Assembly (NCBI GenBank): GCA_963723975.1
Contig: CAVRTI010000024.1
Coordinates: 81,954 to 145,953, forward strand
Direction: 5' to 3'
Source of the DNA: an uncultured Actinomycetota bacterium
GTDB taxonomy: Bacteria > Actinomycetota > Actinomycetes > JACCUZ01
DNA length: 64,000 nt
The notes under the pieces: model-generated
Seen by the model: only the letters and a program-made list of their open reading frames with translations
Told to the model about the DNA's origin: nothing
The model's database searches: none
Translations under genes and position numbers: made by a program
Shown here: positions 1-64,000 of the stretch, one piece after another
How the letters are laid out: each line of letters begins with the position of its first letter
How positions within the stretch are numbered: position 1 is the first letter of the stretch

Positions 1-406
1 ACCGACCAGGCTGCGCCCCGGCGCGAGTGCGAAGGACGCCACCCCGGCGGCGCCGAGCATGCACAGCGCGACGAACCACGGCGCGTCGCGCACCATCACA
101 CCCGACAGCAGCAGCATCCCGAGGGTGGCGTAGCCGATCTCGTGCGCGTCCGAGCCGGTGCCGGGCCGCGGGGATCACGGCCACGCCGACGGCCAGGCCG
201 GTGAGAACGACGCCGAGGCCGGGTGGGTTGTCGACCAGCAGCACGGCGCCTACCAGGCCGGCCAGCAGTGACAGCAGCGGCACCGGCCCGGCGACCGCCC
301 GGCCGTTGTCCGGCCAGACCCTTGCCAGCTCGGCGGACAGCGGTTCGGTGGCGGGTAGCGGCAGCGCCCGGCCCGGCGAACCCGGTGTGCTCGCTATGCC
401 GCTCAT
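1..406 (-). CDS. Hypothetical integral membrane protein, partial (continues past the window start). An apparent frameshift lies near 160-180
   Basis: The reverse strand from the ATG at 406 encodes MSGIASTPGSPGRALPLP...LLAGLVGAVLLVDNPPGLGVVLTGLAVGVAVIPAAR, then switches frame to ...HEIGYATLGMLLLSGVMVRDAPWFVALCMLGAAGVASFALAPG. The text is hydrophobic and helix-like. Its start overlaps the histidine kinase stop (ATGA). Confidence 0.4.
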   Translation of the reverse strand, partial: MSGIASTPGSPGRALPLPATEPLSAELARVWPDNGRAVAGPVPLLSLLAGLVGAVLLVDNPPGLGVVLTGLAVGVAVIPAARHRLGRARDRLRHPRDAAAVGCDGARRAVVRRAVHARRRRGGVLRTRAGAQPGR

Positions 407-1419
407 GCCGACCCTTCCGGTCCGGCGGGCAGGTCGACCACGAACCGGCAGCCGCCCTCACCTGCCGCTGCCAGCGCGATCTGACCGCCGTGCAGGGTCA
501 CCGCCCACCGGGCGATCGCCAGGCCGAGGCCGGTGCTGCCGTCCGTGGCAGCCGGTGCGCCGCGGTAGAAGCGGTCGAACACTCGGTCACGGTCGGCCGG
601 TGCGATGCCCGGTCCGTCGTCGGCGACCTCCAGGCGCAGGCCGTCCGGGCCGGAGCGGGCCGTCACCCGCACGGTGCCTCCTGGCGGGCTGTGCCGCGCG
701 GCGTTGTCGAGCAGGTTGGCCAGCACCTGGTGCAGCCGGGCGCCGTCCGCCCAGGCACGCGCTCCGGGAGGCGATACGTCAACGGTGAACCGCACGTCGC
801 GCCCGGTCATCGCAGCCTCGGCCACGGCGGCCTCGAGCACCGGGGTCATCGCGATTTCCCGGCGGTCCAGCGGCTCGGTGCCGGCGTCGATGCGGGACAG
901 GTCGAGCAGCTCGCGGACCAGCCTGCCCAACCGCTCGGTCTGCGCCAGAGCCGCCTGCAAGGTGGCCGGCTCGGGCTCGGCGACGCCGTCGACCAGGTTC
1001 TCCAGGATGGCCTGCAGCGCGGAGATCGGGGTGCGCAGCTCGTGACTGACGTTGGCGACCAGCTCCCGTCGTTCCCGGTCGGCGGCCTCGAGGTCGGCCG
1101 CCATCCGGTTGAAGGCTCGGGCCAGCTCGCCGACCTCGTCCCGCGACGTCGCCTGCACCCGACGGCTGTAGTCGCCACGGGCCATCGCCCGGGCCGCGGC
1201 GGTCATCGAGCGCAGCGGCGAGGTCATGCCGCGAGCCAGCAGCTGGGTGACGGCAAGGGCGAGCAGCACCGCCACCGGCAACGTGTAGCGCGGCCGCCAG
1301 TCGAGGCTGACCAGCCCGTACCAGACCAAGAAGGACGAGACGGCGACCGTGACGACGACCAGCACACCGAGCTTGGCCTTGATCGAGTGCAGCGGGTCGA
1401 GAGGGCGTGGCGGGATCAT
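403..1419 (-). CDS. Two-component sensor histidine kinase (HAMP-HisKA-HATPase)
   Basis: N-terminal TM segments, a HAMP-like region and an H-box (VSHELRTPISAL). N, G1 and G2 boxes (LLDNAARHS, DDGPGI, GLGLAIARW) are present. Confidence 0.85.
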   Translation of the reverse strand: MIPPRPLDPLHSIKAKLGVLVVVTVAVSSFLVWYGLVSLDWRPRYTLPVAVLLALAVTQLLARGMTSPLRSMTAAARAMARGDYSRRVQATSRDEVGELARAFNRMAADLEAADRERRELVANVSHELRTPISALQAILENLVDGVAEPEPATLQAALAQTERLGRLVRELLDLSRIDAGTEPLDRREIAMTPVLEAAVAEAAMTGRDVRFTVDVSPPGARAWADGARLHQVLANLLDNAARHSPPGGTVRVTARSGPDGLRLEVADDGPGIAPADRDRVFDRFYRGAPAATDGSTGLGLAIARWAVTLHGGQIALAAAGEGGCRFVVDLPAGPEGSA

Positions 1420-2109
1420 CTAGTCGCCCACCGCGTAGCCGACTCCGTGCACGGTGCGGATCACGTCCGGGCCGAGCTTGCGCCGCACGGCCTTGACGTG
1501 GCTGTCGACGGTTCGGGTGCGCGAGGCGTCGGCCCAGTCCCACACCTGGGCGAGCAGCTGTTCCCGGCTGAGCACCTGCTGGGGTCGTTCGGCCAGGCAG
1601 GACAGCAGGTCGAACTCCAGCGGCGTGAGGTGCACGACGGTCCCGCTGCGGCGGACCCGCCGTCCCGACCGGTCGATCTCCAGGTCGCCCAACACCTGCA
1701 GCGGCGCCGCGCTGCCCTCGCGGGCCAGCTCGGCTGCCCGGCGTACCCGCCGGAGCAAAGCGTGCACCCGGGCCACCAGCTCGCGCATGCTGAACGGCTT
1801 CGTGAGGTAGTCGTCGGCACCCGAGGCCAGGCCCATCAACGTGTCGGCCTCGTCCTCGCGAGCGGTGAGCATCAGCACCGGGACCGGTCGCTGCGCCTGC
1901 ACCCGGCGGCAGACCTCCAGGCCGTCGAAGCCGGGGAGCATGACGTCCAGCACGACCAGGTCGGGGACGAGCTCGGCGGCCGCGGCGACGCCGGAAGGTC
2001 CGTCCACGGCGACGTGCACCGTGAAGCCCTCGGCCTGCAGCCGTGCGGCGACCGCGGCGGCGATGGCCGGCTCGTCCTCGACGACGAGCACCGTGGCGGG
2101 AGACTCCAT
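1420..2109 (-). CDS. OmpR-family DNA-binding response regulator
   Basis: A receiver domain (VLVVEDEP...DLVVLDVMLPGFDG...DDYLTKPF) plus a winged-helix C-terminus. It abuts the histidine kinase start at 1419/1420. Confidence 0.9.
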   Translation of the reverse strand: MESPATVLVVEDEPAIAAAVAARLQAEGFTVHVAVDGPSGVAAAAELVPDLVVLDVMLPGFDGLEVCRRVQAQRPVPVLMLTAREDEADTLMGLASGADDYLTKPFSMRELVARVHALLRRVRRAAELAREGSAAPLQVLGDLEIDRSGRRVRRSGTVVHLTPLEFDLLSCLAERPQQVLSREQLLAQVWDWADASRTRTVDSHVKAVRRKLGPDVIRTVHGVGYAVGD

Positions 2110-2217
2110 GCGGAGAGCCTAGGGACGCTCGGTGGTCGAGGTCCGGACGCGACGTGAAGATCCTGTGCAGACCTTTCTGCCGCGACAGCCAGTTGTCGGC
2201 GGCCGTTTGGTGGCAGC

Positions 2218-2688
2218 GTGGTGGCCGTGATGCGCGAGGAGGCCGCGGACGCCGATCCCTGGGCGACGACCGGCGCCCGGCTGGCCTCCTTCGCCCGACT
2301 GCATGCGGAGGGCGCCCTGAGCGAGGTGCCGTGCCAGGCCTGCGGCTATCCCAGCCTGCCCGTGCAGGGCGGCAACCACATCTGTGTCGTCTGCCACTGG
2401 CAGGACGACGGTTCGAGCCGGGACCAGCCGGACAGTCGCAGCACCGCCAACCACGGGCTGACGTTGCGGCAGGCGGCCGCGAACATCGCCGAGACCGGCG
2501 TCTTCGCGTCGCGCTGGCATGCGCTGACCGCCCCCGAGTACTTCGCCCCGACGGTAGAAGCGGCCCGTGCCGACCTGATGTCCGCCTACGACCGGCTGCG
2601 GGCCGACCCGATGGACGCCTCATCGCGCGACGACGTACGCGCCCGTCGCACCCGGTTCATGTACACCATCGTGTCGGCGATGCGCTGA
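2218..2688 (+). CDS. CPCC-family cysteine-rich protein (hypothetical)
   Basis: Motif CQACGYPSLPVQGGNHICVVCHWQDDG resembles Pfam Cys_rich_CPCC (C-x2-C ... C-x2-C-x-W-x-DD). Confidence 0.5.
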   Translation: MVAVMREEAADADPWATTGARLASFARLHAEGALSEVPCQACGYPSLPVQGGNHICVVCHWQDDGSSRDQPDSRSTANHGLTLRQAAANIAETGVFASRWHALTAPEYFAPTVEAARADLMSAYDRLRADPMDASSRDDVRARRTRFMYTIVSAMR

Positions 2689-2696
2689 CGCGTCGG

Positions 2697-3071
2697 TCAA
2701 CCGAGCGCTGCCTTGGCGGCGGCCAGGTCGTCGGCCGCGAACACCAGCCGGGTATCGGTGGCGACGTAGGCGAGCGTGATGTTGACCCCGGCGTCGCCGA
2801 GCTTCTGCGCCGCGTCCCCGAGCACGCCGGGCCGGTCGCTCACGGCCAGCACCATGACCTCCTGCTCGGACGCGATCTCGGCCCGGGCCGCGGTCAACGT
2901 CGAGAAGGCTGCCGGGACGTCGTCGACCAGCAGGTGCACCTCGGACTTGCCGCCGCCGCTGCGCACGGCGCAGAAGCCGAGGATGTTCACCTCTGCCTCG
3001 CCCAGCAGGCGGGTGATGCGGGCCAGCTCACCGGGCTCGTCGTCCAGGTAGACGGTGATGTCGATGGCCAT
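2697..3071 (-). CDS. ACT domain-containing protein
   Basis: [33 protein letters not shown]... shows a tandem ACT-like fold. It forms the 3' tail of the long artefactual ORF 2697..7103, and a Shine-Dalgarno-like gaggcagg lies upstream. Confidence 0.75.
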
Positions 3072-3090
3072 GTCGCACCTGCCTCGCCGG

Positions 3091-3270
3091 TCAGTCGTCG
3101 TCGGTGTCGTCGAGGCGGGCCAGCCAGGTGGCGAGCCGCTCGACGGGGATCTCGAAGTCGGGGTGCTCGTCGACGAACTCCTGGAACCGGGTCGCGAGCC
3201 AGGCCAGCGTGACCTGCTCCTCGCCGCGCCGGGTCTCCAGCTCCTCGATGCCGCGGTCGGTGAAGTACAC
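3091..3270 (-). CDS. Small acidic hypothetical protein (59 aa) that is not in the ORF track
   Basis: A GTG start lies immediately after the kgd stop (TGA-GTC-GTG). It translates to [59 protein letters not shown]. The coding text is coherent and non-repetitive. Confidence 0.45.
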
Positions 3271-3273
3271 GAC

Positions 3274-6200
3274 TCAGCCGGGCAGGGTGAAGGCCTGCTC
3301 GACCAGCTGGCGCTGCTCGAGGTCGTGCTTCTTGTGCGAGCCCGCGGCCGGTGAGGCCGAGGCGTTGCGCGCCACGCAGGACAGCCCGCGACCGCCGAGA
3401 TGGGCCGGCAGGTTGAGGGCCATGAACGGCCACGGACCCTGGTTGGCCGGCTCCTCCTGCACCCACACCAGCTCGGCGTCCGGGTAGGCGGCCACCGCCT
3501 GCGACGATCTCGGCGCTGGCCAGTGGGGCGAGCTGCTCGACCCGCAGGATGGCGACCTGCTCGCCGCCGGAGCCGGCCCGCTTGGCCCGCTCGGCCAGCA
3601 GGTCGTAGTAGACCTTGCCGGCGCACAGCAGAACCCGGCGTACCTGACCGGCCTGGATGCCGCCCTCGGTCTCCGGGATGACCGGCCGGAACGTGCCGGA
3701 GGTGAAGTCCTCCGTCGCGGACGCCGCAGCCTTGAGGCGCAGCATCGACTTCGGGGTGAAGACCACCAGCGGCCGACGCGGCTCGTGGTAGGCGTGCCAG
3801 CGGAGCAGGTGGAAGTACGACGCCGGCGTGGACGGGTAGGCGACCGTCATGTTGTCCTCGGCGCACATCTGCAGGAACCGCTCGATCCGGCCGGAGGAGT
3901 GGTCGGGCCCCTGGCCCTCGAAGCCGTGCGGCAGCAGCAGCACGACCGACGAGCGCTGGTTCCACTTCTGCTCGGACGACGAGATGAACTCGTCGATGAT
4001 CGTCTGCGCGCCGTTGAGGAAGTCGCCGAACTGCGCCTCCCAGAGCACCAGCGCGTCCGGCCGCGCCACCGAGTAGCCGTACTCGAAGCCCATCGCCGCG
4101 AACTCGGACAGCAGCGAGTCGTAGATCCAGAACCGGGCCTGGCCCTCGTCGAGGTGCGCGAGCGGGACCCACTCGTTCCCGGTCTGCCTTGTCGGTCAGG
4201 ACGGCGTGCCGCTGGACGAACGTGCCGCGACGGCTGTCCTGGCCGGCGAGCCGCACCGGCTTGCCCTCGAGCAGCAGCGAGCCGAACGCGAACAGCTCGC
4301 CCATCGCCCAGTCGATGCCACCTTCGGACGCCATCGCGGCCCGCTTCTGCAGCAGCGGCATGAGCTTCGGGTGCACGGTGAAGCCGTCGGGCAGGGCGAC
4401 GTGCGCGTCGGCGATCGCCTTGACGACCTCGAGCGGCACGGCGGTCGCGCGGCCCGGCGTACCGACCGTCGAGGACTGCTCGGCCGGCGGCTCGATGCCC
4501 TCGCCGGTGCCCTGGTCCTGCGACTGCCCGATCGCCTCGCGGGTCTCGGTGAACACCCGTTCCAGCTGGCCCTGGTAGTCGCGCAGCGCCTGCTCGGCCT
4601 CCTCGACCGAGATGTCGCCGCGGCCGATGAGGGACTCGGTGTACAGCTTGCGCACCGACCGCTTGCCCTCGATCAGCGAGTACATCAGCGGCTGGGTCAT
4701 CGACGGGTCGTCGCCCTCGTTGTGCCCGCGGCGCCGGTAGCAGACCAGGTCGATGACGACGTCCTTCTTGAACTCCTGGCGGTACTCGAAGGCGAGCTTC
4801 GCCACCCGCACGCAGGCCTCGGGGTCGTCGCCGTTCACGTGGAAGATCGGCGCCTGGATCATCCGGGCCACGTCGGTGCAGTAGAACGACGAGCGCGAGG
4901 CGGCCGGCGACGTGGTGAACCCGACCTGGTTGTTGACGATCACGTGGATCGTGCCGCCGGTGCGGTAGCCGCGCAGCTGGGAGAGGTTCAGCGTCTCGGC
5001 GACCACGCCCTGCCCGGCGAACGCGGCGTCGCCGTGCATCAGCACCGCGAGCACGGTGTAGCCGCCCTCGCCCTTGTCGATGCGGTCCTGCTTGGCGCGG
5101 GTGATGCCCTCGAGCACCGGGTTGACCGCCTCGAGGTGCGAGGGGTTCGCGGCGAGGTAGACCTTCGTCTCGCTGCCGTCGGGCGCCGTGAACGAGCCCT
5201 CGGTGCCCAGGTGGTACTTCACGTCGCCGGAGCCCTGCACCGAGCGCGGGTCCTGGTTGCCCTCGAACTCGCGGAAGATCTGCGCGTAGCTCTTGCCGGC
5301 GAGGTTGGCCAGCACGTTGAGCCGGCCGCGGTGCGGCATGCCGATGGTGACCTCGTCCATGCCGGACTCCGCGGCGGAGGTCATCACCTCGTCGAGCAGC
5401 GGGATGACCGACTCGCCACCCTCGAGGGAGAACCGCTTCTGCCCGACGTACTTCGTCTGCAGGAAGGTCTCGAACGCCTCGGCGGCGTTGAGCCGGCGCA
5501 GGATCGTCAGCTGGTCCTCGCGGGACGGCTTCGGGAAGCCGACCTCGACGCGTTCCTGGATCCACTTGCGCTCGTCGGGGTCCTGGATGTGCATGTACTC
5601 GATGCCGATCCGCCGGCAGTACGACTCGCGCAGCACCCCGAGGATCGTGCGCAGGCTGGCCATCGGCTGGCCGCCGAACCCGCCGGTGGCGAACTCGCGG
5701 TCGAGGTCCCACAGCGTCAGGCCGTGGCTGACGACGTCGAGGTCGGGGTGGGACCGCTGCCGGAACTCCAGCGGGTCGGTGTCGGCCATCAGGTGGCCGC
5801 GCACCCGGTAGGCGTGGATCAGCTCCTGGACGCGCGCCTGCTTGGCGACGTCCTCCTCGTGCGAGGCGGAGATGTCGCGGACCCAGCGGATCGGCTCGTA
5901 GGGGATCCGCAGCGAGCGGAACACCTCGTCGTAGAAGCCCTCCTCGCCGAGCAGCAGTGCGTGGATGCGACGGAGGAAGTCGCCGGACTGCGCGCCCTGG
6001 ATGATGCGGTGGTCGTAGGTCGAGGTCAGCGTCATGATCTTGCTGACGGCGAGCCGGGCCAGCGTCTCGGGCGCCGCGCCCTGGTACTCGGCGGGGTAGT
6101 CCATCGCGCCGACGCCGATGATGGTGCCCTGCCCGGCCATCAGCCGCGGCACCGAGTGCACCGTGCCGATCGTGCCGGGGTTGGTCAGGCTGATCGTGGT

Positions 6201-7103
6201 GCCGACGAAGTCGTCGGCGGTCAGCTTGTTCGCCCGCGCCCGGCGCACGACGTCCTCGTACGCCGACCAGAAGCCGGCGAAGTCCATCGTGTCCGCGCCC
6301 CTGATGGACGGCACCAGCAGCGTGCGCGACCCGTCCGGCTTCTGGATGTCGATCGCCAGCCCGAAGTTCACGTGCTCGGGCCGGACCACCGAGGGCTTGC
6401 CGTCGACCTCGGTGAAGCCCTGGTTCATCTCCGGCATCGCGGCCAGCGCCTTGACGACGGCGAAGCCGATCAGGTGGGTGAACGACACCTTGCCACCGCG
6501 GCCGCGCTGCAGCGCGTTGTTGATGACCGTCCGGTTGTCGATGAGCAGCTTGGCCGGCACCGCACGGACGCTGGTCGCCGTCGGCACCGTGAGGCTGGCC
6601 TGCATGTTGGTGACCACCCGGGCCGCCGGGCCCTTGAGGGTGGTGACGCCGTCCGCGGCCGCCGGCTTGGTCGCGGGCTTGGCCTCGGCGGGCGCGGCCG
6701 GTGCGCTCACCGGCGCGGCCGCCGGCTTCTGGGCCACCGGGTCGGCGGTCGGCGCGCCGTCGGCCCGAGGGGTTGCCGCCGCCGCGGGTGCCGACGCGGT
6801 CGGGGTGGTGGCGGGAGCAGGGGCCGGCGCGGACGGTGCCCCGTTGGACGGCGGCGCGGCAGGCGCGGAGCCGCCGTTGCCGCCCGCTCCGGAGTCGGCC
6901 GGCTTGAAGTCCTGGAAGAAGTCCCACCAGGCCGCGTCGACACTGTTCTTGTCGGCGAGGTACTGCTGGTAGAGCTCCTCGACGAGCCACTCGTTGGGGC
7001 CGAAGCCTCCAGGAGCGTTCGTCTGGCTGCTGCTGGCCGGCCCCGACGAGGACCCTGACTGTGACACGGCGCGGATCGCCCTCTTCCCTGCATTTCGCGA
7101 CAC
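3274..7103 (-). CDS. kgd: Multifunctional 2-oxoglutarate dehydrogenase E1 / 2-oxoglutarate decarboxylase (Kgd/OdhA/SucA), interrupted by two apparent 1-nt insertions near 3490-3500 and 4175-4190
   Basis: There is near-colinear similarity to M. tuberculosis Kgd and C. glutamicum OdhA ([15 protein letters not shown]; the E2-like PAKLLIDNR...; the TPP domain [13 protein letters not shown]; the C-terminus ...[15 protein letters not shown]...GSHKKH). The protein is read from three frames. Removing one base in 'aaggcagaccgg' restores ...[40 protein letters not shown]. Confidence 0.85.
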
Positions 7104-7169
7104 CTGTGGCGGTACCGGCCAGCCTAGTCGCCGCCAGGCGGGGTCGTGGAGGCCGTCGGCGCCACCGTC

Positions 7170-8345
7170 CTACAGCCCCATCGACCGGGAGATCACGAGC
7201 TTCTGCACCTCCGAGGCGCCCTCGACGACACGCAGCACGCGCAGGTGCCGGAGGACCCACTCGATGGGGCCTTCCCGGAGCAGCCCCATCCCGCCGAACA
7301 CCTGCAGGCAGCGGTCAGCGACGGCGTACGCCCGTTCCGTGCAGTAGAACTTCGCGATCGACGAGTCGAGCATCAGCGAACCGGCCGACGAGTCCTGGTC
7401 GGTGGCCCAGGCCAGGTGGTAGGCCATCCACCGCATCGCCTCGATCTCGGCCTTGCACTCGGCCAGTGGGAAGGACACGCCCTGGTTGGCGGCCAGCGGC
7501 TGGCCGAAGGCGGTGCGCGACCGGGCGTGCGCGACGGCCTGGTCGAGGCAGTGCTCGGCCAGCCCGAGGGACTGGGCGGCGAATCCGGCCCGGCCTCCGT
7601 TCAGGAACGACATCGCCGCGTGGAAGCCGCGGCCCACCTCGCCCACGACGTGGTCGGCCGGCACCCGGGCGCCGTCGAACCACAGCTCGGCCGGGTGCGA
7701 CTCGGCCATCGTGGCCTGCACTTTCCCGACGCGGTACTGGTCGCGCGGAACGACGAACGCGGTGATGCCGCCGTCCGCCCGCTTCTCCTGGTCGGTGACG
7801 GCGAACACGATGGCGAAGTCGGCCCGGTCGCCGTTGGTGATGTAGTGCTTCATACCGTCGATGACCCACTCGTCGCCGTCGCGGCGTGCCGTGGTACGGA
7901 TCGCCTGCGCGTCGCTGCCGGCCTCGGGCTCGGTCAGGGCGAAGCAGGTGCTGGCCTCGGCCCGCACGACCGGGTGCAGGTACGTCGGCCACAGGTGCTC
8001 GGGCAGCTTGAGCAGCATCGGGCTCGGCCCCGACGGGTTGGGCACGCCCAGGGTCAGCGGCGCGAGCCGCAGCCCGGAGCGCGCGGCGTCCTCGACGAGC
8101 AGGGCGGTGCCCAGCGTGGAGACCCCCCAGCCGCCGACCTCCTCGGGCAGGAAGCAGGCGTAGAAGCCCTCCTCGGCGGACCGTCGACGCAGGCCGAGCA
8201 CGGCCTGGTAGATCCGTTCCCGGTCCGGGTCGAGGGCGGTGAGCACCTCGCGCAGCGACTCCTCGGCCGGCCGCACCTCGCGGTCCAGGAACGTCCCGTA
8301 CGACTTCCGGAGCGCGGTCAGCTCGTCGGGCACCGTGAAGTCCAT
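7170..8345 (-). CDS. Acyl-CoA dehydrogenase
   Basis: MDFTVPDELTALRKSY... with ACAD N-terminal, middle and C-terminal signatures (FALTEPEAGSDA, WVIDGMKHYITNG, ...QVFGGMG). Confidence 0.85.
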   Translation of the reverse strand: MDFTVPDELTALRKSYGTFLDREVRPAEESLREVLTALDPDRERIYQAVLGLRRRSAEEGFYACFLPEEVGGWGVSTLGTALLVEDAARSGLRLAPLTLGVPNPSGPSPMLLKLPEHLWPTYLHPVVRAEASTCFALTEPEAGSDAQAIRTTARRDGDEWVIDGMKHYITNGDRADFAIVFAVTDQEKRADGGITAFVVPRDQYRVGKVQATMAESHPAELWFDGARVPADHVVGEVGRGFHAAMSFLNGGRAGFAAQSLGLAEHCLDQAVAHARSRTAFGQPLAANQGVSFPLAECKAEIEAMRWMAYHLAWATDQDSSAGSLMLDSSIAKFYCTERAYAVADRCLQVFGGMGLLREGPIEWVLRHLRVLRVVEGASEVQKLVISRSMGL

Positions 8346-8389
8346 GGGGCACACCCTCCCGCGACACATCCCCTCCGTCGAGTGGCGCG

Positions 8390-8971
8390 TCAGGCGGGAC
8401 GGGGGACGATGCGCAGCGCGGTGTGCAGCAGCCGGGCGCCCTCGGGGGCGTCGGCCAGCGGCCGGTTGGTGAAGAAGTACGGGCTCAGCACGGCCATCAG
8501 GGCGGCCCGGATCTCCACCAGCTCCTCGGCGGTGGCCACCAGGGTGCTGTTGGACAGTACGGCGGCCTCCCGCCAGGCCCTGCTGTCGGCGGCCGCGTGG
8601 TCGAGCCAGCCCGAGATCTTGCGGTCCGAGGACTCGAGCAGGACCTGGCCGAGGGCCCGGTCCAGCGCCCGCGCCTCGGCCGGCGACGCGGCGTCCTCCA
8701 GGTCGGTCTCCCAGGCGGTCACCACCGCTCGCCAGAGCCGCTCGCGGCCATCACCGCCGTCGTTGTCGGCCTCCTCGACGAAGCCGTGCCGGGCCAGCAG
8801 CCGGAGGTGATAGCTGCACGCACTCGGGGAGAGACCGGCGACCTCGGCGCACTCGGTCGCGGTAGCCGGGCCCTGCATCTGCAACCGCTCCAGGATCGCG
8901 TAGCGGCCGGGGTGGGCCAGTGCCCGCACCGCCCCGACGTCGCGCAGCCGCCGCCCGTACCGCTCGTCCTC
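8390..8971 (-). CDS. ArsR/SmtB-family transcriptional regulator
   Basis: A winged helix-turn-helix (ALAHPGRYAILERL...ATECAEVAGLSPSACSYHLRLLARHGFV). It is divergent from the MFS gene. Confidence 0.8.
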   Translation of the reverse strand, partial: EDERYGRRLRDVGAVRALAHPGRYAILERLQMQGPATATECAEVAGLSPSACSYHLRLLARHGFVEEADNDGGDGRERLWRAVVTAWETDLEDAASPAEARALDRALGQVLLESSDRKISGWLDHAAADSRAWREAAVLSNSTLVATAEELVEIRAALMAVLSPYFFTNRPLADAPEGARLLHTALRIVPRPA

Positions 8972-8980
8972 GCCCATGCG

Positions 8981-9035
8981 GGCCAGAATATCTGAAATAT
9001 GTCCTTCACAAAAGAGATGTGAAGCATTACCTTCA
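8981..9035. promoter_or_regulatory. AT-rich divergent promoter/operator region containing the inverted repeat CTTCACA-N7-TGTGAAG
   Basis: The sequence is gaaatatgtCCTTCACAaaagagaTGTGAAGcattaCCTTCACAtcc. AT content is locally about 60% against a ~70% GC background. It lies between the divergent arsR-like and MFS starts. Confidence 0.4.
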
Positions 9036-9040
9036 CATCC

Positions 9041-10330
9041 ATGGAGACCAGCACCGCGGCACCGGCCGCGAGCATCCCCACCGACCCGCCACCGGCGCCC
9101 GCCACCGACCCGCGCCGGCTGTTGCGCAGCCGGGACTTCCGGCTGGTCTGGTCGGCGTACTCGATCTCGACCCTCGGCAGCGAAGTGACGGTGCTCGCGC
9201 TGCCGCTGGCCGCGGCGCTGCTGCTGGGCGCCTCGCCCTGGCAGATGGGTCTGCTGACCGCGGCCGGTACCGCGCCCTACATCGGTTTCGCCCTGCTGGT
9301 CGGTGCCTGGATCGACCGGCTGCCGCGGCGGCGCCCGCTGCTGATCGCCGCTGATCTGATCGCGGCGCTGGTGCTGGTCAGCGTGCCGGTCGCCTACCTG
9401 CTCGACGTCCTCACCGTCTCGCAGCTGGTAGTGGTCGAGCTGCTCGTCGGGGTCGTGCGGGTGACCTTCCGCCCGGCGTTCAGCGCGCACCTGCCCGATG
9501 TGGTCCCGGACCAGGCGCTCACCGAGGCCAGCTCCCGGCTGAAGGCCTCCGAGGCGACCGCGATGCTGGCCGGCCCGGGCCTGGGCGGCAGCCTGGTCCA
9601 GCTGCTGTCGGCACCGGTTGCTGTCCTCGTCGACGCTCTGGCGTTCCTGACCTCGGCGGTCCTGCTCGGTCGGGTCCGTGCGCAGGAGCGGGTCGGGCAC
9701 GTCCCGCCGCCGCGCCGTCGTCTGCGTGTCGAGATCGGCGAGGGGGTGACCCAGCTCTGGCAGGACCGCCGGTTGAGGGCCATCGCCGGCGCCGCCGCGA
9801 ACGTCAACTTCTTCGGACTGATGATCTTCGCCCTGGTCGTCGTCTACCTGACCCGGGCGCAGGACTTCACGCCGTTGATGGTGGCCGCGGTGACCGTCGC
9901 CGGAGGCGTCGGCTCGCTGATCGGAGCCCTGCTGGCGCCGCGGGTCGCCCGGCGGATCGGCCGGGGCCGCACCATCGTTCTGGGCTCGGCGGTGTTCAGC
10001 CTCGGGATGTTCGCCTTCCCGGCGGCGCACGGTCCGCGGTGGCTGGTGCTGGTCGTGCTGCTGGCCAACGAGATCGTCGTCGGCATCGCGATCATGCTGT
10101 TCGACGTCACCACCGGAGCGCTCGTTCTCAGCGAGGTGCCGCGCGACATGCTCGCCCGGGTCAACGCATCGCTGTCCACGGTGACTCAGGGCGTCAAGAC
10201 CCTCGGCGCCCTCGCGGGTGGTCTGCTCGGCACCGTGTTCGGGCTGCACGCGGCGCTGTGGGTCGGGGCGCTCGGCGCCACGACAACCGTGCTGTGGACC
10301 TGGCTCTCACCGCTGCGCTTCACGGACTGA
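9041..10330 (+). CDS. MFS transporter (EntS/DHA3-like)
   Basis: A 12-TM hydrophobic profile and an MFS motif near RRPLLIAADL (DRxxRR). Confidence 0.8.
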   Translation: METSTAAPAASIPTDPPPAPATDPRRLLRSRDFRLVWSAYSISTLGSEVTVLALPLAAALLLGASPWQMGLLTAAGTAPYIGFALLVGAWIDRLPRRRPLLIAADLIAALVLVSVPVAYLLDVLTVSQLVVVELLVGVVRVTFRPAFSAHLPDVVPDQALTEASSRLKASEATAMLAGPGLGGSLVQLLSAPVAVLVDALAFLTSAVLLGRVRAQERVGHVPPPRRRLRVEIGEGVTQLWQDRRLRAIAGAAANVNFFGLMIFALVVVYLTRAQDFTPLMVAAVTVAGGVGSLIGALLAPRVARRIGRGRTIVLGSAVFSLGMFAFPAAHGPRWLVLVVLLANEIVVGIAIMLFDVTTGALVLSEVPRDMLARVNASLSTVTQGVKTLGALAGGLLGTVFGLHAALWVGALGATTTVLWTWLSPLRFTD

Positions 10331-10368
10331 CCCGACGCCAGGCCCTGACGCCGGTAGCGTCGTGTCAC

Positions 10369-11889
10369 GTGCGGGGCGACGGGGGACAGCGGCGACGGGC
10401 CGGCCGGCTGGCCGCGACCCTGGTCGTCGTCACGGCACTAACCGGATCGGCGGTCCCCGCTGGCCCCGCCGTGGCAGCCGACCGCGAGGCTCGTGTCGAG
10501 GTCGCGCTGCGGCAGGCCCGGACCTACGCACTGCACCAGCTCGCCCGCACCGACCGCCGGCTCGGGCCCGGCCGGTTCCCGACCGTCGCGGTGCCCGGTC
10601 GGCCCTGGCGGACCAGCGGGACGGGTGGCTGGCTGGCGGGCTTCTGGCCGGGCCGGCTCTGGCTCGCCTACCAGGCCGACGGGCAGTCGCGCTGGGCCCG
10701 GCGAGCCGTCGCGACCCAGGCGCCGCTCGTCGTACGGCAGGACGACACCACTGCCCATGACCTCGGCTTCCTGCTGCAGACCAGCTTCGGCCGGGGCGCC
10801 GTCCTGGCCGGGCGCGACTCCGACGCAGCGGTCGTCCGGCGCGCTGCCGCCGCACTGGCCACCCGCTACGTCCCGTCGGTGCGAGCGATCCGCACCTGGG
10901 ACGGACCGCCGGGCCAGGTCACCGTCAACGTCGACAACCTGATGAACCTCGAGCTGCTGTTCCAGGCCGCGGACCTCGGTGGTCCGGTCGAGTGGCGTCG
11001 CCTTGCGGTGCAGCACGCCCTCACCTCGGCCCGCTGGCACCTGCGCACGGACGGCAGCACCTTCCACGTCGTCCGCTTCGACGAGCGCAGCGGTACGCCG
11101 GTCTGGCAGGGCACCGTGCAGGGCCGGTCCGACAGCTCGACCTGGGCCCGGGGGCAGGCCTGGGCCGTGCACGGCTTCACCACCGCGTTCCGCGAGTCGG
11201 GTGACCCGCGGCTGCTCGCGGCAGCGCGCCGGGCCGCCGGCTTCGCGGTGGGGCACGCTCCCCGGGACGGCGTGCCGTGGTGGGACTACGACGCGCCGGG
11301 CACCCGCCGGGACACCACGGCCGCCGCAGCCCTGGCGTCCGGGTTGCTGGAGCTGGCCAGGGTCGACCCCGATGCCGACCACCGGGCTCGTTGGCGGGCA
11401 GCGGGGATGAGCACCTTGCGGTCGCTGGTCGGGCCGCGCTACCTGGCGCGCGGCACCGGAGCGTGGTCGGTTCTGCTGCACGGCCGGCACGACCCGAGGT
11501 ACGACGACAGCGGGGTGACCTACGGCGACCACTACCTGCTCGAGGCCCTGCTCAGGGTCGAGCTGCTGCCCGCGACCCGTCCGGCGCTGAGGACGTCGAC
11601 CCTCCGTCGCGGACCGCAGGGCGCGCTGCGGGTCGACCTCGGTGTCCGGCGCACCGTCAGCGCCGTGTCCGTCCGCTGGCCGGCCGGCGCAGCGACCCGG
11701 TTCCGCATCCAGACCTCGCGCGACGGCCGGCTCTGGAGCCCGGGCCGGGGCGGAGTGAGCAGCGGGAGGGTGAGCGGCTTCGAGACCTACGACCTGCGTG
11801 ACCGCGCCGCCCGCTACGTCCGGGTCCGACCGCGCGGTGCGGCCGACGGCGGCACCGGTCGCCCGGTCGCGGTGAGGGTGCGCGGCTGA
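10369..11889 (+). CDS. Secreted glycoside hydrolase (GH88/GH105-like unsaturated glucuronyl/rhamnogalacturonyl hydrolase) with a C-terminal F5/8 type C (discoidin) domain
   Basis: A signal-peptide-like N-terminus (RRRAGRLAATLVVVTALTGSAVPAGPAVAA). GH88/105-type motifs (HDLGF, WARGQAW) are present. The C-terminal ~130 aa is jelly-roll-like (RVDLGVRRTVSAVSVRW...YVRVRPRG). The upstream part of ORF 10039.. overlaps the MFS gene and is not coding. Confidence 0.55.
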   Translation: MRGDGGQRRRAGRLAATLVVVTALTGSAVPAGPAVAADREARVEVALRQARTYALHQLARTDRRLGPGRFPTVAVPGRPWRTSGTGGWLAGFWPGRLWLAYQADGQSRWARRAVATQAPLVVRQDDTTAHDLGFLLQTSFGRGAVLAGRDSDAAVVRRAAAALATRYVPSVRAIRTWDGPPGQVTVNVDNLMNLELLFQAADLGGPVEWRRLAVQHALTSARWHLRTDGSTFHVVRFDERSGTPVWQGTVQGRSDSSTWARGQAWAVHGFTTAFRESGDPRLLAAARRAAGFAVGHAPRDGVPWWDYDAPGTRRDTTAAAALASGLLELARVDPDADHRARWRAAGMSTLRSLVGPRYLARGTGAWSVLLHGRHDPRYDDSGVTYGDHYLLEALLRVELLPATRPALRTSTLRRGPQGALRVDLGVRRTVSAVSVRWPAGAATRFRIQTSRDGRLWSPGRGGVSSGRVSGFETYDLRDRAARYVRVRPRGAADGGTGRPVAVRVRG

Positions 11890-11892
11890 CGG

Positions 11893-12318
11893 CTACCTGT
11901 CGCGGAGCCGGACCACGAACCGCAGTCCTGACCAGGTCGCGTCGATCGCGCACACCTTGTTGTCCACCAGGCCGGTGGCCAGACCGAACTCGCGTACGAC
12001 GTTCTCGTCCAGGTCGGTCGGGTAGCCGCTGGACCGCTTCGGCCAGGCGACCCAGAGCCCTCCCGCTCTGCTGAGCCGCTGCCGGGCGGGCCCGAACCGC
12101 GCCTGCAGCGCCCGGTGGTCGGGCACGAAGGTCAGCACCACGTCGTACGGCGCGCGGCCGGCGCGCCGGTGCAGCTCGACGCCCGGCAGCGGGCCCAACG
12201 TGTCCTCGACGAATCCCTCGGGGGCGCCGGTGACGAGGACACGGCTGCCCGGTCGGATGCCGAGCTTGGTCGGCAGGGGAGTCCCGGAGTAGCCGGCCGG
12301 CTGGGTCACGGTCCGCAA
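11893..12318 (-). CDS. DUF3052-family protein
   Basis: MRTVTQPAGYSGTPLPTKLGIRPGSRVLVTGAPEGF... is typical of the actinobacterial DUF3052. Confidence 0.6.
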   Translation of the reverse strand: MRTVTQPAGYSGTPLPTKLGIRPGSRVLVTGAPEGFVEDTLGPLPGVELHRRAGRAPYDVVLTFVPDHRALQARFGPARQRLSRAGGLWVAWPKRSSGYPTDLDENVVREFGLATGLVDNKVCAIDATWSGLRFVVRLRDR

Positions 12319-12359
12319 CGCTAGCCACTCGCGCGGGGGAATGACCTGCTACCGGCCGG

Positions 12360-13919
12360 GTGTTGGATGACGTCGTGGCCGACACCGCAGCGCCCTCCGC
12401 CGCGCCGGCAGGTCTCGCGTTCGGCGAGCCGCGGGCCCGGTGGGTGCTGGCGGCCACGGTGCTCGGCTCCGGTCTCGCGTTCATCGACGGCACCGTGGTC
12501 AACGTGGCGCTGCCGCAGATCGGCGAGTCGCTTGATGCCGGGGTCTCCGGCCTGCAGTGGACGATCAACGCCTACACGCTGACGCTCGCGTCGTTGATCC
12601 TGCTCGGCGGCTCGCTCGGTGACCGGTTCGGCCGGCGCCGGGTGTTCGTCGTGGGCGTCGTGTGGTTCGCCGTCGCCTCACTGGCCTGCGGCCTCGCGCC
12701 GGACGTCAGGACGCTGGTGGTGGCCCGCGCGGTGCAGGGGATCGGCGGAGCGCTGCTGACCCCGGGCAGCCTGGCGATCCTTCAGTCGTCGTTCCGGCCG
12801 GAGGACCGGATGCGGGCGATCGGCGCGTGGTCCGGGCTGGCCGGGATCGCGGGTGCGGCCGGGCCGTTCGTCGGCGGCTACCTGGTGCAGACCGTCGGCT
12901 GGCGGTGGGTCTTCCTCATCAACCTGCCGTTGGCGATCGCGGTCGTCCTGGTTGCCACCCGCCACGTCCCGGAGAGCCGCGACCCGGAGGCGTCGCACTC
13001 CCTCGACCTCGTGGGAGCCGCACTGGGCGCCGCGGGGCTGGGGTCGTTGACCTATGCGCTGATCGCCTGGCAGGAGCGGGGTCTCGCCTCGCCGGTCGTC
13101 CTGGTCACCCTGGCCGCCGGAGTCCTCGGCCTGGCCTCCTTCGTCGGGCGGGAACGCGGCGCCCGAGCACCGATGCTGCCGCTGGGCATCTTCTCCTCCC
13201 GTCAGTTCAGCGCCACCAACGCGGTGACGTTCGCGGTCTACGGCGCTCTCGGCGGGCTCTTCCTGTTCCTCGTGCTCGCGCTGCAGGTGGTGGCGGGCTT
13301 CTCGCCCCTCGCCGCCGGGACCTCGCTGCTGCCGGTGACCCTGCTGCTGCTCCTGCTGTCGTCCCGGATGGGCGCGCTCGCCACCCGGATCGGACCGCGG
13401 CTGCCGATGACGGTCGGTCCGCTGCTCGCGGCTGCGGGGGCGACGTTGCTGGCGTGGCGGGTCGATGCCAGCACCTCCTACTGGGTGGACGTGCTGCCGG
13501 GGGTGTCGCTGTTCGGGTGGGGCTTGTCGTTCACCGTGGCGCCGCTGACCGCGACCGTGCTCGCCGCCGCGCCGGACCGGCACGCCGGCATCGCCAGCGG
13601 GGTCAACAACGCGGTGGCCCGCGTCGCCGGGCTGCTCGCGGTGGCTGCGCTGCCGCTGCTCGTCGGGCTGGACGGGGCGGCCTACGCCGACCCGGACCTG
13701 CTGCGACCGGCGTACCGGTCGGCGATGTTGATCTGCGCCGGCCTGCTCGCCACCGGCGGCGGGCTCGCCGCGCTGCTCGTACGGTCGCCGACGGCCGGCT
13801 CGGACGCCGCCGCCGGTCCCGAGGAGGAGGCGGCGGCGCACCGCTACTGCTGCCCGGTCGACGGACCGGCGCTGCACGCGTGCCCGCACGACGGCCCGGT
13901 GGTCAGTCGTCCGCGCTGA
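12360..13919 (+). CDS. MFS drug:H+ antiporter, DHA2 (EmrB/QacA) family, 14 TMS
   Basis: LAFIDGTVVNVALPQI...LQWTINAYTLTLASLILLGGSLGDRFGRRRVF... is a DHA2 signature. Confidence 0.85.
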   Translation: MLDDVVADTAAPSAAPAGLAFGEPRARWVLAATVLGSGLAFIDGTVVNVALPQIGESLDAGVSGLQWTINAYTLTLASLILLGGSLGDRFGRRRVFVVGVVWFAVASLACGLAPDVRTLVVARAVQGIGGALLTPGSLAILQSSFRPEDRMRAIGAWSGLAGIAGAAGPFVGGYLVQTVGWRWVFLINLPLAIAVVLVATRHVPESRDPEASHSLDLVGAALGAAGLGSLTYALIAWQERGLASPVVLVTLAAGVLGLASFVGRERGARAPMLPLGIFSSRQFSATNAVTFAVYGALGGLFLFLVLALQVVAGFSPLAAGTSLLPVTLLLLLLSSRMGALATRIGPRLPMTVGPLLAAAGATLLAWRVDASTSYWVDVLPGVSLFGWGLSFTVAPLTATVLAAAPDRHAGIASGVNNAVARVAGLLAVAALPLLVGLDGAAYADPDLLRPAYRSAMLICAGLLATGGGLAALLVRSPTAGSDAAAGPEEEAAAHRYCCPVDGPALHACPHDGPVVSRPR

Positions 13920-13955
13920 CCGCACCGACCCGCGGACCGGCCGACGGGCCGCGGC

Positions 13956-14972
13956 TCAGTCGTCCTCGGCCACCCACAGCCGGAGCCGGTCGAGCGCCTC
14001 GCGCTCGATCTGGCGTACCCGCTCCCGGGAGACGCCGAGACGTCCGGAGATCTGCTCGTAGGTCTGCTTCGGACCGGGCACCAGGCCGTAGCGGCACCGG
14101 ATGACCTCCGCCTCCCGCTCGGTGAGCCGGTCGACCAGCCCGACCAGGGCGTCCCGCGAGTCGTGCTCGACGACGATGTCCTCGGGGCTGGGGTCGGCAG
14201 CGTCGACCAGGTCGCCCAGGGTGGTGCCGCCGTCATCGCCCACCAGGGCGTCCAGGCTGGCCGGTGTCCGGGAGATCCGGTCCAGGTCCTGCACGACGTC
14301 GACGTCCAGCCCCATCTCGGTCGCGACCTCGGCGTCGGTGGCGTCCCGGCCGAGGGAGGCGGACAGGTCGCGGCGGGTGCGGCCGAGCCGGCTGAGCTTC
14401 TCGACCTGGTGGACGGGCAGCCGGACGGTGCGGCTCTGCTCGGCGATGGCCCGGCCGATCGACTGCCGGATCCACCAGGTGGCGTACGTCGAGAACTTGT
14501 AGCCGCGGGAGTAGTCGAACTTCTCCACGGCCCGGACCAGGCCGACGTTGCCCTCCTGGATCAGGTCGAGCAGCGGCATCGACGCCCGGGTGTAGCGGCG
14601 CGCCAGCGACACGACCAGGCGCAGGTTCGCCCGGATGAAGGCGCGCTTGGCCAGGTCGCCGTCGGTGGCGAGCCGGTCCAGCTCCAGGGTCGTCGCGATC
14701 TTGCGGGCCTCGCGCAGCTTGACCGCGCGCCGGTGGCCGAGCGCGTCGAGCAGGTGGCGGGCATAGAGGCCGGCCTCGATCCGCTGCGCGAGGTCGACCT
14801 CGGTCGCCGCGTCGAGCAGCGGTGCCTTGCCGATCTCGTCGAGGTAGAGCCGGACCAGGTCAGGGGTCCCCACCTCCTGGTCGAACGCGTCGACGGGGCC
14901 GGCGCCGTGGGCGTCGGCCGGGTCGGGGGCCTCGGTCAGGGGAGCGGTCCGCGCCAGGGGCTGCTGGGTCAT
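13956..14972 (-). CDS. RNA polymerase sigma-70 family factor (group 2, SigB-like)
   Basis: Region 1.2 (LVRLYLDEIGKAPLL), region 2 (DLIQEGNVGLVRAVEKFDYSRGYKFSTYATWWIRQ) and regions 3-4 (QISGRLGVSRERVRQIE). The longer ORF 13956..16046 is an artefactual extension. Confidence 0.85.
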   Translation of the reverse strand: MTQQPLARTAPLTEAPDPADAHGAGPVDAFDQEVGTPDLVRLYLDEIGKAPLLDAATEVDLAQRIEAGLYARHLLDALGHRRAVKLREARKIATTLELDRLATDGDLAKRAFIRANLRLVVSLARRYTRASMPLLDLIQEGNVGLVRAVEKFDYSRGYKFSTYATWWIRQSIGRAIAEQSRTVRLPVHQVEKLSRLGRTRRDLSASLGRDATDAEVATEMGLDVDVVQDLDRISRTPASLDALVGDDGGTTLGDLVDAADPSPEDIVVEHDSRDALVGLVDRLTEREAEVIRCRYGLVPGPKQTYEQISGRLGVSRERVRQIEREALDRLRLWVAEDD

Positions 14973-15084
14973 CGATCCCTTTCGTCGCGCCGGAGTAGGG
15001 AGGCCCGGCACACGGATCAAACGATCGAGGCGCCCGCAGGATTCCGGCAGGTGCGAGCGGCCCGGCTGGGGGTAGGGCAGCGCC

Positions 15085-16130
15085 ATGTCGGCTCCCACCA
15101 CGACCTCCCGGGCCGCCGCGCTGCGGGCGCTGCGGCCGGACCTGCACGACCCGGTCACCCGGACAGCCGCCTGGGCCCGCGCAGCCCTCGACGCGGGCCT
15201 GCTCGACCTGCCGCTGCCCGGCCGGGGCAGGACGACCGAGCGGTTCACCGGGCTGGCCGACCTGGGCACGCGTCGACCTGGATCTCGCCCGCCTCGCCGA
15301 GGCCCATGCCGACGCCGTCGCGATCCTCGCCGACCTCGGCGTGACCGGACCCGGCGACGGGCTGTGGGGGGTCTGGGCGGCGAACCCGCCGACCGACCCG
15401 CTGCTTGGCACGGCGGGACGGCGACCACTGGCTGCTCGACGGCACCAAGCCCTGGTGCAGCGGCGCCGGGTGCTGCGACCACGCCCTGGTCACGGCCCGC
15501 ACCGACGACGGCTACCGGCTCTTCGCCGTCGACCTCGCCGCGCCCGGCGCGACGCCGGTGGACGGCAGCTGGCCGGCCGCGGCGATGCAGGGCAGCGACA
15601 GCCGCTCGGTGCGGTTCGAGGACGTGCCGGCCGTGCCGGCCGGCGGCCCGGAGGAGTACCTGCAGCGACCGGGCTTCTGGCACGGCGCGGTAGGAGTGGC
15701 CGCGGTGTGGTGGGGCGGGGCCCGCGGTGTCGCCCGCGCCCTGGCCAGGGCCGACGCCCGGCGGCCGCTGAACCCGCACGCCCTCGCACACGCCGGCGCG
15801 GTCGACGCCGGGCTGTCGGCCGCGTGGGCCGCCCTCGCCTCGGCCGCGGCCTGCTTCGACGACGACCCGGCCGACACCGCGGGCACCGCCCGGCTCGCGG
15901 CGGCCCGGGTCCGGGCAGCCGTCGAGAGCGCCGCGACCGAGGTCGTCGGGCGCACCGGCCGGGCGCTCGGCGCGGCGCCGCTGGCCCTCGACGCCGACCA
16001 CGGCCGCCGGGTGGCCGACCTGGGGCTGTACCTCAGGCAGAGCCACGCAGAGCGTGACCTCGAGGAGCTCGGCCGGCAGAGCCTGGACGCCGGCGCCTTC
16101 CCGTGGGCCGACCCGGACGGCGCACGATGA
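15085..16130 (+). CDS. Acyl-CoA dehydrogenase-family protein, split by two apparent 1-nt insertions (near 15268 and 15412)
   Basis: Three consecutive frames read MSAPTTTSRAAALRALRP...FTGLADLG | VDLDLARLAEAHADAVAILADLGVTGPGDGLWGVWAANPPTDPLL | ARRDGDHWLLDGTKPWCSGAG...C-terminal helical domain. Its stop overlaps the next gene (ATGA). Confidence 0.6.
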
Positions 16131-16861
16131 CGGTCATCGAGCCGATGGCCGGCACCGACGAGAACCGGTGGGCGGACTGGCCCGCGCCGCAGGCCTGGCC
16201 GACGCTGGACGTGGAGCAGGTCGCCGGTCGGCCGGTGCTCGTCGTGGCGGCCCACCCGGACGACGAGGTGCTCGGCGTCGGCGGGCTGCTCGCCGTGCTG
16301 GCCGGGCTCGGCGCCGAGCTGCGGCTGCTCTGGGCCACGGACGGCGAGGCCTCGCACCCGGGGTCGACCGCCGAGCCGGCCGCCAGGCTCGCGGCGATCC
16401 GGCGATCGGAGTCGTCGGTCGCGGCGGAGCGGCTCGGCCTGGCGGCCGCGCCGCGCACCCATCTCGGACTGCCCGACGGTCGGCTGACCGGGCGGGCGGA
16501 CGAGCTGGCCGACCTGCTCGGAGAGCAGGTCCGGGACGGTGAGGTCGTGCTCGCGCCGTGGTCCGGTGACGGTCACCCGGACCACGAGGCCTGCGGGCGG
16601 GCGGCCCGCCAGGTCGCGCCGACGGTGCTCGAGTACCCGGTCTGGGCCTGGCACTGGGCCGAGCCGGACGACGATCGGGTGCCGTGGTCGCGGGCCCGCC
16701 GGGTCGACCTCGATGCCGACGCGCGGGAGCGCAAGGCCGCGGCGGTCGGATGCTTCCGCTCCCAGGTCGAGCCGATCGGCCCGGGCCTGCTGGACGGCCC
16801 GGTGCTGCCGGACCGGGTGCTCGCCCACTTCCGCCGCCACCACGAGGTGGTGCTGGCATGA
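16127..16861 (+). CDS. PIG-L family deacetylase (LmbE-like)
   Basis: VLVVAAHPDDEVLGVGG...SGDGHPDHEA. ATGA start/stop overlaps occur on both sides. Confidence 0.8.
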   Translation: MTVIEPMAGTDENRWADWPAPQAWPTLDVEQVAGRPVLVVAAHPDDEVLGVGGLLAVLAGLGAELRLLWATDGEASHPGSTAEPAARLAAIRRSESSVAAERLGLAAAPRTHLGLPDGRLTGRADELADLLGEQVRDGEVVLAPWSGDGHPDHEACGRAARQVAPTVLEYPVWAWHWAEPDDDRVPWSRARRVDLDADARERKAAAVGCFRSQVEPIGPGLLDGPVLPDRVLAHFRRHHEVVLA

Positions 16862-17463
16862 GCGTCCCCGCCGACTACTTCAGCCGGATGTACGCCGGGT
16901 CCGAGGACCCCTGGGGATTCCGCAGCCGGTGGTACGAGCAGCGCAAGCGCGACGTCACCCTGGCGGCACTGTCCCGGCCCCGGTACCGCCGGGCGTTCGA
17001 ACCCGGATGCTCGATCGGCGTGCTCACCGCAGCGCTGGCCGCACGGTGCGACGAGGTGGTGGCCACCGACGTGGACGACCGCGCGCTGGCGTCCGCGCGG
17101 ACCGCCCTCGCCGGGCAGCTCAACGTGCGGTTCGAGCGGATCGCCGTTCCGGAGCAGTGGCCGGACGGGATGTTCGACCTGGTGGTCGTCTCCGAGCTCG
17201 GCTACTACCTCGATGCCGACGCGCTGGACCTGATGCTCGACCGGGTGGTCGACTCGCTGGCGCCGCGCGGGACGTTGCTGGCCTGCCACTGGCGGCACCC
17301 GGTCGCCGACTACCCGGCGACCGGCGACGACGTGCACGAGCGGCTGCTCGCCCGGCCCGAGCTGACCAGCGCCGTGCGGCACGAGGAGGAGGACTTCCGG
17401 CTGGACCTGCTCACGCTCGGCCCGGTCGCGTCACCCGCCCGGCGCGAGGGGCTGGTGCCATGA
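16858..17463 (+). CDS. Class I SAM-dependent methyltransferase
   Basis: The Rossmann motif region is FEPGCSIGVLTAALAARCDEVVATDVD...DLVVVSELGYYL. An ATGA overlap couples it to the upstream gene. Confidence 0.75.
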   Translation: MSVPADYFSRMYAGSEDPWGFRSRWYEQRKRDVTLAALSRPRYRRAFEPGCSIGVLTAALAARCDEVVATDVDDRALASARTALAGQLNVRFERIAVPEQWPDGMFDLVVVSELGYYLDADALDLMLDRVVDSLAPRGTLLACHWRHPVADYPATGDDVHERLLARPELTSAVRHEEEDFRLDLLTLGPVASPARREGLVP

Positions 17464-18146
17464 CGTCCGCGGTGCAGGTCGTCGGGGTGGTCGTCCCGGC
17501 CCGCGACGAGCAGGAGCTGCTGCCCGGGGCCCTCGCCGCCCTCGGCGTCGCGGCGTCGCGGGCGGCCCGGCTCGGGACGACAGTCGACCTGCTCGTGGTC
17601 GCCGACTCGTGCACCGACGGCACCGCCGAGGTGGCCCGGACCGCGGGGGTGCCGGTTCTCGAGGTCGACGCCGGTGCGGTCGGCCTCGCTCGCGCGGCGG
17701 GGCTGCGGCACCTGCTGGACCGGCGAAGCGCCGTACCCAGGAGCCGCCTCTGGCTGGCCACGACCGATGCCGACTCCCGGGTCCCGCCGCACTGGCTGAG
17801 CCGTCAGATCGAGCTCGCCGCGACCGGCGCCGACCTGGTGGTGGGCACCGTCGAGGTCGACGACTGGTCCGGGCACCCGCCGTACGTCGAGGCGCGGTGG
17901 CGGGCCGGCTACGACCAGCGGGAAGGGCACGGTCACGTGCACGGTGCCAACGTCGGCGCCCGCGCCGACGCCTACCTGGAGGTCGGGGGATTCCCGTCTC
18001 TGGACCGCGACGAGGACGTTGCGCTGGTCGCCGCCCTCGCCCACCGCCGGGTGGTGCGCACCGGAGCGATCCCGGTCCTCACCAGCGCCCGGATGCTGTC
18101 CCGGGCCGGAGGAGGGTTCGCCGACCACCTGGCCGGTCTCGCGTGA
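17460..18146 (+). CDS. Glycosyltransferase family 2 (small, soluble)
   Basis: VVPARDEQELL...LLVVADSCTDGTAEVAR...ATTDADSRV (DxD-like). The ATG overlaps the upstream TGA. Confidence 0.75.
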   Translation: MTSAVQVVGVVVPARDEQELLPGALAALGVAASRAARLGTTVDLLVVADSCTDGTAEVARTAGVPVLEVDAGAVGLARAAGLRHLLDRRSAVPRSRLWLATTDADSRVPPHWLSRQIELAATGADLVVGTVEVDDWSGHPPYVEARWRAGYDQREGHGHVHGANVGARADAYLEVGGFPSLDRDEDVALVAALAHRRVVRTGAIPVLTSARMLSRAGGGFADHLAGLA

Positions 18147-18149
18147 GGG

Positions 18150-19447
18150 CTAGAACGGCGCGGCAGCCACGGGACCGGGTCGACCAGGGCCGAGTTCACG
18201 TAGACCTCGAAGTGCATGTGGCAGCCGGTCGAGTAGCCGGTCGAGCCGACCGTGCCGATCACCTGCCCGGCCGTGACCTGGTCGCCGACGGCAACCCCGA
18301 GAGCGGTCTGGTGGTTGTACGTGGTGGTCAGCAGGACCCCGTCGACGGCGCCGTGCGTGACCACGGCCCGCCAGCCGTAAGCGCCGTTCCAGCCGGCCTG
18401 GACGACCAGCCCCTCGCGGGCCACCCGGATCGGGGTCCCGCACGCCGCACCGATGTCGGCCCCGGTGTGCAGCTTGTAGACGCCGGTCACCGGGTGCACG
18501 CGCATGCCGAACGGCGAGGTGATGGCACCGCGCACCGGCCAGGCCAGGGTTCCGGGGCGGGCCGGGACGGTCGCCCCGTCGCGGCCCGCGGCCGGGCCGA
18601 GGTCGCGGCGGGCCATGGCCGCCAGCTCGGCCTGCAGCTGGGTGGACTCGCCGATCCGTTGGGCGTGGGCTGCGTCGTCCTGGGCCTGTGCGGCGGCAGC
18701 GGCGGCCAGCGCCGCCTTGCGCCGCTCGACCAGACCGGCGACCTGGGCCTCCGCCGCGCGAGCCTGCTCGGCGAGCACCGCGACGGTCCGCAGGTCCTTC
18801 TGGGCCTGCTCGTCGGCTGCAGCGAGCTCGTCGCGGACCTGCTCGAGGTCGTCGGTGCGCTCACCGAAGGACTGCTGGACCGTCTCCAGGTCGTCAAGCA
18901 CCGAACGCTGCGAGGACACCACCGTCTGCAGGGCGACCAGCCGCTCGGCGAAGTCGGCCGGGGACCGGGCGTCCAACAGCATCGAGACGTTGCCCAGCGA
19001 GCCGCCGCCCTGGTAGACCGCCCGCGCCAGGCGACCGATCTTGGCCTGCTGCTCGGTGACCTCGGCTGCGGTCTGCTCGGCCTCCCGGGTGCTGAGCATG
19101 TACCGGACCTGGGCCCGCCCGCGGCGCAACGCGGTCCCGGCCTGACGGCGCTGGGCCGCGGCGAGCAGCCTGCGGGTCTGCTCTGCGGTGGCACGCGCGC
19201 CGGGCAGCGCCCGGTCCGCGAGCCGGAGGTCGGCGGCGGCCCGGACCATCTGCTCGGAGGACTCGGCGAGCTCGGAGCGGACCTGCCTGAGCACCGCCGC
19301 CAGCGTGTCCGGGTCGACCCCGGCGTCGTGGTCCGTGGTGGCGGTGGGAGTCGGCGCCGGCTTGTCGGCCGCGCTGGCGCCCGCCGGACCGACTGCGAGC
19401 AGCGCCACGGCGCAAGCCAGCACGGCACGGCCGAGCAGGCGTCGCAT
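18150..19447 (-). CDS. Secreted M23-family metallopeptidase with an N-terminal coiled-coil region. The 3' end is uncertain
   Basis: A signal peptide (MRRLLGRAVLACAVALLAVGPAGASA) and long coiled-coil heptads. The M23 catalytic region is HTGADIGAACGTPIRVAREGLV...GSTGYSTGCHMHFEVYVNSALVDPVPWL. The open frame runs on to 17972 in antisense to the GT2 gene, and an alternative frame stops at 18150. Confidence 0.75.
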
Positions 19448-19561
19448 GAGCGTCCTTCGCGGTTCGGGTCCGGCCCGCCGTCCGGGCCTCCCTCACGTCG
19501 TCGGCGTCCGGCGACCCCGGCTTGACCGCTCGGCCGGTGTTGCGTGCACCCCGCCGGCCGG

Positions 19562-20356
19562 TCAGACGGGGGAGAGCGCACCCCGGGTCGCCTCGTCGAG
19601 CAGCCGGTCGAGGATCGAGAGGACTACCGAGGTGTCGAAGCAGGCCTGCACCCGGTCGGTTGCCGCCATCCCCATGGCCTCGAAGCGCATCGGGTCGGCC
19701 TGCAGGGCGCGGGCCGTCACCGCCAGGTCGGTCGGGGATGCGACGACGATGCCGCTGACGCCGTCGGACACCAGGTCGGCGAGAACGCCGCGGTCCAGCA
19801 CGACGGCGGGACGGCCCGCGGCCATGCCCTCGAGCACCGCGGCGACCTCTGCGGGGGTGTCGTCGGCGACGACCACGACGCCGGTACGGTCCCGGTCGCC
19901 CTCCACCCGGCGCGCGGCGGCGGCGGCGTCAACGGTCTCGGGCAGCACCCGCACCCGGCTCCGGGGAGCGCCCATCGCGGCCAGCGCCTCGGCCTCCGAC
20001 GGAGTTGCCGCCAGCAGCGTCACGTCGCTGCGGACCAGGGCGCGCTCGACCCGGGTTGTCGCCGGGTCACCGGACCGGCCGGGCCGCGGCAGCCGCAGCA
20101 GCACCGGGACCGACCGCTCACGGGTAGCGACCTGGACAGCGAGCCCGGCCACCCAGCCGAGCGCGACCACGACGTCCGCGGCGCCGCCGTCCCACGAGTC
20201 GGCCAGGCCGTAGCCGAGGTCGGCGGCCCGGCTGGGCTCGAGATCAGGGCGGTGGACGACGCGCACGTCGTGACCGTTGGCGCGCAACCCGTCGGTCAAC
20301 AGATCGGCGGGACCTGCAGGAGCTGAGGGCAGCGTGGAGACAAGGGCGACGTGCAT
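19562..20356 (-). CDS. Glycosyltransferase-like protein (GT-B/GT4-like, short)
   Basis: MHVALVSTLPSAPAG...VVHRPDLE... with a Rossmann-like alternation of beta and alpha elements. The annotation is weak. Confidence 0.5.
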   Translation of the reverse strand: MHVALVSTLPSAPAGPADLLTDGLRANGHDVRVVHRPDLEPSRAADLGYGLADSWDGGAADVVVALGWVAGLAVQVATRERSVPVLLRLPRPGRSGDPATTRVERALVRSDVTLLAATPSEAEALAAMGAPRSRVRVLPETVDAAAAARRVEGDRDRTGVVVVADDTPAEVAAVLEGMAAGRPAVVLDRGVLADLVSDGVSGIVVASPTDLAVTARALQADPMRFEAMGMAATDRVQACFDTSVVLSILDRLLDEATRGALSPV

Positions 20357-20487
20357 GGGAGCGGCTCGTTCCAGGGGTGGCGCGCGCGGGCGCTCAGGTG
20401 GTGCGGCGCGTCGGGCTGCTCCAGCGCGCGGACAGGTCTCGTCCGACTCCTCCCACCGAGCCGCGCGGGAGAAACCTCCCACGAGCA

Positions 20488-21111
20488 TCAGGTCGGGGCT
20501 TGCCGACGCTGCAGCTCGGCGATCAGGTCCCGGCGGCTCATCGCCGACCTGCCCTCGATGCCCGCCCGCCGGGCCAGCTCGTACAGCTCGGCCCGGGAGA
20601 CGTCGAACCGCCGCGGTGGTGGCTCGGCGTCGCCGTGCTCTCGCAGGTCTGCGTCCCGGCGGGTCTCGTAGACGCCGCCGAGCCGCCGTACCTCCTTGCG
20701 GGCGACCGCGGACTCCAGCGGCGCCAGCACCTGGCCGGACAGGAGGGCGGCGTGCGCCTCGATCAGTCGGCGCAGCCGCTCTCCGATGGCGCCGACCCCG
20801 GGCGACGGCACAGGTGTCCCGGCCAGCTCGCCGGCCGCCCGTGCCATGTCGCAGTCCAGCCTTGACAGCTCCTCGGCGGCGTTCACGGCGGCGGGCCCGG
20901 CCTGCGCTATCACGTCCGGCGTCAGGGCCTCCAGCTCGGCGACCTGGTGGGCCGCGAGCAGGAGGACCAGCTCGTCACGCCACCGCCGCTGACTAGGTCC
21001 TTCGGCGACTGTGCGGCGCAGCAGCCGGAGCAGGCGTTCGTGGTCGAGCGTCGTGAGTCGGGTGATGCTGCTGGGCATGTCGGAGGGGTTACCCAGGGAC
21101 ACTGCGGTCAT
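20488..21111 (-). CDS. Hypothetical protein with a C-terminal Rho_N-like (SAP-like) helix-hairpin
   Basis: The C-terminus SRAELYELARRAGIEGRSAMSRRDLIAELQRRQ resembles the Rho termination factor N-terminal domain fold. The N-terminal region is helical. The start is uncertain (21111 or 21078). Confidence 0.45.
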   Translation of the reverse strand: MTAVSLGNPSDMPSSITRLTTLDHERLLRLLRRTVAEGPSQRRWRDELVLLLAAHQVAELEALTPDVIAQAGPAAVNAAEELSRLDCDMARAAGELAGTPVPSPGVGAIGERLRRLIEAHAALLSGQVLAPLESAVARKEVRRLGGVYETRRDADLREHGDAEPPPRRFDVSRAELYELARRAGIEGRSAMSRRDLIAELQRRQAPT

Positions 21112-21176
21112 TCCCCGCGTGGTCGTCGTGTCCCCGGGCCAGTCTCCCGATGTCCCGATGCCAACCGGGTGGCGTA

Positions 21177-21626
21177 CTACTGGACCTCGCCGCGCCACGC
21201 GCCGGTCTCGCGGCCGCTGTCCTCGATGAAGTCCTTGAACCTCTCGAGGTCGCCCTTGACCCGGTGCTTGACGACGCCGAGCTTGTCGCCCGCCGTCTCG
21301 ATCAACCCGTCCGGCTCGAAGTCCATCTGCACCATGACCTTGGTTTTGTCAGGTGAGAGCCGGTGGAAGGTCACCACGCCGGACTGCCGTGGCTCGTCCA
21401 CCGACGTCCACGCGACCCGCTCGTCGGGGTGCTGCTCGGTGATCTTGGCATCGAACTCCCGCTCGACGCCGCCGACCTTGGTGACCCAGTGGGTCATCGT
21501 GTCGCTGGTCTGCTGGACCCGCTCGACTCCTTCCATGAACTGCGGGAACGACTCGAACTGGGTCCACTGGTTGTAGGCGGTGGTGACCGGGACGGCCACC
21601 TCGATCGACTCTTCGACTGTGCTCAT
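21177..21626 (-). CDS. SRPBCC-family protein (polyketide cyclase/dehydrase-like)
   Basis: MSTVEESIEVAVPVTTAYNQWTQFESFPQFMEGVERVQQ... is a Bet v1-like fold signature. Confidence 0.75.
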   Translation of the reverse strand: MSTVEESIEVAVPVTTAYNQWTQFESFPQFMEGVERVQQTSDTMTHWVTKVGGVEREFDAKITEQHPDERVAWTSVDEPRQSGVVTFHRLSPDKTKVMVQMDFEPDGLIETAGDKLGVVKHRVKGDLERFKDFIEDSGRETGAWRGEVQ

Positions 21627-21664
21627 GGCAGCCCCGCTGCCCGGGGGTTCGGCAGCAAAACCTG

Positions 21665-22042
21665 TCAGCGACCGCCGCTGCAGGTGTGGACGGTCTCCGG
21701 GTGGCTGAGACAGCGGAACGCCTCGTCGAGGGTGGCCACCAGTCCCAGCCGGCGGTCGAGCTGGGTGATCTGCAGGATGCGCCGCACCGAGGGAGAGTCG
21801 GAGACGACGTGCAGCGAGCCGTCGAGCCGTTCGGCCCGCTGGCGGGCGCGGACCAGCGCGTTGATTCCGCTGGAGTCCATGAAGGTGACGTCAAGGGCGT
21901 CGATCACCAGGTGGGCGCCATCGCGGTTCAGGGCGGAGAGCAGCTCGTCGCGCAAGGCGGACACGGACCCGAGGTCGACCTCGGCGGGGAGCCGGACGAC
22001 AGCGACCCCCTCGTGCGGTGTCGCTGGTCGGACAGTGGTCAT
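21665..22042 (-). CDS. STAS-domain anti-sigma factor antagonist
   Basis: VVRLPAEVDLGSVSALRDEL...LVIDALDVTFMDSSGINALV (with a phosphorylatable Ser). Confidence 0.8.
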   Translation of the reverse strand: MTTVRPATPHEGVAVVRLPAEVDLGSVSALRDELLSALNRDGAHLVIDALDVTFMDSSGINALVRARQRAERLDGSLHVVSDSPSVRRILQITQLDRRLGLVATLDEAFRCLSHPETVHTCSGGR

Positions 22043-22140
22043 CGGCGCTCCCGCGGATCGGTGGCAGGGCTACACCGGCTTCCTCAGTGCGGCGTTGATG
22101 GTAGATCGCCGCCGACAGCGGGGCAAGAGCCTGCCGGTGG

Positions 22141-23845
22141 TCAGCCCGGGGCGGGGGCCTCGGCGGGAAGGTGGCGGCGGGACTGCACGATGCGGAACCG
22201 GGTGGCCACGTAGGCCGCGTCGGTGAGGGCGGAGTTCGCCGCCGGGTTGGCGCCGGTGGCGTGGAAGTCGCTGAACGCGGCTGACTGGTTGACGTAGACG
22301 GTCTCGGTCAGGTTGCAGGACAGCGCGACACCGGCGTCCAGGGCCGCCTCCTCCACCGCGTCCAGCACCTCGTCCTGCGTCGAGTACACCGCGGCCGTGA
22401 TCGCACCCTGCTCCCGCACCGAGTCGCGGAAGAGCTCGATCGACTCGGTGGTGCTGCCGGTGGTGACCAGGAACGCGATGGGTCCGAAGCACTCCTGCAG
22501 GTAGGTGTCGCGGTCGCCGGCGTCGACCTTGACGACAGTGGGGGTGCGGACCACGGCGTCGGGGAAGTCGGGGTGGGTCACCGACCGCGACGGCAGCACG
22601 ACCTCGCCGTACGACGGTGCCTTGTCGAGCCGCTCGAGAACGCCGTCGTTCACGACTGCACCGAGCAGTGCGGTCGCGCGCAGGTCGTCGCCGAGCAGAC
22701 CGTCGACGGCGGCGGCCAGGTCGCGGCCCAGCTCCTCGACGCTCTTCCGCACGCCGTCGGCGGTGATGCCGTCGCGGGGCACCAGCAGGTTCTGCGGAGT
22801 GGTGCACATCTGGCCGCTGTACAGCGACAACGAGAAGGCGAGGTTCGCGAGCATGCCGCGGTAGTCGTCGGTGGAGTCCACCACGACGGTGTTGACACCG
22901 GCCTTCTCGGTGAAGACGGCCGCCTGGTGGGCGTTGCGCTCCAGCCAGGTGCCGAAGCCGGTCGAGCCGGTGTAGTCGATGACCTTCACCTCCGGCCGTA
23001 GGGCCAGCACCTTGGCGAGGCCCTCGTCCGGGTGGTCGGCTGCGAGCTGCACAAGGTCCGGGGAGTAGCCGGCCTCGGCGAGGACCTCGCGGGCGATCGC
23101 CACGGTGATCGCCAGCGGCAGCACGGCCCGGGGGTGCGGCTTGACCACGACGGCATTGCCGGTGACCAGGCTGGCGAACAGCCCGGGGTAGGAGTTCCAG
23201 GTCGGGAAGGTGTTGCAGCCGACCACCAGCGCCACACCGCGCGGCACGACGGTGAAGGTCTTGGACATCCGCTGTGGTGGCCGCTTGCCCTGCGGCTTCT
23301 CCCAGGTCGCCTGCACCGCGTGCCGCGTCATCTCGGAGTAGGCGTAGGCGACCGCCTCCAGCGCGCGGTCCTGCGCGTGCGGCCCGCCGGCCTGGAACGC
23401 CATCGCGTACGCCTGGCCGGACGTGTGCATCACCGACTGCGCCATCTCGTGGCTGCGGGCGTTGATGCGAAGCAGGATCTCGAGGGACAGGTCGGCCCTC
23501 ACGTCGGGGCCGGCCGCCCGCCAGGACGGCATGGCCGCCGTCGCGGCAGCGAGCAGCGCGTCGACGTCGGCGTGCGGGTAGCTGATGCCGAGCTCGATGC
23601 CGTACGGCGAGCGCTCGCCGCCGACCTCCCCGTCGGTTCCCGGCTGCTCGAGCGGGAAGGCCCTGCCGAGGTAGCCGTCGAAGGCGGCCTTCCCCTCGGC
23701 GGCGGACTGGCTGCCGCTCTCCTCGCCGTACGCCTTGAGGTGCTCCGGGTAGGCCGACCAGTAGGTGCGCTCCCGGATCGCGGTGAGTGCACGCTGCAAG
23801 GTCTCGCTGTGCCGGCCGGTGGTCGTGCTGGGGTTCGCCGTCATG
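22141..23845 (-). CDS. paaN: Aldehyde dehydrogenase family protein, PaaN-like (phenylacetic acid degradation ring-opening ALDH)
   Basis: MTANPSTTTGRHSETLQRALTAIRERTYWSAYPEHLKAYGEE..., the NTFPTWNSYPG motif region and the catalytic Cys region SGQMCTTPQNLLVP. The open frame upstream of 23845 (to 25197) is an artefact. Confidence 0.7.
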
Positions 23846-23862
23846 CTCCGTAACCTAACGTC

Positions 23863-24774
23863 GTGGCCGACGAGACCGAACTTCTGCTGCTGGACGGCGG
23901 GCTCGCCACCGAGCTGGAGCGCCGGGGGCACGACCTGTCCGACGACCTGTGGTCGGCCCGGCTGCTCCTCGACCGGCCGGACGAGATCGTGGCCACTCAC
24001 CTGTCGTACTTCCGCGCGGGTGCCCAGGTGGCGACGACGGCGAGCTACCAGGCGAGCTTCGCCGGTTTCGCCTCCCGTGGCTGCAGCCGCGAGGAGGCGG
24101 CCGGACTCATCCGCCGCAGCGTGTCGCTGGCCCGGCAGGCGGCCGGGCTGGCTGCAGACGAGGCCGCCGACGGCGCGCGGCGACTCGTCGCGGCCTCGCT
24201 TGGTCCTTACGGTGCGGTGCTGGCCGACGGCTCGGAGTACTCCGGCGACTACGGCATGACCGACGCCGCCCTTCGCGACTTCCACCTCCCGAGGGCCGTG
24301 GTTCTCTCGACCGCAGGGGCCGACCTGCTGGCGATCGAGACGGTGCCCTCGGAACAGGAGGCGGCCGTCCTGCTCGGGGTCCTCGACGAGCTGCCCGAGG
24401 GCACCCGTGCCTGGCTGAGCCTGACCTGCGCCGACGGCTCGACGACCCGACGCGGCGAGGACGTCGACCGGGTCTTCGGCCTCGCCCGTGACCACGACCG
24501 GGTGGTCGCCGTGGGCGTCAACTGCACGGCGCCGGATCACGTCGAGGAGCTGGTGGGCCGTGCGGTCGCCGCCAGCGGCAAGCCAGCGGTCGTCTACCCG
24601 AACAGCGGGGAGAGCTGGAACGGCGCTGCGCGCACCTGGGGCGGGGACGGCGTCGGGGTCGACGCCGCGGCCGCCCAGCGCTGGGTGGCGCTGGGAGCCC
24701 GGTACGTGGGCGGGTGCTGCCGGGTCGGCGCGACCGACATCGCCCGTCTGGCCCGGTCGCTGCGCCCGAGCTGA
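23863..24774 (+). CDS. mmuM: Homocysteine S-methyltransferase
   Basis: LLLDGGLATELERRGHDLSDDLWSARLL...VNCTAP...GGCCRVG (a Zn-binding Cys triad typical of Pfam S-methyl_trans). Confidence 0.8.
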   Translation: MADETELLLLDGGLATELERRGHDLSDDLWSARLLLDRPDEIVATHLSYFRAGAQVATTASYQASFAGFASRGCSREEAAGLIRRSVSLARQAAGLAADEAADGARRLVAASLGPYGAVLADGSEYSGDYGMTDAALRDFHLPRAVVLSTAGADLLAIETVPSEQEAAVLLGVLDELPEGTRAWLSLTCADGSTTRRGEDVDRVFGLARDHDRVVAVGVNCTAPDHVEELVGRAVAASGKPAVVYPNSGESWNGAARTWGGDGVGVDAAAAQRWVALGARYVGGCCRVGATDIARLARSLRPS

Positions 24775-24799
24775 CGCCCGCTGACCGCCGGCGCGTGGC

Positions 24800-25676
24800 T
24801 CAGAAGGCGCAGACCTGGCGCAGCGCCGCCTTGGTCGCGTCGGGGACCGTCGGGGTGACGGCCAGCTCCTCGCCGCCAGGCGTGGAGACCCAGACGAGGA
24901 ACTCGTACGGCTTCTTGATCTCGCCGATCGCGTGGGCGGTGCAGCGCGCCGCGTACGACACCACCGGTATCCGTGCCACGGGCCGTTCGGGGGTGAGGAC
25001 GGCCAACGGTTCCGGCACTGCGCCGACCGAGGCGTCGGGTTGCAGGCCGTACATGATGGCGCCGTCGACCTGGGTGATCGTGCGCGGCCCGCCCTGCCGC
25101 AGCCGGGCGACAAGGATGCCGTGCAAGATGTCGCGCTCCGGCGAAGGCTCGAGCCGCCAGTTGTCGGAGAAGTGCAGGTCCACGTCGCGCAGGACATTCT
25201 CGACGGCGCAGGCGCGGGTGGCGATGCGCAGCAGGAGGCCGTCGCGGTCGCCGGCGGTGAGCCGCACGGTGCGTGACCTCGGGTCGTCGCCGTACCTCAC
25301 CTCCAGCGTCACCCGGGGCGGACCGATCTGCGGCGGCCCGTCGGCCGGGCAGCTCACGCCGTCGAACGGGACCGGCAGGTTGACCACCTGGCCGGCCGGC
25401 AGCGGCTCGTCCTTGCGCAGCGCACCCGGCAGGTCGAAGCCGGCGACCCGGAGCCGCAGCCGCTCGATGAAGAGCTCGGCGCTGCCGGCGTTGCGCACGG
25501 CGACCTCGACGCGCTGGAGCACCTGGTCGCGGCGGAGCTGGACCATCTCGGCGGCCACCGTCGGCTCCGGCTCGGCGGGGGACCGGCTCGCCGTCGGGTC
25601 GTCCTGACAGGCCGCCAGGCAGAGCATGAGCGCGACCACGAGAGCGATGCCGGCGGACCGGCCGCGCCTGCTCATC
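24800..25676 (-). CDS. Hypothetical lipoprotein
   Basis: MSRRGRSAGIALVVALMLCLAACQDDP... has a positively charged n-region, a hydrophobic core and an LAAC lipobox. Confidence 0.55.
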
Positions 25677-25987
25677 GGCGGGAGAGCCGCTCCGGCGAGG
25701 CTGTGTGCAGCAGGAAGTCGGGGCCGGCGGAGCCGAACGGCCAGCCACGCTGAGGTCACCATGACGATGAGGTTCGACTGCACTGTGAAGAAGCAGAAGT
25801 CGTCGGCGATCCTGCTAGCGTCCGAGTCGAAGTAGCCGCTGTCGAGCGGAGCAGTCGCCACCACCTGGAGAACGAGGCCGACGAGCACGACGACGGCGGT
25901 CGCGGTGAACAACAGCCGGGCGACCAGGGGCGTGACCACGAGGGTGAGAGTACGACGTCTCGGCGTGTCGATCGCCTGGTCGTCGCC

Positions 25988-27220
25988 TTGCTCGCGACGA
26001 CCGTGACGGCGTGTTCGGACGACCGGGAGCCGAGCGCCTCCGGGCCGACTGCCACGCGTACTGCCGCCCAGAGCCCCCCGCCGACGACCTCGCAGTCCGC
26101 GGCGCCGTCGCACGCCAGGATCAGCCAGCAACGGCTCAACGCCCAGCTCATCCGGGCGGCCTGGGACAACGATCTCCCGAAGGCCCGACGGCTGATCCGG
26201 GCCGGCGCCGACGTCAACCACCAGGACGGCACCCGGGCGAGCGCGTACCTCATCGCCACCAGTGAGGGCCATCTCCGTCTGCTCGAGCTGACCCTGGCCC
26301 ACGGTGCCGACGTCGCGTCGCTGGACAGCTTCGACGGAACCGGGCTGATCCGCGCTGCCGACCGCGGCCACGCCCTCGTCGCGGGACGGCTGCTCCGCGC
26401 GGGCGTCGACGTCGACCACGTCAACAACCTCGGCTGGACCGCCCTGCACGAGGCGATCATTCTCGGCAACGGCAGTCGTCGCTACCTGAGCACCGTGCGG
26501 GTACTGGTCGCGGGTGGCGCCGACGTCGAGCTGCCCTCGAGGCGCGACGGCATCGCACCCGTGGACCACGCTCGCTCAGCCGGGCACGGCGCGATAGTCA
26601 GGACTCTGCGCGCTGCCCTGGACGGCAGCCCTGTGCCCGACCCGGACGCCGCACTGCTGCGCGCGGCGTCGTCGGGGGACGCCGACCGCGCCGCGCTGGC
26701 ACTGCGAGCGGGGGCCGACATCGAGACCCGGGACAGGCATCGGCGTACCCCGCTGCTGCTGGCGGCCGCCCACGACCGACGCGCGGTCGCCCGCCTGCTC
26801 GTCGCCCTCGGCGCCGACCCGGACGCCCTCGACGACCGGCACGACACACCGTGGCTGGTCACCGGGGTGACCGGCAGCGTGCCGATGCTCGAGATCCTGC
26901 TGCCGGCGGAGCCGGACCTGACGATCCGCAACCGCTTCGGCGGGACATCGCTGATCCCCGCCAGCGAACGCGGGCACGTCGAGTACGTACGACGAGTCGT
27001 CCGGACCCGGATCGACCTCGACCACGTCAACGACCTCGGCTGGACCGCGCTGCTGGAAGCCGTGATCCTCGGCGACGGGTCCGAGCCCTACCAGGACATC
27101 GTGCGGCTCCTGCTCGACGCCGGCGCCGACCGCTCGATCACCGACAGGAACGGCGTCACCGCCCTCGAGCACGCCCGTACCGAGGGGCAGGACGGCATAG
27201 CCCGCGTCCTCGCGCGGTAA
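25988..27220 (+). CDS. Ankyrin-repeat protein (probable lipoprotein). An alternative GTG start lies at 25904
   Basis: At least 9 ANK repeats (e.g. DGTRASAYLIATSEGHLRLLELTLAHGADV; NNLGWTALHEAIILGN...VRVLVAGGADV; ...). The N-terminus ...RRVDRLVVALLATTVTACSDD contains a lipobox-like VTAC. Confidence 0.8.
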   Translation: MLATTVTACSDDREPSASGPTATRTAAQSPPPTTSQSAAPSHARISQQRLNAQLIRAAWDNDLPKARRLIRAGADVNHQDGTRASAYLIATSEGHLRLLELTLAHGADVASLDSFDGTGLIRAADRGHALVAGRLLRAGVDVDHVNNLGWTALHEAIILGNGSRRYLSTVRVLVAGGADVELPSRRDGIAPVDHARSAGHGAIVRTLRAALDGSPVPDPDAALLRAASSGDADRAALALRAGADIETRDRHRRTPLLLAAAHDRRAVARLLVALGADPDALDDRHDTPWLVTGVTGSVPMLEILLPAEPDLTIRNRFGGTSLIPASERGHVEYVRRVVRTRIDLDHVNDLGWTALLEAVILGDGSEPYQDIVRLLLDAGADRSITDRNGVTALEHARTEGQDGIARVLAR

Positions 27221-27266
27221 CGGCAGTCCGGGGTCATCAGCGCCGGGACGCGCACCGTCCGGTCGG

Positions 27267-27338
27267 TGCCCCCGGCAGGATTCGAACCTGCGCCACCGCC
27301 TCCGGAGGGCGGTGCTCTATCCCCTGAGCTACGGGGGC
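27267..27338 (-). tRNA. tRNA-Arg (anticodon CCG)
   Basis: The reverse complement is GCCCCCGTAGCTCAGGGGATAGAGCACCGCCCTCCGGAGGCGGTGGCGCAGGTTCGAATCCTGCCGGGGGCA. It has a 7-bp acceptor stem, D-arm GCTC/GAGC and anticodon stem CCGCC/GGCGG with loop CTCCGGA. The T-arm contains GTTCGAATC. Confidence 0.85.
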
Positions 27339-27409
27339 TCGGGCGGACCTGAGGTTATCAGTCGGTCAAGTCGCCTTCGCCCGGCGTCCGGCGCGGTTAA
27401 CCTCCCTGG

Positions 27410-27796
27410 GTGAGCGAGAGCCTGGGCCGCGTGCTGGTGGTCGACGACAGCGATGTCATCCGCACGTTGATCGCCGTGAACCTCGAGCTCGAGGGGTTCG
27501 AGGTCGTCCAGGCGGTCGACGGGCAGGACGCGCTGGAGAAGGTCATCGACGTCCGACCGGACGTGATCACCATCGACGTCCGGATGCCGCGGCTGGACGG
27601 TTTCGACACCGTCGAGCGGCTGCGCGCCGACCCGCGCACCTCCGCGATGAAGATCGCCATGGTGACCGCCTGCGCGCAGGCCGACGACCTGCGGCGTGGC
27701 GACGAGGTGGGTGTCGACGCCTATCTCACCAAGCCGTTCGACCCGAGCGCGCTCGTGCGCACGGTCCGCGACCTGGTCGCGCACCAGCCGTCCTGA
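27410..27796 (+). CDS. Single-domain response regulator (CheY-like receiver)
   Basis: VLVVDDSDVIRTLIAVNLELEGFEV...DVITIDVRMPRLDGF...DAYLTKPF. Confidence 0.8.
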   Translation: MSESLGRVLVVDDSDVIRTLIAVNLELEGFEVVQAVDGQDALEKVIDVRPDVITIDVRMPRLDGFDTVERLRADPRTSAMKIAMVTACAQADDLRRGDEVGVDAYLTKPFDPSALVRTVRDLVAHQPS

Positions 27797-27836
27797 CCGG
27801 TCCCTCTAGTCTGGAGAACGTGACTGGGGACCCCGC

Positions 27837-29489
27837 ATGACTCCCGCCGAGCTGTCGGCCGCGGTCCGGGCAGCCGTCCAGGCCGCCGTCGATGCCGGCG
27901 ACCTGGTCGTCCCGGTGCCCGACGAGGTGCGGGTCGAGCGTCCCCGGGTCAAGGAGCACGGCGACTACGCGACCTCGGTCGCACTGCAGCTCGCCAAGCC
28001 CGCCGGTGAGCCGCCACGAAAGGTCGCCGAGGCGGTCGCCACCCGGCTGCGCCAGGCCGACGGGGTGGCTTCGGTGGACATCGCGGGGCCCGGCTTCCTC
28101 AACATCACCCTGGAGTCCGCCGCGCAGGGCGAGCTCGCCCGGACCGTTGTCGAGGCGGGGCAGGGCTACGGCAGCTCCTCCGCGATGGCCGGCCACAACA
28201 TCAACCTCGAGTTCGTCTCGGCCAACCCGACCGGGCCGATCCATCTCGGCGGGACCCGGTGGGCGGCGGTGGGTGATGCGCTCGGCCGGATCTTCCAGGC
28301 CAACGGGGCCACGGTCGCCCGCGAGTACTACTTCAACGACCACGGCGTGCAGATCGACCGCTTCGCCCGCTCGCTGCTGGCCCGGGCCCAGGACAAGCCA
28401 CTCCCGGAGGACGGCTACGGCGGCGAGTACATCGAGGAGATCGCGGCCGACGTCGTCGCAAGCAACCCGGGCGTGCTCGACCTGCCCGACGACGAGGCCC
28501 AGGAGATCTTCCGGCGCGACGGCGTGCAGCAGATGTTCGACGAGATCAAGCGGACCCTGCACGACTTCGGCACCGACTTCGACGTCTACTTCCACGAGAA
28601 CACGCTGCACGAGTCGGGTGCGGTCGACCGGGCGGTGAAGCGGCTGCGCGAGGAAGGCCGCATCTACGAGCAGGACGGCGCCGTCTGGCTGCGCACGACC
28701 GACTTCGGCGACGACAAGGACCGGGTGGTCATCAAGAGCGACGGCAACCCGGCGTACATCTCCGGCGACCTGGCCTACTACCTCGACAAACGCGAGCGTG
28801 GCTTCGACAAGGTCGTCATCATGCTCGGCGCCGACCACCACGGCTACATCGGCCGGATGATGGCGATGTGCGCGTGCTTCGGCGACAAGCCCGGCGAGAA
28901 CCTCGAGATCCTCATCGGCCAGATGGTGAACCTGGTGCGTGACGGCGAGCCGCTGCGGATGAGCAAGCGGGCCGGCACGGTGATCTCGATGGAGGACCTC
29001 GTCGACGCCGTCGGTGTCGACGCCGGCCGCTACGCCCTGATCCGCTCCTCGGCCGACAGCCAGCTCGACATCGACCTCGACCTGTGGACCCGCAACACCA
29101 GCGACAACCCGGTGTTCTACGTGCAGTACGCGCACGCCCGGGTCTCCAGCCTGCTGCGCAACGCCACCGAGCTCGGCCTGGCCAAGGGCGAGCTGCGCCC
29201 CGAGCTGCTCGACCACGACCGCGAGGGTGACCTGCTGGGCGCGCTCGGTGAGTTCCCGCGGGTGGTGGCCACGGCGGCCGAGCTGCGCGAGCCGCACCGG
29301 GTCGCGCGGTACCTCGAGGAGCTGGCCGGCACCTACCACCGGTTCTACGACGCCTGCCGGGTGCTGCCCCGGGGCGACGAGGAGCCGACCGACACCCATC
29401 GGGCCCGGCTCTGGCTGGTCGAGGCGACCCGCGTGGTGCTGGCCAACGGCCTCCGGCTGCTCGGCGTCAACGCGCCCGAGCGGATGTAG
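27837..29489 (+). CDS. argS: Arginine--tRNA ligase
   Basis: A class I aaRS with HIGH-like (PTGPIHLGG) and KMSKS-like (RMSKRAG) motifs, at full ArgS length. Confidence 0.95.
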
Positions 29490-29499
29490 CGGTACGCCG

Positions 29500-30882
29500 G
29501 TGCGTGCCCACCCCGCCGGGCCGAGGTCCGGTGAGCTCGCCCACGAGGGACTGCACGCGGGGCCGCCCGCCGACCTCGGCGCCGTCGACCCCGCGGTCTG
29601 GCCGCTGGGCCTGAGCCGGGCCGACGAGGGGCACCTCGTGCTCCGCGGGCACGACGTGCGCGAGCTGGTGGCCGAGCACGGCAGCCCGGCCTTCCTGCTC
29701 GACGAGGCCGACCTGCGGCGCCGCTGCCGGGACTATCGCGAGGCGTTCGGCGGCGCAATGGTGTTCTACGCCGCCAAGGCGTTCCTCTGCTCCGCCGTCG
29801 CGCGCTGGGTCGAGGAGGAGGGGCTGGGCCTCGACGTCTGCACCGGCGGCGAGCTCGCGGTCGCCGTCCGCGCCGGCTTCCCCGGCGACCGGATGCTGTT
29901 GCACGGCAACAACAAGTCGACTGCCGAGCTGGTCGCCGCACTCGACGCCGCCGTGGCCCGGGTCGTGGTCGACTCGCTGGCCGAGATCGAGCGGCTGAGC
30001 CGGCTCTGCCTCGAGCGCGGCAGCACGCAACGCGTCCTGGTGCGCACCACCGTCGGTGTCGAGGCGCACACCCACGAGTTCATCGCGACAGCGCACGAGG
30101 ACCAGAAGTTCGGCTTCTCGCTGGTCGGCGGCGATGCCCTCGATGCCGTACGCCGGGTGCTCGCCGCGCCGGGGCTCGAACTGGTCGGCCTGCACTCGCA
30201 CATCGGCTCGCAGATCTTCGACGCCGGCGGGTTCGAGGTCGCGGCGCACCGGGTCGTCGGGCTGCTCGCCCAGGTGCGCGACGAGCTCGGCGTCGAGCTG
30301 CCCGAGCTGAACCTCGGCGGCGGGCTCGGCATCGCGTACACCAGTGCCGACGACCCGGCCGACGTCGTCGACATGGGGCGCTCGCTGCGCGGCATCGTCG
30401 AGCGGGAGTGCTCGGCGTACGGCCTCGGCGTGCCCTCCCTCGCGATAGAGCCCGGTCGCGGGATCGTCGGGCCGGGCACCGTCACGGTCTACGAGGTGGG
30501 CACCGTCAAGGAGGTCGAGGGGGTGCGGACCTTCGTCTCCGTCGACGGCGGCATGAGCGACAACATCCGCACGGCGCTCTATGACGCCGACTACACCGTG
30601 CTGCTCGCCAACCGGTCCTCCAGCGCAGGCCCGATGCTGGCCCGGGTCGTCGGGAAGCACTGCGAGAGCGGCGACATCGTGGTGAAGGACGCCTGGCTAC
30701 CCGCCGACGTCGGGCCCGGCGACCTGCTGGCCGTGGCGGCGACCGGGGCCTACTGCCGGTCGATGGCCTCGACGTACAACCACGTGCCACGGCCCCCGGT
30801 CGTCGCCGTCACCGAGGCGGGCACCAGGGTCCTGCTCCGCCGGGAGACCGTCGAGGACCTGTTCACCCTCGACGTCGGCTGA
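29500..30882 (+). CDS. lysA: Diaminopimelate decarboxylase
   Basis: PLP fold-III decarboxylase: YAAKAF...GGGLGI...CESGD...GAYC. Colinear with Mtb LysA. The GTG start lies 10 nt after the argS stop. Confidence 0.9.
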   Translation: MRAHPAGPRSGELAHEGLHAGPPADLGAVDPAVWPLGLSRADEGHLVLRGHDVRELVAEHGSPAFLLDEADLRRRCRDYREAFGGAMVFYAAKAFLCSAVARWVEEEGLGLDVCTGGELAVAVRAGFPGDRMLLHGNNKSTAELVAALDAAVARVVVDSLAEIERLSRLCLERGSTQRVLVRTTVGVEAHTHEFIATAHEDQKFGFSLVGGDALDAVRRVLAAPGLELVGLHSHIGSQIFDAGGFEVAAHRVVGLLAQVRDELGVELPELNLGGGLGIAYTSADDPADVVDMGRSLRGIVERECSAYGLGVPSLAIEPGRGIVGPGTVTVYEVGTVKEVEGVRTFVSVDGGMSDNIRTALYDADYTVLLANRSSSAGPMLARVVGKHCESGDIVVKDAWLPADVGPGDLLAVAATGAYCRSMASTYNHVPRPPVVAVTEAGTRVLLRRETVEDLFTLDVG

Positions 30883-30950
30883 CCGACGCGCCCGCCCAGA
30901 TCCCGGTCAGGGAGCGTGCTGGCGGCGCCGCGTCTGACAGGCTGGCGCGC

Positions 30951-32240
30951 ATGGGAGGTGCCTTGCGCGTCGCGCTGCTCGGTTGCGGCACGGTCGGCAG
31001 CGAGGTCGCCCGGCTGCTCATCACCCATGCCGACGACCTGGCTGCCCGGGTGGGCAGCCCGCTCGAGCTGGCCGGCATCGCGGTCCGCCGGATCTCCCGC
31101 GACCGGGGTGACCTCCCCGTCGAGCTGTTCACCACCGACGCGGCGGCCCTGGCCACCCGTGACGACGTCGACATCGTGGTCGAGGTCATCGGCGGCATCG
31201 AGCCGGCCCGCTCGCTGATCCTCGGTGCTCTCGAGGCCGGTGCGTCGGTCGTCACCGCGAACAAGGCGCTGCTCGCCGAGGACGGCGCGACGCTGTTCGA
31301 CGCCGCCGAGAAGCACGGTGGCGACCTCTACTACGAGGCCGCGGTCGCCGGCGCGATCCCGATCCTGCGACCGCTGCGCGAGTCACTGGCCGGCGACCGC
31401 GTGCGCCGCGTGCTCGGCATCGTCAACGGCACCACCAACTACATCCTCACCCGGATGACCGAGAGCGGGGCCAGCTTCTCCGACGCCCTGGAGGAGGCGC
31501 AGGCGCTCGGCTACGCCGAGGCCGACCCGACGGCTGACGTCGAAGGGTTCGACGCTGCGGCCAAGGCCGCGATCCTCGCCGCGCTGGCGTTCCACACCCG
31601 GGTCACCGCCGCTGACGTCCACCGCGAGGGCATCACCGAGGTCACCAGCGCCGATGTCGCCAGTGCCCGGGCGATGGGCTGCGTTGTCAAGCTGCTCGCC
31701 ATCGCCGAGGTCTCCGACGACGGCACCAGCGTCGGCGTCCGGGCGCACCCGGCGATGATCCCCACGACCCACCCGCTGGCTTCGGTGCGGGAGGCCTTCA
31801 ACGCGGTCTTCGTCGAGTCCGAGGCTGCCGGCGAGCTGATGTTCTACGGCCGCGGCGCGGGCGGCTCGCCCACGGCCAGCGCGGTCCTCGGCGACATCGT
31901 CGCGGTGGCCAGGCACAAGGTGTCCGGCGGCCGTGGCCCCGGGGAGTCGGCGTACGCCGACCTGCGGCTGCGCCCGATGGGCGAGACCGTGACGCGCTAC
32001 CACGTCAGCCTCGACGTCGCCGACCGTTCCGGCGTGCTCGCCCGGGTGGCCACCGCCTTCGCCGAGCAGGGTGTCTCGATCGAGACGGTCCGGCAGGAGA
32101 AGCACGGGGAGGACGACGCCGTGCTGGTCATCGTCACCCACCACGCCACCGACGCCGCGCTGTCGGCCACCGTCGCGTCGCTGCGCGAGCTGGACGTCGT
32201 GCGCCGGGTGCTCAGTGTGATGCGGGTCGAGGGCCGCTAG
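30951..32240 (+). CDS. hom: Homoserine dehydrogenase
   Basis: NAD-binding LLGCGTVGSEV, a catalytic region and a C-terminal ACT domain. Confidence 0.9.
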   Translation: MGGALRVALLGCGTVGSEVARLLITHADDLAARVGSPLELAGIAVRRISRDRGDLPVELFTTDAAALATRDDVDIVVEVIGGIEPARSLILGALEAGASVVTANKALLAEDGATLFDAAEKHGGDLYYEAAVAGAIPILRPLRESLAGDRVRRVLGIVNGTTNYILTRMTESGASFSDALEEAQALGYAEADPTADVEGFDAAAKAAILAALAFHTRVTAADVHREGITEVTSADVASARAMGCVVKLLAIAEVSDDGTSVGVRAHPAMIPTTHPLASVREAFNAVFVESEAAGELMFYGRGAGGSPTASAVLGDIVAVARHKVSGGRGPGESAYADLRLRPMGETVTRYHVSLDVADRSGVLARVATAFAEQGVSIETVRQEKHGEDDAVLVIVTHHATDAALSATVASLRELDVVRRVLSVMRVEGR

Positions 32241-32243
32241 GTC

Positions 32244-33308
32244 ATGGCGCACACCTGGCGCGGCGTCATCGCCGAGTACGCCGACCGGCTGCCGGTTGGG
32301 CCGAGCACGCCGGTCGTCAGCCTCGGCGAGGGAGGCACCCCGTTGGTCCGGGCCGGTCACCTCTCGGAGCTCACCGGCTGCGACGTCCACCTCAAGGTCG
32401 AGGGTGCCAACCCGACCGGATCCTTCAAGGATCGCGGCATGACGGTCGCGATCTCCAAGGCGGTCGAGGAGGGTGCGACCGCCGTCATCTGCGCCTCGAC
32501 CGGCAACACCAGCGCGTCGGCCGCCGCTTATGCCGCGAAGGCCGGTCTGTCCTGCGTCGTCCTGGTGCCGCACGGTCGGATCGCAGCCGGCAAGCTCGCC
32601 CAGGCCCTGGTGCACCACGCCCGGCTGCTGCAGGTCGAGGGCGGGTTCGACGACTGTCTACGGCTGGCCCGCGACCTCGCCGACCAGCTGCCGGTGTCGC
32701 TGGTGAACTCGGTCAACGCCTTCCGGATCGAGGGCCAGAAGACCGCGTCGTTCGAGGTGGTGGACGCGCTCGGCCGGGCGCCCGACGTGCACTGCCTGCC
32801 GGTCGGCAACGCCGGCAACATCACGGCGTACTGGCAGGGCTACACCGAGTACGCCGACGAGGGGCGCTGCGAACGCCCCCGGATGTGGGGCTTCCAGGCC
32901 GAGGGTGCGGCGCCGATCGTCCGCGGCGAACGGGTCGCTGCGCCGGAGACGGTCGCGACGGCGATCCGGATCGGCGACCCGGCGTCATGGGCCGGTGCCG
33001 TGGCGGCCCGCGACGAGTCCGGCGGCCTGGTGCACGCCGTCAGCGACCGCGCGATCCTCGACGCCCAGCGGCTGCTGTCGACAAAGGAGGGGGTGTTCGT
33101 CGAGCCGGCGAGCGCCGCCGCGGTCGCCGGGCTGCTGCAGTGCCACCGGCTCGGTCTGCTCGACCCCGGTCTGCTGGTCGTCTGCACCGTCACCGGCAAC
33201 GGGCTCAAGGACACCGAGACCGCCCTGCGTGAGATCAGCATCGACACCGCGACCGTCCCGGCCGACGTCGGTGCGGCCGCCGCCGTGCTCGGCCTGCTAC
33301 CCGCATGA
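32244..33308 (+). CDS. thrC: Threonine synthase
   Basis: PLP-lysine motif TGSFKDRGM. There is a 4-nt gap after hom. Confidence 0.9.
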
Positions 33309-34201
33309 GCCGGTCGGTCACCGTCCGGGTCCCGGCGACCAGCGCGAACATCGGCCCCGGCTTCGACTGCCTCGGGCTCGCTCTCGACCTGCACGACGAG
33401 GTCGCCGTGAGCGCCGGCGACCCGGCCGAGGGCGACCGGGTCAGCGTGCAGGTGAACGGCGAAGGGGCCGGGTCGGTGCCCACCGACGGCCGGCACCTCG
33501 TGGTGCGGGCGATCCACGCGGCCCTGGCCGCGCTGGACGCGCCGCGCCTCCCGCTGTCGCTCACCTGCACCAACACCATCCCGCACGGCCGCGGCCTCGG
33601 CTCGTCGGCGGGTGCCGTGGTCGCCGGGCTGCTCGCCGGGCGGGCACTGGTGGACGGCGGCGCGGACCGGCTGGACGACGACGCGGTGCTCTCCCTCGCG
33701 AGCGTCTTCGAGGGCCACCCGGACAACGCCGCGGCCTGTCTGCTCGGTGGCCTGACCCTGGCCTGGGGCGACGCCGACGGCGTTCACGCGGTCCGGCTCG
33801 AACCCCGCCCGGAGCTGCGCGCCACGGTGCTGGTCCCGGAGACCGAGCTGTCGACCGAGACGGCCCGCGGGCTGCTGCCGGCCACCGTCCCGCACGTCGA
33901 TGCCGCGCACGCCGCCGGCCGGTCCGCTCTGCTGGTCGCGGCCCTCACCGGAGTACCCGGCCTGCTGCTCCCCGCGACCGAGGACCGGCTGCACCAGTCG
34001 TACCGGGCACCGGCGATGCCGGGCACCGACGCGCTGGTGCGCAGGCTGCGCAGCATCGGCCGGGCCGCGGTGGTGTCCGGTGCCGGCCCCACCGTCCTGG
34101 TTCTGAGCGAGCCCGGTGAACCGCCGGTCGAGGTGCCGCCGGGCTGGCGGCGTCTCGAGCTCGATGTCGTCCGCACCGGCGCCACGGTGGTCACCACCTG
34201 A
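33305..34201 (+). CDS. thrB: Homoserine kinase
   Basis: GHMP kinase motif [16 protein letters not shown]. It overlaps the thrC stop. Confidence 0.9.
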
Positions 34202-34536
34202 ATCTGTCGGGGTTTCTTCCGGCAGTCGGGAACGCCACCGAGGTCGATGGTGTTAGGCTCGGCATCGCACCAGCAGCCACTGCGTGGCCGGTGCCCCGCC
34301 ACGACTCCTCGGTCGCCTCTCGCGGCTCAGTCCTTGACAACCGTGGCTCCCCACTGATCGCCTCCCCGCTGTCCACGGGGCAGGGAACCAGTGGAGCCTC
34401 CGGGGATCACGTGGGGCGCTCGGCCTGAGGAACCTGGTGAGCGTCCCACCCCTATGACGTCCCGTCTGTGCGGGACGGAGCAACCGCCGACCGGAGCCGC
34501 CACGACGCGGCCCGTCGCCCCAGGAAGGACCCATCT

Positions 34537-36460
34537 GTGTCCGACACCACCGACCTCCTCGACGCGCCCGCCACGGGCGGCGTCGAGGACGGCTCCGTCG
34601 ACTCCTCGGCGACCAAGCCCGCCCGCAAGCGCTCCGCCGGCCTGTCCGGCATGGTGCTCGCCGAGCTGCAGGGCCTGGCCGGCGAGCTCGGCATCAGGGG
34701 CACCGCCAAGATGCGCAAGGGACAGCTGATCGAGGCCATCAAGGAGCGCCAGGACGGCAGTTCCGGTGACGCGGCCCGCCAAGGCACCCGCCGAGCGCAG
34801 CCGCCGCGGGTCCGCTGCCCGCGCCGAGCGGCGGCCCACCGACAACGACGACAGCCAGCAGAACCCGCCGGCCGAGGCCGACGACAGCCAGCCGGGCGAC
34901 GGCCAGCCGGGCGAGCGGCGGCCGGCGACCGCGCCGCGACCGCGTCCGACCGCGGCGACCGGGCGGCCACCGCGAGCGAGGCCGGCGACCAGGGCGGCGA
35001 CCAGCAGGCCGGGCGGCAGCAGGGCGACCGCAAGCGCGAGGACCGTGGCGCCCAGCAGGGCAACCGTCCAGCAGGGCGGCCAGGGCGGGCAGGCCACCCA
35101 GGGCGGGCCGGCCAACCAGGGCGGGCAGGCCAACCGGGACGGGCAGGCCAACCGGGACGACGAGGACGACTTCGACGGTCGGGGCGGGCGGAGCCGTCGC
35201 CGTGGCCGCTACCGCGATCGCAACCGCAACCGCCGCGGCGGCCGGGACGGCTTCGCCCCGGGCGACGGCGACGCCCTGCCCGAGATCAGCGAGGACGACG
35301 TCCTGGTGCCGGTCGCCGGGATCCTCGACATCATGGACAACTACGCGTTCGTCCGGACCTCCGGCTACCTGCCGGGCCCGAACGACGTGTACGTCGCGCT
35401 GGCACAGGTGCGCAAGAGCGGCCTGCGCAAGGGTGACGCCATCACCGGCGCGGTCCGGGCGCCCCGTGAGGGTGAGCGCAAGGAGAAGTTCAACGCGCTC
35501 GTCCGCCTCGACACCGTGAACGGCGCCGAGCCGGACAAGTCGCGGAGCCGGGTGGAGTTCGGCAAGCTGACTCCGCTCTACCCCCAGGACCGGCTCCGCC
35601 TCGAGACCGAGCCCGGCATCCTCACCACCCGCGTCATCGACCTGGTCGCGCCGATCGGCAAGGGCCAGCGCGGCCTGATCGTCTCGCCGCCCAAGGCCGG
35701 CAAGACGATGGTGCTGCAGGCGATCGCCAACGCCATCACGACGAACAACCCCGAGGTCCACCTCATGGTCGTGCTGGTGGACGAGCGGCCGGAAGAGGTC
35801 ACCGACATGCAGCGGTCGGTCAAGGGCGAGGTCATCGCCTCGACGTTCGACCGGCCGGCCGAGGACCACACCATCGTCGCCGAGCTGGCGATCGAGCGGG
35901 CCAAGCGGCTCGTCGAGCTGGGGCACGACGTCGTCGTCCTGCTCGACTCGATCACCCGGCTCGGCCGCGCCTACAACCTCGCGGCCCCCGCGAGCGGGCG
36001 GATCCTGTCCGGGGGTGTCGACTCGACGGCGCTGTACCCGCCGAAGCGCTTCTTCGGTGCCGCCCGCAACATCGAGAACGGTGGGTCGCTGACCATCCTC
36101 GCCACGGCGCTGGTCGAGACCGGCTCGCGGATGGACGAGGTGATCTTCGAGGAGTTCAAGGGCACCGGCAACATGGAGCTCAAGCTCGACCGGAAGCTCG
36201 CCGACAAGCGGATCTTCCCGGCGGTGGACGTGGACCCGTCCGGCACCCGCAAGGAAGAGATCCTGATGGACCGCTCCGAGCTCCAGGTCACCTGGAAGCT
36301 CCGCCGGGTGCTGCACGCCCTCGAGACCCAGCAGGCGCTGGAGCTGCTCCTGGACCGGATGAAGAAGACGCAGAGCAACGCCGAGTTCCTCATGCAGGTG
36401 CAGCAGACGATGCCGATGCCGGGTAACGGCAACGGCAACGGCAGCTCGGACGAGGACTGA
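34537..36460 (+). CDS. rho: Transcription termination factor Rho, with a long R/G/Q/D-rich N-terminal insertion and an apparent 1-nt insertion near 34762-34768
   Basis: A Rho_N domain ([34 protein letters not shown]) lies in frame 1 from the GTG at 34537. The RNA-binding and ATPase domains ([23 protein letters not shown]...[17 protein letters not shown]...) lie in frame 2 from 34766. A ~330-nt 5' leader precedes the gene. Confidence 0.85.
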
Positions 36461-36499
36461 CGCCACGCTCGGGAGCCGCACCCAGGCCCACCCGTCGAC

Positions 36500-36527
36500 G
36501 GCCCCCGCACCCCTCGGTGCGGGGGCC
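36500..36527 (+). terminator. Perfect GC-rich hairpin downstream of rho (putative intrinsic terminator, no U-tract)
   Basis: GGCCCCCGCACC-cctc-GGTGCGGGGGCC has a 12-bp stem and a 4-nt loop. It lies 40 nt after the rho stop. Confidence 0.5.
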
Positions 36528-36683
36528 GTCGCGCGTCCTCACCCGTCCGGGCTAGTCCTCCTCACCGGCTGCTGCGAGCCGAGCGGGCCATACAGCCGGA
36601 GGTCGTCCCTGCCGAACGAACAAGCACGGTCTCCCTCGACCGGCGGCGTCGTACGCCGACAGATGTCTTGAGAAGGGCCTTAC

Positions 36684-37259
36684 GTGCAGCAGGACCGAGG
36701 TCGAGCGCCACGTTCCGCGACCCGTGCAGTGCTTCGCTGCGCCGTGCTCGCGGTGGTCGTCGCGCTCTCGGGCCTGACCGGTCTGGGCCTGGCCGGCCCC
36801 GCCGCGGCGGCGGACCTGGACTGCACCCCGATGGGGGACCCGGCCTGCCGCGACCTCACCCCCGTGGTGGAGTGCGTCTGGGTCGAGACGAACGGTTCGC
36901 GGACGATCGTCTGGGGCTACGACAACCCCAGCACCCTCACCCTGCACATCGACATCGGCAACAAGAACAAGATGTCCCCGGGCGCCGAGGACGGCGGTCA
37001 GCCGACCGACTTCGCGCCCGGCCGCACGGCTCAACGCGTTCGTGACCAACGTCCCAGGCACCAGCGCGACCTGGCGCCTGGGCAACAACACGGCGAGCCT
37101 CTCCGGCGCGACCAAGGCCTGCGTGACCAAGCCGGTCTCCCTGATCGGCAGCGCCTCTGCCCTGGCCGTGTTCCTGCTGCTGATCGCGATCGCGATCCCG
37201 ATCGCGGTCCGGCCGCGCCACGGCCAGCCGGGCGGCCGACCCGTACGGACCGCGGCATG
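36684..37259 (+). CDS. Secreted cysteine-containing protein with a C-terminal TM anchor plus basic tail. An apparent 1-nt insertion lies near 37028-37035
   Basis: Frame 0 gives a signal peptide (RAVLRCAVLAVVVALSGLTGLGLAGPAAAA) followed by ...DLDCTPMGDPACRDLTPVVECVWVETNGSRTIVWGYDNPSTLTLHIDIGNKNKMSPGAEDGGQPTDFAPGRTA. Frame 1 continues ...FVTNVPGTSATWRLGNNTASLSGATKACVTKPVSLIGSASALAVFLLLIAIAIPIAVRPRHGQPGGRPVRTAA*. The stop overlaps the next ATG. Confidence 0.5.
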
Positions 37260-37919
37260 AAGGTCCTGGCCGTCGGGGCCCACCCCGACGACATCGAGCT
37301 CGGCTGCGGCGGCGCGCTTCGCGCCCACGTGCTGGCGGGTGACGAGGTCACCATGCTGGTGATGACCTCCGGCGAGCGCGGCCCGCAGGGGATCACCTCC
37401 CGGGTGCGCGAGCAGGAGGCCGCCGCCCAGGTGATCGGCGCGACCCTGCTCTGGGGCGGCTTCGGCGACGGCTCCATCCCGGCCGGTCGTGAGACGGTGG
37501 ACGTCATCGACTCCGTGCTGCGACGGGTCGAGGCCGACGTGGTCTACACCCACGCACCGCACGACAGCCACCAGGACCACGTCGCGGTCTCCGCGGCCTC
37601 GCTGGCCGCAGCGCGCCGGACCGGTCGCGTCCTGTACTACCAGGCTCCGTCCACGACCTCGTTCGACCCGACCGTGTTCGTCGACGTCGGCGGGACGGTC
37701 GAGGACAAGATGGCGTCGCTGCAGGCCCACTGGTCCCAGGTCATGGACTGCCCGATGGTCGACCTCGAGGCGGTCCACGCCGGGGTCCGCTACTGGGGCC
37801 AGCGCGCCCGGACCCGTTTCGCCGAAGCCTTCGAGTCGCCTCGGTTCCTCTGGCAGGTCGCTCCCGCGAGCCTGCCGGTGAGGGACGAGCTCGACCTCGA
37901 GGCCCTGCAGTGGCGCTGA
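37257..37919 (+). CDS. PIG-L family deacetylase (LmbE-like)
   Basis: MKVLAVGAHPDDIELGCGGAL...HAPHDSHQDH. Confidence 0.8.
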   Translation: MKVLAVGAHPDDIELGCGGALRAHVLAGDEVTMLVMTSGERGPQGITSRVREQEAAAQVIGATLLWGGFGDGSIPAGRETVDVIDSVLRRVEADVVYTHAPHDSHQDHVAVSAASLAAARRTGRVLYYQAPSTTSFDPTVFVDVGGTVEDKMASLQAHWSQVMDCPMVDLEAVHAGVRYWGQRARTRFAEAFESPRFLWQVAPASLPVRDELDLEALQWR

Positions 37920-38027
37920 CCACCGAGCCCGCCGCGTCGCCCGCTCGTCCCACCACCACGCCGGTCGACCAGGCCGCGCCGTGGACCCTGCTGATCATCG
38001 CCGGACTGGCGGTCGCTCGCCTGCGCG

Positions 38028-39292
38028 GTGCTGGGCGTCAACCGGGCGATCCTGGCGGCGACCGTCGGGGTGAACCTCATCTTCCTGATCTTCTTCCTGC
38101 GGCACGTCGCGTTCGCCGCGGCCGCGATGCGGTGGGCGCCCCGGGACCTCTACGAGGCGCCGGAGGTCGAGCTCGGCTACCAGCCGGCGGTCTCGGTGCT
38201 GGTGGCCTGCCACGACGAGGCACTGGTCGCGGAGAAGCTGGTGACCGGGATGGCCGCGCTGCACTACCCGCGCTCGCACCTCGAGATCCTCTTCGTCGAC
38301 GACGGCTCGACCGACGGCACCGGTGACCTGCTCGAGCGGCTGACCGCCGGGGAGCGGCACATGCATGTGCTCCGCCGGCCACCTGGGTCGGGCGGCGGCA
38401 AGTCCGGCGCGCTGAACCTGGCCGCCGAGCGCGCCCGCGGTGAGGTCCTGGTCGTCTTCGACGCCGACCACGTGCCGAGGCGGGACGTCATCGCACGGCT
38501 GGTGCGGCACTTCCAGGACGACCGGGTGGACGCGGTGCAGGGCCGCTGCGTCATCCGCAACTCCGTCGAGTCGACCCTTGGCGCGCTCGATCGCGATCGA
38601 CTACTTCTCCGGCTACCTCGTCAACGAGTACGGGCGGCAGGCGCTGTTCGGGCTGCCGGCGTACGGCGGGGCGAACTGCGCGGTGCGGACCTCGCGGCTG
38701 CGCGAGCTGGGCGGCTGGAACGAGGACAGCGTCACCGAGGACACCGACCTCACGATGCGGATCGTGCTGAGCGGCGGGCGGATCCGGTACGACATCACCG
38801 CGGTCGACACCGAGGAGGGCGCCACCACGCTGCGCCGCTTCCGCACCCAGCGCTACCGCTGGGCCCGCGGCCATCAGCAGGTCTGGCGCGAGTACCGCTC
38901 GGCGGTGGTGCGGTCGCCGCACCTGTCGTTCGTGGAGAAGGTCGAGACGCTGCAGTTCCTGCTCGTCTACCACGTCCCCGCGGTGTGCGCGCTCACGTTG
39001 TTCATCACGGCACTGCGGATCGCCGGCGTCGGGACCGTCGGTGTCCGTCTTCGAGATGCTGCCGTTGTCAGCCCTGCTGTTCGCCGGCCCGTTCTGCGAG
39101 CTGGCGGTGGGGCTGGTCGTGGGGCGTGCGCCGCGCCGGTCAGCCTGGTCGGTCGCCTGGCTGACCCCGTTGTTCTTCGTGTTCATGCTGGTCTGCGCCA
39201 AGGCCTGGCTGGACGGCGTGCTGGGCCGGCCCTACACCTGGGCGAAGACCAAGCGGTCGTCCTGGTCGCCGCTGCACGGGGTGTCGACGTGA
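38028..39292 (+). CDS. Membrane glycosyltransferase family 2 (processive synthase-like, PgaC/cellulose-synthase-like), split by two apparent 1-nt insertions (near 38575 and 39040)
   Basis: An N-terminal TM, then a GT-A domain (LVACHDEALVAEKL...ILFVDDGSTDGT...VVFDADH...QGRC) in frame 0. It continues ...IDYFSGYLVNEYGRQALFGLPAYGGANCAVR...QRYRWARGHQQ (QxxRW) in frame 1. The C-terminal TMs (...LLFAGPFCELAVGLVVG...) are in frame 2. Confidence 0.7.
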
Positions 39293-39822
39293 CCGCCCGA
39301 CGGGTCCGGGTCGCCTCGGCGCTGCTGGTGAGCCTGCTCATCGCCTTCGGCGGCTTCGCGCTGCTGACCGGCCCGATGCGAGACGTCGAGGTCGACCTGG
39401 TGCTCGGCATGCTCGGCTACGGCGACCGCGCGTCGGTCGTCGGCGACCACGTGTTCCAGGTGCTGCCGGGCGACAACGACGCGTTCCGGGCGGCCCTGAC
39501 GCCGTACTGCTCGGCGCTGATCCCGATCCTCGCGCTGGCCGCGATCGCGTTCTGCGTGCTGCGGGGCAACCCGGTACGCCGGGTGCTGGCCTTCCTGCTG
39601 GCCGCGGTGCTCGTCCTGGTCGGCAACGTGCTGCGGATCGCGGGGTCGCTCTGGGTCGGGATCGAAGCCGGCCCCGGGGGGCTCGTGCTGTTCCACGACT
39701 GGGTGGGGACCCTGTTCGCGCTCACCTACACGCTCGTCGGCTTCTTCCTGATGCTCTACGTCATCCTCCCCAGCGCCACCGCGTCGATCCAGCGGGCGGC
39801 CCGGGTGAGTGACGTTCTCTGA
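39289..39822 (+). CDS. Small polytopic membrane protein (4-5 TMS), possibly an exosortase/archaeosortase-family member
   Basis: A GTGA start overlaps the GT2 stop. Four or five hydrophobic helices, a conserved-looking Cys in TM2 (TPYCSALIPI) and the motif VGNVLRIAGS, which resembles the N-x-x-R motif of exosortases. Confidence 0.4.
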   Translation: MTARRVRVASALLVSLLIAFGGFALLTGPMRDVEVDLVLGMLGYGDRASVVGDHVFQVLPGDNDAFRAALTPYCSALIPILALAAIAFCVLRGNPVRRVLAFLLAAVLVLVGNVLRIAGSLWVGIEAGPGGLVLFHDWVGTLFALTYTLVGFFLMLYVILPSATASIQRAARVSDVL

Positions 39823-39886
39823 CGCTCCGGGCTTTCTCCAGGTCCTCGGCTCAAGAGCCGGCGGCTTTCACCCGATTGCACTAAGC

Positions 39887-41380
39887 ATGAAGTCTTCCGT
39901 CGCTGCCGATGCCTCCGGGCTGATGTCCGGGGCCACCGCGCTGCAGCTGCTCCTCCTGGTCGGGATCGCCCTGCTCGCGATGGCGGCCAGCTGGCGCGCC
40001 GTCCGGCTGGTCCGGGTCCGAAGCGGGGTGCGCGCCGGTCTGACCCACGACGACGCCGCGGTCCGCACGGCCGCCGTCCAGCAGGCCGCCGAGCTCGGGC
40101 TCGCCACGACTGCCCCGTCGCTGCTGCGCGCTGTGCGGGCCGAGCAGGACCCGGCCGTCCTGGCCGCCGTGATCGAGACGGTCGCCGGCCGTCAGTGGGA
40201 GCCGGCCTCGACCGGCCCGATCGTGGAGCTGCGGCTCTGGGCCCGGGCCTACCTGGACACCCACCCCGAGCTGCGTGCCCGCCGTCACGCCTCCCAGCCG
40301 ATCCTCGCCGGCATCGCCGGGGCGACCGTGCCGCCTTCGCTGGACCCGGCGCGCTCGGCGCGGTTCCAGCGCGGCGCCGACGTGGCCGTCGAGGGGCCGC
40401 CGGCCGCGGCTGCCCTGGAGTCCGCCGACCCCGACCCCCTGCACAGCACCACGGTGCTGGTCACCGGTGTCGGCGGCGCCGCCGGTGTCGCAGTCCTGCG
40501 TGCCCTGCAGGCCCGCGGTCACCGGGTCGTCGGCGTCGACTCGGGCGTGGACGCCGTTGGCCTGGCCCTCGCCGACGAGTCGCACGTCGTCCCTCGCGGC
40601 GACGACCCGCACTTCCTCGCCGCGCTGCTGCGCGTGGTCACGGTGTCCTCCGCGCAGGCCATGATCTGCACGGTCGCCGAGGAGTACGCCGCGCTGTCCG
40701 GGGCCAAGGAGTACCTCGACGAGGCCGGCATCCGCACCCTGATGCCGTCTGCCGCCACGGTGGCCACCTGCCTGGACAAGTGGGCGTTCCACCAGGCCAT
40801 GACCGCGGCCGGCCTGCCGGTACCCGCCACCGGCCTCGGCAAGGCCGAAGGCGTTCCCGGTCCGTGGATCGTCAAGCCGAGGTTCGGCCGTGGCAGCCGG
40901 GACGTCCACGTCGTCCCCAACCAGACGCGGCTGCGCACGGCCCTCGCCTCGACCCCCCGGCCCCTGGTCCAGACCCAGCTGACCGGGCGGGAGTTCACTG
41001 CCGACGTCCTGGTCGACGGCTCCGGCGCGGTCCTCACGGTCTGCCCGCGGTGGCGGCTGGAGACCAAGGGCGGCATCTCGACCAAGGGCGAGACCTTCGC
41101 CGACGACGAGGTCGTCAACGTGGTGTCCCTGGTCATCAAGGCCACCGGCCTCGTCGGCCCGGCGAACGTGCAGGGTTTCGTCGCCGAGGACGGCGGCGTG
41201 ACCATCCACGAGGTCAACCCCCGCTTCTCCGGCGGACTGCCGCTGACGCTTCATGCGGGGGCCGACGTCGTCACCGAGTACCTGCGCGAGATCCTCGGGC
41301 TGCGTCCCCGCGAGGAGCGCCTGGTGACCCGGCCCGGTGTGAAGATGCGACGCTTCCTGGTCGAGGTGTACGCGGAGTGA
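39887..41380 (+). CDS. Membrane-anchored HEAT-repeat / ATP-grasp domain protein
   Basis: An N-terminal TM (ALQLLLLVGIALLAMAASW) and HEAT-like repeats (HDDAAVRTAAVQQAAELG...LLRAVRAEQDPAVLAAVIETVA). The C-terminal ATP-grasp fold is VLVTGVGGAAGVAVLRAL...WIVKPRFGRGSRDVHVV...IHEVNPRFSGG. Confidence 0.65.
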   Translation: MKSSVAADASGLMSGATALQLLLLVGIALLAMAASWRAVRLVRVRSGVRAGLTHDDAAVRTAAVQQAAELGLATTAPSLLRAVRAEQDPAVLAAVIETVAGRQWEPASTGPIVELRLWARAYLDTHPELRARRHASQPILAGIAGATVPPSLDPARSARFQRGADVAVEGPPAAAALESADPDPLHSTTVLVTGVGGAAGVAVLRALQARGHRVVGVDSGVDAVGLALADESHVVPRGDDPHFLAALLRVVTVSSAQAMICTVAEEYAALSGAKEYLDEAGIRTLMPSAATVATCLDKWAFHQAMTAAGLPVPATGLGKAEGVPGPWIVKPRFGRGSRDVHVVPNQTRLRTALASTPRPLVQTQLTGREFTADVLVDGSGAVLTVCPRWRLETKGGISTKGETFADDEVVNVVSLVIKATGLVGPANVQGFVAEDGGVTIHEVNPRFSGGLPLTLHAGADVVTEYLREILGLRPREERLVTRPGVKMRRFLVEVYAE

Positions 41381-42525
41381 GCGCCGCTCTCGCGCTGACG
41401 GTGGCTGTCGGCACCCGGCCCGAGGTGGTCAAGCTGGCGCCCGTGGTCGCCGCGTTGCGCGCCGGTGGTCACCAGGTGCGCTGCGTCGCCACCGGTCAGC
41501 ACGCCGACCCCCGACTCGCTGCCCGGCTCTTCACCGAGCTCGGCTGCCCGCCGGACGACGTGTGGGAGCTGGCAGGGGACGAGGGCGACCGGGTCGGCGG
41601 CCTGCTGGCCCACGCCTACCGCGAGCTCGCCGGTCACCGGCCGGACGCCGTGATCGTCCTGGGTGACACCTACACCGCACCGTTGGTCGCGATGGCGGCG
41701 CGGCGGGCCGGTGTCGGCGTCGTGCACGTCGAGGCCGGGCTGCGCTCCTTCAACGAGCTGTCGATGGAGGAGACCAACCGGCGGATGCTGGCTGTTCTCG
41801 CGACCGTGCACCTCGCGCCGACCGAGCTGGCCCGGACCTTCCTGATCCAGGAGGGCGTCGACCCCCGGCGGGTCCGCGTGGTCGGCAACCCGGTCCTCGA
41901 CGCGGTGCGGCTGGCCGGTGTCGGCCGGGTGCCACTGGACCGGCGTACCGGCGTCCTGGTCACCGCCCACCGGGCCACCAACGTCGACGACCCGGCCCGG
42001 CTCGCCGTGCTGGTCTCGGTGGTCGAGGGACTGGCCCGCCGGCACGGACCGGTGCTCTTCCCTGTCCACCCGCGGACCCGGGACCGGCTCGAGGCAGCCG
42101 GCTGGTGGGCCGGCCTGGCCGCGGTCCCGGGTGTTCGGCTGGTCGACCCGCTGGGCTACCTGGACCTGCTGCAGGCGCTGGCCGGCAGCCGGCTGGTGGT
42201 CACCGACAGCGGTGGCGTGCAGGAGGAGGCGTCCTACCTCGGTGTGCCAGTCGTGGTGATGCGCTCGACGACCCCTCGCTGGGAGGGGGTCGAGAACGGC
42301 GCCGCCGTGCTCAGCGGGTTGGACGAGGATCGGGTGCTGGCGGCCGCTGCTCGCTACGACGAGCCGCTGGAGCTCGCCCGGGTGGCCGCGCTCCGCTGCC
42401 CCTATGGCGACGGCCACGCGGGGGACAAGGTCGTGGCGGCGCTGGCCGACCCCGAGGTGCGGGACCTGCTCGCGCCGCGCGAGCCGGAGCTGCTGTCCCG
42501 CCCCCCGTTGCGGCAGCCGGCATGA
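41377..42525 (+). CDS. wecB: UDP-N-acetylglucosamine 2-epimerase (non-hydrolysing)
   Basis: A GT-B-like epimerase: LTVAVGTRPEVVKLAPV...HVEAGLRSFN...VVTDSGGVQEEASYLGVPVVVMR. A GTGA overlap couples it to the upstream gene. Confidence 0.85.
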   Translation: MSAALALTVAVGTRPEVVKLAPVVAALRAGGHQVRCVATGQHADPRLAARLFTELGCPPDDVWELAGDEGDRVGGLLAHAYRELAGHRPDAVIVLGDTYTAPLVAMAARRAGVGVVHVEAGLRSFNELSMEETNRRMLAVLATVHLAPTELARTFLIQEGVDPRRVRVVGNPVLDAVRLAGVGRVPLDRRTGVLVTAHRATNVDDPARLAVLVSVVEGLARRHGPVLFPVHPRTRDRLEAAGWWAGLAAVPGVRLVDPLGYLDLLQALAGSRLVVTDSGGVQEEASYLGVPVVVMRSTTPRWEGVENGAAVLSGLDEDRVLAAAARYDEPLELARVAALRCPYGDGHAGDKVVAALADPEVRDLLAPREPELLSRPPLRQPA

Positions 42526-43244
42526 CCGGCCGGGTCGCCGCGGTCACCCTCGACCTCGACGACACCGTGTTCCCGCAGGACCAGTGGCTCGCCGGCGCCT
42601 GGGCCGCGGTCGCCGACCGGGGCGCCGACCTCGGTCTGGACCGTGAGCCGCTGCTCCGGGCGCTGGTCCGGACCGCCGCCGAGGGCTCGGACCGGGGCGG
42701 GATCATCGACCGCGCGCTGGCCGCCGCCGGCTGGCGCCCCGAGGCGTACGTCGGGGAGCTGGTCGCGGCCTTCACCGGGCACGCCCCGGTCAGCCTCACG
42801 CCGTACCCCGGGGCCCTCGAGGCCCTCGGACTGCTCAGCTCCGTCGTCCCCGTCGTGCTCATCACCGACGGCAACCCGCGGATCCAGCACGGCAAGGTCG
42901 CGGCGCTGGGCCTGGACCGGCTGGTCGCGCACGTCGTCGTCTCCGACGAGCTCGGGGGCCGCGACCTGCGCAAGCCGCACCCCGCGCCCTTCCGGCGGGC
43001 CCTGTCGCTGCTCGACCTGCCCGCGGAGCTGGTGGTGCACGTCGGCGACCGGCCGGGCAAGGACGTCGCGGGAGCCCAGGCGGTCGGCATCCGGGCGGTC
43101 CGGGTGCGCACCGGTGAGTACGCCGGCCAGCCCGACCCGGCCGGCCTGCGCCCTTGGCGCTCGACCGGGGACCTGACCGAGGCCGTGGCCCTGCTGATGC
43201 CCCTGCTGGTGAGGGAACAGGAAGGTGCGCCCGCTCGGTTATGA
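42522..43244 (+). CDS. HAD-family hydrolase
   Basis: [13 protein letters not shown] (DxDxT motif I) ... K...GDrpgkDV motifs. An ATGA overlap couples it to wecB. Confidence 0.75.
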
Positions 43245-43350
43245 CGGCTGGACCTGCCTCTGGCAGACTGTCCCGCTGGTTCCGGTTCACGTCCCGCCGT
43301 CCGAGGTGGCGACGACCCGGCGACCGTCCCACCGTGAGGAGAGCACCACC

Positions 43351-43575
43351 GTGAAGCCTGACATCCACCCCGAGTACGTCGAGACCACGGTCACCTGCAG
43401 CTGCGGGTCGACCTTCACGACGCACAGCACCGCGAAGAGCGGCGCCATCCACGCCGAGGTCTGCTCGCAGTGCCACCCCTTCTACACCGGCAAGCAGAAG
43501 ATCCTCGACACCGGCGGCCGCGTGGCCCGGTTCGAGAAGCGCTTCGGCACCGGCAGCAAGTCCGCAGCCAAGTAG
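43351..43575 (+). CDS. rpmE: 50S ribosomal protein L31 (type A, zinc-ribbon)
   Basis: [26 protein letters not shown]...[12 protein letters not shown]. Confidence 0.9.
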
Positions 43576-43673
43576 CTGCCCTCACGGCGTCGGTCCGGGT
43601 CCCTCTCGAGGGCCGGACCGGCGCCGTCTGTCTGTGTGTGCTGTCGTCGAAGGTCGAGATGAGGTGAGCAGTC

Positions 43674-44744
43674 GTGGAGGCCCCCGCTGAGATGCTCGCT
43701 GAGCACGCCCGCCTGGAGCAGGAGCTCGCCGACCCGGCCGTGCACGGCGACCAGGCCCGGGCCCGGGCCCTGGGCAAGCGCTACTCCGCGCTGACACCGG
43801 TGGTGGAGACCTCCCGCGAGCTGCAGGAGCTGGCGGGCGACCTGGCCACCGCGCGCGAGCTGGCGGTCGACGACGAGTCGTTCCGCGCCGAGGTGCCGGT
43901 CATGGAGGCCAGGCAGGCCGAGCTCGAGGCGCGGCTTCGGACCTTGCTGCTGCCGCGCGACGAGAACGACGACAAGGACGTCATCGTCGAGATCAAGGCC
44001 GGCGAGGGCGGCGAGGAGTCGGCGCTGTTCGCCGGAGACCTGATGCGGATGTACCTGCGCTACGCCGAGCGGGTCGGTTGGAAGACCGAGATCATCGAGG
44101 CCACCGAGACCGACATGGGCGGCTACAAGGACGTCCAGCTCGCCGTGAAGTCGCGTGGCATCCCCGCGCCCGGCCACGGGGTGTGGGCGCGGCTGAAGTA
44201 CGAGGGCGGCGTGCACCGCGTGCAGCGCGTCCCGGTGACCGAGTCCCAGGGCCGGATCCACACCAGTGCGGCAGGCGTCCTGGTGCTGCCCGAGGCCGAG
44301 GAGGTCGACGTGGAGATCGACCCGAACGACCTGCGCATCGACGTCTACCGCTCGTCCGGCCCGGGTGGACAGAGCGTGAACACCACCGACTCCGCGGTGC
44401 GGATCACCCATGTCCCCACCGGCATCGTCGCCTCCTGCCAGAACGAGAAGTCCCAGCTGCAGAACCGCGAGCAGGCGATGCGCATCCTGCGGGCCCGGCT
44501 GCTCGCCGCCGCGCAGGAGGCCGCCGACCAGGAGGCGTCGGACGCCCGGCGCAGCCAGGTGCGCACGGTCGACCGCTCCGAGCGGGTCCGCACCTACAAC
44601 TTCGCCGAGAACCGGATCGCCGACCACCGGGTCAACTTCAAGGCCTACAACCTCGACCAGGTCCTCGACGGTGACCTGGACGCGGTCGTCCAGGCGCTGG
44701 TCGACGCCGACACCGAGGCCAAGCTGGCTCACGCGGGTCAGTGA
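43674..44744 (+). CDS. prfA: Peptide chain release factor 1
   Basis: PxT-region and GGQ motif ([19 protein letters not shown]). Confidence 0.95.
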
Positions 44745-45580
44745 CCTCCCGACCCCTGCAGGCCGCCCTGGCCGACGCGACCGCTCGGCTCGAGGCGGCC
44801 GGCGTGCCGTCGGCCAGGCACGACGCGGAGGCGCTCGCGGCCCACTCGCTGGGCATCCAGCGGGTGGACCTCTGGCGGCACGACTCTCCCGGCGCGGCAT
44901 TCGGTGCGTACGTCGAGCGGCGGGCCGCCCGTGAGCCGCTGCAGCACATCACCGGGCTCGCGTACTTCCGGCACCTCACCCTGCGGGTCGGGCCCGGGGT
45001 GTTCGTGCCCCGACCTGAGACGGAGGTCGTGGTCGACGCCGTGCTGGCGGCGCTGAAGGGCACCGGGAGCCCACGGGTGGTCGACCTGTGCACCGGGTCC
45101 GGCGCCATCGCGCTCGCGGTGGCCACCGAGGTCCCCGGCAGCGAGGTGCACGCGGTCGAGCGGGAGCCGGCGGCGCACGCGTGGGCGGTCCGGAACTGTG
45201 CGGGGTCGCCGGTCGACCTGCGGCTGGGTGACATGGCGACCGCCTTCCCCGAGCTCGACGGCACCGTCGACGTCGTGGTGAGCAACCCGCCGTACATCCC
45301 GCTCGGCGCGGTGATCCGCGACCCGGAGGTCGCCGCGCACGACCCGGCCGGGTCGCTGTGGTCCGGCGACGACGGCCTGGACGCGATGCGCGTCGTCGAG
45401 CGGGTCGCTGCCCGGCTGCTGCGACCCGGCGGCCGGGTGGTGGCCGAGCACGCCGACCTCCAGGGCGCCTCGGCACCTGCCGTCTTCGCCGACCCCGCCC
45501 GGTGGCGCGACGTCTCCGACCACCGCGACCTCGCCGGCCGCGACCGCTTCGTCACCGCCGTCCGCCAGGATCGAAGTTGA
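44741..45580 (+). CDS. prmC: Release factor glutamine N5-methyltransferase
   Basis: An NPPY motif (VVSNPPYIP) and a SAM motif ([13 protein letters not shown]). A GTGA overlap couples it to prfA. Confidence 0.9.
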
Positions 45581-45661
45581 TCACGCTGGCGTGGTCAACT
45601 GCTGCTGGGTGCGGTGAGCTTGCCGCACCCAGCGACCGGTGATCACGCTGACGTGATCAAC
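45576..45661. repeat. Triple-hairpin palindromic intergenic repeat element, copy 1
   Basis: GTTGATCACGCtgGCGTGgTCAAC (45576-45599) + CTGGGTGCGG-tgagcttg-CCGCACCCAG (45605-45632) + GgTGATCACGCtgaCGTGATCAAC (45638-45661). It is near-identical to the element at 60820-60905. Confidence 0.65.
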
Positions 45662-45695
45662 TTCGCGGGCGCGGAGCAGGAGGGGATGAGGGCTG

Positions 45696-46364
45696 ATGGG
45701 CTGGGTGCGGCGGTACGACATGGCCAGCGCGGCCGAGCGTCCGGTCGGGCTGGACCTGGCCAAGGACGCGGTGCGCCGCGGCGAGCTCGTCGTGCTGCCG
45801 ACCGACACGGTCTACGGCCTGGGCACCGACGCGTTCTCGCCGGACGCCGTGCGCGGACTGCTCACGGCCAAGGGCCGCGGCCGGGACATGCCGGTGCCCG
45901 TCCTGGTCGGCTCCCCGCGCACCCTCGACGGCATCGCCACGGGCCTGTCGGCGGCGGCGCGGGACCTGGTGGAGGCGTTCTGGCCGGGCGGCCTGACCGT
46001 GGTCGCCGCCGTCCAGCCGTCCCTGCAGTGGGACCTCGGGGAGACCGGCGGCACGGTGGCGGTCCGGATGCCGCTGCACCCGGTGGCCCTCGAGCTGCTG
46101 CGCGCCACCGGGCCGATGGCCGTCAGCAGCGCCAACCGCTCCGGGCAGCCACCCGCCACCACCTGCGACGACGCCGTCGAGCAGCTCGGCGAGTCGGTGT
46201 CGGTCTACCTGGACGGCGGGCCGTCCGGCGACCCGGTGCCCTCGACGATCGTCGACCTCACCGGCGAGGTGCCCCGTCTGCTGCGTCTGGGCGCGGTGAC
46301 CGCCGAGGCCCTCCGCTCGGTCTCCGGTGACCTGCTGACCGAGCCGTACAGTGATCCGACATGA
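45696..46364 (+). CDS. L-threonylcarbamoyladenylate synthase (Sua5/YwlC/TsaC family)
   Basis: VLPTDTVYGLGTDAFSPDAV...MPLHPVALELLRATGPMAVSSANRSGQPP. Confidence 0.85.
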   Translation: MGWVRRYDMASAAERPVGLDLAKDAVRRGELVVLPTDTVYGLGTDAFSPDAVRGLLTAKGRGRDMPVPVLVGSPRTLDGIATGLSAAARDLVEAFWPGGLTVVAAVQPSLQWDLGETGGTVAVRMPLHPVALELLRATGPMAVSSANRSGQPPATTCDDAVEQLGESVSVYLDGGPSGDPVPSTIVDLTGEVPRLLRLGAVTAEALRSVSGDLLTEPYSDPT

Positions 46365-47677
46365 CGGTGTCCGGGGCGCGCGGGACCTACTGGGGCCCGG
46401 ACTTCGACGCCCTTCAGGCGCAGGACCCGGAGATCGCCGGCGTCGTCCTCGGTGAGCTGGACCGGCTCCGCGGCGGCCTCCAGCTGATCGCCAGCGAGAA
46501 CTTCACCTCGCCCGCGGTGCTGGCGGCACTCGGCTCGACGCTGTCGAACAAGTACGCCGAGGGGTACCCCGGCCGGCGCTACTACGGCGGCTGCCAGGAG
46601 GTCGACCGGGCCGAGGAGATCGGCATCGCCCGGGCCCGGCAGCTGTTCGGCAGCAGCGACACGGCCGGGGCCTCCGATATCCACGTCAACCTCCAACCGC
46701 ACTCCGGCGCCAGCGCCAACCTCGCGGTCTACGCCGCGCTGCTCCAGCCCGGCGACACGGTCCTCGCCATGTCGCTGCCGCACGGCGGCCACCTCACCCA
46801 CGGCGCGAAGGTGAGCTTCTCGGGCACCTGGTACACCCCGGTGCCCTACACGGTGCGGCGCGACACGGAGCTGATCGACTACGACGAGGTCCGCGACCTC
46901 GCGCTGCAGCACCGGCCCAAGATGATCATCGCCGGCGCCACGGCGTACCCGCGGCTGATCGACTTCGCCCGGTTCCGCGAGATCGCCGACGAGGTGGGTG
47001 CCTGGCTGATGGTCGACGCCGCGCACTTCATCGGCCTGGTGGCCGGCCGGGCGATCCCGTCGCCGGTGCCGTACGCCGACGTCGTGACGTTCACGACCCA
47101 CAAGGTGCTGCGTGGCCCCCGCGGCGGCATGGTCGTGTGCCGGCCGGAGCTGGCGGCCCGGATCGACAAGGCGGTGTTCCCGTTCCTCCAGGGCGGTCCG
47201 CTGATGCACGCGGTGGCCGCGAAGGCGGTGGTGCTGGGGGAGTGCCTGCAACCGGCGTACCGCACCTACGCCGCGCAGGTCGTGGCCAACGCGAAGGCGC
47301 TCGCCGACGGGCTCGCGGCCGAGGGGATGCGTCCGGTCTCCGGTGGCACCGACACGCACCTCGCGCTGCTCGACCTGCGGGCCAGCGACGTCCCAGGCCT
47401 GACCGGTGCCGTCGCGGAGACGCGCTGCGACGCCGCGCGCATCACGCTGAACAAGAACGCCATCCCCTACGACCCCGAGAAGCCGATGGTCGGCTCCGGC
47501 ATCCGGGTCGGCACCGCGGCCGTCACCACGCAGGGGATGACCGAGCCGGCGATGGCGGAGGTGGCTGCGCTGATCGGGCGCGCGGTGCGGGACGTCGACG
47601 GGTCCGCTGCTGCCGAGGTGGCCGAGGCGGTCGGTGCCCTTGTCGCCGACCACCCGGCGTACCCGACCCCGGCGTAG
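46361..47677 (+). CDS. glyA: Serine hydroxymethyltransferase
   Basis: LIASENFTSPAVL...HGGHLTHG...TTHKVLRGPRGG. ATGA overlap. Confidence 0.95.
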   Translation: MTVSGARGTYWGPDFDALQAQDPEIAGVVLGELDRLRGGLQLIASENFTSPAVLAALGSTLSNKYAEGYPGRRYYGGCQEVDRAEEIGIARARQLFGSSDTAGASDIHVNLQPHSGASANLAVYAALLQPGDTVLAMSLPHGGHLTHGAKVSFSGTWYTPVPYTVRRDTELIDYDEVRDLALQHRPKMIIAGATAYPRLIDFARFREIADEVGAWLMVDAAHFIGLVAGRAIPSPVPYADVVTFTTHKVLRGPRGGMVVCRPELAARIDKAVFPFLQGGPLMHAVAAKAVVLGECLQPAYRTYAAQVVANAKALADGLAAEGMRPVSGGTDTHLALLDLRASDVPGLTGAVAETRCDAARITLNKNAIPYDPEKPMVGSGIRVGTAAVTTQGMTEPAMAEVAALIGRAVRDVDGSAAAEVAEAVGALVADHPAYPTPA

Positions 47678-47691
47678 GCGGACGACGGAGC

Positions 47692-48849
47692 GTGCGCGAG
47701 TACCTGCTCACCCTGGTGGTGGCTGCAACGGTGACCTACCTGCTCACCCCCGTGGCCCGGCGCATCGCGCTGCGCTGGGGGGCGATGACCGCGGTCCGGG
47801 ACCGGGACGTGCACGCCATCCCCACCCCGCGGCTCGGCGGGATCGCGATGCTCGCCGGTTTCGGGGCCGGCATCCTCGTCGCCACCCAGATGCCGTTCCT
47901 CGGCCCCCGGCTCGGCGACGGCCAGCAGACGTTGGCGCTGCTGTCCGGCGCGGTCCTGATCTGCCTGCTCGGCATCGCCGACGACAAGTGGGAGCTGGAC
48001 GCGCTGACCAAGCTGGCGGGGCAGGTGCTCGCGTCCGGCGTCATGGTGATCGGCGGCGTGCAGATGCTCTACCTGCCGATGGGCGGCCTGGGCGGCGACT
48101 CCTCCGACGGCGTCCCGAACTCCTTCGTCCTCGGCCCGGTCGAGGGGACGGTGCTCACCATCGTGCTCGTCGTGGTCACGGTGAACGCGGTGAACTTCGT
48201 GGACGGCCTGGACGGTCTCGCGGCCGGCATCGTCGCGATCGCCGCAACGTCGTTCTTCGTCTTCTCCTACATCCTCACCGTCAACGAGAGCCTGACCCGC
48301 GCCACCGCCCCGGGGGTGATCGCGGCGGCCCTGATCGGGGTGTGCGTCGGCTTCCTGCCGCACAACTTCAGCCCGGCACGCATCTTCATGGGCGACTCGG
48401 GCTCGATGCTGATCGGGCTGCTGCTCGCGTCGACCACGATCACCCTCACCGGAACCGTGGCGCCCAACGCCGTCGACACCGACCTCGCGCCGGCCCTGCT
48501 GCCGCTGGTGCTGCCGATCGCCGTGATGGCGCTGCCTTTCCTCGACGTCGTGCTGGCCATCATCCGGCGTACCCTCGCCGGCCGGTCGCCGTTCGCGCCG
48601 GACAAGCAGCACCTGCACCACCGGCTGCTCGAACGCGGCCACAGCCACGCCCGCGCGGTCCTGGTGATGTACCTGTGGTCGTCGGTGATCGCGTTCGGAG
48701 CCACGGCCGTCGTCTTCCTGAACCGGACGCCGTTGCTCGTGAGTCTCGCGGTCGTTGTCGTGGTCGCGGTGCTGGTCACGATGAACATCCCGCGGCTGCG
48801 CCGGGCCGAGGGCAGCTTCACCGGGCTGCGACGCGGAAAGACGCCGTGA
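47692..48849 (+). CDS. wecA: Undecaprenyl-phosphate GlcNAc-1-phosphate transferase (WecA/Rfe, MraY/GPT family)
   Basis: NAVNFVDGLDGLAAG...FMGDSGS... across 10-11 TMS. Confidence 0.85.
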   Translation: MREYLLTLVVAATVTYLLTPVARRIALRWGAMTAVRDRDVHAIPTPRLGGIAMLAGFGAGILVATQMPFLGPRLGDGQQTLALLSGAVLICLLGIADDKWELDALTKLAGQVLASGVMVIGGVQMLYLPMGGLGGDSSDGVPNSFVLGPVEGTVLTIVLVVVTVNAVNFVDGLDGLAAGIVAIAATSFFVFSYILTVNESLTRATAPGVIAAALIGVCVGFLPHNFSPARIFMGDSGSMLIGLLLASTTITLTGTVAPNAVDTDLAPALLPLVLPIAVMALPFLDVVLAIIRRTLAGRSPFAPDKQHLHHRLLERGHSHARAVLVMYLWSSVIAFGATAVVFLNRTPLLVSLAVVVVVAVLVTMNIPRLRRAEGSFTGLRRGKTP

Positions 48850-49283
48850 CGGTCCGACCTGAGGTCGGCGTGCGCCGGCTGCTCGGCCCGGCCACCCTCA
48901 CCGCCCTGGCCGTCGGAGCGGTGTGCGTCGTGGCCGGCTCGGTCCTCAGCGGCCCGGCCGGCCTCGCGGCGGCGCTGCTGGGGATCGTGCTGGTGCTGGG
49001 GTTCCTGCTCGTCGGCCAGCTGCCGGTCGCGCAGGCGGCGCGGGGCCGGGGTGGCCTGGGTGCGATGCTCCTGCTGCTCGGCTACTCGCTGCGCGTCCTG
49101 CTGCTGCTGATGGTGTTCGTCGCTGTCACGCAGGCAGGGGCGCCGGACCGAGAGGTGCTCGGCGGTCACGGTGATCGCCGTCGGGCTGGGCTGGACGGCC
49201 GGCACGGTGTGGACCTGGCTGCACTGGCGGGGACCCGTCGTCGACGTGGAGCTTCCATCGGACCGGGACCCGGCCGAGCGCTG
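48846..49283 (+). CDS. Small membrane protein preceding the atp operon (Rv1303-like). An apparent 1-nt insertion lies near 49140-49150
   Basis: A GTGA start overlaps the wecA stop. Frame 0 reads ...MLLLLGYSLRVLLLLMVFVAVTQAG, then frame 1 reads ...SAVTVIAVGLGWTAGTVWTWLHWRGPVVDVELPSDRDPAER*. Confidence 0.5.
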
Positions 49284-49300
49284 ATAGGGTCCTTCGCGCG

Positions 49301-49555
49301 ATGGTCGACGGCCAGCCTGACGGTGACGACGGTGCTGCCCGGGTCCCCCCCGGAGAGGCGTCCGAGGCGCCTCCGACACAGGACGTCGACCCCTATGCCG
49401 TCATCAGCTACCTGCTCGGAGGCGTGATCCTCTACGGCGGCATCGGCTGGCTGCTCGACTGGTGGCTCGGGACCCGCGGCTTCGTCGGTGGCGGCATCGT
49501 GGTGGGGGCAGCCGCCGGAGTCTGGCTCGTGTGGCTCCGGTACAGTAGATCCTGA
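49301..49555 (+). CDS. AtpZ/AtpI-family small membrane protein
   Basis: ...DPYAVISYLLGGVILYGGIGWLLDWWLGTRGFVGGGIVVGAAAGVWLVWL (Pfam ATPase_gene1-like). Confidence 0.65.
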   Translation: MVDGQPDGDDGAARVPPGEASEAPPTQDVDPYAVISYLLGGVILYGGIGWLLDWWLGTRGFVGGGIVVGAAAGVWLVWLRYSRS

Positions 49556-49591
49556 TCCCGCAGCAGTTTTTTCTCAGTTTTCGCACACCTG

Positions 49592-50413
49592 ATGCACCGC
49601 GCCGGAAATGGAGACGCCTTGCACCTGGTCAACGTCGCCCAGGCGGTCGAGGGAGAGGAGTTCCAGGCTCCCGGGCCGAGGGACTTCGAGTTCCCGCCGC
49701 TCTTCGGCGAGGGCACGTTCTTCACCAAGCCGATGCTCATCATCGTGCTCGGCACGCTGCTGATCGCTGTGGTCTTCTACCTGGCCGCGCGCCGCTCGAC
49801 GTTGGTCCCCGCCAAGATGCAGTTCGTCGGCGAAAGCATCTACGGCTTCGTCCGCAACGACATCGTCGGCGACACCATCGGTCGCGAGGGACGCAAGTTC
49901 GTCCCCTACCTCACGACTCTGTTCTGCTTCATCGCCGTGCTCAACGTCGCGGGCATCATCCCGGTGCTCCAGCTGCCGGCCACCGCGAAGATCGCCATCC
50001 CGTTGTTCCTCGCGCTGATCTCCTGGGCGATCTTCAACTACGTCGGCATCCAGCGGCACGGCTTCTACGGCTACTTCAAGGCGATGATGTTCCCGCCGGG
50101 CCTGCCGAAGCTGATCTATGTGCTGCTGGCTCCGCTGGAGTTCTTCTCCACGGTCATCATCCGCCCGATCACGCTCACGCTGCGTCTTACGCTCAACATG
50201 TTCGCCGGGCACCTGGTGCTGCTGCTGACCGTGCTCGGGGGCGAGTACCTCCTCGTCGAGAAGGGCGGGGGGCTGGCGGTGCTGAGTGCGGTGCCGTTCG
50301 CCTTCTCGATCATCCTGACGTTCTTCGAGGCCTTCGTGCAGGTGCTGCAGGCCTACGTGTTCGTCCTGCTCTCTGCCCTCTACATCGCCGGCGCTCTGGC
50401 CGACGACCACTGA
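49592..50413 (+). CDS. atpB: F0F1 ATP synthase subunit a
   Basis: ...[15 protein letters not shown]... contains the essential Arg. An actinobacterial-type N-terminus ([14 protein letters not shown]). The start is approximate. A T-rich tract precedes it. Confidence 0.9.
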
Positions 50414-50459
50414 TCTCCACCCTCCTGACCTCAACGTTCCAAAACCGAAGGGACCCACT

Positions 50460-50678
50460 GTGAACGGCGACATCAACGGCAGCCTGAACATGATCGGTTA
50501 CGGCCTCGCTGCCATCGGACCTGGTGTCGGCATCGGGCTGATCTTCGCTGCCTACATCAACGGCGTCGCTCGTCAGCCGGAGGCCCGTGGTGTCCTGCAG
50601 GGCATCGCCATCCTGGGGTTCGCTCTCGCCGAGGCGCTCGCCATCATCGGTATCGGCCTCGCGTTCGTCCTGAAGTGA
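50460..50678 (+). CDS. atpE: F0F1 ATP synthase subunit c
   Basis: [12 protein letters not shown]...[13 protein letters not shown]. Confidence 0.9.
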
Positions 50679-50682
50679 TCTG

Positions 50683-51285
50683 ATGACCCTCTCCACCCAT
50701 GTGCTGCAGTCGGTGTCGGCTGTCCTCGCTGCCGAGGAGGAGCCGAACCCGCTGCTGCCGCACACGTCCGAGCTGATCGTCGGGGCCATCGCCTTCGCGC
50801 TGCTCTACTTCTTCCTGCGCAAGATGGTCTTCCCGGTCTTCGAGAAGACCTTCGCCGAGCGCCGTGACGCCATCGAGGGCGGCATGGAGCGGGCCAAGGA
50901 GGCCGAGGAGGAGGCGACGGAGACGCTCGCGCAGTATCGCGAGCAGCTCGCCGACGCCCGGCACGAGGCAGCCCGGCTGCGCGAGCAGGCACGCGAGCAG
51001 GGCACCGCGATCATCGCCGAGATGCGCGAGCAGGCGCAGGCCGAGGCGCGCCGGCTCACCGAGCAGGCGCACCAGCAGATCGAGGCCGACAAGGCGCAGG
51101 CGATCAACCAGCTGCGTCAGCAGGTGGGCACGCTGGCCACCGACCTGGCCGGCCGCATCGTGGGCGAGTCGCTGGAGGACGACGCCCGGCAGCGCCGGGT
51201 GGTCGACCGCTTCCTCGAGGAGCTCGAGTCGCGCGCCGATGCCGGTGCGACCTCGGTGACTGACGAGCAGAGCTCTCGGGCATGA
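50683..51285 (+). CDS. atpF: F0F1 ATP synthase subunit b
   Basis: A single N-terminal TM followed by a long charged helix. Confidence 0.9.
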   Translation: MTLSTHVLQSVSAVLAAEEEPNPLLPHTSELIVGAIAFALLYFFLRKMVFPVFEKTFAERRDAIEGGMERAKEAEEEATETLAQYREQLADARHEAARLREQAREQGTAIIAEMREQAQAEARRLTEQAHQQIEADKAQAINQLRQQVGTLATDLAGRIVGESLEDDARQRRVVDRFLEELESRADAGATSVTDEQSSRA

Positions 51286-52113
51286 GCCGGGGCAGCATGC
51301 AGGGCGCGAGCCGAGGGTCCCTCGCGGCCGCCCGCGAGACGCTGGGGACGCTGATCCGCTCCGGTGACTCCGACCTGCTTGCCCTCGGCGACGACCTGTT
51401 CGCCGGCGGCCGCCGTGCTCGACCGGGAGCTCGGTCTGCGGCGCGCGCTCACCGACCCCTCCCGCACCGGTGACGACCGGGCGGGGCTCGCTCGCGCGGT
51501 CTTCGCCGACCGGGTCGGCAGTGCAGCCGTCGACGTCCTCGTGTGGGCGGTCCGGTCCCGCTGGTCCGCGCCGCGCGAGCTCGGTGACGCGGTCGAGCTG
51601 CTGGCCGTCGAGGCGGTCGCTGCCGCGGCCGAGAAGGCCGGCCGCCTCGACACCGTCGAGGACGAGCTGTTCCGGATCAGCCGCATCGTGGCCGGCGCCC
51701 CCGAGCTGCGCACCGCGCTGGCCGATCGTTCGGCCCCTGTCGAGAGCCGCGCAGCGCTCATCGAGGGTCTGCTCGGCGACCGGGTGGCCGAGGAGACCCG
51801 GCGGCTCGTCCGGCAGGCTGTCGTCGCGCCGCGCGGGCGAACGTTCGACCGGGCTGTCGAGGTCTACGGCCAGGTGGCCGCCGAGCTGCGCAGCCGGCTG
51901 ATCGCCACCGTGACGGCTACCGTGCCGCTGACCGAGGAGCAGCGTGGCCGGCTCGCCGACGCCCTGCGCCGCATCTACGGATCCGAGCTGCACCTCAACG
52001 TCCAGCTCGACCCGGACCTCGTGGGCGGCATCCGGGTCGAGATCGGTGACGAGGTCATCGACGGCTCCATGGTGGCCCGCCTCGACGAAGCCCGCCGACG
52101 GCTCGTGGGCTGA
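51282..52113 (+). CDS. atpH: F0F1 ATP synthase subunit delta (long actinobacterial form). An apparent 1-nt insertion lies near 51403-51415
   Basis: An ATGA overlap couples it to atpF. Frame 0 reads MSRGSMQGASRGSLAAARETLGTLIRSGDSDLLALGDDLFA. Frame 1 reads ...VLDRELGLRRALTDPS...OSCP-like C-terminus ...GIRVEIGDEVIDGSMVARLDEARRRLVG. Confidence 0.85.
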
Positions 52114-52188
52114 CCATGAACGACCACGCATCTGACCTGACTCCGCCGCCACCGCGGCACGGACGACACGACGGAAGAGGACTAGACC

Positions 52189-53842
52189 ATGGCCGAGCTC
52201 ACCATCCGGCCGGAGGAGATCCGGGACGCGCTCGAGCGCTTCGTCGCCTCCTACGAGCCTGACGCCGCCGAGCGCGAAGAGGTCGGGCACGTCACCGAGG
52301 CCGGTGACGGCATCGCGCGGATCGAGGGCCTGCCCTCCGCGATGACAAACGAGCTGCTCGAGTTCGAGGACGGCACCCTCGGCCTGGCGCTGAACCTCGA
52401 CGTCGGCGAGATCGGGGCCGTGGTGCTCGGCGAGTTCCGCGGCATCGAGGAGGGCCAGCCGGTTCGCCGTACCGGCGAGATCCTCTCGGTGCCGGTCGGC
52501 GACGGGTACCTCGGCCGGGTCGTCGACCCGCTGGGCAACCCCCTCGACGGCAAGGGGGAGATCGAGTCCTCGGCCCGTCGCGCGCTCGAGACCCAGGCGC
52601 CCTCGGTCGTGCAGCGCCAGGGTGTCAAGGAGCCGCTGCAGACCGGCATCAAGGCCATCGACGCGATGACCGCCATCGGCCGCGGCCAGCGCCAGCTGAT
52701 CATCGGCGACCGCCAGACCGGCAAGACCGCGGTGGCCCTCGACGCGATCATCAACCAGAAGGCGAACTGGGAGTCCGGCGACGTCCAGCGCCAGGTCAAG
52801 TGCATCTACGTCGCCATCGGCCAGAAGGGCTCGACGATCGCGGGCGTCCGCTCCGCGCTCGAGGAGAACGGCGCGCTCGAGTACACGACGATCGTCGCGT
52901 CACCCGCGTCCGACCCGGCCGGCTTCAAGTACCTCGCGCCCTACACCGGCTCGGCCATCGGGCAGCACTGGATGTACGAGGGGCAGCACGTCCTGATCAT
53001 CTTCGACGACCTGTCCAAGCAGGCCGATGCCTACCGTGCCGTCTCGCTCCTGCTGCGGCGCCCGCCGGGCCGCGAGGCCTACCCCGGCGACGTGTTCTAC
53101 CTGCACTCGCGGCTGCTCGAGCGCTGCGCGAAGCTCTCGGACGAGATGGGCGGCGGCTCGATGACCGGCCTGCCGATCATCGAGACCAAGGGCAACGACG
53201 TGTCCGCGTTCATCCCGACCAACTGCATCTCGATCACCGACGGCCAGTGCTTCCTCGAGACGGACCTGTTCAACTCCGGTGTCCGCCCGGCCATCAACGT
53301 CGGTGTCTCGGTGTCCCGGGTCGGCGGCTCGGCACAGGTCAAGGGTCTGCGCAAGGTCGCCGGCAGGCTGCGCCTCGACCTGGCGCAGTACCGCGAGCTG
53401 GAGGCCTTCGCCGCCTTCGGGTCCGACCTGGACGCGGCCTCCAAGTCACAGCTGGCCCGCGGCGCGCGGCTGGTCGAGCTGCTCAAGCAGGGCCAGTACT
53501 CACCGTTCGCCGTCGAGGACCAGATCATCTCGATCTGGGCCGGCACGACCGGCAAGCTCGACGACGTACCCGTCGAGGACATCCGCCGGTTCGAGAGCCG
53601 AGCTGCTCGACTACCTGGGCCGCGAGCACAAGGAGCTCGTCGACGCCCTCGCCGAGACCAAGGAGCTCACCGACGACGCGGTGTCCGGTCTCGAGGACGC
53701 GGTCGACAACTTCAAGAAGGAGTTCGAGACCTCGTCCGGCGAGCTGCTCGTCAACGACGAGCCGGTCGGGGCCATGGACGAGGACGAGGTCGAGCAGGAG
53801 ACCATCAAGAAGCACGTCCGCAAGCCGGCGGCGAAGAAGTAG
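52189..53842 (+). CDS. atpA: F0F1 ATP synthase subunit alpha. An apparent 1-nt insertion lies near 53595-53600
   Basis: A Walker A motif ([10 protein letters not shown]) and full alpha colinearity to ...VEDIRRFES. The true C-terminus ([26 protein letters not shown]...[11 protein letters not shown]) is in the +1 frame. The 863-aa ORF in the track is an artefactual fusion with atpG. Confidence 0.9.
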
Positions 53843-53844
53843 CG

Positions 53845-54780
53845 ATGGGCTCCCAGCTGCGGGTCTACCGCCGACGCATCAGGTCGGTGAACTCGACCAA
53901 GAAGATCACCAAGGCGATGGAGCTGATCGCTGCCTCGCGCATCGTCAAGGCGCAGCAGCGGGTGGCAGCATCCACGCCGTACGCCGAGGCGATCACCCGT
54001 GCCGTCTCGGCGGTGGCGAGCTTCTCCGACGTCGACCACCCGCTGACCGGGTCCGTGCCCGCCACCCAGCAGGACGGGGTCGACGACGGTCCGCCGCGCG
54101 CCGCTCTGCTCCTGCTGACCAGCGACCGCGGCCTGGCCGGTGCCTACTCCTCCAACGCGATCAAGGAGGGCGAGCGGCTGTCCACCCTGCTCCGGGAGAA
54201 CGACAAGGAGGTCGTGCCCTTCCTCGTCGGCCGCAAGGGCGTCGGCTTCTACCGGTTCCGCAACCGCGAGATGGCCGGGGAGTGGACCGGCTTCTCCGAG
54301 AGCCCGACGTACGCCAACGCCAAAGAGGTCGCCGACGCGGTGATCGACGCGTTCCTCACGCCCAACACCGAGGGCGGCGTCGACGAGATCCACATCGTCT
54401 TCACGCAGTTCGTCAGCATGGTCACCCAGAAGACCGTGACCCGGCGGCTGCTGCCGCTGGAGATCGAGGAGACCGAGGAGGAGCCGGAGGGTGGCTCACT
54501 GCCGCTCTACGAGTTCGAGCCGTCGGCAGAGGCGGTGCTCGACGAGCTGCTGCCGCGCTACGTCGAGAGCCGGGTCTACAACGCGCTGCTCCAGTCGGCT
54601 GCCTCCGAGCTCGCGGCCCGCCGTCGGGCGATGAAGTCCGCGACCGACAACGCGACCGAGCTCATCAAGGACTACACACGCAAGGCCAACGCGGCCCGCC
54701 AGGCCGAGATCACCCAAGAGATCAGCGAGATCGTCGGTGGCGCGGAAGCGCTCGCCAGTGCAACTGCCGGGAGTGAGTGA
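53845..54780 (+). CDS. atpG: F0F1 ATP synthase subunit gamma
   Basis: [32 protein letters not shown]... with the conserved C-terminus ...[15 protein letters not shown]. Confidence 0.9.
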
Positions 54781-56623
<1,843 letters not shown>

Positions 56624-56719
56624 CGGCCGGACGTGCCAGCGTCGATCAGCCCGGGGCACCTGATTGCTCTGGTCACACTCCGCCTCCGTTCGTCGCTCGC
56701 CAAGGACGTCGCCGGCCGA

Positions 56720-57153
56720 TGAGTCTGATCGTGCTGCTCGACGTGCTCGCCGCCCTGGTGGCGCTCGCGCTGCTCGCCCTGGGGCTTCTCGTGCTGCGCC
56801 GCCGGGTGGTCACCCGCGCCGGCGGAACGTTCGACTGCAGCCTGCGCCTCGGCGAGGGCAGCTACGGCAAGGGCTGGGTGCTCGGCATCGGCCGCTACTC
56901 GGGTGAGCGCCTGGAGTGGTACCGCGTGTTCTCCTACTCGATGCGTCCGCGCCGGGTGCTCAGCCGCCGGGACCTGCAGGTCGTCGAGCGCCGGGACCCA
57001 CACGGGGCTGAGGCGTTCTCGCTGCTGTCCGGCGCGATGGTCGTCCGCTGCCGGGACGGAGACGGGCCGGTCGAGCTCGCGATGAGCCAGGACACCCTGA
57101 CCGGGTTCCTGGCCTGGGTCGAGTCGTCGCCACCCGGCACGCGCACCACCTGA
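56720..57153 (+). CDS. DUF2550-family membrane protein (Rv1312-like, downstream of atpC)
   Basis: An N-terminal TM (LIVLLDVLAALVALALLALGLLVL) and a conserved position after the atp operon in Actinobacteria. Confidence 0.7.
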
Positions 57154-57166
57154 CCCGGACGCAGCG

Positions 57167-57640
57167 TCAGCGGAGGAAGGTGAACAGCCGCCGTCCCTCT
57201 AGCAGGGGCTGCGAGTCTCCGGTGAACCGGTGCACGCCTACTGACCACCCGACGTCGGCGGGAGCCGTGAAGGACAGCTCGAGGAAGCCGGCCTCGGCGA
57301 ACCAGCGACGAGCCGCGGGCGTGAGGTCCGGCTCCCGCCGGTGGCGGGTCCAGACCACGGTGGCATCGGGCGCGCACAGCTGTGGCAGCGCCGCGACCGT
57401 CCGCGCGGCGTCGTGGCCGCTGATGTTGCCGAGCACTCCGCAGAGCAGCACCAGGTCGGCCGGCGCGGCGCCGATGTAGGCATCGGTGCGGCTCGCGTCG
57501 GCCTGGCGGACCGTGCATCCGGAGAGGCCGGCTTCCGCGTTGAGCATCTGCGCCGGCGACGGCCCGGGACCTGCTCGACGTTCTGATGCGGCGCACGGAC
57601 GGCGGTCGGACGTCCGGGCAACCTGGTCGAGGCTGACGCC
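57167..57640 (-). CDS. Putative small class I SAM-dependent methyltransferase. Motif I is degenerate and the start is uncertain, so it may be a truncated remnant
   Basis: ...[31 protein letters not shown]...[28 protein letters not shown]... resembles MTase motifs I, post-I and II. The upstream text is low-complexity. Confidence 0.35.
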
Positions 57641-57654
57641 GTGAGCCGGCGTGC

Positions 57655-58227
57655 TCAGCGGTTGGCGCCCGGCACCCACACGACGTCGCCGACCTCCCGG
57701 TTCGCGTGCCGGGCGAGGACGAACAGCAGGTCCGAGAGGCGGTTCAGGTACTTCGCGGTCAGAGGGTTCACCGTGTCCGGGTGGGTCTCCACTGCCCGCC
57801 AGGTGGCCCGCTCCGCCCGGCGGACGACGGTGCGGGCGACGTGCAGGTGTGCAGCAGCCGTCGTGCCGCCTGCGAGCACGAACGACCGCAGCGGTTCGAG
57901 GTCGGCGTTGAATCGGTCGATCTCCCGCTCGAGGGTGTCGACCTGTTCCTGGATGACCCGCAGCGGTGGGTACTTCGGGTCGGTCTCGATCGGGGTGCAC
58001 AGGTCCGCGCCCACGTCGAAAAGGTCGTTCTGCACCCTGGTCAGCACGGCCGAGACGTCGGTGCTCAGAGACCCGGAAGCCAGCGCGACACCGAGGAAAG
58101 CGCCCGCCTCGTCGCAGTCGGCGTACGCCTCGAGTCGGGGGTCGTTCTTGCTGATGCGCCCCCGCCCGCCGTAGCCCGTGGAGCCGTCGTCACCGGTGCG
58201 GGTGTAGATGCGGGTGAGGTTGACCAT
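57655..58227 (-). CDS. pduO: Cob(I)yrinic acid a,c-diamide / cob(I)alamin adenosyltransferase (PduO-type)
   Basis: [40 protein letters not shown]... Confidence 0.85.
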
Positions 58228-58250
58228 GCCCGCGACTCTACGATGCCCCG

Positions 58251-59538
58251 CATGGAGAGGTTCCGTGTCGTCGGTGGTGCCCGGCTCGCCGGGGCGGTCA
58301 GGGTCACCGGCGCGAAGAACAGCGTGCTCAAGGTGATGGCCGCCGCGCTGCTGGCCGAGGGCCGTACGACGTTGACCGACGTGCCGCACATCCTCGACGT
58401 CGAGATCATGGGCGAGCTGCTGCGGCGGCTGGGCTGCTCCGTCGACTACGACCCGGACACGGCGACGGTCGTGATCGACGTGCCCGCCGACCTCGGGCAC
58501 CAGGCCGACTACGACCTGGTACGCCGGATCCGCGCCTCGATCTGCGTCCTCGGCCCTCTGATCGCCCGCTGCGGCCGCGCCGAGGTCGCCATCCCGGGCG
58601 GCGACGCCATCGGCTCCCGGCCCCTCGACTTCCACATGGCCGGGCTGACCAAGCTCGGCGCGGAGCTCGACAACGAGCACGGCTACATCGTGGCCCGGGC
58701 GCCGCACGGCCTGACCGGTGCGACCGTCTGGCTGGACTTCCCGAGCGTCGGAGCCACCGAGAACGTCCTGATGGCCGGCGTGCTCGCGTCGGGCACCACC
58801 GTCATCGACAACGCGGCCCGCGAGCCGGAGATCGTCGACCTCTGCCAGATGCTGCAGCAGATGGGCGCCAAGCTCGACGGCATCGGTACGTCGACCCTGA
58901 GCATCGAGGGCGTCGACCGGCTCTCGCCGACCACGCACGAGATCGTGCCCGACCGCATCGTGGCGGGCACCTGGGCCTTCGCCGCGGCGATGACCCAGGG
59001 AGACATCACCGTGCATCACGCGCGGCCCGCCCACCTGGAGATCGCGCTGGACAAGCTGGCGACCTGCGGCGCGGTCGTCGAGGGCACCGACGACGGGTTC
59101 CGCGTCGTGATGGAGCGTCGGCCGACCGCCGTTGATGCCGTGACCCTGCCCTACCCGGGACTGGCGACCGACCTCCAGCCACTGGTGATGGCGTTGAACT
59201 CGATCGCCGACGGTGCCGCGATGATCACCGAGAACATCTTCGAGGGCCGGTTCGTGTTCGCCAGCGAGCTGGCCCGGCTCGGCGCGCACGTGCGCACCGA
59301 TGGCCACCACGCGGTGGTGCGGGGCGTGCCCCGGCTCTCCGGCGCCCCGGTGCGGGCCAGCGACATCCGGGCCGGCGCCGCACTGACCCTGGCCGGGCTG
59401 GTGGGGGAGGGGGTCACCCACGTGAGCGACATCTTCCACGTCGACCGCGGCTACCCCGGGTTCGACACGGCACTGCGGCACCTCGGCGCCGACGTCACCC
59501 GGGAGCCCGATCCGGACGCCGTGTACGACGACCGCTGA
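58251..59538 (+). CDS. murA: UDP-N-acetylglucosamine 1-carboxyvinyltransferase
   Basis: [27 protein letters not shown]..., the catalytic Cys region ([10 protein letters not shown]) and full-length EPSP-synthase fold. Confidence 0.9.
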
Positions 59539-59556
59539 GCGAGCGCGCACTCGTGC

Positions 59557-59724
59557 TCAGGAGGACGCGAGCAGCCGCCGGGCGGCGGACTCCTGCTCGC
59601 GCAGCACCATCAGCCGGGGTCCCTCGGTGGTGGTGACCAGCTGCGCCCGGATGCCTGCGCTGGCCAGCCGCTGCCTGGACACCTCGCCCTCGATGAAGGT
59701 GCCCGGGGAGGCGATCGAGACCAT
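59557..59724 (-). CDS. Small DUF2007-like protein (putative)
   Basis: MVSIASPGTFIEGEVSRQRLASAGIRAQLVTTTEGPRLMVLREQESAARRLLASS resembles the 'putative signal transducing protein' fold pattern. The call is weak. Confidence 0.3.
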   Translation of the reverse strand: MVSIASPGTFIEGEVSRQRLASAGIRAQLVTTTEGPRLMVLREQESAARRLLASS

Positions 59725-59909
59725 CAGCCCGTAGTGTCGGTGCCGCCTGCGCTCGGGCGCCGCTCGACGAGCGACCGCTTCCGACCGCCGTACGCCCAGC
59801 GCAGGAGGAGGGCGAGCACACCCACCACCGCGACCGAGGTCATCAGCGCGATCCAGTCCGGCACCCGGCCAGTCTCGCCCATCGAGTCGCCCGGTTAGGC
59901 TCCCGGCCC

Positions 59910-60767
59910 ATGACTGGAACAACGCTTGCCGTCGTCGGGGCCGGGCTGATGGGTTCCGGCATCGCCCAGGTGGCCGCCGTCGCGGGGCACGACGTGGTGC
60001 TGCGCGACGTGACCGACGAGGCGCTCGGCAAGGGCCGCGCCGCCATCGAGAAGTCACTGACCCGGTTCGTGGCCAAGGGAACCCTCGAGCAGGACGACGC
60101 CGAGTCCGCCCTGGCGCGGATCACCACCACCACCGACCTCGAGGCCGTCGCCTCGGCGGACCTCGTGGTCGAGGCGGCGTTCGAGAGCATCGAGGTGAAG
60201 CGAGAGATCTTCCGCGAGCTGGACCGGATCTGCCGGGACGGCGCCGTGCTGGGCACCAACACCAGCGCGATCCCGATCACCCAGATCGCGTCGGTGACCG
60301 AGCGCCCCGAAGCGGTCGTCGGCATGCACTTCTTCTCGCCGGTGCCGATGATGGCGCTCTGCGAGCTGGTGCGCGGCTACAAGACCAGCGACGAGACCCT
60401 GGCCACCGCGCGGGCGTTCGCCGAGTCGGTCGGCAAGACCTGCGTCGTGGTCAACCGGGATGTCGCCGGCTTCGTGACCACCCGGCTGATCTGCGCGCTG
60501 GCGATGGAGGCGATCCGGCTGGTCGAGACCGGGGTCGCCTCCGCCGAGGACATCGACACCGCGTGCAAGCTCGGCTTCGGCCACGCCATGGGCCCGCTGG
60601 CCACCACCGACCTCACCGGGGTCGACATCCTGCGCGATGCGAGCATGAACATCTACACCGACACCGCGGACGAGAAGTTCTTCCCGCCGGAGTCGCTGTC
60701 CCGGATGGTCGCCGCGGGTGACCTCGGCCGCAAGTCCGGCCGCGGCTTCTACACCTACGACGCCTGA
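59910..60767 (+). CDS. 3-hydroxybutyryl-CoA / 3-hydroxyacyl-CoA dehydrogenase
   Basis: LAVVGAGLMGSGIAQVAA (NAD-binding) and a catalytic His/Glu region (HFFSPVPMMALCELV). Confidence 0.9.
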   Translation: MTGTTLAVVGAGLMGSGIAQVAAVAGHDVVLRDVTDEALGKGRAAIEKSLTRFVAKGTLEQDDAESALARITTTTDLEAVASADLVVEAAFESIEVKREIFRELDRICRDGAVLGTNTSAIPITQIASVTERPEAVVGMHFFSPVPMMALCELVRGYKTSDETLATARAFAESVGKTCVVVNRDVAGFVTTRLICALAMEAIRLVETGVASAEDIDTACKLGFGHAMGPLATTDLTGVDILRDASMNIYTDTADEKFFPPESLSRMVAAGDLGRKSGRGFYTYDA

Positions 60768-60819
60768 CCTCTGGGGCTGCCTCCCTTCCCGTTCGCCTCG
60801 CCCCGCCTCGCCCCGCGCC

Positions 60820-60905
60820 GTTGATCACGTCAGCGTGATCACCCGCCGCTGGGTGCGGCATGCACGCCGCACCCAGCAACCGTTGATCACGCCAGCGTGA
60901 TCAAC
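60820..60905. repeat. Triple-hairpin palindromic intergenic repeat element, copy 2, preceded by a GCCTCGCCCC x2 tandem
   Basis: GTTGATCACGtcaGCGTGATCAc (60820-60842) + CTGGGTGCGG-catgcacg-CCGCACCCAG (60849-60876) + GTTGATCACGccaGCGTGATCAAC (60882-60905). Confidence 0.65.
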
Positions 60906-60920
60906 GTGTGGCCGAGCGGG

Positions 60921-60965
60921 GGAGTCACTGGAGTCACAGAGGTCACAAAAGTCACAGGAGTCACA
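60921..60965. repeat. Five tandem copies of a 9-bp unit containing GTCAC
   Basis: gagtcactg / gagtcacag / aggtcacaa / aagtcacag / gagtcacag. GTCAC recurs at an exact 9-bp period from 60924 to 60964. Confidence 0.6.
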
Positions 60966-61073
60966 GCGTGGCGCCGCGTCGTGCCCAGGGTCAGGCTCTA
61001 CGGTCGGAACGCGTGACCGACGGGGCAACCTGGCACCGCCTTCGCGCGTCTGACCTTCCGAGGAGGTGACCAG

Positions 61074-61390
61074 ATGGTCGTCGACATGGCGAGCGGGCAG
61101 GAGATCGCGCTGTCCGGCCGGCTGGACGTGAGCGCAGTGGCCGAGGTGCGCGCCGCGCTGCACGACGCCCTGGACGCCGGTTCCGGCGACCTGGTGGTCG
61201 ACCTGGCCGGCGTCGAGGTCATCGACGCGACCGGTCTGGGTGTCCTGCTCGGGGCCGACCGCCGGGCCAAGCTGCTGGACCGCCGGATCGTCCTGCGCGA
61301 CGCGGCTCCCCCGCGTCCGTGCGGATCCTGCGGGTCACCCGGCTGCACCGGGTGCTCACCCTCGATGCCCCGGTCGGCGCCACCGTCTGA
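61074..61390 (+). CDS. STAS-domain anti-sigma factor antagonist. An apparent 1-nt insertion lies near 61305-61312
   Basis: MVVDMASGQEIALSGRLDVSAVAEVRAALHDALDAGSGDLVVDLAGVEVIDATGLGVLLGADRRAKLLDRRIVLRDAAPP, then the +1 frame VRILRVTRLHRVLTLDAPVGATV*. Confidence 0.7.
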
Positions 61391-61439
61391 GCCGCCACCC
61401 GCGGCCCCGGCCGGTGTTACCCGCCGGTAGGCTCCGGCC

Positions 61440-63449
61440 GTGCGGGACCAGCCGTGGATGATGCGGACGTACGCCGGGCACTCCTCGGCGGCCGAGTCCA
61501 ACGCGCTCTACCGGCAGAACCTGAGCAAGGGCCAGACCGGGCTGTCGGTCGCCTTCGACCTGCCGACCCAGACCGGCTACGACCCGGACCACGAGCTGGC
61601 CCGCGGCGAGGTCGGCAAGGTCGGGGTCCCGGTGAGCCACCTGGGCGACGTGCGCGCGCTCTTCGACGGCATCCCGCTGGCCGAGATGAACACCTCGATG
61701 ACGATCAACGCCACCGCCATGTGGCTGCTCGCGCTCTACGAGACCGCTGCGCTGGAGCAGGCCGGGGTCGGCCCGGATGACCCGGCCGCGGTCGAGGTGC
61801 GGGGGCGGCTGGGCGGCACGACCCAGAACGACATCGTCAAGGAGTACCTCTCCCGCGGGACCTACGCGTTCCCGCCGGCCGCCTCGATGCGGCTGACCAC
61901 CGACCTGATCGCCTACACCGTCGCGAACGTGCCGCGGTGGAACCCGATCAACATCTGCAGCTACCACCTTCAGGAGGCCGGGGCGACCCCGGTGCAGGAG
62001 ATCGCCTTCGCGATGTCGACCGCGGTGGCCGTGCTCGACGCGGTTCGGGACGCCGGTCAGGTGCCCGAGGAGCGGTTCGGTGACGTGGTCGCCCGGATCT
62101 CGTTCTTCGTCAACGCGGGAGTGCGCTTCGTCGAGGAGATGTGCAAGATGCGCGCCCTGGTCGCGCTCTGGGACGAGGTCACCCGCGACCGGTACGGCGT
62201 CGCCGACCCGATGCAGCGCCGGCTCCGGTACGGCGTGCAGGTGAACTCGCTCGGCCTCACCGAGGCGCAGCCGGAGAACAACGTGCAGCGCATCGTGCTC
62301 GAGATGCTCGGGGTCACGCTGTCCAAGGACGCCCGGGCCCGCGCGGTGCAGCTGCCGGCCTGGAACGAGGCGCTCGGCCTGCCGCGGCCGTGGGACCAGC
62401 AGTGGGCGCTGCGGATGCAACAGGTGCTGGCCTACGAGTCGGACCTGCTGGAGTACGACGACCTGTTCGCGGGCTCGCTGGTGGTCGAGGCCAAGGTCGA
62501 CGAGCTGTGCGCCGCCGCCCGCGCCGAGATGGCGCGCATCCAGGAGATGGGCGGGGCGGTGGCGGCCGTCGAGAACGGCTACCTCAAGTCCGAGCTGGTC
62601 GCCTCGCACTCGCGGCGGCGCGCGCGGGTCGAGTCCGGCGACGAGGTGGTCGTCGGCGTCAACCGCTTCACCGAGACCGAGCCGAGCCCGCTCACGGCCG
62701 ACCTCGACACCGTCGTCCAGAGCGTCGACCCGGCCGTCGAGGCGCGCGCGGTGGCCGCCGTCCAGGCCTGGCGCGCCGACCGGGACTCCGCGGCGGTCGA
62801 GACCTCACTGGCAGCGCTGCGCGACGCCGCAAGGACGACCGGCAACCTGGTGCCGGCGACGCTGGCGTGCGTGCGGGCCGGTGTCACCACCGGGGAGTGG
62901 GCAGCCGTGCTGCGCGAGGTCTTCGGCTCCTACCGGGCGCCCACCGGTGTGTCCGGCGCGGTCGGCACCGCCGAGCCCGGTGAGGACCTGGCCCGGGTGC
63001 GCGAGCTGGTCCGGCGCACCGGCGACGAGCTCGGGACCCGGCTGCGGCTGCTCGTCGGCAAGCCGGGACTGGACGGGCACTCCAACGGTGCCGAGCAGAT
63101 CGCCGTCCGAGCCCGCGACGCCGGCATCGAGGTGGTCTACCCGGGCATCCGGCTGACCCCGGCCCAGATCGCGTCGGCCGCTGTCCAGGAGGGCGTGCAC
63201 TGCGTGGGCCTGTCGATCCTGTCCGGGTCGCACCGCGAGCTGGTGCCGGACGTGCTGGCGCTGCTGCGAGATGCCGGCGCCGGTGACGTTCCGGTGGTGG
63301 TGGGCGGCATCATCCCCGAGGCCGACGCTCGCTGGCTGCTCGACCAAGGGGTGGCCGCGGTGTTCACGCCCAAGGACTACGGCATCACCGCGATCATCGG
63401 CCGGATCGTCGAGATCGTGCGGGACGAGGCCGGGCTGCCCGTCGCCTGA
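61440..63449 (+). CDS. meaA: B12-dependent acyl-CoA mutase, MeaA/ethylmalonyl-CoA mutase-like (catalytic TIM-barrel fused to a C-terminal cobalamin-binding domain)
   Basis: The N-terminus RDQPWMMRTYAGHSSAAESNALYRQNLSKGQTGLSVAFDLPTQTGYDPD is typical of mutases. The C-terminal B12-binding domain is LLVGKPGLDGHSNGAEQIAVRARDAGIEVVYPGIRLTP...VGLSILSGSH. Confidence 0.8.
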   Translation: MRDQPWMMRTYAGHSSAAESNALYRQNLSKGQTGLSVAFDLPTQTGYDPDHELARGEVGKVGVPVSHLGDVRALFDGIPLAEMNTSMTINATAMWLLALYETAALEQAGVGPDDPAAVEVRGRLGGTTQNDIVKEYLSRGTYAFPPAASMRLTTDLIAYTVANVPRWNPINICSYHLQEAGATPVQEIAFAMSTAVAVLDAVRDAGQVPEERFGDVVARISFFVNAGVRFVEEMCKMRALVALWDEVTRDRYGVADPMQRRLRYGVQVNSLGLTEAQPENNVQRIVLEMLGVTLSKDARARAVQLPAWNEALGLPRPWDQQWALRMQQVLAYESDLLEYDDLFAGSLVVEAKVDELCAAARAEMARIQEMGGAVAAVENGYLKSELVASHSRRRARVESGDEVVVGVNRFTETEPSPLTADLDTVVQSVDPAVEARAVAAVQAWRADRDSAAVETSLAALRDAARTTGNLVPATLACVRAGVTTGEWAAVLREVFGSYRAPTGVSGAVGTAEPGEDLARVRELVRRTGDELGTRLRLLVGKPGLDGHSNGAEQIAVRARDAGIEVVYPGIRLTPAQIASAAVQEGVHCVGLSILSGSHRELVPDVLALLRDAGAGDVPVVVGGIIPEADARWLLDQGVAAVFTPKDYGITAIIGRIVEIVRDEAGLPVA

Positions 63450-63455
63450 CCCGGC

Positions 63456-64000
63456 CTAGGTGTCGTCGCGGCGCCGGAACCGGAAGTACCGCAGCGCCAG
63501 CACCAGGGCGGCCACCGACCAGAGCGCGAGCACCAGCGCGGTGCGCCCGAGCTCCCATGACCCGGCAAGCTCCTGGCGCTGGAACGTGTCGGGCAGGAAC
63601 ACCGACCGCATGCCCTGGCACAGCCACTTCAGGGGGAACAGGGCGGACATCTGCTGCATCCACGGCGGCAGCCCGTCGTACTGGAAGAACACCCCGGAGG
63701 TGAACTGCAGCACCAGGACGACCGGCGACACCAGCGCGGAGGCACCGCGCCCGCTGCGCGGCACCGAGGAGAACCCGATGCCGAGGAGCGTGCAGCACAC
63801 CAGGCCGAGCACGCTGACCCAGGTGAACGTCCACCAGTCGGCGAGCTCGTCCGGCAGGTGCACGTCGAACAGCGTCACCCCGAGCGCCATCATGGCGGCG
63901 ACCTGGACGACGTAGATGACCAGGACCAGGCCGACTTTGCCGACGAAGTACGACGACTTCGGCATCGGTGTGCCCTGCAACCGCTTCAGCGTGCCGTCGT
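63456..64000 (-). CDS. ABC-2 type transporter permease, C-terminal part (the gene continues beyond the window)
   Basis: Multiple TM helices and an ABC-2 signature-like region ...LPPWMQQMSALFPLKWLCQGMRSVF... Confidence 0.6.
   Translation of the reverse strand, partial: DGTLKRLQGTPMPKSSYFVGKVGLVLVIYVVQVAAMMALGVTLFDVHLPDELADWWTFTWVSVLGLVCCTLLGIGFSSVPRSGRGASALVSPVVLVLQFTSGVFFQYDGLPPWMQQMSALFPLKWLCQGMRSVFLPDTFQRQELAGSWELGRTALVLALWSVAALVLALRYFRFRRRDDT

Follow-up and report, generated by a model that had tools for sequence, protein, structure and literature searches.

Split genes in the window

The stretch of DNA analysed here, referred to as the window, is 64,000 nt long and very probably derives from an uncultured high-GC actinomycete near Sporichthyaceae/Frankiales-type lineages. 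It contains ~60 genes, of which 11 (~18 %) are broken by a total of 19 frame-changing events; 18 of these are clear one-base insertions and one is an ambiguous site. One-base indels amount to ~0.03 % of the bases in the window, and the number of broken genes is far above chance. Frame switches were located by codon-model Viterbi segmentation, a plot of GC3 phase, three-frame reading and alignment to homologues, and the inserted base was placed precisely for nine of the 19 events, namely those lying where L178 or L167, both close relatives, overlaps the window. An earlier sequence-only reading had reported 13 split genes. The splitting is real and all 13 of the listed sites prove to be true frame switches, each within ~10 nt of the position given, as judged by segmentation, GC3, frames and homologues; however, the list comprises 13 sites in ten genes rather than 13 genes. 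The events added by the recount are three in rho, one in a GT2 glycosyltransferase gene, one in a STAS-domain gene and one at ~59735 in a small gene.

On the minus strand, a membrane-protein gene that runs off the start of the window (406 to <1) has a +1 insertion at ~151 (145..160), where the coding frame passes from class 1 to class 0, the basis for this call being codon statistics and ORF continuity only, with no homologue. The kgd gene (7103 to 3274, minus strand) has two +1 insertions. At ~3499 (3493..3508), three-frame reading gives ...AEIV followed by 22 further protein letters, and in the repaired protein the Pfam domain OxoGdeHyase_C is matched without a break over the junction (residues 2–151 of 151). 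At 4187 (4181..4193), the deletion of one base from AAG[G]CAG (here and below, brackets enclose the position concerned) yields DKQTGNEW, within ...LTDKQTGNEW..., as had been proposed from the sequence alone. The alignment of the uncorrected kgd ORF to the Kgd structures PDB 8p5r/2xt6 ends at residue 982, and in the repaired protein Transket_pyr is matched at residues 3–173 of 174 across the 4187 junction. On the plus strand, an acyl-CoA-dehydrogenase-like gene (15085–16130) also has two +1 insertions, at ~15265 (15259..15274; class 1 to class 2) and at ~15407 (15401..15413; class 2 to class 0). Codon statistics and ORF continuity are the sole basis for the former, and for the latter the repaired protein aligns to PDB 3swo over residues 97–157, across the junction.

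The most heavily affected gene is rho (34537–36460, plus strand), to which a single insertion had been attributed and which in fact has four, all +1. At 34773 there is an extra G relative to L178; the GC3 phase flips there, and the new frame agrees with the homology AAKAAPAE in the relative L176. The second and third insertions, at 34917 and 34943, are likewise extra bases relative to L178, the latter being an extra C (CGG to CG[C]G), and frame 0 of L178 is continuous through the whole N-terminal region of rho. The fourth lies at 35067..35068, where the window has CG[TC]CAG, L178 has CGT CAG and L176 has CGC CAG. Downstream, on the same strand, a gene for a secreted or membrane-anchored protein (36684–37260) has one +1 insertion at 37029..37030, as seen by comparison with relatives (window ACG[GC]TC; L178 ACG GTC; L168 GCG CTC). 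The GT2 gene (37910–39292, plus strand) has three +1 insertions, two of which had been recognized before and one of which, at 38014..38015, had been missed. At this last site the window reads GT[CG]CTC, L167 reads GTC CTC and L178 reads GTG CTC; at 38579..38580 the window reads CT[TG]GCG, L178 has CTT and L167, L174, L176 and L168 have CTG; and at 39030 the window reads GT[C]GGG, L167 and L178 have GTG GG, and L168 and L176 have C at that position. After repair, the GT2 product aligns with P0133 over 100 % of its length at 97 % identity, and Glyco_tranf_2_3 is matched at 1–230 of 230 across the 38579..38580 junction.

The remaining events lie in and around the atp operon and further downstream, and all but one are on the plus strand. 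Upstream of the operon, a small membrane-protein gene (~48846–49284) has a +1 insertion at 49164..49167, where the window reads GG[TC]ACG, L178 reads GGT ACG and the relative L081 is one base shorter. The atpH gene (51282–52113) has a +1 insertion at ~51408 (51402..51417), where 16 pairs of homologue HSPs join frame 3 to frame 1 and the window has one base more than every aligned relative. In atpA (52189–53842), a +1 insertion lies at 53597..53599; ~59 pairs of plus-strand homologue HSPs join frame 1 to frame 2, the window (GAGAG[C]CGAG) has one base more than seven relatives, and ATP-synt_ab_C is matched at 1–126 of 126 across the junction in the repaired protein. The exception is a small, conserved minus-strand gene (59882 to 59557), absent from the earlier list, which has a net change of +2 or -1 at 59733..59737; five pairs of homologue HSPs join at this site, the minus strand reads GAC AC TAC against ...GEYGLMV in homologues, and the event may be a deletion. 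Finally, the STAS-domain gene (61074–61390) has a +1 insertion in a run of five C at 61308..61312, which had been noted at ~61310, and a second one, previously overlooked, at 61321, i.e. 10 nt after the first. Both are supported by the same comparisons with L081 and Pfam, in that GCT CCC [C] CGC GTC CGT [G] CGG gives ...AAPRVRRILRV, matching ...GPRLRRILRV of L081, and the repaired protein matches STAS_2 at 1–79 of 80.

Several further candidates were rejected. A third kgd shift suggested by the Viterbi path at ~3091 lies beyond the kgd stop at 3274, after which there are two small genes, and apparent frame switches at 8985–9169 fall in a divergent intergenic region. A single deletion in rho at ~34910 gave way, on comparison with L178, to two separate +1 insertions. 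At 31782/31791 and at 37689, the window is correct and it is L178 that is erroneous.

Comparison with close relatives

When one base is removed at each site, full-length proteins are obtained with unbroken matches to Pfam, PDB and homologues. As had been claimed, there are neither internal stops nor lost domains, according to Pfam searches of the repaired proteins and PDB alignment. The relatives available for comparison range from a contig of the same species, L178, which is 98.5 % identical over positions 28528–49285 of the window (20.8 kb), to more distant relatives recovered in a scan of genome contigs (AtpD identity ≤87 %) and in a metagenome scan with Rho (≤87 %), both of which were used for protein-level junction counts only. 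L178 lacks all nine of the coding insertions that the window has in the region of overlap; at the same time, it carries 22 private one-base coding insertions of its own, including some in hom and thrC, where the window is intact. Between the window and the contig L167 (95.3 % nucleotide identity over 2474 nt), the only indels are the three insertions in GT2. All 13 proteins in the P0133 cluster, the closest GT2 homologues, read through the sites; each aligns to the window in four uninterrupted blocks, which lie in frames 2, 3, 1 and 2. Neither in the 98.5 % conspecific nor in any of >100 relatives are the shift sites conserved, the relatives' genes being uninterrupted at every site examined.

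The window insertions are thus private to this sequence, and the genes that they break are otherwise conserved and under selection. Codon differences between the window and L167 in the GT2 gene comprise 45 synonymous and 11 non-synonymous changes, with synonymous changes dominating in every segment past the shifts, and GC3 remains ≥0.9 in the shifted frames. A comparable situation is found in another relative, L082, a long-read-style assembly that differs from L081 by 41 clustered indels.

Extra bases at polymorphic sites

The claim that the sites are not homopolymers is borne out, in that the sole run of more than three is the C5 at 61308–61312 and run lengths at the sites equal the window background. 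A search for a common motif at the insertion sites, including CCWGG at 38579, found none across sites. What many of the precisely placed insertions do have in common is their relation to variation among strains. At six sites (38014/15, 38579/80, 35068, 37030, 39030 and 34773), the inserted base together with the one beside it makes up the pair of alleles that close relatives have there, the comparison being with L167 and L178 for 38014/15 and 38579/80 and with L176 and L168 for the other four; it covered the insertions within reach of L178 and L167 other than 34943 and 49167. At 38014/15, the CG of the window corresponds to C in L167 and to G in L178; at 38579/80, its TG corresponds to T in L178 and to G in L167. 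Since L167 and L178 differ at only 5.5 % of sites, the probability that two out of three GT2 insertions would coincide with such differences is ~0.009. At 34917, the inserted base adjoins a SNP but matches no allele seen in the relatives. Eight of the nine precisely placed insertions fall in 1-kb bins with 14–29 SNPs per kb relative to L178, compared with a background of ~9.

In L178 itself, 20 of the 22 insertions stand beside a third codon position with the extra base being a synonymous alternative (null expectation 33 %) and two of the 22 adjoin an identical base (null 52 %). In the window, a hand count finds seven of the nine precisely placed insertions compatible with a synonymous third-position allele. 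The non-homopolymer context, which had been regarded as unusual for errors of this kind, is accounted for by the insertions being at strain-polymorphic, mostly third-codon sites, with both alleles standing side by side. An insertion-biased, context-free profile is also expected of raw PacBio-type noise (PMC4719071).

Origin of the insertions and consequences for annotation

In all likelihood, the splitting of these genes is an artefact of assembly, with at least 18 spurious one-base coding insertions in the consensus. This agrees with the sequence-only reading, which had favoured insertion errors over pseudogenisation and recoding and is supported in this by the private nature of the insertions, the purifying selection downstream of them and the lack of a recoding signal; its view that long-read errors are responsible fits the finding that the conspecific contig has its own, different set. 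Most likely, the insertions arose during consensus building or polishing at strain-polymorphic sites, the two alleles of which were set down one after the other. In such a process, the sampled population would have consisted of two or more co-occurring strains that differed by SNPs, for the most part synonymous ones in third codon positions; at some of these SNPs, noisy read alignments would have placed the minority allele as an insertion beside the majority allele, and consensus building or polishing would have retained both, giving tandem alleles (e.g. GTC/GTG becoming GTCG). Tandem writing of alleles would explain why the bias is towards insertions only, why these are not tied to homopolymers, why they cluster where SNPs are dense and why each independent assembly of the species has a private set.

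The window very probably comes from a long-read metagenome assembly, and the names of the relatives' contigs together with the error pattern suggest that the platform was probably Nanopore and are also the grounds for the presumed pipeline; that several strains were present in the sample and that polishing was involved are likewise inferences. In uncorrected long-read assemblies, ~23 % of genes can be frameshifted (23.3 % pseudogenes) as a result of errors in <0.05 % of bases (PMC12007338). The window resembles such Nanopore or PacBio assemblies and MAGs, in which rare one-base indels break approximately one-fifth of the genes and a single-base edit restores the frame, and the relatives L082 and L178, which are from long-read-style ENA assemblies, have the same symptom. 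However, typical Nanopore errors are mainly homopolymer deletions (PMC12007338; PMC4719071), whereas those seen here are almost only insertions and lie outside homopolymers. A parallel to the placement of the insertions is the collapsed assembly of Trypanosoma brucei, where nearby allelic variants led to misaligned reads and ORF-truncating indel errors (PMC8445201), much as the insertions here fall on SNP positions, with the two alleles in tandem. The T. brucei case concerns a diploid eukaryote sequenced with PacBio, whereas in the present metagenome the part of the ‘haplotypes’ would be played by bacterial strains living together in a presumed mixed population.

Errors of another origin, simply left over at low coverage from the noise of single-molecule reads and random, insertion-biased and PacBio-CLR-like, with no relation to strain polymorphism, are unlikely but deserve some weight. 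They would be in keeping with the absence of any homopolymer or motif preference, given that indel errors on the PacBio RS are ~15 times as frequent as substitutions and show essentially no dependence on homopolymers or GC content (PMC4719071), and the clustering of events could reflect locally low coverage, as in L082. Yet read noise predicts that ~52 % of insertions will lie next to an identical base and that ~33 % will fit a synonymous allele at the third position, against 2/22 for the former in L178 and, for the latter, 20/22 in L178 and 7/9 in the window; moreover, two of the three GT2 insertions sit exactly on L167/L178 SNP sites with both alleles present.

Explanations in which the extra bases are real, whether by pseudogenisation or by +1 recoding, are effectively excluded. 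Decaying genomes with frameshifted genes do exist, that of Mycobacterium leprae being an example, and the extra bases do stand in the sequence as given. Nevertheless, genuine mutation, be it through reductive evolution, a mutator phenotype or a defective subpopulation, is very improbable, as the genes affected include the essential, single-copy rho (four times), atpA, atpH and kgd, in keeping with what had been said of essential genes, and show no other type of lesion, being free of in-frame stops and deletions and retaining their domains. Furthermore, synonymous substitutions still dominate downstream of the shifts, 13 of the 13 closest GT2 homologues are intact at the sites, and the 98.5 % conspecific is free of every overlapped lesion while having its private set in other essential genes. 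The common direction of the shifts, a claim that holds for 18 of the 19 events (all +1, with ~59735 being net +2 or -1), also speaks against mutation. The mixed lesions, sharing within a lineage and relaxed selection that characterize pseudogenes of reductive evolution were not found, the site at ~59735 being ambiguous. That same direction, with proteins running on seamlessly in the next frame, is the one point in favour of pervasive programmed +1 ribosomal frameshifting or transcriptional slippage, and it is what the window has in common with prfB and Euplotes. However, programmed +1 frameshifting in those systems entails a defined slippery site, an in-frame stop and conservation of the site across relatives, whereas the sites in the window share no slippery motif, have no stop or stall codon at the shift (past each site, the next stop in the old frame comes only after 63 to 1541 nt) and are not conserved in the 98.5 % conspecific or in any of >100 relatives. 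Recoding, which is vanishingly improbable, is also hard to reconcile with a STAS gene that would have to shift twice in the space of 10 nt and a rho gene that would have to do so four times within 300 nt. It is just as far-fetched that the extra bases are real in the living population and that Rho, AtpA, AtpH and Kgd are recovered by widespread, motif-less +1 recoding, although, if true, this would be a bacterial counterpart of the pervasive frameshifting in Euplotes.

With an assembly artefact as the explanation, the affected genes are ordinary and intact in the real organism, and their splitting is of no biological significance. Its importance is practical. The tandem-allele signature, that is, an insertion at a third codon position, in which the added base gives a synonymous codon and lengthens no homopolymer, constitutes a simple, reference-free diagnostic of the polishing errors to which strain microdiversity gives rise when metagenomes are assembled from long reads, and it could guide their correction. 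Automatic annotation of the present record will give split and fused genes, with rho, kgd and GT2 truncated and, for example, an artefactual 863-aa AtpA–AtpG ‘fusion’ ORF at 52189–54780. Such erroneous products do enter protein databases, as the wrong-frame translation of kgd matched database entries.

Frame switches and their repair

The window has a G+C content of 72 % and the gene content of a typical actinobacterial stretch, comprising kgd, argS/lysA/hom/thrC/thrB, rho, a PIG-L/GT2/ATP-grasp cluster, rpmE, prfA, prmC, glyA, the atp operon, murA and a methylmalonyl-CoA mutase gene. No protein of a large collection is more than 96 % identical to its AtpD; among named relatives, the nearest are uncultured 'Actinomycetes bacterium' MAGs as well as Sporichthyaceae, Frankiales and Motilibacter types. 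Because six-frame listing gives long shadow ORFs in every frame of this GC-rich sequence, ORF lists are useless here; the coding frame was therefore tracked with a Viterbi path on codon usage, for which secure genes served as the training set, and, separately, by GC at codon positions, with all three frames read at each same-strand switch lacking a stop codon. Every site listed in the sequence-only reading proves to be a true frame switch, at most ~10 nt from where it had been placed, based on frame tracking and three-frame reading with support from homology. The '13 genes' said to be split are 13 sites in 10 genes, and the total is now 19 events in 11 genes, i.e. 18 clear +1 insertions (one surplus base shifting the frame) and one ambiguous event. 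Thus, the earlier statement that all shifts run in the same direction holds for 18 of 19; the exception lies at ~59735 in a small conserved minus-strand gene (59882 to 59557), where the net change is +2 or -1 and may represent a deletion. The sites are indeed not homopolymers, as the longest runs within 2 nt of them are distributed as in the window background, the C5 run at 61308-61312 being the only one above 3, and no common motif was found among the insertion sites. The sites at ~151 and ~15265 were called purely from codon statistics and ORF continuity.

The alignment of the uncorrected Kgd ORF with Kgd in the PDB stops at residue 982. With homologues from dozens of loci, ~59 plus-strand HSP pairs join at 53596-53600 in atpA, and 16 pairs join at 51405-51420 in atpH, consecutive pieces being in different frames in both cases. 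Aligned as DNA with all relatives, the window carries one extra base at the atpA, atpH and pre-atp (small membrane-protein gene) sites and two at the STAS site. When one base per site is removed, single full-length Pfam matches span the junctions in Kgd (Transket_pyr and OxoGdeHyase_C), the glycosyltransferase GT2 (Glyco_tranf_2_3), AtpA (ATP-synt_ab_C) and the STAS protein (STAS_2), and a PDB alignment runs across the second junction in the ACAD-like protein. The STAS gene contains two insertions, 10 nt apart, and its repaired ...AAPRVRRILRV... matches ...GPRLRRILRV... of a homologue. GT2 (37910-39292) has a third insertion near its 5' end, at 38014/15. For rho there are four, at 34773, 34917, 34943 and 35068, all surplus relative to the same-species contig L178, whose N-terminal rho region is in one frame; the GC3 phase passes from class 1 to 2 to 1 to 2, with a hidden 26-nt class 0 stretch between the second and third insertions, and the first and last are independently supported by the related locus L176. 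A putative third kgd switch near 3091 was rejected, since kgd stops at 3274 and the next genes follow.

The longest ORF at 52189-54780 is an artificial 863-aa AtpA-AtpG 'fusion', because the atpA insertion keeps frame 1 open past the out-of-frame end of atpA into atpG. When kgd is translated in the wrong frame (3847-7260, minus strand), 12 database proteins still match it at 46-74 % identity, and Kgd Pfam domains occur in some of these; therefore, public protein collections hold chimeric in-frame/out-of-frame products of other frameshifted assemblies. An M23-peptidase ORF on the minus strand (19447 down to 17972) shares ~170 nt (17972-18146) with the 3' end of a convergent plus-strand gene, and the true stop of the ORF could have been lost through an undetected indel near its 3' end.

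Comparison with close relatives

Close relatives were obtained via protein hits. L167, a JGI metagenome contig, is 95.3 % identical over 2474 nt, with 113 substitutions and exactly three indels, which are the three GT2 insertions. GT2 codon differences between the two comprise 45 synonymous and 11 non-synonymous changes, and synonymous changes predominate past every shift, too; hence, purifying selection has acted on the 'broken' frames practically up to the present. In the closest GT2 protein cluster, all 13 members, from separate contigs, align as four contiguous segments (frames 2, 3, 1 and 2).

L178 (ENA ERZ25039530 contig_21099) is 98.5 % identical across 28528-49285 and is therefore conspecific. 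None of the nine coding-sequence insertions that the window has in the overlap is present in L178, which carries 24 private one-base insertions (22 of them coding) plus a few deletions. These lesions fall in hom, thrC, thrB, rho, the PIG-L gene, the GT2 gene and others, at places where the window is intact (e.g. the window keeps the canonical HPLASVREAFNAVFVE in hom), and leave thrC, rho, GT2, prmC and other L178 genes fragmented. The same symptom appears in two long-read-style assemblies of one relative, L081 (ENA ERZ25039498) and L082 (ENA ERZ25039516), which are 97.8 % identical; relative to the intact L081, L082 has 41 indels, clustered and mostly in its first 7.4 kb, that split prfA, prmC, atpB, atpF and atpH.

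At four intergenic positions (34518, 36563, 36577 and 39827), the window has one base more than L178, with either sequence at fault, and the true number of spurious bases in the window is probably greater than 19. An 18-nt repeat (QGGQAT) within a disordered R/G/D/Q-rich insert of rho (35069-35101) differs in copy number between the two, as does the length of an intergenic TCTG/TGTG-rich tract upstream of prfA, by 7 nt (GTCTGTC) at 43637. Some 500 nt at 57152-57654, flanked by the genes for DUF2550 and a PduO-type adenosyltransferase, are missing in L081 and in another relative, L086; the ORF there (minus strand, ~57560 down to 57167) covers just the C-terminal half of a SAM-methyltransferase-like protein and may be a gene remnant.

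Origin of the surplus bases

The inserted base can be placed exactly in regions covered by L178 or L167, with 10 of the 19 events falling outside them. At six of the exactly placeable sites, the surplus base and its neighbour (bracketed) are the two alleles of close relatives at that position; at 34917 the surplus base adjoins a SNP but matches none of the relatives' alleles. At 38014/15 the window reads GT[CG]CTC, with GTC in L167 and GTG in L178; at 38579/80 CT[TG]GCG, with CTT in L178 and CTG in L167, L174, L176 and L168; at 35068 CG[TC]CAG, with CGT in L178 and CGC in L176; at 39030 GT[CG]GG, with GTG in L167 and L178 and C at that position in L168 and L176; at 37030 ACG[GC]TC, with GTC in L178 and CTC in L168; and at 34773 GCG[GC]CC, with CCC in L178 and GCC in L176. 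Since only 5.5 % of sites vary between L167 and L178, finding two of three GT2 insertions on variable sites has P ~0.009, even before a base match is required. Independent and stronger evidence comes from the private insertions of L178: among the 22 in coding sequence, 20 adjoin a third codon position for which the surplus base offers a synonymous alternative (33 % expected from shuffling), and only two have an identical base next to them (52 % expected). Within the window, seven of nine precisely placed insertions have this synonymous third-position property, and eight of nine fall in SNP-rich 1-kb bins (14-29 SNPs per kb relative to L178; background ~9). Third positions account for 164 of 242 SNPs between the window and L178, G/C transversions being the commonest class.

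The frame switches are confirmed and their list extended, but they are almost certainly not real biology; their value is as a data-quality flag with a neat diagnostic signature. Genuine pseudogenisation is at odds with lesions that are private to the window sequence, of a single type and as many as four in rho alone, in genes still retaining selection. Programmed +1 recoding is likewise contradicted: the shifts have neither a stop or stall codon, the old frame running on for another 63 to 1541 nt, nor a common motif, and the sites are not conserved even in L178, at 98.5 % identity. The preference of the sequence-only reading for insertion errors over both is borne out by the private insertions, the retained selection and the conspecific's own, different set; two same-species assemblies with different private +1 sets in essential genes are the pattern of a method artefact, not of a living lineage. 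Plain random single-molecule noise would account for the bias towards insertions and the absence of context (PMC4719071), but it leaves the third-position and tandem-allele enrichment unexplained.

The simplest reading of the insertions, judged from the sequence comparisons, is that two strain alleles of one SNP were written side by side. The sample would have contained co-occurring strains, the minority allele at some SNPs would have been placed next to the majority allele as an inserted base, and the consensus or polisher would have retained both. The effect would be analogous to that in a collapsed diploid assembly, in which nearby allelic variants led to misalignment and indel errors truncating ORFs (PMC8445201). 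The relatives' contig names ('contig_N', ERZ assemblies) fit the Flye-plus-Medaka Nanopore workflow used in large soil MAG projects with high microdiversity (PMC12313526), and from this naming we infer a Nanopore platform. The scale of error is consistent with published long-read experience, in which errors in <0.05 % of bases left ~23 % of genes seemingly frameshifted (PMC12007338); in the window, ~0.03 % of bases and ~18 % of genes are affected.

Follow-up and report, generated by a model that had tools for sequence, protein, structure and literature searches.

A conserved four-gene cassette, split in an uncultured actinomycetote by probable assembly errors, may build a small amino-sugar glycoside

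Four consecutive genes on the plus strand of contig CAVRTI010000024.1, from an uncultured Actinomycetota bacterium, encode an acyl-CoA dehydrogenase (ACAD)-like protein, a PIG-L deacetylase, a SAM-dependent methyltransferase and a GT2 glycosyltransferase. Their arrangement in the window, i.e., the whole stretch of 64,000 nucleotides that was analysed, raises the question of what these enzymes make together, and of whether the unit is still functional, the first gene being broken as read. The features of the locus are as follows.

13956..14972, minus strand: divergent group-2 (SigB/HrdX-like) sigma-70 factor with regions 1.2, 2, 3 and 4
15039..15075, plus strand: putative operon promoter region (upstream alignment, 8 relatives)
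15039-15047, plus strand: conserved GGATTCCGG element (same alignment)
15070-15075, plus strand: GGGTAG -10-like element, ending 9 nt before the ATG
15085..16130, plus strand: ACAD-fold flavoprotein gene, 347 aa once repaired, split over three frames in the window
15270..15270, plus strand: inserted G, first +1 frameshift, by comparison with four relatives
15405..15405, plus strand: inserted T, second +1 frameshift, by comparison with four relatives
16127..16861, plus strand: PIG-L/LmbE-family metal-dependent N-deacetylase, 244 aa (PF02585), ATGA overlap with the ACAD stop
16858..17463, plus strand: NodS-like class I SAM-dependent methyltransferase, 201 aa (PF05401), ATGA overlap with the PIG-L gene
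17460..18146, plus strand: small soluble GT2 (GT-A fold) glycosyltransferase, 228 aa (PF00535), ATGA overlap with the methyltransferase gene
18150..19447, minus strand: convergent secreted M23 peptidase with a PcsB-like coiled coil and an N-terminal signal-peptide-like sequence

The first-pass annotation had described a translationally coupled operon of these four genes with an ATGA overlap at every junction, and the ORF reading of the window places these start/stop overlaps at exactly 16127, 16858 and 17460. Together with the Pfam assignments and the co-conservation of the genes, the overlaps support that description. All four genes occur in 71 of the 80 genome loci compared, which belong to Actinomycetota, Beta- and Gammaproteobacteria and Myxococcota (three phyla); the gene order is the same in 56 loci, the GT2 gene has moved to the front in 12, and the commonest junction at every gene boundary is a 4-nt overlap. 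The arrangement is thus more than chance: of 80 independent genome loci, about 70 share its gene set and 4-nt junctions. One protein (P0382), encoded on an Illumina contig immediately downstream of the GT2 gene, joins the ACAD, PIG-L and NodS parts in frame and is a genuine natural single polypeptide. Co-conservation, which had been proposed as a check on the unit, is therefore very strong, and the actinobacterial scope originally given to it was too narrow, the cassette being carried by Burkholderiales, Pseudomonas, Acinetobacter, Psychrobacter and Cystobacter as well. The four genes are coupled in translation and pass, by inheritance and by transfer, as a single unit.

Cassette matches were found in at least 539 species-level genomes (at least 600 stretches), and the ACAD-like family comprises 646 clusters at 50% identity (E<=1e-30). 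The cassette is near-unchanged in hundreds of soil and clinical bacteria. Across the neighbourhoods of the 80 loci, there is no fifth conserved gene, and no GT4/MshA, cysteine ligase, acetyltransferase or acyltransferase, flippase or GT-C transferase is conserved beside the cassette. The M23 peptidase, previously noted as a secreted protein encoded convergently directly downstream, does look secreted and does lie there; it falls outside the unit, being a neighbour only in the closest clade. When the proteins were compared with the PADLOC models of anti-phage defence systems, three of the four gave no match and the sole match was a generic methyltransferase-domain match to mad2, so the cassette is not assigned to a known defence system.

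As read in the window, the first gene changes reading frame twice, leaving frame 1 for frame 2 after about 15269 and frame 2 for frame 3 after about 15404, before it reaches the stop at 16130; the ACAD-like gene is thus not the continuous first ORF that had been annotated. The 1-nt insertions were located by comparison with a 98.2% identical metagenome contig (L001), and removing both bases yields a stop-free ORF of 347 aa with a dN/dS of 0.18-0.28, equal to that of the three intact neighbours. The repaired ORF is under purifying selection. Two non-compensating +1 insertions within 135 nt could nevertheless mean that the operon is genuinely decaying here, i.e., that both frameshifts are real, the ACAD-like gene is a true pseudogene and the pathway is inactive, an outcome that the first-pass annotation had named as one that would overturn its reading. 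In the close assembly L084, two insertions of its own fall in this part of the ACAD-like gene; that the gene is affected in two of five close assemblies could reflect real inactivation. A clean 645-bp deletion has removed the GT2 gene from L082, a relative with 88% identity, showing that the module can decay in this lineage.

However, the same window has the core gene kgd split into three frames and both rho and a second GT2 gene split as well, while the breaks in sister assemblies fall in other genes and at other places. The M23 ORF as read (17972-19447) overlaps the GT2 gene by 175 nt because a 2-nt GG insertion at 18162-18163 removes the true M23 stop; the true end, at 18150, lies 3 nt from the GT2 stop. 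These further frameshifts in kgd, rho, the second GT2 gene and the M23 gene make assembly errors probable, rather than a pseudogene, and the three genes downstream of the ACAD-like gene are intact. Thus, although both frameshifts are present, errors in the assembly consensus are their likeliest source, the organism itself probably carries an intact operon, and real decay of the operon is unlikely. A practical lesson is that the breaks in the ACAD-like gene, kgd and rho are most likely artefacts and should not be taken as pseudogenes.

The deacetylase, the methyltransferase and the glycosyltransferase retain their catalytic or cofactor motifs. The second gene product matches PF02585 with 97.3 bits against a cutoff of 28.2 (1.3e-27), and its zinc motifs AHPDDE and HPDHE (H43-P-D45-D46-E and H150-P-D-H153-E) are invariant in 23 homologues; this score and the A-H-P-D-D and H-x-x-H motifs place it in the PIG-L/LmbE superfamily, in agreement with the LmbE/MshB-like deacetylase proposed earlier. 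Its best solved relatives, diacetylchitobiose deacetylase, TT1542, BshB1 and MshB, are all GlcNAc-type de-N-acetylases. The methyltransferase, likewise annotated correctly as a SAM-dependent enzyme, matches PF05401 (NodS; 41.9 bits against a cutoff of 24, 1.3e-10) and is of class I. Among solved structures, its best match is PDB 4isc_A (2.9e-43), apparently an orthologue that is itself uncharacterised; NodS (PDB 3ofj, 5e-10), the closest characterised relative, comes next and is followed by amine N-methyltransferases. The NCBIfam NodS equivalog (NF041650) gives only 58.4 bits against a cutoff of 300, so that on profile scores the enzyme is NodS-like but not NodS, a putative N-methyltransferase that may instead methylate O or C.

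For the fourth gene product, the GT2 assignment of the first-pass annotation rests on PF00535 (40.7 bits against a cutoff of 23.3, 3.1e-10), a DxD motif and GT-A structure matches. In the motif D103-A104-D105, D103 is near-invariant and A104-D105 invariant among homologues, as are E185-D186 and an H-x-H-V-H-G-A-N motif. An AF2 model (pLDDT 89) matches generic GT-A enzymes only (WrtF, AvpGT, ArnC, GtrB and GpgS), a set that does not separate small-molecule from polyprenyl-phosphate acceptors. Neither the sequence, on inspection, nor the secondary structure of the model shows a C-terminal extension of membrane or amphipathic character.

The first gene product had been called an acyl-CoA-dehydrogenase-fold enzyme, and the fold stands: the repaired protein contains Acyl-CoA_dh_M (43 bits against a cutoff of 33, 4.6e-11), and a Foldseek search with the AF2 model of a 96% identical orthologue (pLDDT 91.7) gave TM scores of 0.64-0.78 to ACADs and ACAD-fold oxygenases. 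Its status as an acyl-CoA dehydrogenase, however, is doubtful. Pfam detected none of Acyl-CoA_dh_N, Acyl-CoA_dh_1 and Acyl-CoA_dh_2 in the repaired protein, which with Acyl-CoA_dh_M as its one detected domain is not a three-domain (N, M and 1) true ACAD, and hhalign against the window's own canonical ACAD aligned the middle domain only. A loop with the family consensus L-Y-L-R-Q-S-H-A-E-R-D, in which R317, Q318 and H320 are invariant and no Glu follows the Tyr, presumably occupies the ACAD Y-E-G-T position (a manual motif alignment against ACAD sequences rather than a tool result), and the protein appears to lack the catalytic glutamate. The top Foldseek matches are ACAD-fold flavin monooxygenases, including KijD3 and ORF36, interleaved with true ACADs; DszC, TdsC, KijD3, MsuC and true ACADs all match at a TM of about 0.75. 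In the sequence of the middle domain, glutaryl-CoA and short-chain acyl-CoA dehydrogenases match as well as the monooxygenases do, and the best NCBIfam match is SfnB, with a score of 23 bits (cutoff 431). Between the two activities, the balance tips slightly towards N-oxygenation of the DszC/KijD3 type over acyl-CoA dehydrogenation.

The best explanation for these observations, to which we give a probability of about 0.5 as a whole, is that the cassette is a horizontally spread, self-contained, cytoplasmic module whose four enzymes build and tailor a small amino-sugar glycoside, with a stepwise order, a tie to stress and an intact operon in this organism. The GT2 enzyme would first move a HexNAc, likeliest GlcNAc from UDP-GlcNAc, onto a soluble acceptor, both acceptor and sugar donor being guesses from family-level knowledge. 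The PIG-L enzyme would then take off the N-acetyl group to leave a free amine, which the NodS-like enzyme would N-methylate, and the ACAD-fold flavoprotein would carry out a redox step on the sugar or the amine. The small glycoconjugate made by glycosyl transfer, deacetylation and methylation that the first-pass annotation had suggested is thus still the best reading, and the pathway can still be called uncharacterised, no functional study of the four-gene cassette having been found in the literature.

The cassette is probably expressed as part of a stationary-phase, desiccation or general stress regulon. In the lineage of the window, stress control might act through the divergent SigB-like sigma factor, which scores 358 bits against a cutoff of 464 for PRK07921 SigB, and a GGGTA-type promoter. 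Both the GGATTCCGG and the GGGTAG elements are conserved in the aligned upstream regions of the 8 relatives, and the distance from GGGTA to the start codon is 11-18 nt in those relatives that have the divergent sigma gene and a comparable upstream region. Neither a sigma-70 consensus promoter nor an Rfam match was found upstream of the operon, and the position of the -10-like element so close to the ATG means that the putative promoter would give a leaderless or near-leaderless mRNA. This pairing of the sigma factor with the cassette is confined to the clade of the window, with conserved synteny in L001-L004, L008 and L082-L084. Stress-related neighbours are a minority feature, the majority of loci lying in unrelated contexts: Comamonas has otsA-cassette-otsB, Psychrobacter otsB-otsA-cassette and Pseudomonas oryzihabitans Ku-LigD-cassette, and Cryptosporangium has an RsbV-RsbW-like fusion directly upstream.

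An operon adjacent to blsA in Acinetobacter baumannii, ACICU_02432-02435, has the same four annotated products as the window, its orthology being judged by annotation and by the cassette of an Acinetobacter sp. MAG (L061, 36-40% identity), rather than by the A. baumannii sequences themselves. In strain ATCC 17978, we take the counterpart by position to be A1S_2226-2229, between blsA (A1S_2225) and A1S_2230. The products of ACICU_02432-02435 are reported as a glycosyltransferase, a SAM methyltransferase, LmbE and an acyl-CoA dehydrogenase-related protein, encoded in a co-regulated operon (PMC5660220, PMC6240043). The four genes shift expression together and are among the most strongly co-regulated, falling 31-62 fold in LOS-deficient mutants (PMC5660220).

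The neighbourhoods also suggest a more specific product, namely that trehalose-6-phosphate or trehalose is converted to an amino-di- or trisaccharide (trehalosamine-like, or GlcN-trehalose) serving as protectant or antibiotic. In Comamonas antarctica, the cassette lies between otsA and otsB and overlaps each, and in Psychrobacter immobilis it directly follows otsB-otsA, i.e., two arrangements in two classes. However, otsA/otsB adjoin the cassette in only 2 of about 85 loci, and in the window its surroundings hold no trehalose genes. Since GT2 enzymes are inverting, the product would lack a trehalose-type alpha,alpha linkage. In favour of the link, a STRING co-occurrence with OtsB is reported for A. 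baumannii (PMC9948694). On balance, a trehalose-linked product is improbable.

The fall of the A. baumannii operon in LOS-deficient mutants would also fit an envelope modification in which a HexNAc is placed on polyprenyl phosphate, deacetylated, flipped and attached to an envelope polymer. Known lipid-carrier systems pair a GT2 enzyme such as ArnC, PpgS or LgmA with a deacetylase such as ArnD, NaxD or LgmC. The only solved sequence relatives of the cassette GT2 are ArnC proteins (E about 1e-3), ArnC, GtrB and DPMS are among its fold matches, and a weak NCBIfam match to PpgS was obtained. However, the equivalog scores fall below the cutoffs for both ArnC (24.5 bits, cutoff 529) and PpgS (15.8, cutoff 370), the 228-aa enzyme has neither a visible membrane segment nor a conserved flippase or GT-C partner beside it, and both monoderm and diderm hosts, whose envelopes differ greatly, carry the cassette. 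Scores, partners and membrane segment all being negative for an ArnC/PpgS-type polyprenyl-phosphate system, such a route has a low probability.

What the module means for its hosts follows from its gene logic, which predicts an N-methyl amino-sugar conjugate, possibly a protectant, a signal or an envelope decoration connected with dormancy or desiccation survival. More tentatively, and rather doubtfully, the product may be a widespread new stress metabolite, i.e., a glucosamine glycoside that is N-methylated and might also be N-oxygenated, with trehalose-6-phosphate or a polyol as a conceivable backbone, made with a new flavoenzyme clade. If so, soil Actinomycetota, Burkholderiales, Pseudomonas and the priority pathogen A. 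baumannii would make it in stationary phase or during desiccation, and the ACAD-fold protein would represent a new clade of amino-sugar-oxidising flavoenzymes complexed with the deacetylase and the methyltransferase. Compact and strongly conserved, the module crosses phylum boundaries and apparently already has a crystal structure for one component (4ISC).

Among known systems, mycothiol (MshA/B/C/D) and bacillithiol (BshA/B/C) synthesis share with the cassette a glycosyltransferase and a PIG-L/LmbE zinc deacetylase; in both, a GlcNAc glycoside is made and the deacetylase then exposes an amine for the next step. The low-molecular-weight thiol pathway of this type that the first-pass annotation had put forward, and to which the distant relationship of the PIG-L enzyme to MshB and BshB points, is effectively refuted by the profile scores, all far below their NCBIfam equivalog cutoffs (MshB 22.3 bits against 224, Mca 16.6 against 277, BshB1 61.4 against 182.5, BshB2 32.8 against 195), by a GT2 enzyme in place of the GT4 of MshA/BshA, by the lack of a conserved neighbouring cysteine ligase (MshC/BshC) or MshD, and by a methyltransferase and a flavoprotein that have no role in such pathways, where a cysteine ligase and, for mycothiol, an acetyltransferase follow instead.

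The ACAD-fold flavin monooxygenases (DszC/TdsC, MsuC/SfnB, KijD3 and ORF36) are the best Foldseek matches of the first gene product, with E values of 2e-12 to 4e-11 and TM scores of 0.68-0.78 at only 16-22% identity. In contrast to this group, the window protein is about 40-60 residues shorter, has no detectable Acyl-CoA_dh_2 and has no flavin reductase partner conserved beside the cassette (80 loci). KijD3 and the nitrososynthase ORF36 are amino-sugar N-oxygenases that act on amino-sugar amines, so such a role would fit a step after deacetylation.

The order of deacetylation and then N-methylation proposed here follows the logic of NodB and NodS in Nod-factor synthesis, in which a GlcNAc glycoside made by a GT2 enzyme has one amine freed by a deacetylase and is then methylated there by a SAM enzyme of the NodS family. 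The cassette is not itself a Nod-factor system (NodABC plus NodS): NodC is a processive membrane chitin-oligomer synthase, whereas the cassette GT2 is a soluble enzyme; NodB has the CE4 fold, whereas the cassette deacetylase has the PIG-L/LmbE fold; and no NodA or other acyltransferase is conserved with it. The rhizobial series NodC (GT2), NodB and NodS nevertheless has the same three-step logic as the cassette, to which an ACAD-fold flavoprotein is added.

The cassette is a widely distributed, cross-phylum and uncharacterised module of four genes. In the window, which has a G+C content of about 75%, the cassette and several genes downstream of it are arranged as follows, with all four cassette genes matched by Pfam models over the gathering cutoff.

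15085-16130, + strand, ACAD-like first gene (Acyl-CoA_dh_M)
16127-16861, + strand, PIG-L (97 bits)
16858-17463, + strand, NodS-like methyltransferase (NodS and class I methyltransferase models)
17460-18146, + strand, GT2 (Glycos_transf_2)
18150-19447, - strand, M23 peptidase, convergent, with a PcsB-type coiled coil
20488-21198, - strand, Rho_N-domain protein
21177-21626, - strand, SRPBCC/polyketide-cyclase-like protein
21665-22042, - strand, STAS anti-sigma antagonist

The start and stop codons overlap as ATGA exactly at 16127, 16858 and 17460, as the first-pass annotation had read them, and the secreted M23 peptidase that it placed downstream is borne out by a Pfam match and a signal-peptide-like N-terminus. 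The last three genes form a downstream run of small stress-type genes (20488-22042, - strand), which in the related loci L082, L083 and L084 includes a DUF6328 gene that is absent from the window and from the relative L001. An Rfam scan of 13800-19600 gave no match, and a scan for sigma-70 promoters and terminators found none.

The spread of the cassette was examined by scanning GTDB, each species represented by a single genome, with a PIG-L alignment; at least 600 stretches matched and at least 539 were confirmed as relatives. The presence of each gene was then scored by tblastn with the four proteins in the best 80 of these at least 539 relatives, where the complete set is found in 71 of the 80 loci and a lone PIG-L paralogue in only 3. 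The order ACAD-PIGL-NodS-GT2 occurs in 56 of these best 80 loci and GT2-ACAD-PIGL-NodS in 12 (10 of the Rhodococcus group, Variovorax and one MAG), and the commonest junction at every boundary is a 4-nt overlap (38/79, 58/81 and 39/60; 9/12 for GT2>ACAD). All-against-all clustering of the flanking ORFs from the 80 loci revealed no fifth conserved gene. A profile search with the ACAD-like protein among 1.84 billion representatives returned 646 clusters at 50% identity (E<=1e-30), including two single proteins of ACAD-PIG-L-NodS architecture, P0382 (851 aa) and P0426 (876 aa). P0382 is encoded on an Illumina/SPAdes contig, in frame through plausible linkers and with a GT2 gene directly upstream. 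An apparent GT2-ACAD fusion in another homologue, P0388, was rejected as a frameshift artefact, its linker being out-of-frame sequence. The co-conservation, order, 4-nt junctions and fusion together show that the four genes are a single functional unit, transferred together. The earlier core reading, a translationally coupled operon of uncharacterised pathway, is thus upheld by the overlaps, the co-inheritance in 71 of 80 loci and the natural in-frame fusion. Its actinobacterial setting turned out too narrow, since Micromonospora, Streptomyces, Cryptosporangium, Rhodococcus, Modestobacter and Acidimicrobiaceae are joined as hosts by Variovorax, Herbaspirillum, Caballeronia, Bordetella ansorpii, Janthinobacterium, Pseudomonas oryzihabitans, Acinetobacter, Psychrobacter and Cystobacter fuscus. 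Typical plasmid cargo was rejected as a description, as only 6 plasmid records carry the cassette, mostly megaplasmids or chromids.

In the window the ACAD-like gene is not a single ORF: it starts in frame 1 at 15085, changes to frame 2 at about 15270 and then to frame 3 at about 15405, and ends with the stop at 16130. In the metagenome contig L001, which is 98.2% identical over window positions 8466-24861 with identical gene order, the first gene is intact and encodes 347 aa. Compared with L001 and three other relatives, the window contains an inserted G at 15270, T at 15405 and GG at 18162-18163, the last lying two to three codons from the end of the M23 gene and abolishing its stop. Because this stop is removed, a spurious M23 ORF (17972-19447) runs 175 nt antisense into GT2; the true end is at 18150, and in relatives the convergent GT2 and M23 genes are only 3-15 nt apart. 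Over the stretch of about 18 kb common to the window and L083 (PIG-L 81% identical), the ACAD-like gene is the only one of 20 that needs more than one frame to align, and the M23 gene also loses its stop to the GG.

Similar damage is found in other genes of the window. The kgd/sucA gene for 2-oxoglutarate dehydrogenase (about 3279-7043, - strand), whose orthologue in L082 is one 1265-aa ORF, is spread over three frames with shifts near 4150 and 3510, the first holding the N-terminal, 2-oxoacid_dh and E1_dh domains, the second Transket_pyr and the first half of OxoGdeHyase_C, and the third the remainder of OxoGdeHyase_C. The rho gene (34441-36457, + strand) also appears frameshifted, with Rho_N in the frame of 34441-35433 and the RNA-binding/ATPase region in that of 34730-36457, and a second, larger GT2 gene (Glyco_tranf_2_3 / Glyco_trans_2_3; 37995-39819, + strand) breaks into two frames near 38580, the second of which goes on to give a weak Exosortase_EpsH-like match. 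The close relatives L001, L082, L083 and L084 all come from ENA ERZ250395xx "contig_N" assemblies, in which single-base indels fragment different genes: MFS and SRPBCC genes are broken in L001, and MFS, Aldedh and Rho_N genes in L084, whose ACAD-like gene carries two insertions of its own (15339 and 15416 in window coordinates). Gene calls made on these assemblies should therefore be treated as prone to indels.

When the two inserted bases are deleted, the repaired ACAD-like ORF encodes 347 aa with no stops, and its dN/dS against relatives (0.18-0.28) falls in the same range as that of the three intact cassette genes (0.13-0.31). A true pseudogene, a possibility raised by the first-pass annotation, is therefore improbable: with kgd and rho also broken and the repaired ORF clean, an assembly indel error is much the likelier account, at roughly 85:15. 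Programmed frameshifting was rejected, because the two +1 shifts together do not restore the frame, are absent in relatives and are accompanied by similar damage in other genes of the window. That the operon is truly decaying in this genome is unlikely. L082 (ERZ25039516 contig_870, 88% identical) has a clean 645-bp deletion at window-equivalent 17504-18148, which takes almost the whole GT2 gene and leaves the other three cassette genes intact, showing that the module can be lost in the window's lineage.

A divergent SigB-like sigma factor gene adjoins the cassette only in the closest clade (L001-L004, L008 and L082-L084), to which the convergent M23 peptidase is also common except on the short contig L004. 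The intergenic region between the cassette and this sigma gene, 15019-15075, holds conserved AACGATCG, GGATTCCGG and GGGGTA elements. In eight aligned loci of this clade GGGGTA lies 11-18 nt before the ATG, with a conserved GGAnGATTyCCGG element some 25 nt in front of it. This arrangement would fit a SigB/SigF-type -10 element and a leaderless mRNA. In L002 the second of the three intergenic elements forms a near-palindrome, TCCGGAA-GA-TTTCCGGA, which may be an operator.

The neighbours of the cassette in other genomes include the following.

Comamonas antarctica megaplasmid NZ_CP054841, 4514-9510: otsA-cassette-otsB, each ots gene overlapping the cassette gene next to it, then a ferritin-like gene
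Psychrobacter immobilis, 637-6433: otsB-otsA-cassette, directly adjoining
Pseudomonas oryzihabitans and a related MAG (L036 3350-9978; L030): Ku-LigD directly upstream, same strand
Cryptosporangium (L038 6276-7010; L012 6206-6940): STAS+HATPase_c_2 fusion (RsbV-RsbW-like) immediately upstream, DUF1360 gene downstream
Streptomyces rimosus pSRIMHP: SRPBCC protein upstream
Locus L087: Transgly_assoc stress protein upstream
Four distant genomes (L061 5778-6941; L042 5253-6617; L011 4895-6076; L035 3396-4574): adjoining Zn-dependent alcohol dehydrogenase

Several Rhodococcus loci, too, have LigD-like genes no more than about 5 kb from the cassette. The stress theme of these neighbours is suggestive, and many further loci have unrelated contexts. 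The adjoining Zn-dependent alcohol dehydrogenases of Acinetobacter and Actinomycetota are 43-45% identical, and this enzyme may sometimes serve as an accessory. The otsA/otsB neighbours in Comamonas and Psychrobacter link the cassette to trehalose synthesis twice independently and make trehalose-6-phosphate a lead as acceptor. A product specific to trehalose, which the same arrangements favour, is unlikely. Genes for otsAB, Zn-ADH, an SBF-like transporter, Ku/LigD and RsbVW-like proteins each turn up in only a few loci.

PIG-L has invariant AHPDDE and HPDHE motifs, and its nearest solved relatives (diacetylchitobiose deacetylase, TT1542, BshB1 and MshB) are all GlcNAc-type de-N-acetylases. The protein scores far under the MshB, Mca and BshB equivalog cutoffs, and a mycothiol-like thiol pathway, after the mycothiol-like product that the first-pass annotation gave as an example, was rejected on the membership tests. 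The methyltransferase matches PDB 4isc_A (2.9e-43), deposited as "Methyltransferase" and presumably a Pseudomonas syringae structural-genomics entry, which by this match looks like its orthologue; the next matches are NodS (5e-10) and then amine N-methyltransferases, namely phosphoethanolamine N-methyltransferases and the gentamicin N-3'' methyltransferase. GT2 has 228 aa, no membrane segment by inspection, and an invariant D-A-D motif, E-D and an unusual H-x-H-V-H-G-A-N motif. Its AF2 model (pLDDT 89) resembles GT-A enzymes with a wide variety of acceptors at TM about 0.6, and these fold matches do not tell acceptor types apart. Synthesis of an envelope amino sugar on a lipid carrier, in the manner of ArnC/PpgS, is quite improbable.

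By sequence, the middle domain alone of the ACAD-like protein is recognisable, and its hhalign alignment to the window's own canonical ACAD is confined to that domain. A structure search with the AF2 model (pLDDT 91.7) of P0121, a 96% identical orthologue, gave DszC, TdsC, MsuC, KijD3, ORF36 and HsaA in among true ACADs, with E values of 1e-12 to 1e-10 throughout. The family loop L-Y-L-R-Q-S-H-A-E-R-D, with R317, Q318 and H320 invariant, presumably takes the position of Y-E-G-T in ACADs. A classical acyl-CoA dehydrogenase looks unlikely. An anti-phage defence role was rejected, as the four proteins matched no defence model save a generic methyltransferase-domain match.

A full-text literature search returned no functional study of the cassette, its sole mentions being as a co-regulated operon or as blsA neighbours in A. 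baumannii. There, ACICU_02432-02435 are listed as one operon (glycosyltransferase, SAM methyltransferase, LmbE and acyl-CoA-dehydrogenase-related) and show expression 31-62 fold lower in LOS-deficient, colistin-dependent mutants (PMC5660220); the same genes neighbour the blue-light sensor gene blsA (PMC6240043, PMC9948694). The cassette is an orphan operon open to experiment and of medical and ecological relevance, and nothing in it contradicts current understanding.

Three cassette members keep intact catalytic motifs. Based on family knowledge, GT2 would put GlcNAc on a soluble acceptor, PIG-L would take off the acetyl group, and the NodS-like enzyme would methylate the freed amine, while the ACAD-fold flavoprotein may perform a redox step, either a KijD3-type amine N-oxygenation or another dehydrogenation. 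Methylation of an amine after deacetylation would resemble the way in which NodS follows NodB in Nod-factor synthesis, and the cassette is a variation on the known theme of glycosylating, deacetylating and decorating the amine.

Follow-up and report, generated by a model that had tools for sequence, protein, structure and literature searches.

A dispersed 86-bp palindromic repeat family of Actinomycetes and its candidate nuclease partner

Described repeat systems and the family under study

To our knowledge, small palindromic repeats associated with a dedicated enzyme have been well studied only in Proteobacteria, in the form of REP/REPIN-RAYT systems. REPINs are doublets of REP sequences able to form hairpins, and accompany in Gammaproteobacteria a single-copy HUH tyrosine transposase, the RAYT (bioRxiv 10.1101/2021.07.10.451892). 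The family described here, two members of which reside in a 64-kb stretch of DNA from an uncultured Actinomycetota bacterium (64,000 nucleotides, hereafter called the window), resembles these systems in several respects. Its units are palindromic doublets in the ~90-100 bp range, which may fold either as one long hairpin or as small separate ones; they are extragenic, and occur in tens of copies; they persist vertically at orthologous sites, and decay in some lineages; finally, a low-copy gene, in this case a candidate enzyme gene, has repeat units on both sides. In contrast to REPIN-RAYT systems, the hosts are Actinomycetes, the repeats carry no GTAG head, the arms of the subfamily found in the window are direct and not inverted repeats, as judged by their spacers, and the flanked gene plausibly encodes an AbiEi winged-helix/Vsr-like nuclease, and not an HUH Y1 enzyme. 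Lacking a GTAG head and, in the 80 loci analysed, a recurrent HUH enzyme, the family cannot be regarded as a classical REPIN.

IS-derived MITEs (Correia, Nezha and IS630-type elements) are the other natural term of comparison. As MITEs, the repeats are small, non-coding, bounded by terminal inverted repeats and present in many copies, and have longer relatives in which the same ends surround one ORF. In contrast to MITEs, they are not flanked by target-site duplications, they are palindromic over their full extent, constant in size and marked by compensatory evolution, and the ORF of the long unit, which combines AbiEi_4 and a predicted Vsr-like fold, features no Pfam transposase domain. The absence of target duplications and of a recognised transposase sets the family apart from classical MITEs as well. 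REPIN-RAYT is the closest functional analogue, MITE the closest structural category.

Other resemblances are more limited. Enterobacterial BIMEs, which are mosaics of REP/PU sequences, are similarly modular, as the 24-bp arm described below is combined with different hairpin modules in two-arm and one-arm forms, but the sequences are unrelated. Elements of the PATE type, related to IS200/IS605, have subterminal hairpins and a Y1 TnpA partner, lack target duplications, and insert 3' of a fixed target of 4-5 nt. In the present family hairpins are found and target duplications are not; no Y1 gene was found in 80 loci, and no flanking tetranucleotide is conserved across subfamilies. In integron attC sites the motifs are arranged in the order R''(RYYYAAC)...R'(GTTRRRY), and cassettes form arrays beside the integrase. 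Here the order is reversed (GTT...AAC), and solitary copies reside among housekeeping genes, in contrast to attC sites. What we take to be resemblances to attC, FNR/CRP boxes, parS and the LexA box do not fit in spacing or orientation. No prior description of the repeat family was found in Rfam or in the searchable literature, nor was the associated ORF found to be described there as a mobile-element protein (ISfinder and Dfam were outside the search).

The window copies and the architecture of the family

Copy 1 of the element spans residues 45576..45661 of the window, between prmC (44741-45580, + strand) and sua5 (45696-46364, + strand). Copy 2 spans residues 60820..60905, between a 3-hydroxyacyl-CoA dehydrogenase gene (hbd; 59910-60767, + strand), the stop codon of which is found 52 nt before the repeat, and a STAS gene (61074-61430, + strand) starting 168 nt past it. 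The two copies score 74 and 78.8 bits, respectively, with model R1, and no third copy was found in the 64-kb window by the covariance model. Both ~86-nt repeats had been correctly located in the first-pass annotation, which placed them between convergent or tandem gene ends. The two gene pairs are tandem, as both copies lie between + strand genes, and none is convergent.

Each copy is made up of two 24-bp arms and a central hairpin. In copy 1 the left arm (45576..45599) reads GTTGATCACG-CTGG-CGTGGTCAAC, the right arm (45638..45661) GGTGATCACG-CTGA-CGTGATCAAC, with 9/10 pairs in either arm, and the hairpin (45605-45632, or 45604..45633 if the flanking G...C is included) is formed by CTGGGTGCGG and CCGCACCCAG around the loop TGAGCTTG. 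In copy 2 the left arm (60820..60843) reads GTTGATCACG-TCAG-CGTGATCACC (9/10 pairs), the hairpin (60849..60876) features the same CTGGGTGCGG and CCGCACCCAG sequences around the loop CATGCACG, and the right arm (60882..60905), GTTGATCACG-CCAG-CGTGATCAAC, is a perfect 10-bp inverted repeat. The central hairpin with a perfect 10-bp stem and a loop of 8 residues, reported earlier, was thus seen in both copies. Arms conform to the general scheme GTTGATCACG-N4-CGTGATCAAC, in which two inverted 10-mers form 9 or 10 pairs out of 10, and the spacer is 4 nt long, not 3 nt as originally proposed. The two copies had been said to share the same architecture: all parts are indeed common to both, but the two copies have opposite orientations, as their sequences are 89% identical over 94 nt when compared as reverse complements, and 80% identical when compared directly. 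No relationship was seen between the flanks of one copy and those of the other. The pattern CTGGGTGCGG-N8-CCGCACCCAG occurs twice in the window, versus 0.02 occurrences expected by chance. Allowing for up to one mismatch, the 10-mer GTTGATCACG occurs 15 times versus 2.7 expected, and 8 of the 15 occurrences fall inside the two copies.

A scan of genomes, one for each species, in which both terminal 10-mers had to lie 50-80 nt apart, led to the identification of at least 120 loci. The length of the matches is sharply peaked, since 71 of the 124 matches listed are exactly 86 nt long. Among the matches listed, 86-nt copies have been identified in Jiangellaceae, Angustibacter, Acidothermaceae and many Actinomycetota soil MAGs, and the form found in Pseudonocardiaceae measures 85 nt. 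Matches of other length found in other phyla look like chance occurrences, and two matches in viral contigs, which have the wrong length, were treated as such. Plasmid sequences searched by BLAST with the element gave no match. The conservation of the termini among scanned copies is in part built in, because the search pattern required exact termini; yet, almost no extra copies with degenerate termini were detected by model R1 in 620 kb of flanking DNA. Family members fall into four sequence clusters, identical in length, the interiors of which are less than 62% identical. The conserved end boxes GTTGATCACG(T) and (A)CGTGATCAAC are doubled into the 24-bp palindromic arm in the window's subfamily, and the unit can be described as an 86-bp near-palindrome with an extension of up to ~4 nt on each side. 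Some copies are composite or arranged in tandem, and the element occurs facing either way with respect to transcription. Searching metagenomes for the exact 24-bp arm retrieved 83 loci, with 17 instances of the two-arm 86-nt type, in which the arm spacing is 62 nt, and 69 one-arm instances, in which arm and hairpin are followed by a degenerate second arm. The notion that the sequences are dispersed, structured intergenic repeats of the REP/MITE type, put forward in the first-pass annotation, is borne out by the many copies found in many genomes, and by the presence/absence of the element at an orthologous site.

Three consecutive hairpins had been envisaged as the conserved architecture of the element. 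Because of the form A-A'-X-X'-A-A', the window copies can fold both as one long hairpin and as three hairpins. For both strands of both copies, energy minimisation yields a single long, imperfect hairpin (-55 to -68 kcal/mol, z ~ -8 to -11); folding into three hairpins costs 8-10 kcal/mol, though energies of -45 to -59 kcal/mol are still reached. Covariation was assessed on an ungapped alignment of 73 copies. In these, the long hairpin is 85.7% paired, versus 67% in shuffled sequences and at most 42% with slid partners, and changes on both sides were found in all the 29 variable pairs (29/29). In contrast, pairing in the arm hairpins of the three-hairpin scheme reaches only 56% and 44% in the same 73 copies, with zero compensatory change. 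The family-wide architecture is therefore a single long palindrome with strong covariation, and not a series of three hairpins. Self-palindromic 24-bp arms are found in ~15-21 copies, all members of the window's subfamily. In these, the 4-nt spacers of the two arms are usually direct repeats (TCCA/TCCA, TCAG/TCAG), so that arms behave as modules. The centres of the arms are 62 bp apart, a distance corresponding to ~ six helical turns.

The difference between the loops of the two window copies had been taken as a sign of selection for structure, but no signal was detected at the RNA level. In copies found in a tandem context, oriented by transcription, sense-strand mismatches are of the G.U type in 35 cases, and of the A.C type in 41. 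The lack of a G.U excess indicates that complementarity is of the Watson-Crick type on both strands, as in a DNA palindrome, rather than in an RNA selected on one strand. A terminator had also been suggested. None of the two copies features the T/U-tract of an intrinsic terminator after the GC-rich hairpin, and the 3' flanks are G-rich. The absence of both a T-tract and a wobble-pair bias on the sense strand leaves the canonical intrinsic terminator unsupported. At the gathering threshold, Rfam models identified in the window only a tRNA and an L31 leader, and nothing for the repeats; at the E-value threshold, only sub-threshold look-alikes of miRNA precursors were found for the repeats.

Insertion at gene ends and the prmC|sua5 site

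The stop codon of prmC (TGA, 45578..45580, + strand) lies inside the terminus of copy 1, in the GTTGA sequence which makes up the first five bases of the element. As the stop is provided by the element terminus, the PrmC protein ends ...DRS*, and PrmC homologues with this ending mark the filled state of the site. In the window and in L125-L128, in which PrmC is 81-86% identical to the window's, the site is filled by an element of identical position and orientation, and in L121 by a decayed copy, for six lineages in all; the identity of PrmC ranges from 81 to 100% across lineages sharing site, orientation and sequence. Only a remnant of the right arm is found in L122. The site is empty in L124 and L123, in which PrmC is 86% and 80% identical, respectively. 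In these two, PrmC keeps a longer ancestral tail, and the stop codon overlaps the ATG start of sua5 (CTGATGG). By comparing filled and empty sites, the insertion can be defined as the 86-nt core plus at most ~4 nt. In the window, the direct effects of copy 1 are the truncation of PrmC, and the breaking of the ancestral translational coupling of prmC and sua5. Both copies add a hairpin of ~40 bp to the transcript, and some effect at this level is likely. L099 is not an orthologue of the prmC site, despite sharing a contig with P0007.

Elements residing at this site are 93-99% identical to the window copy, and identity at the third codon positions of the flanking genes is 62-87%. The left 41 nt of the element are 100% identical among L125-L128 and the window, and the identity of the downstream spacer varies from 39 to 84%. 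The L121 element is only 62% identical, though its flanks are among the most similar. It follows that constraint or homogenisation has acted on the sequence in most lineages, and has been lifted in one. Conservation exceeding that of synonymous sites calls for an explanation, whether a constraint imposed by protein recognition, gene conversion or a host function. In a PrmC tree, which is indicative only since obtained by simple neighbour-joining, empty sites are nested among filled ones, which would imply that the element was either lost precisely, or gained more than once at this very position. The comparison among relatives shows an element which behaves as an insertion, and has persisted vertically for long at an orthologous site.

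Features of the insertion process can be deduced from the flanks. The first-pass annotation had proposed to search for target-site duplications: direct duplications of at least 4 nt were found in only 1 of 71 copies. The palindrome runs exactly 4 nt further into the flanks in 13 of the 71 copies. The 65 copies with called neighbours are located between convergent (24), tandem (33) or divergent (8) gene pairs. Nearly all copies reside within ~70 nt of a stop codon, and ~13 gene ends take their stop from the element's own TGA. Read on either strand, at least 40 nt of 5' sequence have a C content of 47-52%, the left flank being C-rich and the right one G-rich. Ordinary post-stop regions at these loci are 36-40% C, and richness in C does not characterise 3' flanks in general. 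At prmC|sua5, neither the C-rich nor the G-rich flank belongs to the element, as the empty sites have the same flanks, and the two contexts are older than the insertion. The hypothesis that the palindromic target GTTGATCAAC is duplicated upon insertion was similarly ruled out, because empty sites do not contain GTTGATCAAC. The motif CCGTCC is enriched near the copies, yet is found at only 20 of 79. In conclusion, insertion takes place without target duplication, at C-rich|G-rich junctions located at the 3' ends of genes.

The long unit, its predicted nuclease and competing explanations

Inward-facing one-arm ends have been found 1.28-1.37 kb apart, each pair surrounding one ORF of 327-367 aa. 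Five units, found at three or more loci, are complete (L147, L207, L214, L135 and L178), and in all five the arms are physically associated with the gene, which encodes the putative nuclease discussed below; additional units (L172, L205 and L151) are cut by contig ends. In one MAG, 86-nt copies (L001, L064, L071 and L119) and a full-length unit (L214:2416-3710) coexist in the same 3.5-Mb contig, and the ends of the unit align with the 86-nt copies of that MAG. At the left end of the unit, an arm with the spacer TGGA is followed by a hairpin; at the right end, a hairpin is followed by an arm with the spacer TCCA. L001 is made by the arm with TGGA, the hairpin found in the unit, and the arm with TCCA. 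The 86-bp form corresponds to left arm, hairpin and right arm. Both ends of the ~1.3-kb unit resemble an 86-nt copy in which the inner arm is degenerate, and the relation can be read in two ways: either the short form is a MITE which results from the fusion of two ends, or the enzyme gene is lodged between two repeat units, as RAYT genes are. At L024, two copies located 1.2 kb apart enclose ordinary genes, and no enzyme.

One locus, bounded by genes for a carboxyltransferase and a carbamate-kinase-like protein, hosts L214, L207 and L147; L172 and L170 reside at another, L135 and L178 at a third. At the first locus, neighbouring genes are 78-92% identical, the ORF only ~60%. The L172 ORF is closer to the L147 ORF than the latter is to the L207 ORF, though L147 and L207 share the same locus. 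As ORF kinship does not follow the locus, the ORF-bearing unit must have moved between loci or genomes, and these relationships provide evidence that the unit may move, or evolve, as a selfish gene. At the same time, the occurrence of three full-length units at one locus in related genomes suggests that the ORF-bearing unit may be largely vertical, and not actively transposing. Clustering of all the ORFs in 80 genome loci revealed no recurrent transposase, and no recurring family of Y1 transposases. No copy of the nuclease gene was found within the 64-kb window, no ORF was linked to clusters 1, 2 and 4, the subfamilies without palindromic arms, and no AbiEii nucleotidyltransferase toxin gene was found inside or beside the unit.

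We know of no transposase family which may include the ORF protein. Only an N-terminal AbiEi_4 winged helix, and no transposase domain, was detected by Pfam; PADLOC AbiEi models match residues 4-180 (1e-17), and no match was found in NCBIfam. The AbiEi-like part makes up the N-terminal two-thirds of the ORF. The C-terminal domain is below every Pfam and NCBIfam threshold, the best hit being a sub-threshold DUF559 in one relative, and nothing significant was found by a profile search against PDB sequences, so that the assignment as a nuclease rests on the predicted fold. An AlphaFold model derived from 63 homologues (pLDDT 89.9) was compared to the PDB by Foldseek. The AbiEi structure 6y8q and Rv2827c (1zel) were matched with probability 1.00, and the C-terminal domain, which has an alpha-beta-beta-beta-alpha-beta topology, matched I-Bth0305I (0.97) and Vsr (0.96). 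Residues D239, E250, D252 and K256 are invariant, and map on or beside the beta2/beta3 strands. According to the model, the ORF protein would be a fusion of an AbiEi-type winged-helix module and a PD-(D/E)xK nuclease fold similar to Vsr/DUF559. The protein family includes 1,962 clusters at 50% identity (E<=1e-30).

AbiEi proteins bind inverted repeats in a cooperative manner (PMC7319586), and Vsr-like domains include a family of homing endonucleases (PMC3239194, PMC3424549). Homing endonucleases of the Vsr-like (EDxHD) type, of which I-Bth0305I is an example, are similar to the ORF protein in the C-terminal fold, and the ORF is, as they are, fast-evolving and selfish in behaviour, being 60% identical where neighbours are 78-92% identical. 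In contrast to homing endonuclease genes, the ORF is found in no intron or intein, is fused to an AbiEi module, and has non-coding derivatives scattered over many unrelated sites, a pattern that homing does not generate. Similarly, the ORF resembles AbiE type IV toxin-antitoxin systems in its N-terminal two-thirds, but differs from them because it has no adjoining AbiEii toxin gene, and a nuclease-like C-terminus.

On balance, we favour as reasonably probable the view that the window repeats are non-autonomous, MITE/REPIN-like copies of a mobile-element family of Actinomycetes, and that the AbiEi/Vsr-like nuclease is their probable partner. Dimers of the protein would use the winged helix to bind to the palindromic arms, and the nuclease domain would cut at or near the arms; by doing so, the protein would mobilise, or maintain, short copies in trans. 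The nuclease may be the enzyme which moves the repeats, but by itself does not account for the integration of DNA at new sites. The idea that the arms are a protein-binding site, already formulated in the first-pass annotation, gains indirect support, since the arms flank a gene which plausibly encodes an AbiEi-type winged helix. A more ambitious proposal, drawn by analogy, is that repeats and nuclease could form a widespread, mostly vertical enzyme-repeat partnership, similar to REPIN-RAYT but relying on a PD-(D/E)xK enzyme instead of an HUH or DDE one, and hence a new class of prokaryotic element. We advance it tentatively, as the full proposal is rather less probable than its negation, though there is a substantial probability that nuclease and repeats together represent a new class of element.

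Alternatively, the repeats could be RNA-level devices, i.e. 3'-UTR or intercistronic hairpins working as U-tract-independent terminators, insulators, mRNA stabilisers or RNase III sites, and spread because beneficial to the host. The proximity of nearly all copies to a stop codon (within ~70 nt), their rarity between divergent genes, the high stability of the hairpins and the marked conservation at prmC|sua5 fit this hypothesis, and REP elements have been reported to affect termination and mRNA stability (bioRxiv 10.1101/2021.07.10.451892). We deem it unlikely, because T-tract terminators are missing, elements are found in both orientations relative to transcription, G.U mismatches on the sense strand do not exceed A.C ones (35 vs 41), and no Rfam model matches the repeats; moreover, the sequence is conserved, and not pairing alone, and the same ends flank the nuclease gene. 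No more probable is the hypothesis that the repeats are operator or decoy sites of the AbiEi-like protein, i.e. dispersed binding sites, currently immobile, which serve the host in nucleoid organisation or regulation. The palindromic nature of the 24-bp arms, the distance of 62 bp, or ~ six helical turns, between arm centres, the cooperative binding of AbiEi to inverted repeats (PMC7319586), the strong sequence conservation at an orthologous site and the location of the ORF at a fixed locus in three genomes are all expected on such grounds. Against this view, the sites are found at the 3' ends of genes and not at promoters, presence/absence and decay are seen at the same site, some copies are composite or in tandem, and palindromic arms are missing from most subfamilies; moreover, the protein features a nuclease-like domain with invariant acidic residues.

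A classical REP/REPIN family moved by a RAYT, an HUH Y1 transposase, would equally be extragenic, consist of palindromic doublets of ~90 nt, and be vertical and long-lived, with decay in one lineage, in agreement with the description of REPINs. This explanation appears very improbable: a GTAG-type head is missing, the ORFs of 80 loci include no recurrent Y1 transposase, the repeat-flanked gene product has a different fold, and REPIN-RAYT systems have been described for Gammaproteobacteria. Finally, the presence of only two copies in the window might suggest chance palindromes, or, as initially contemplated, the leftovers of one segmental duplication. This can be practically dismissed, given that the central pattern has an expectation of 0.02, the flanks of the two copies are unrelated, and hundreds of related copies reside elsewhere, in many genomes.

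If the partnership between the repeats and the AbiEi/Vsr-like nuclease is true, it would have its own insertion mechanism, in which the target is not duplicated and C-rich|G-rich junctions at the ends of genes are preferred. With this family, repeats served by a dedicated enzyme would be known from high-GC Gram-positive bacteria as well, and the candidate enzyme, a member of a large protein family whose only annotations are 'hypothetical' or 'AbiEi-domain', would belong to a different catalytic class. Whatever their mode of propagation, the elements reshape genes, by donating stop codons, cutting C-termini short, as in PrmC, and separating translationally coupled genes. They can also mislead searches for terminators or small RNAs, and break metagenome assemblies. 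Short forms exceed full-length units by ~10:1 in our sample, and many homologues of the ORF reside on contigs of 1.2-1.9 kb, as is typical of repeats at which assemblies break.

Gene ends modified by the element

Insertion of copy 1 (45576-45661) of the 86-nt palindromic element has shortened PrmC, the product of the gene located at 44741-45580 of the window. In lineages in which the site between prmC and sua5 is filled by the element the protein terminates with ...TAVRQDRS*, and in those in which the site is empty with ...TAVRAGATMAAGEGTE(G/A)*, the stop codon overlapping the ATG of sua5; a remnant of the old PrmC tail is still legible in the DNA downstream of the element. Termini of the element are used as gene ends elsewhere as well. 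At L044, L075 and L116, three other loci that carry the element, both convergent neighbouring genes use as stop codons the TGA triplets found at the two termini, and the element thus constitutes the whole intergenic spacer.

Copy 1 has GCTGGGTGCGG as the 5' arm of its central hairpin, and an identical sequence is found at 45699-45709, as codons 2-5 of sua5. It is kept as coding sequence in all sua5 orthologues, those next to empty sites included. The match with the hairpin arm may be due to chance. Alternatively, GCTGGGTGCGG in the mRNA could pair with the 3' arm of the copy 1 hairpin, as an alternative to the hairpin itself.

Flanks, composites and a diverged relative

The CCGTCC motif is 8.7-fold enriched in the flanks of the element, yet no more than 20 of 79 copies have it. 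At L092, L098, L081 and L070 the copies are closely bordered by runs of CCGTCCG/CCGTCCGCC repeats. In one Jiangellaceae MAG a 62-nt partial copy is directly followed by a complete copy at three loci (L025:5069, L028:99-246 and L069:3328-3475), and this recurrence implies that composites also propagate. A tandem duplication with a period of 143 nt, comprising the element together with its flank, occupies L119:5630-5858. At L207, which hosts a full-length unit (element-like ends around an ORF for a nuclease-like protein), the sequence GATCAAC-TCGGGTCGGGCGG, corresponding to the final 7 nt of the right arm plus flank, is repeated three times beyond that arm (2006-2075).

A diverged relative of the element resides at L106:6998-7080, where the arms read GTGACCACGT-N-ACGTGGTCAC in place of GTTGATCACG. 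The sequence of these arms suggests that sister families with altered boxes exist.

Repeats beside copy 2 and other features of the window

Short repeats adjoin copy 2 (60820-60905) on both sides. Upstream, a 10-nt repeat (CGCCTCGCCC x2.3, 60794-60816) is part of the C-rich left flank. Downstream, a 9-nt tandem repeat (GGAGTCACA x5.1, 60921-60966) precedes by ~110 nt the start of the STAS gene, which encodes an anti-sigma antagonist-like protein, and may be a regulatory repeat. The L31-Actinobacteria ribosomal leader found upstream of rpmE (43276-43325) and the single tRNA gene (27267-27338) are ordinary features. At 35071-35160 the repeat finder detected an 18-nt periodic repeat (family D7) made of at least four GCAGGGCGGCCAGGGCGG-like units, probably a coding low-complexity repeat.
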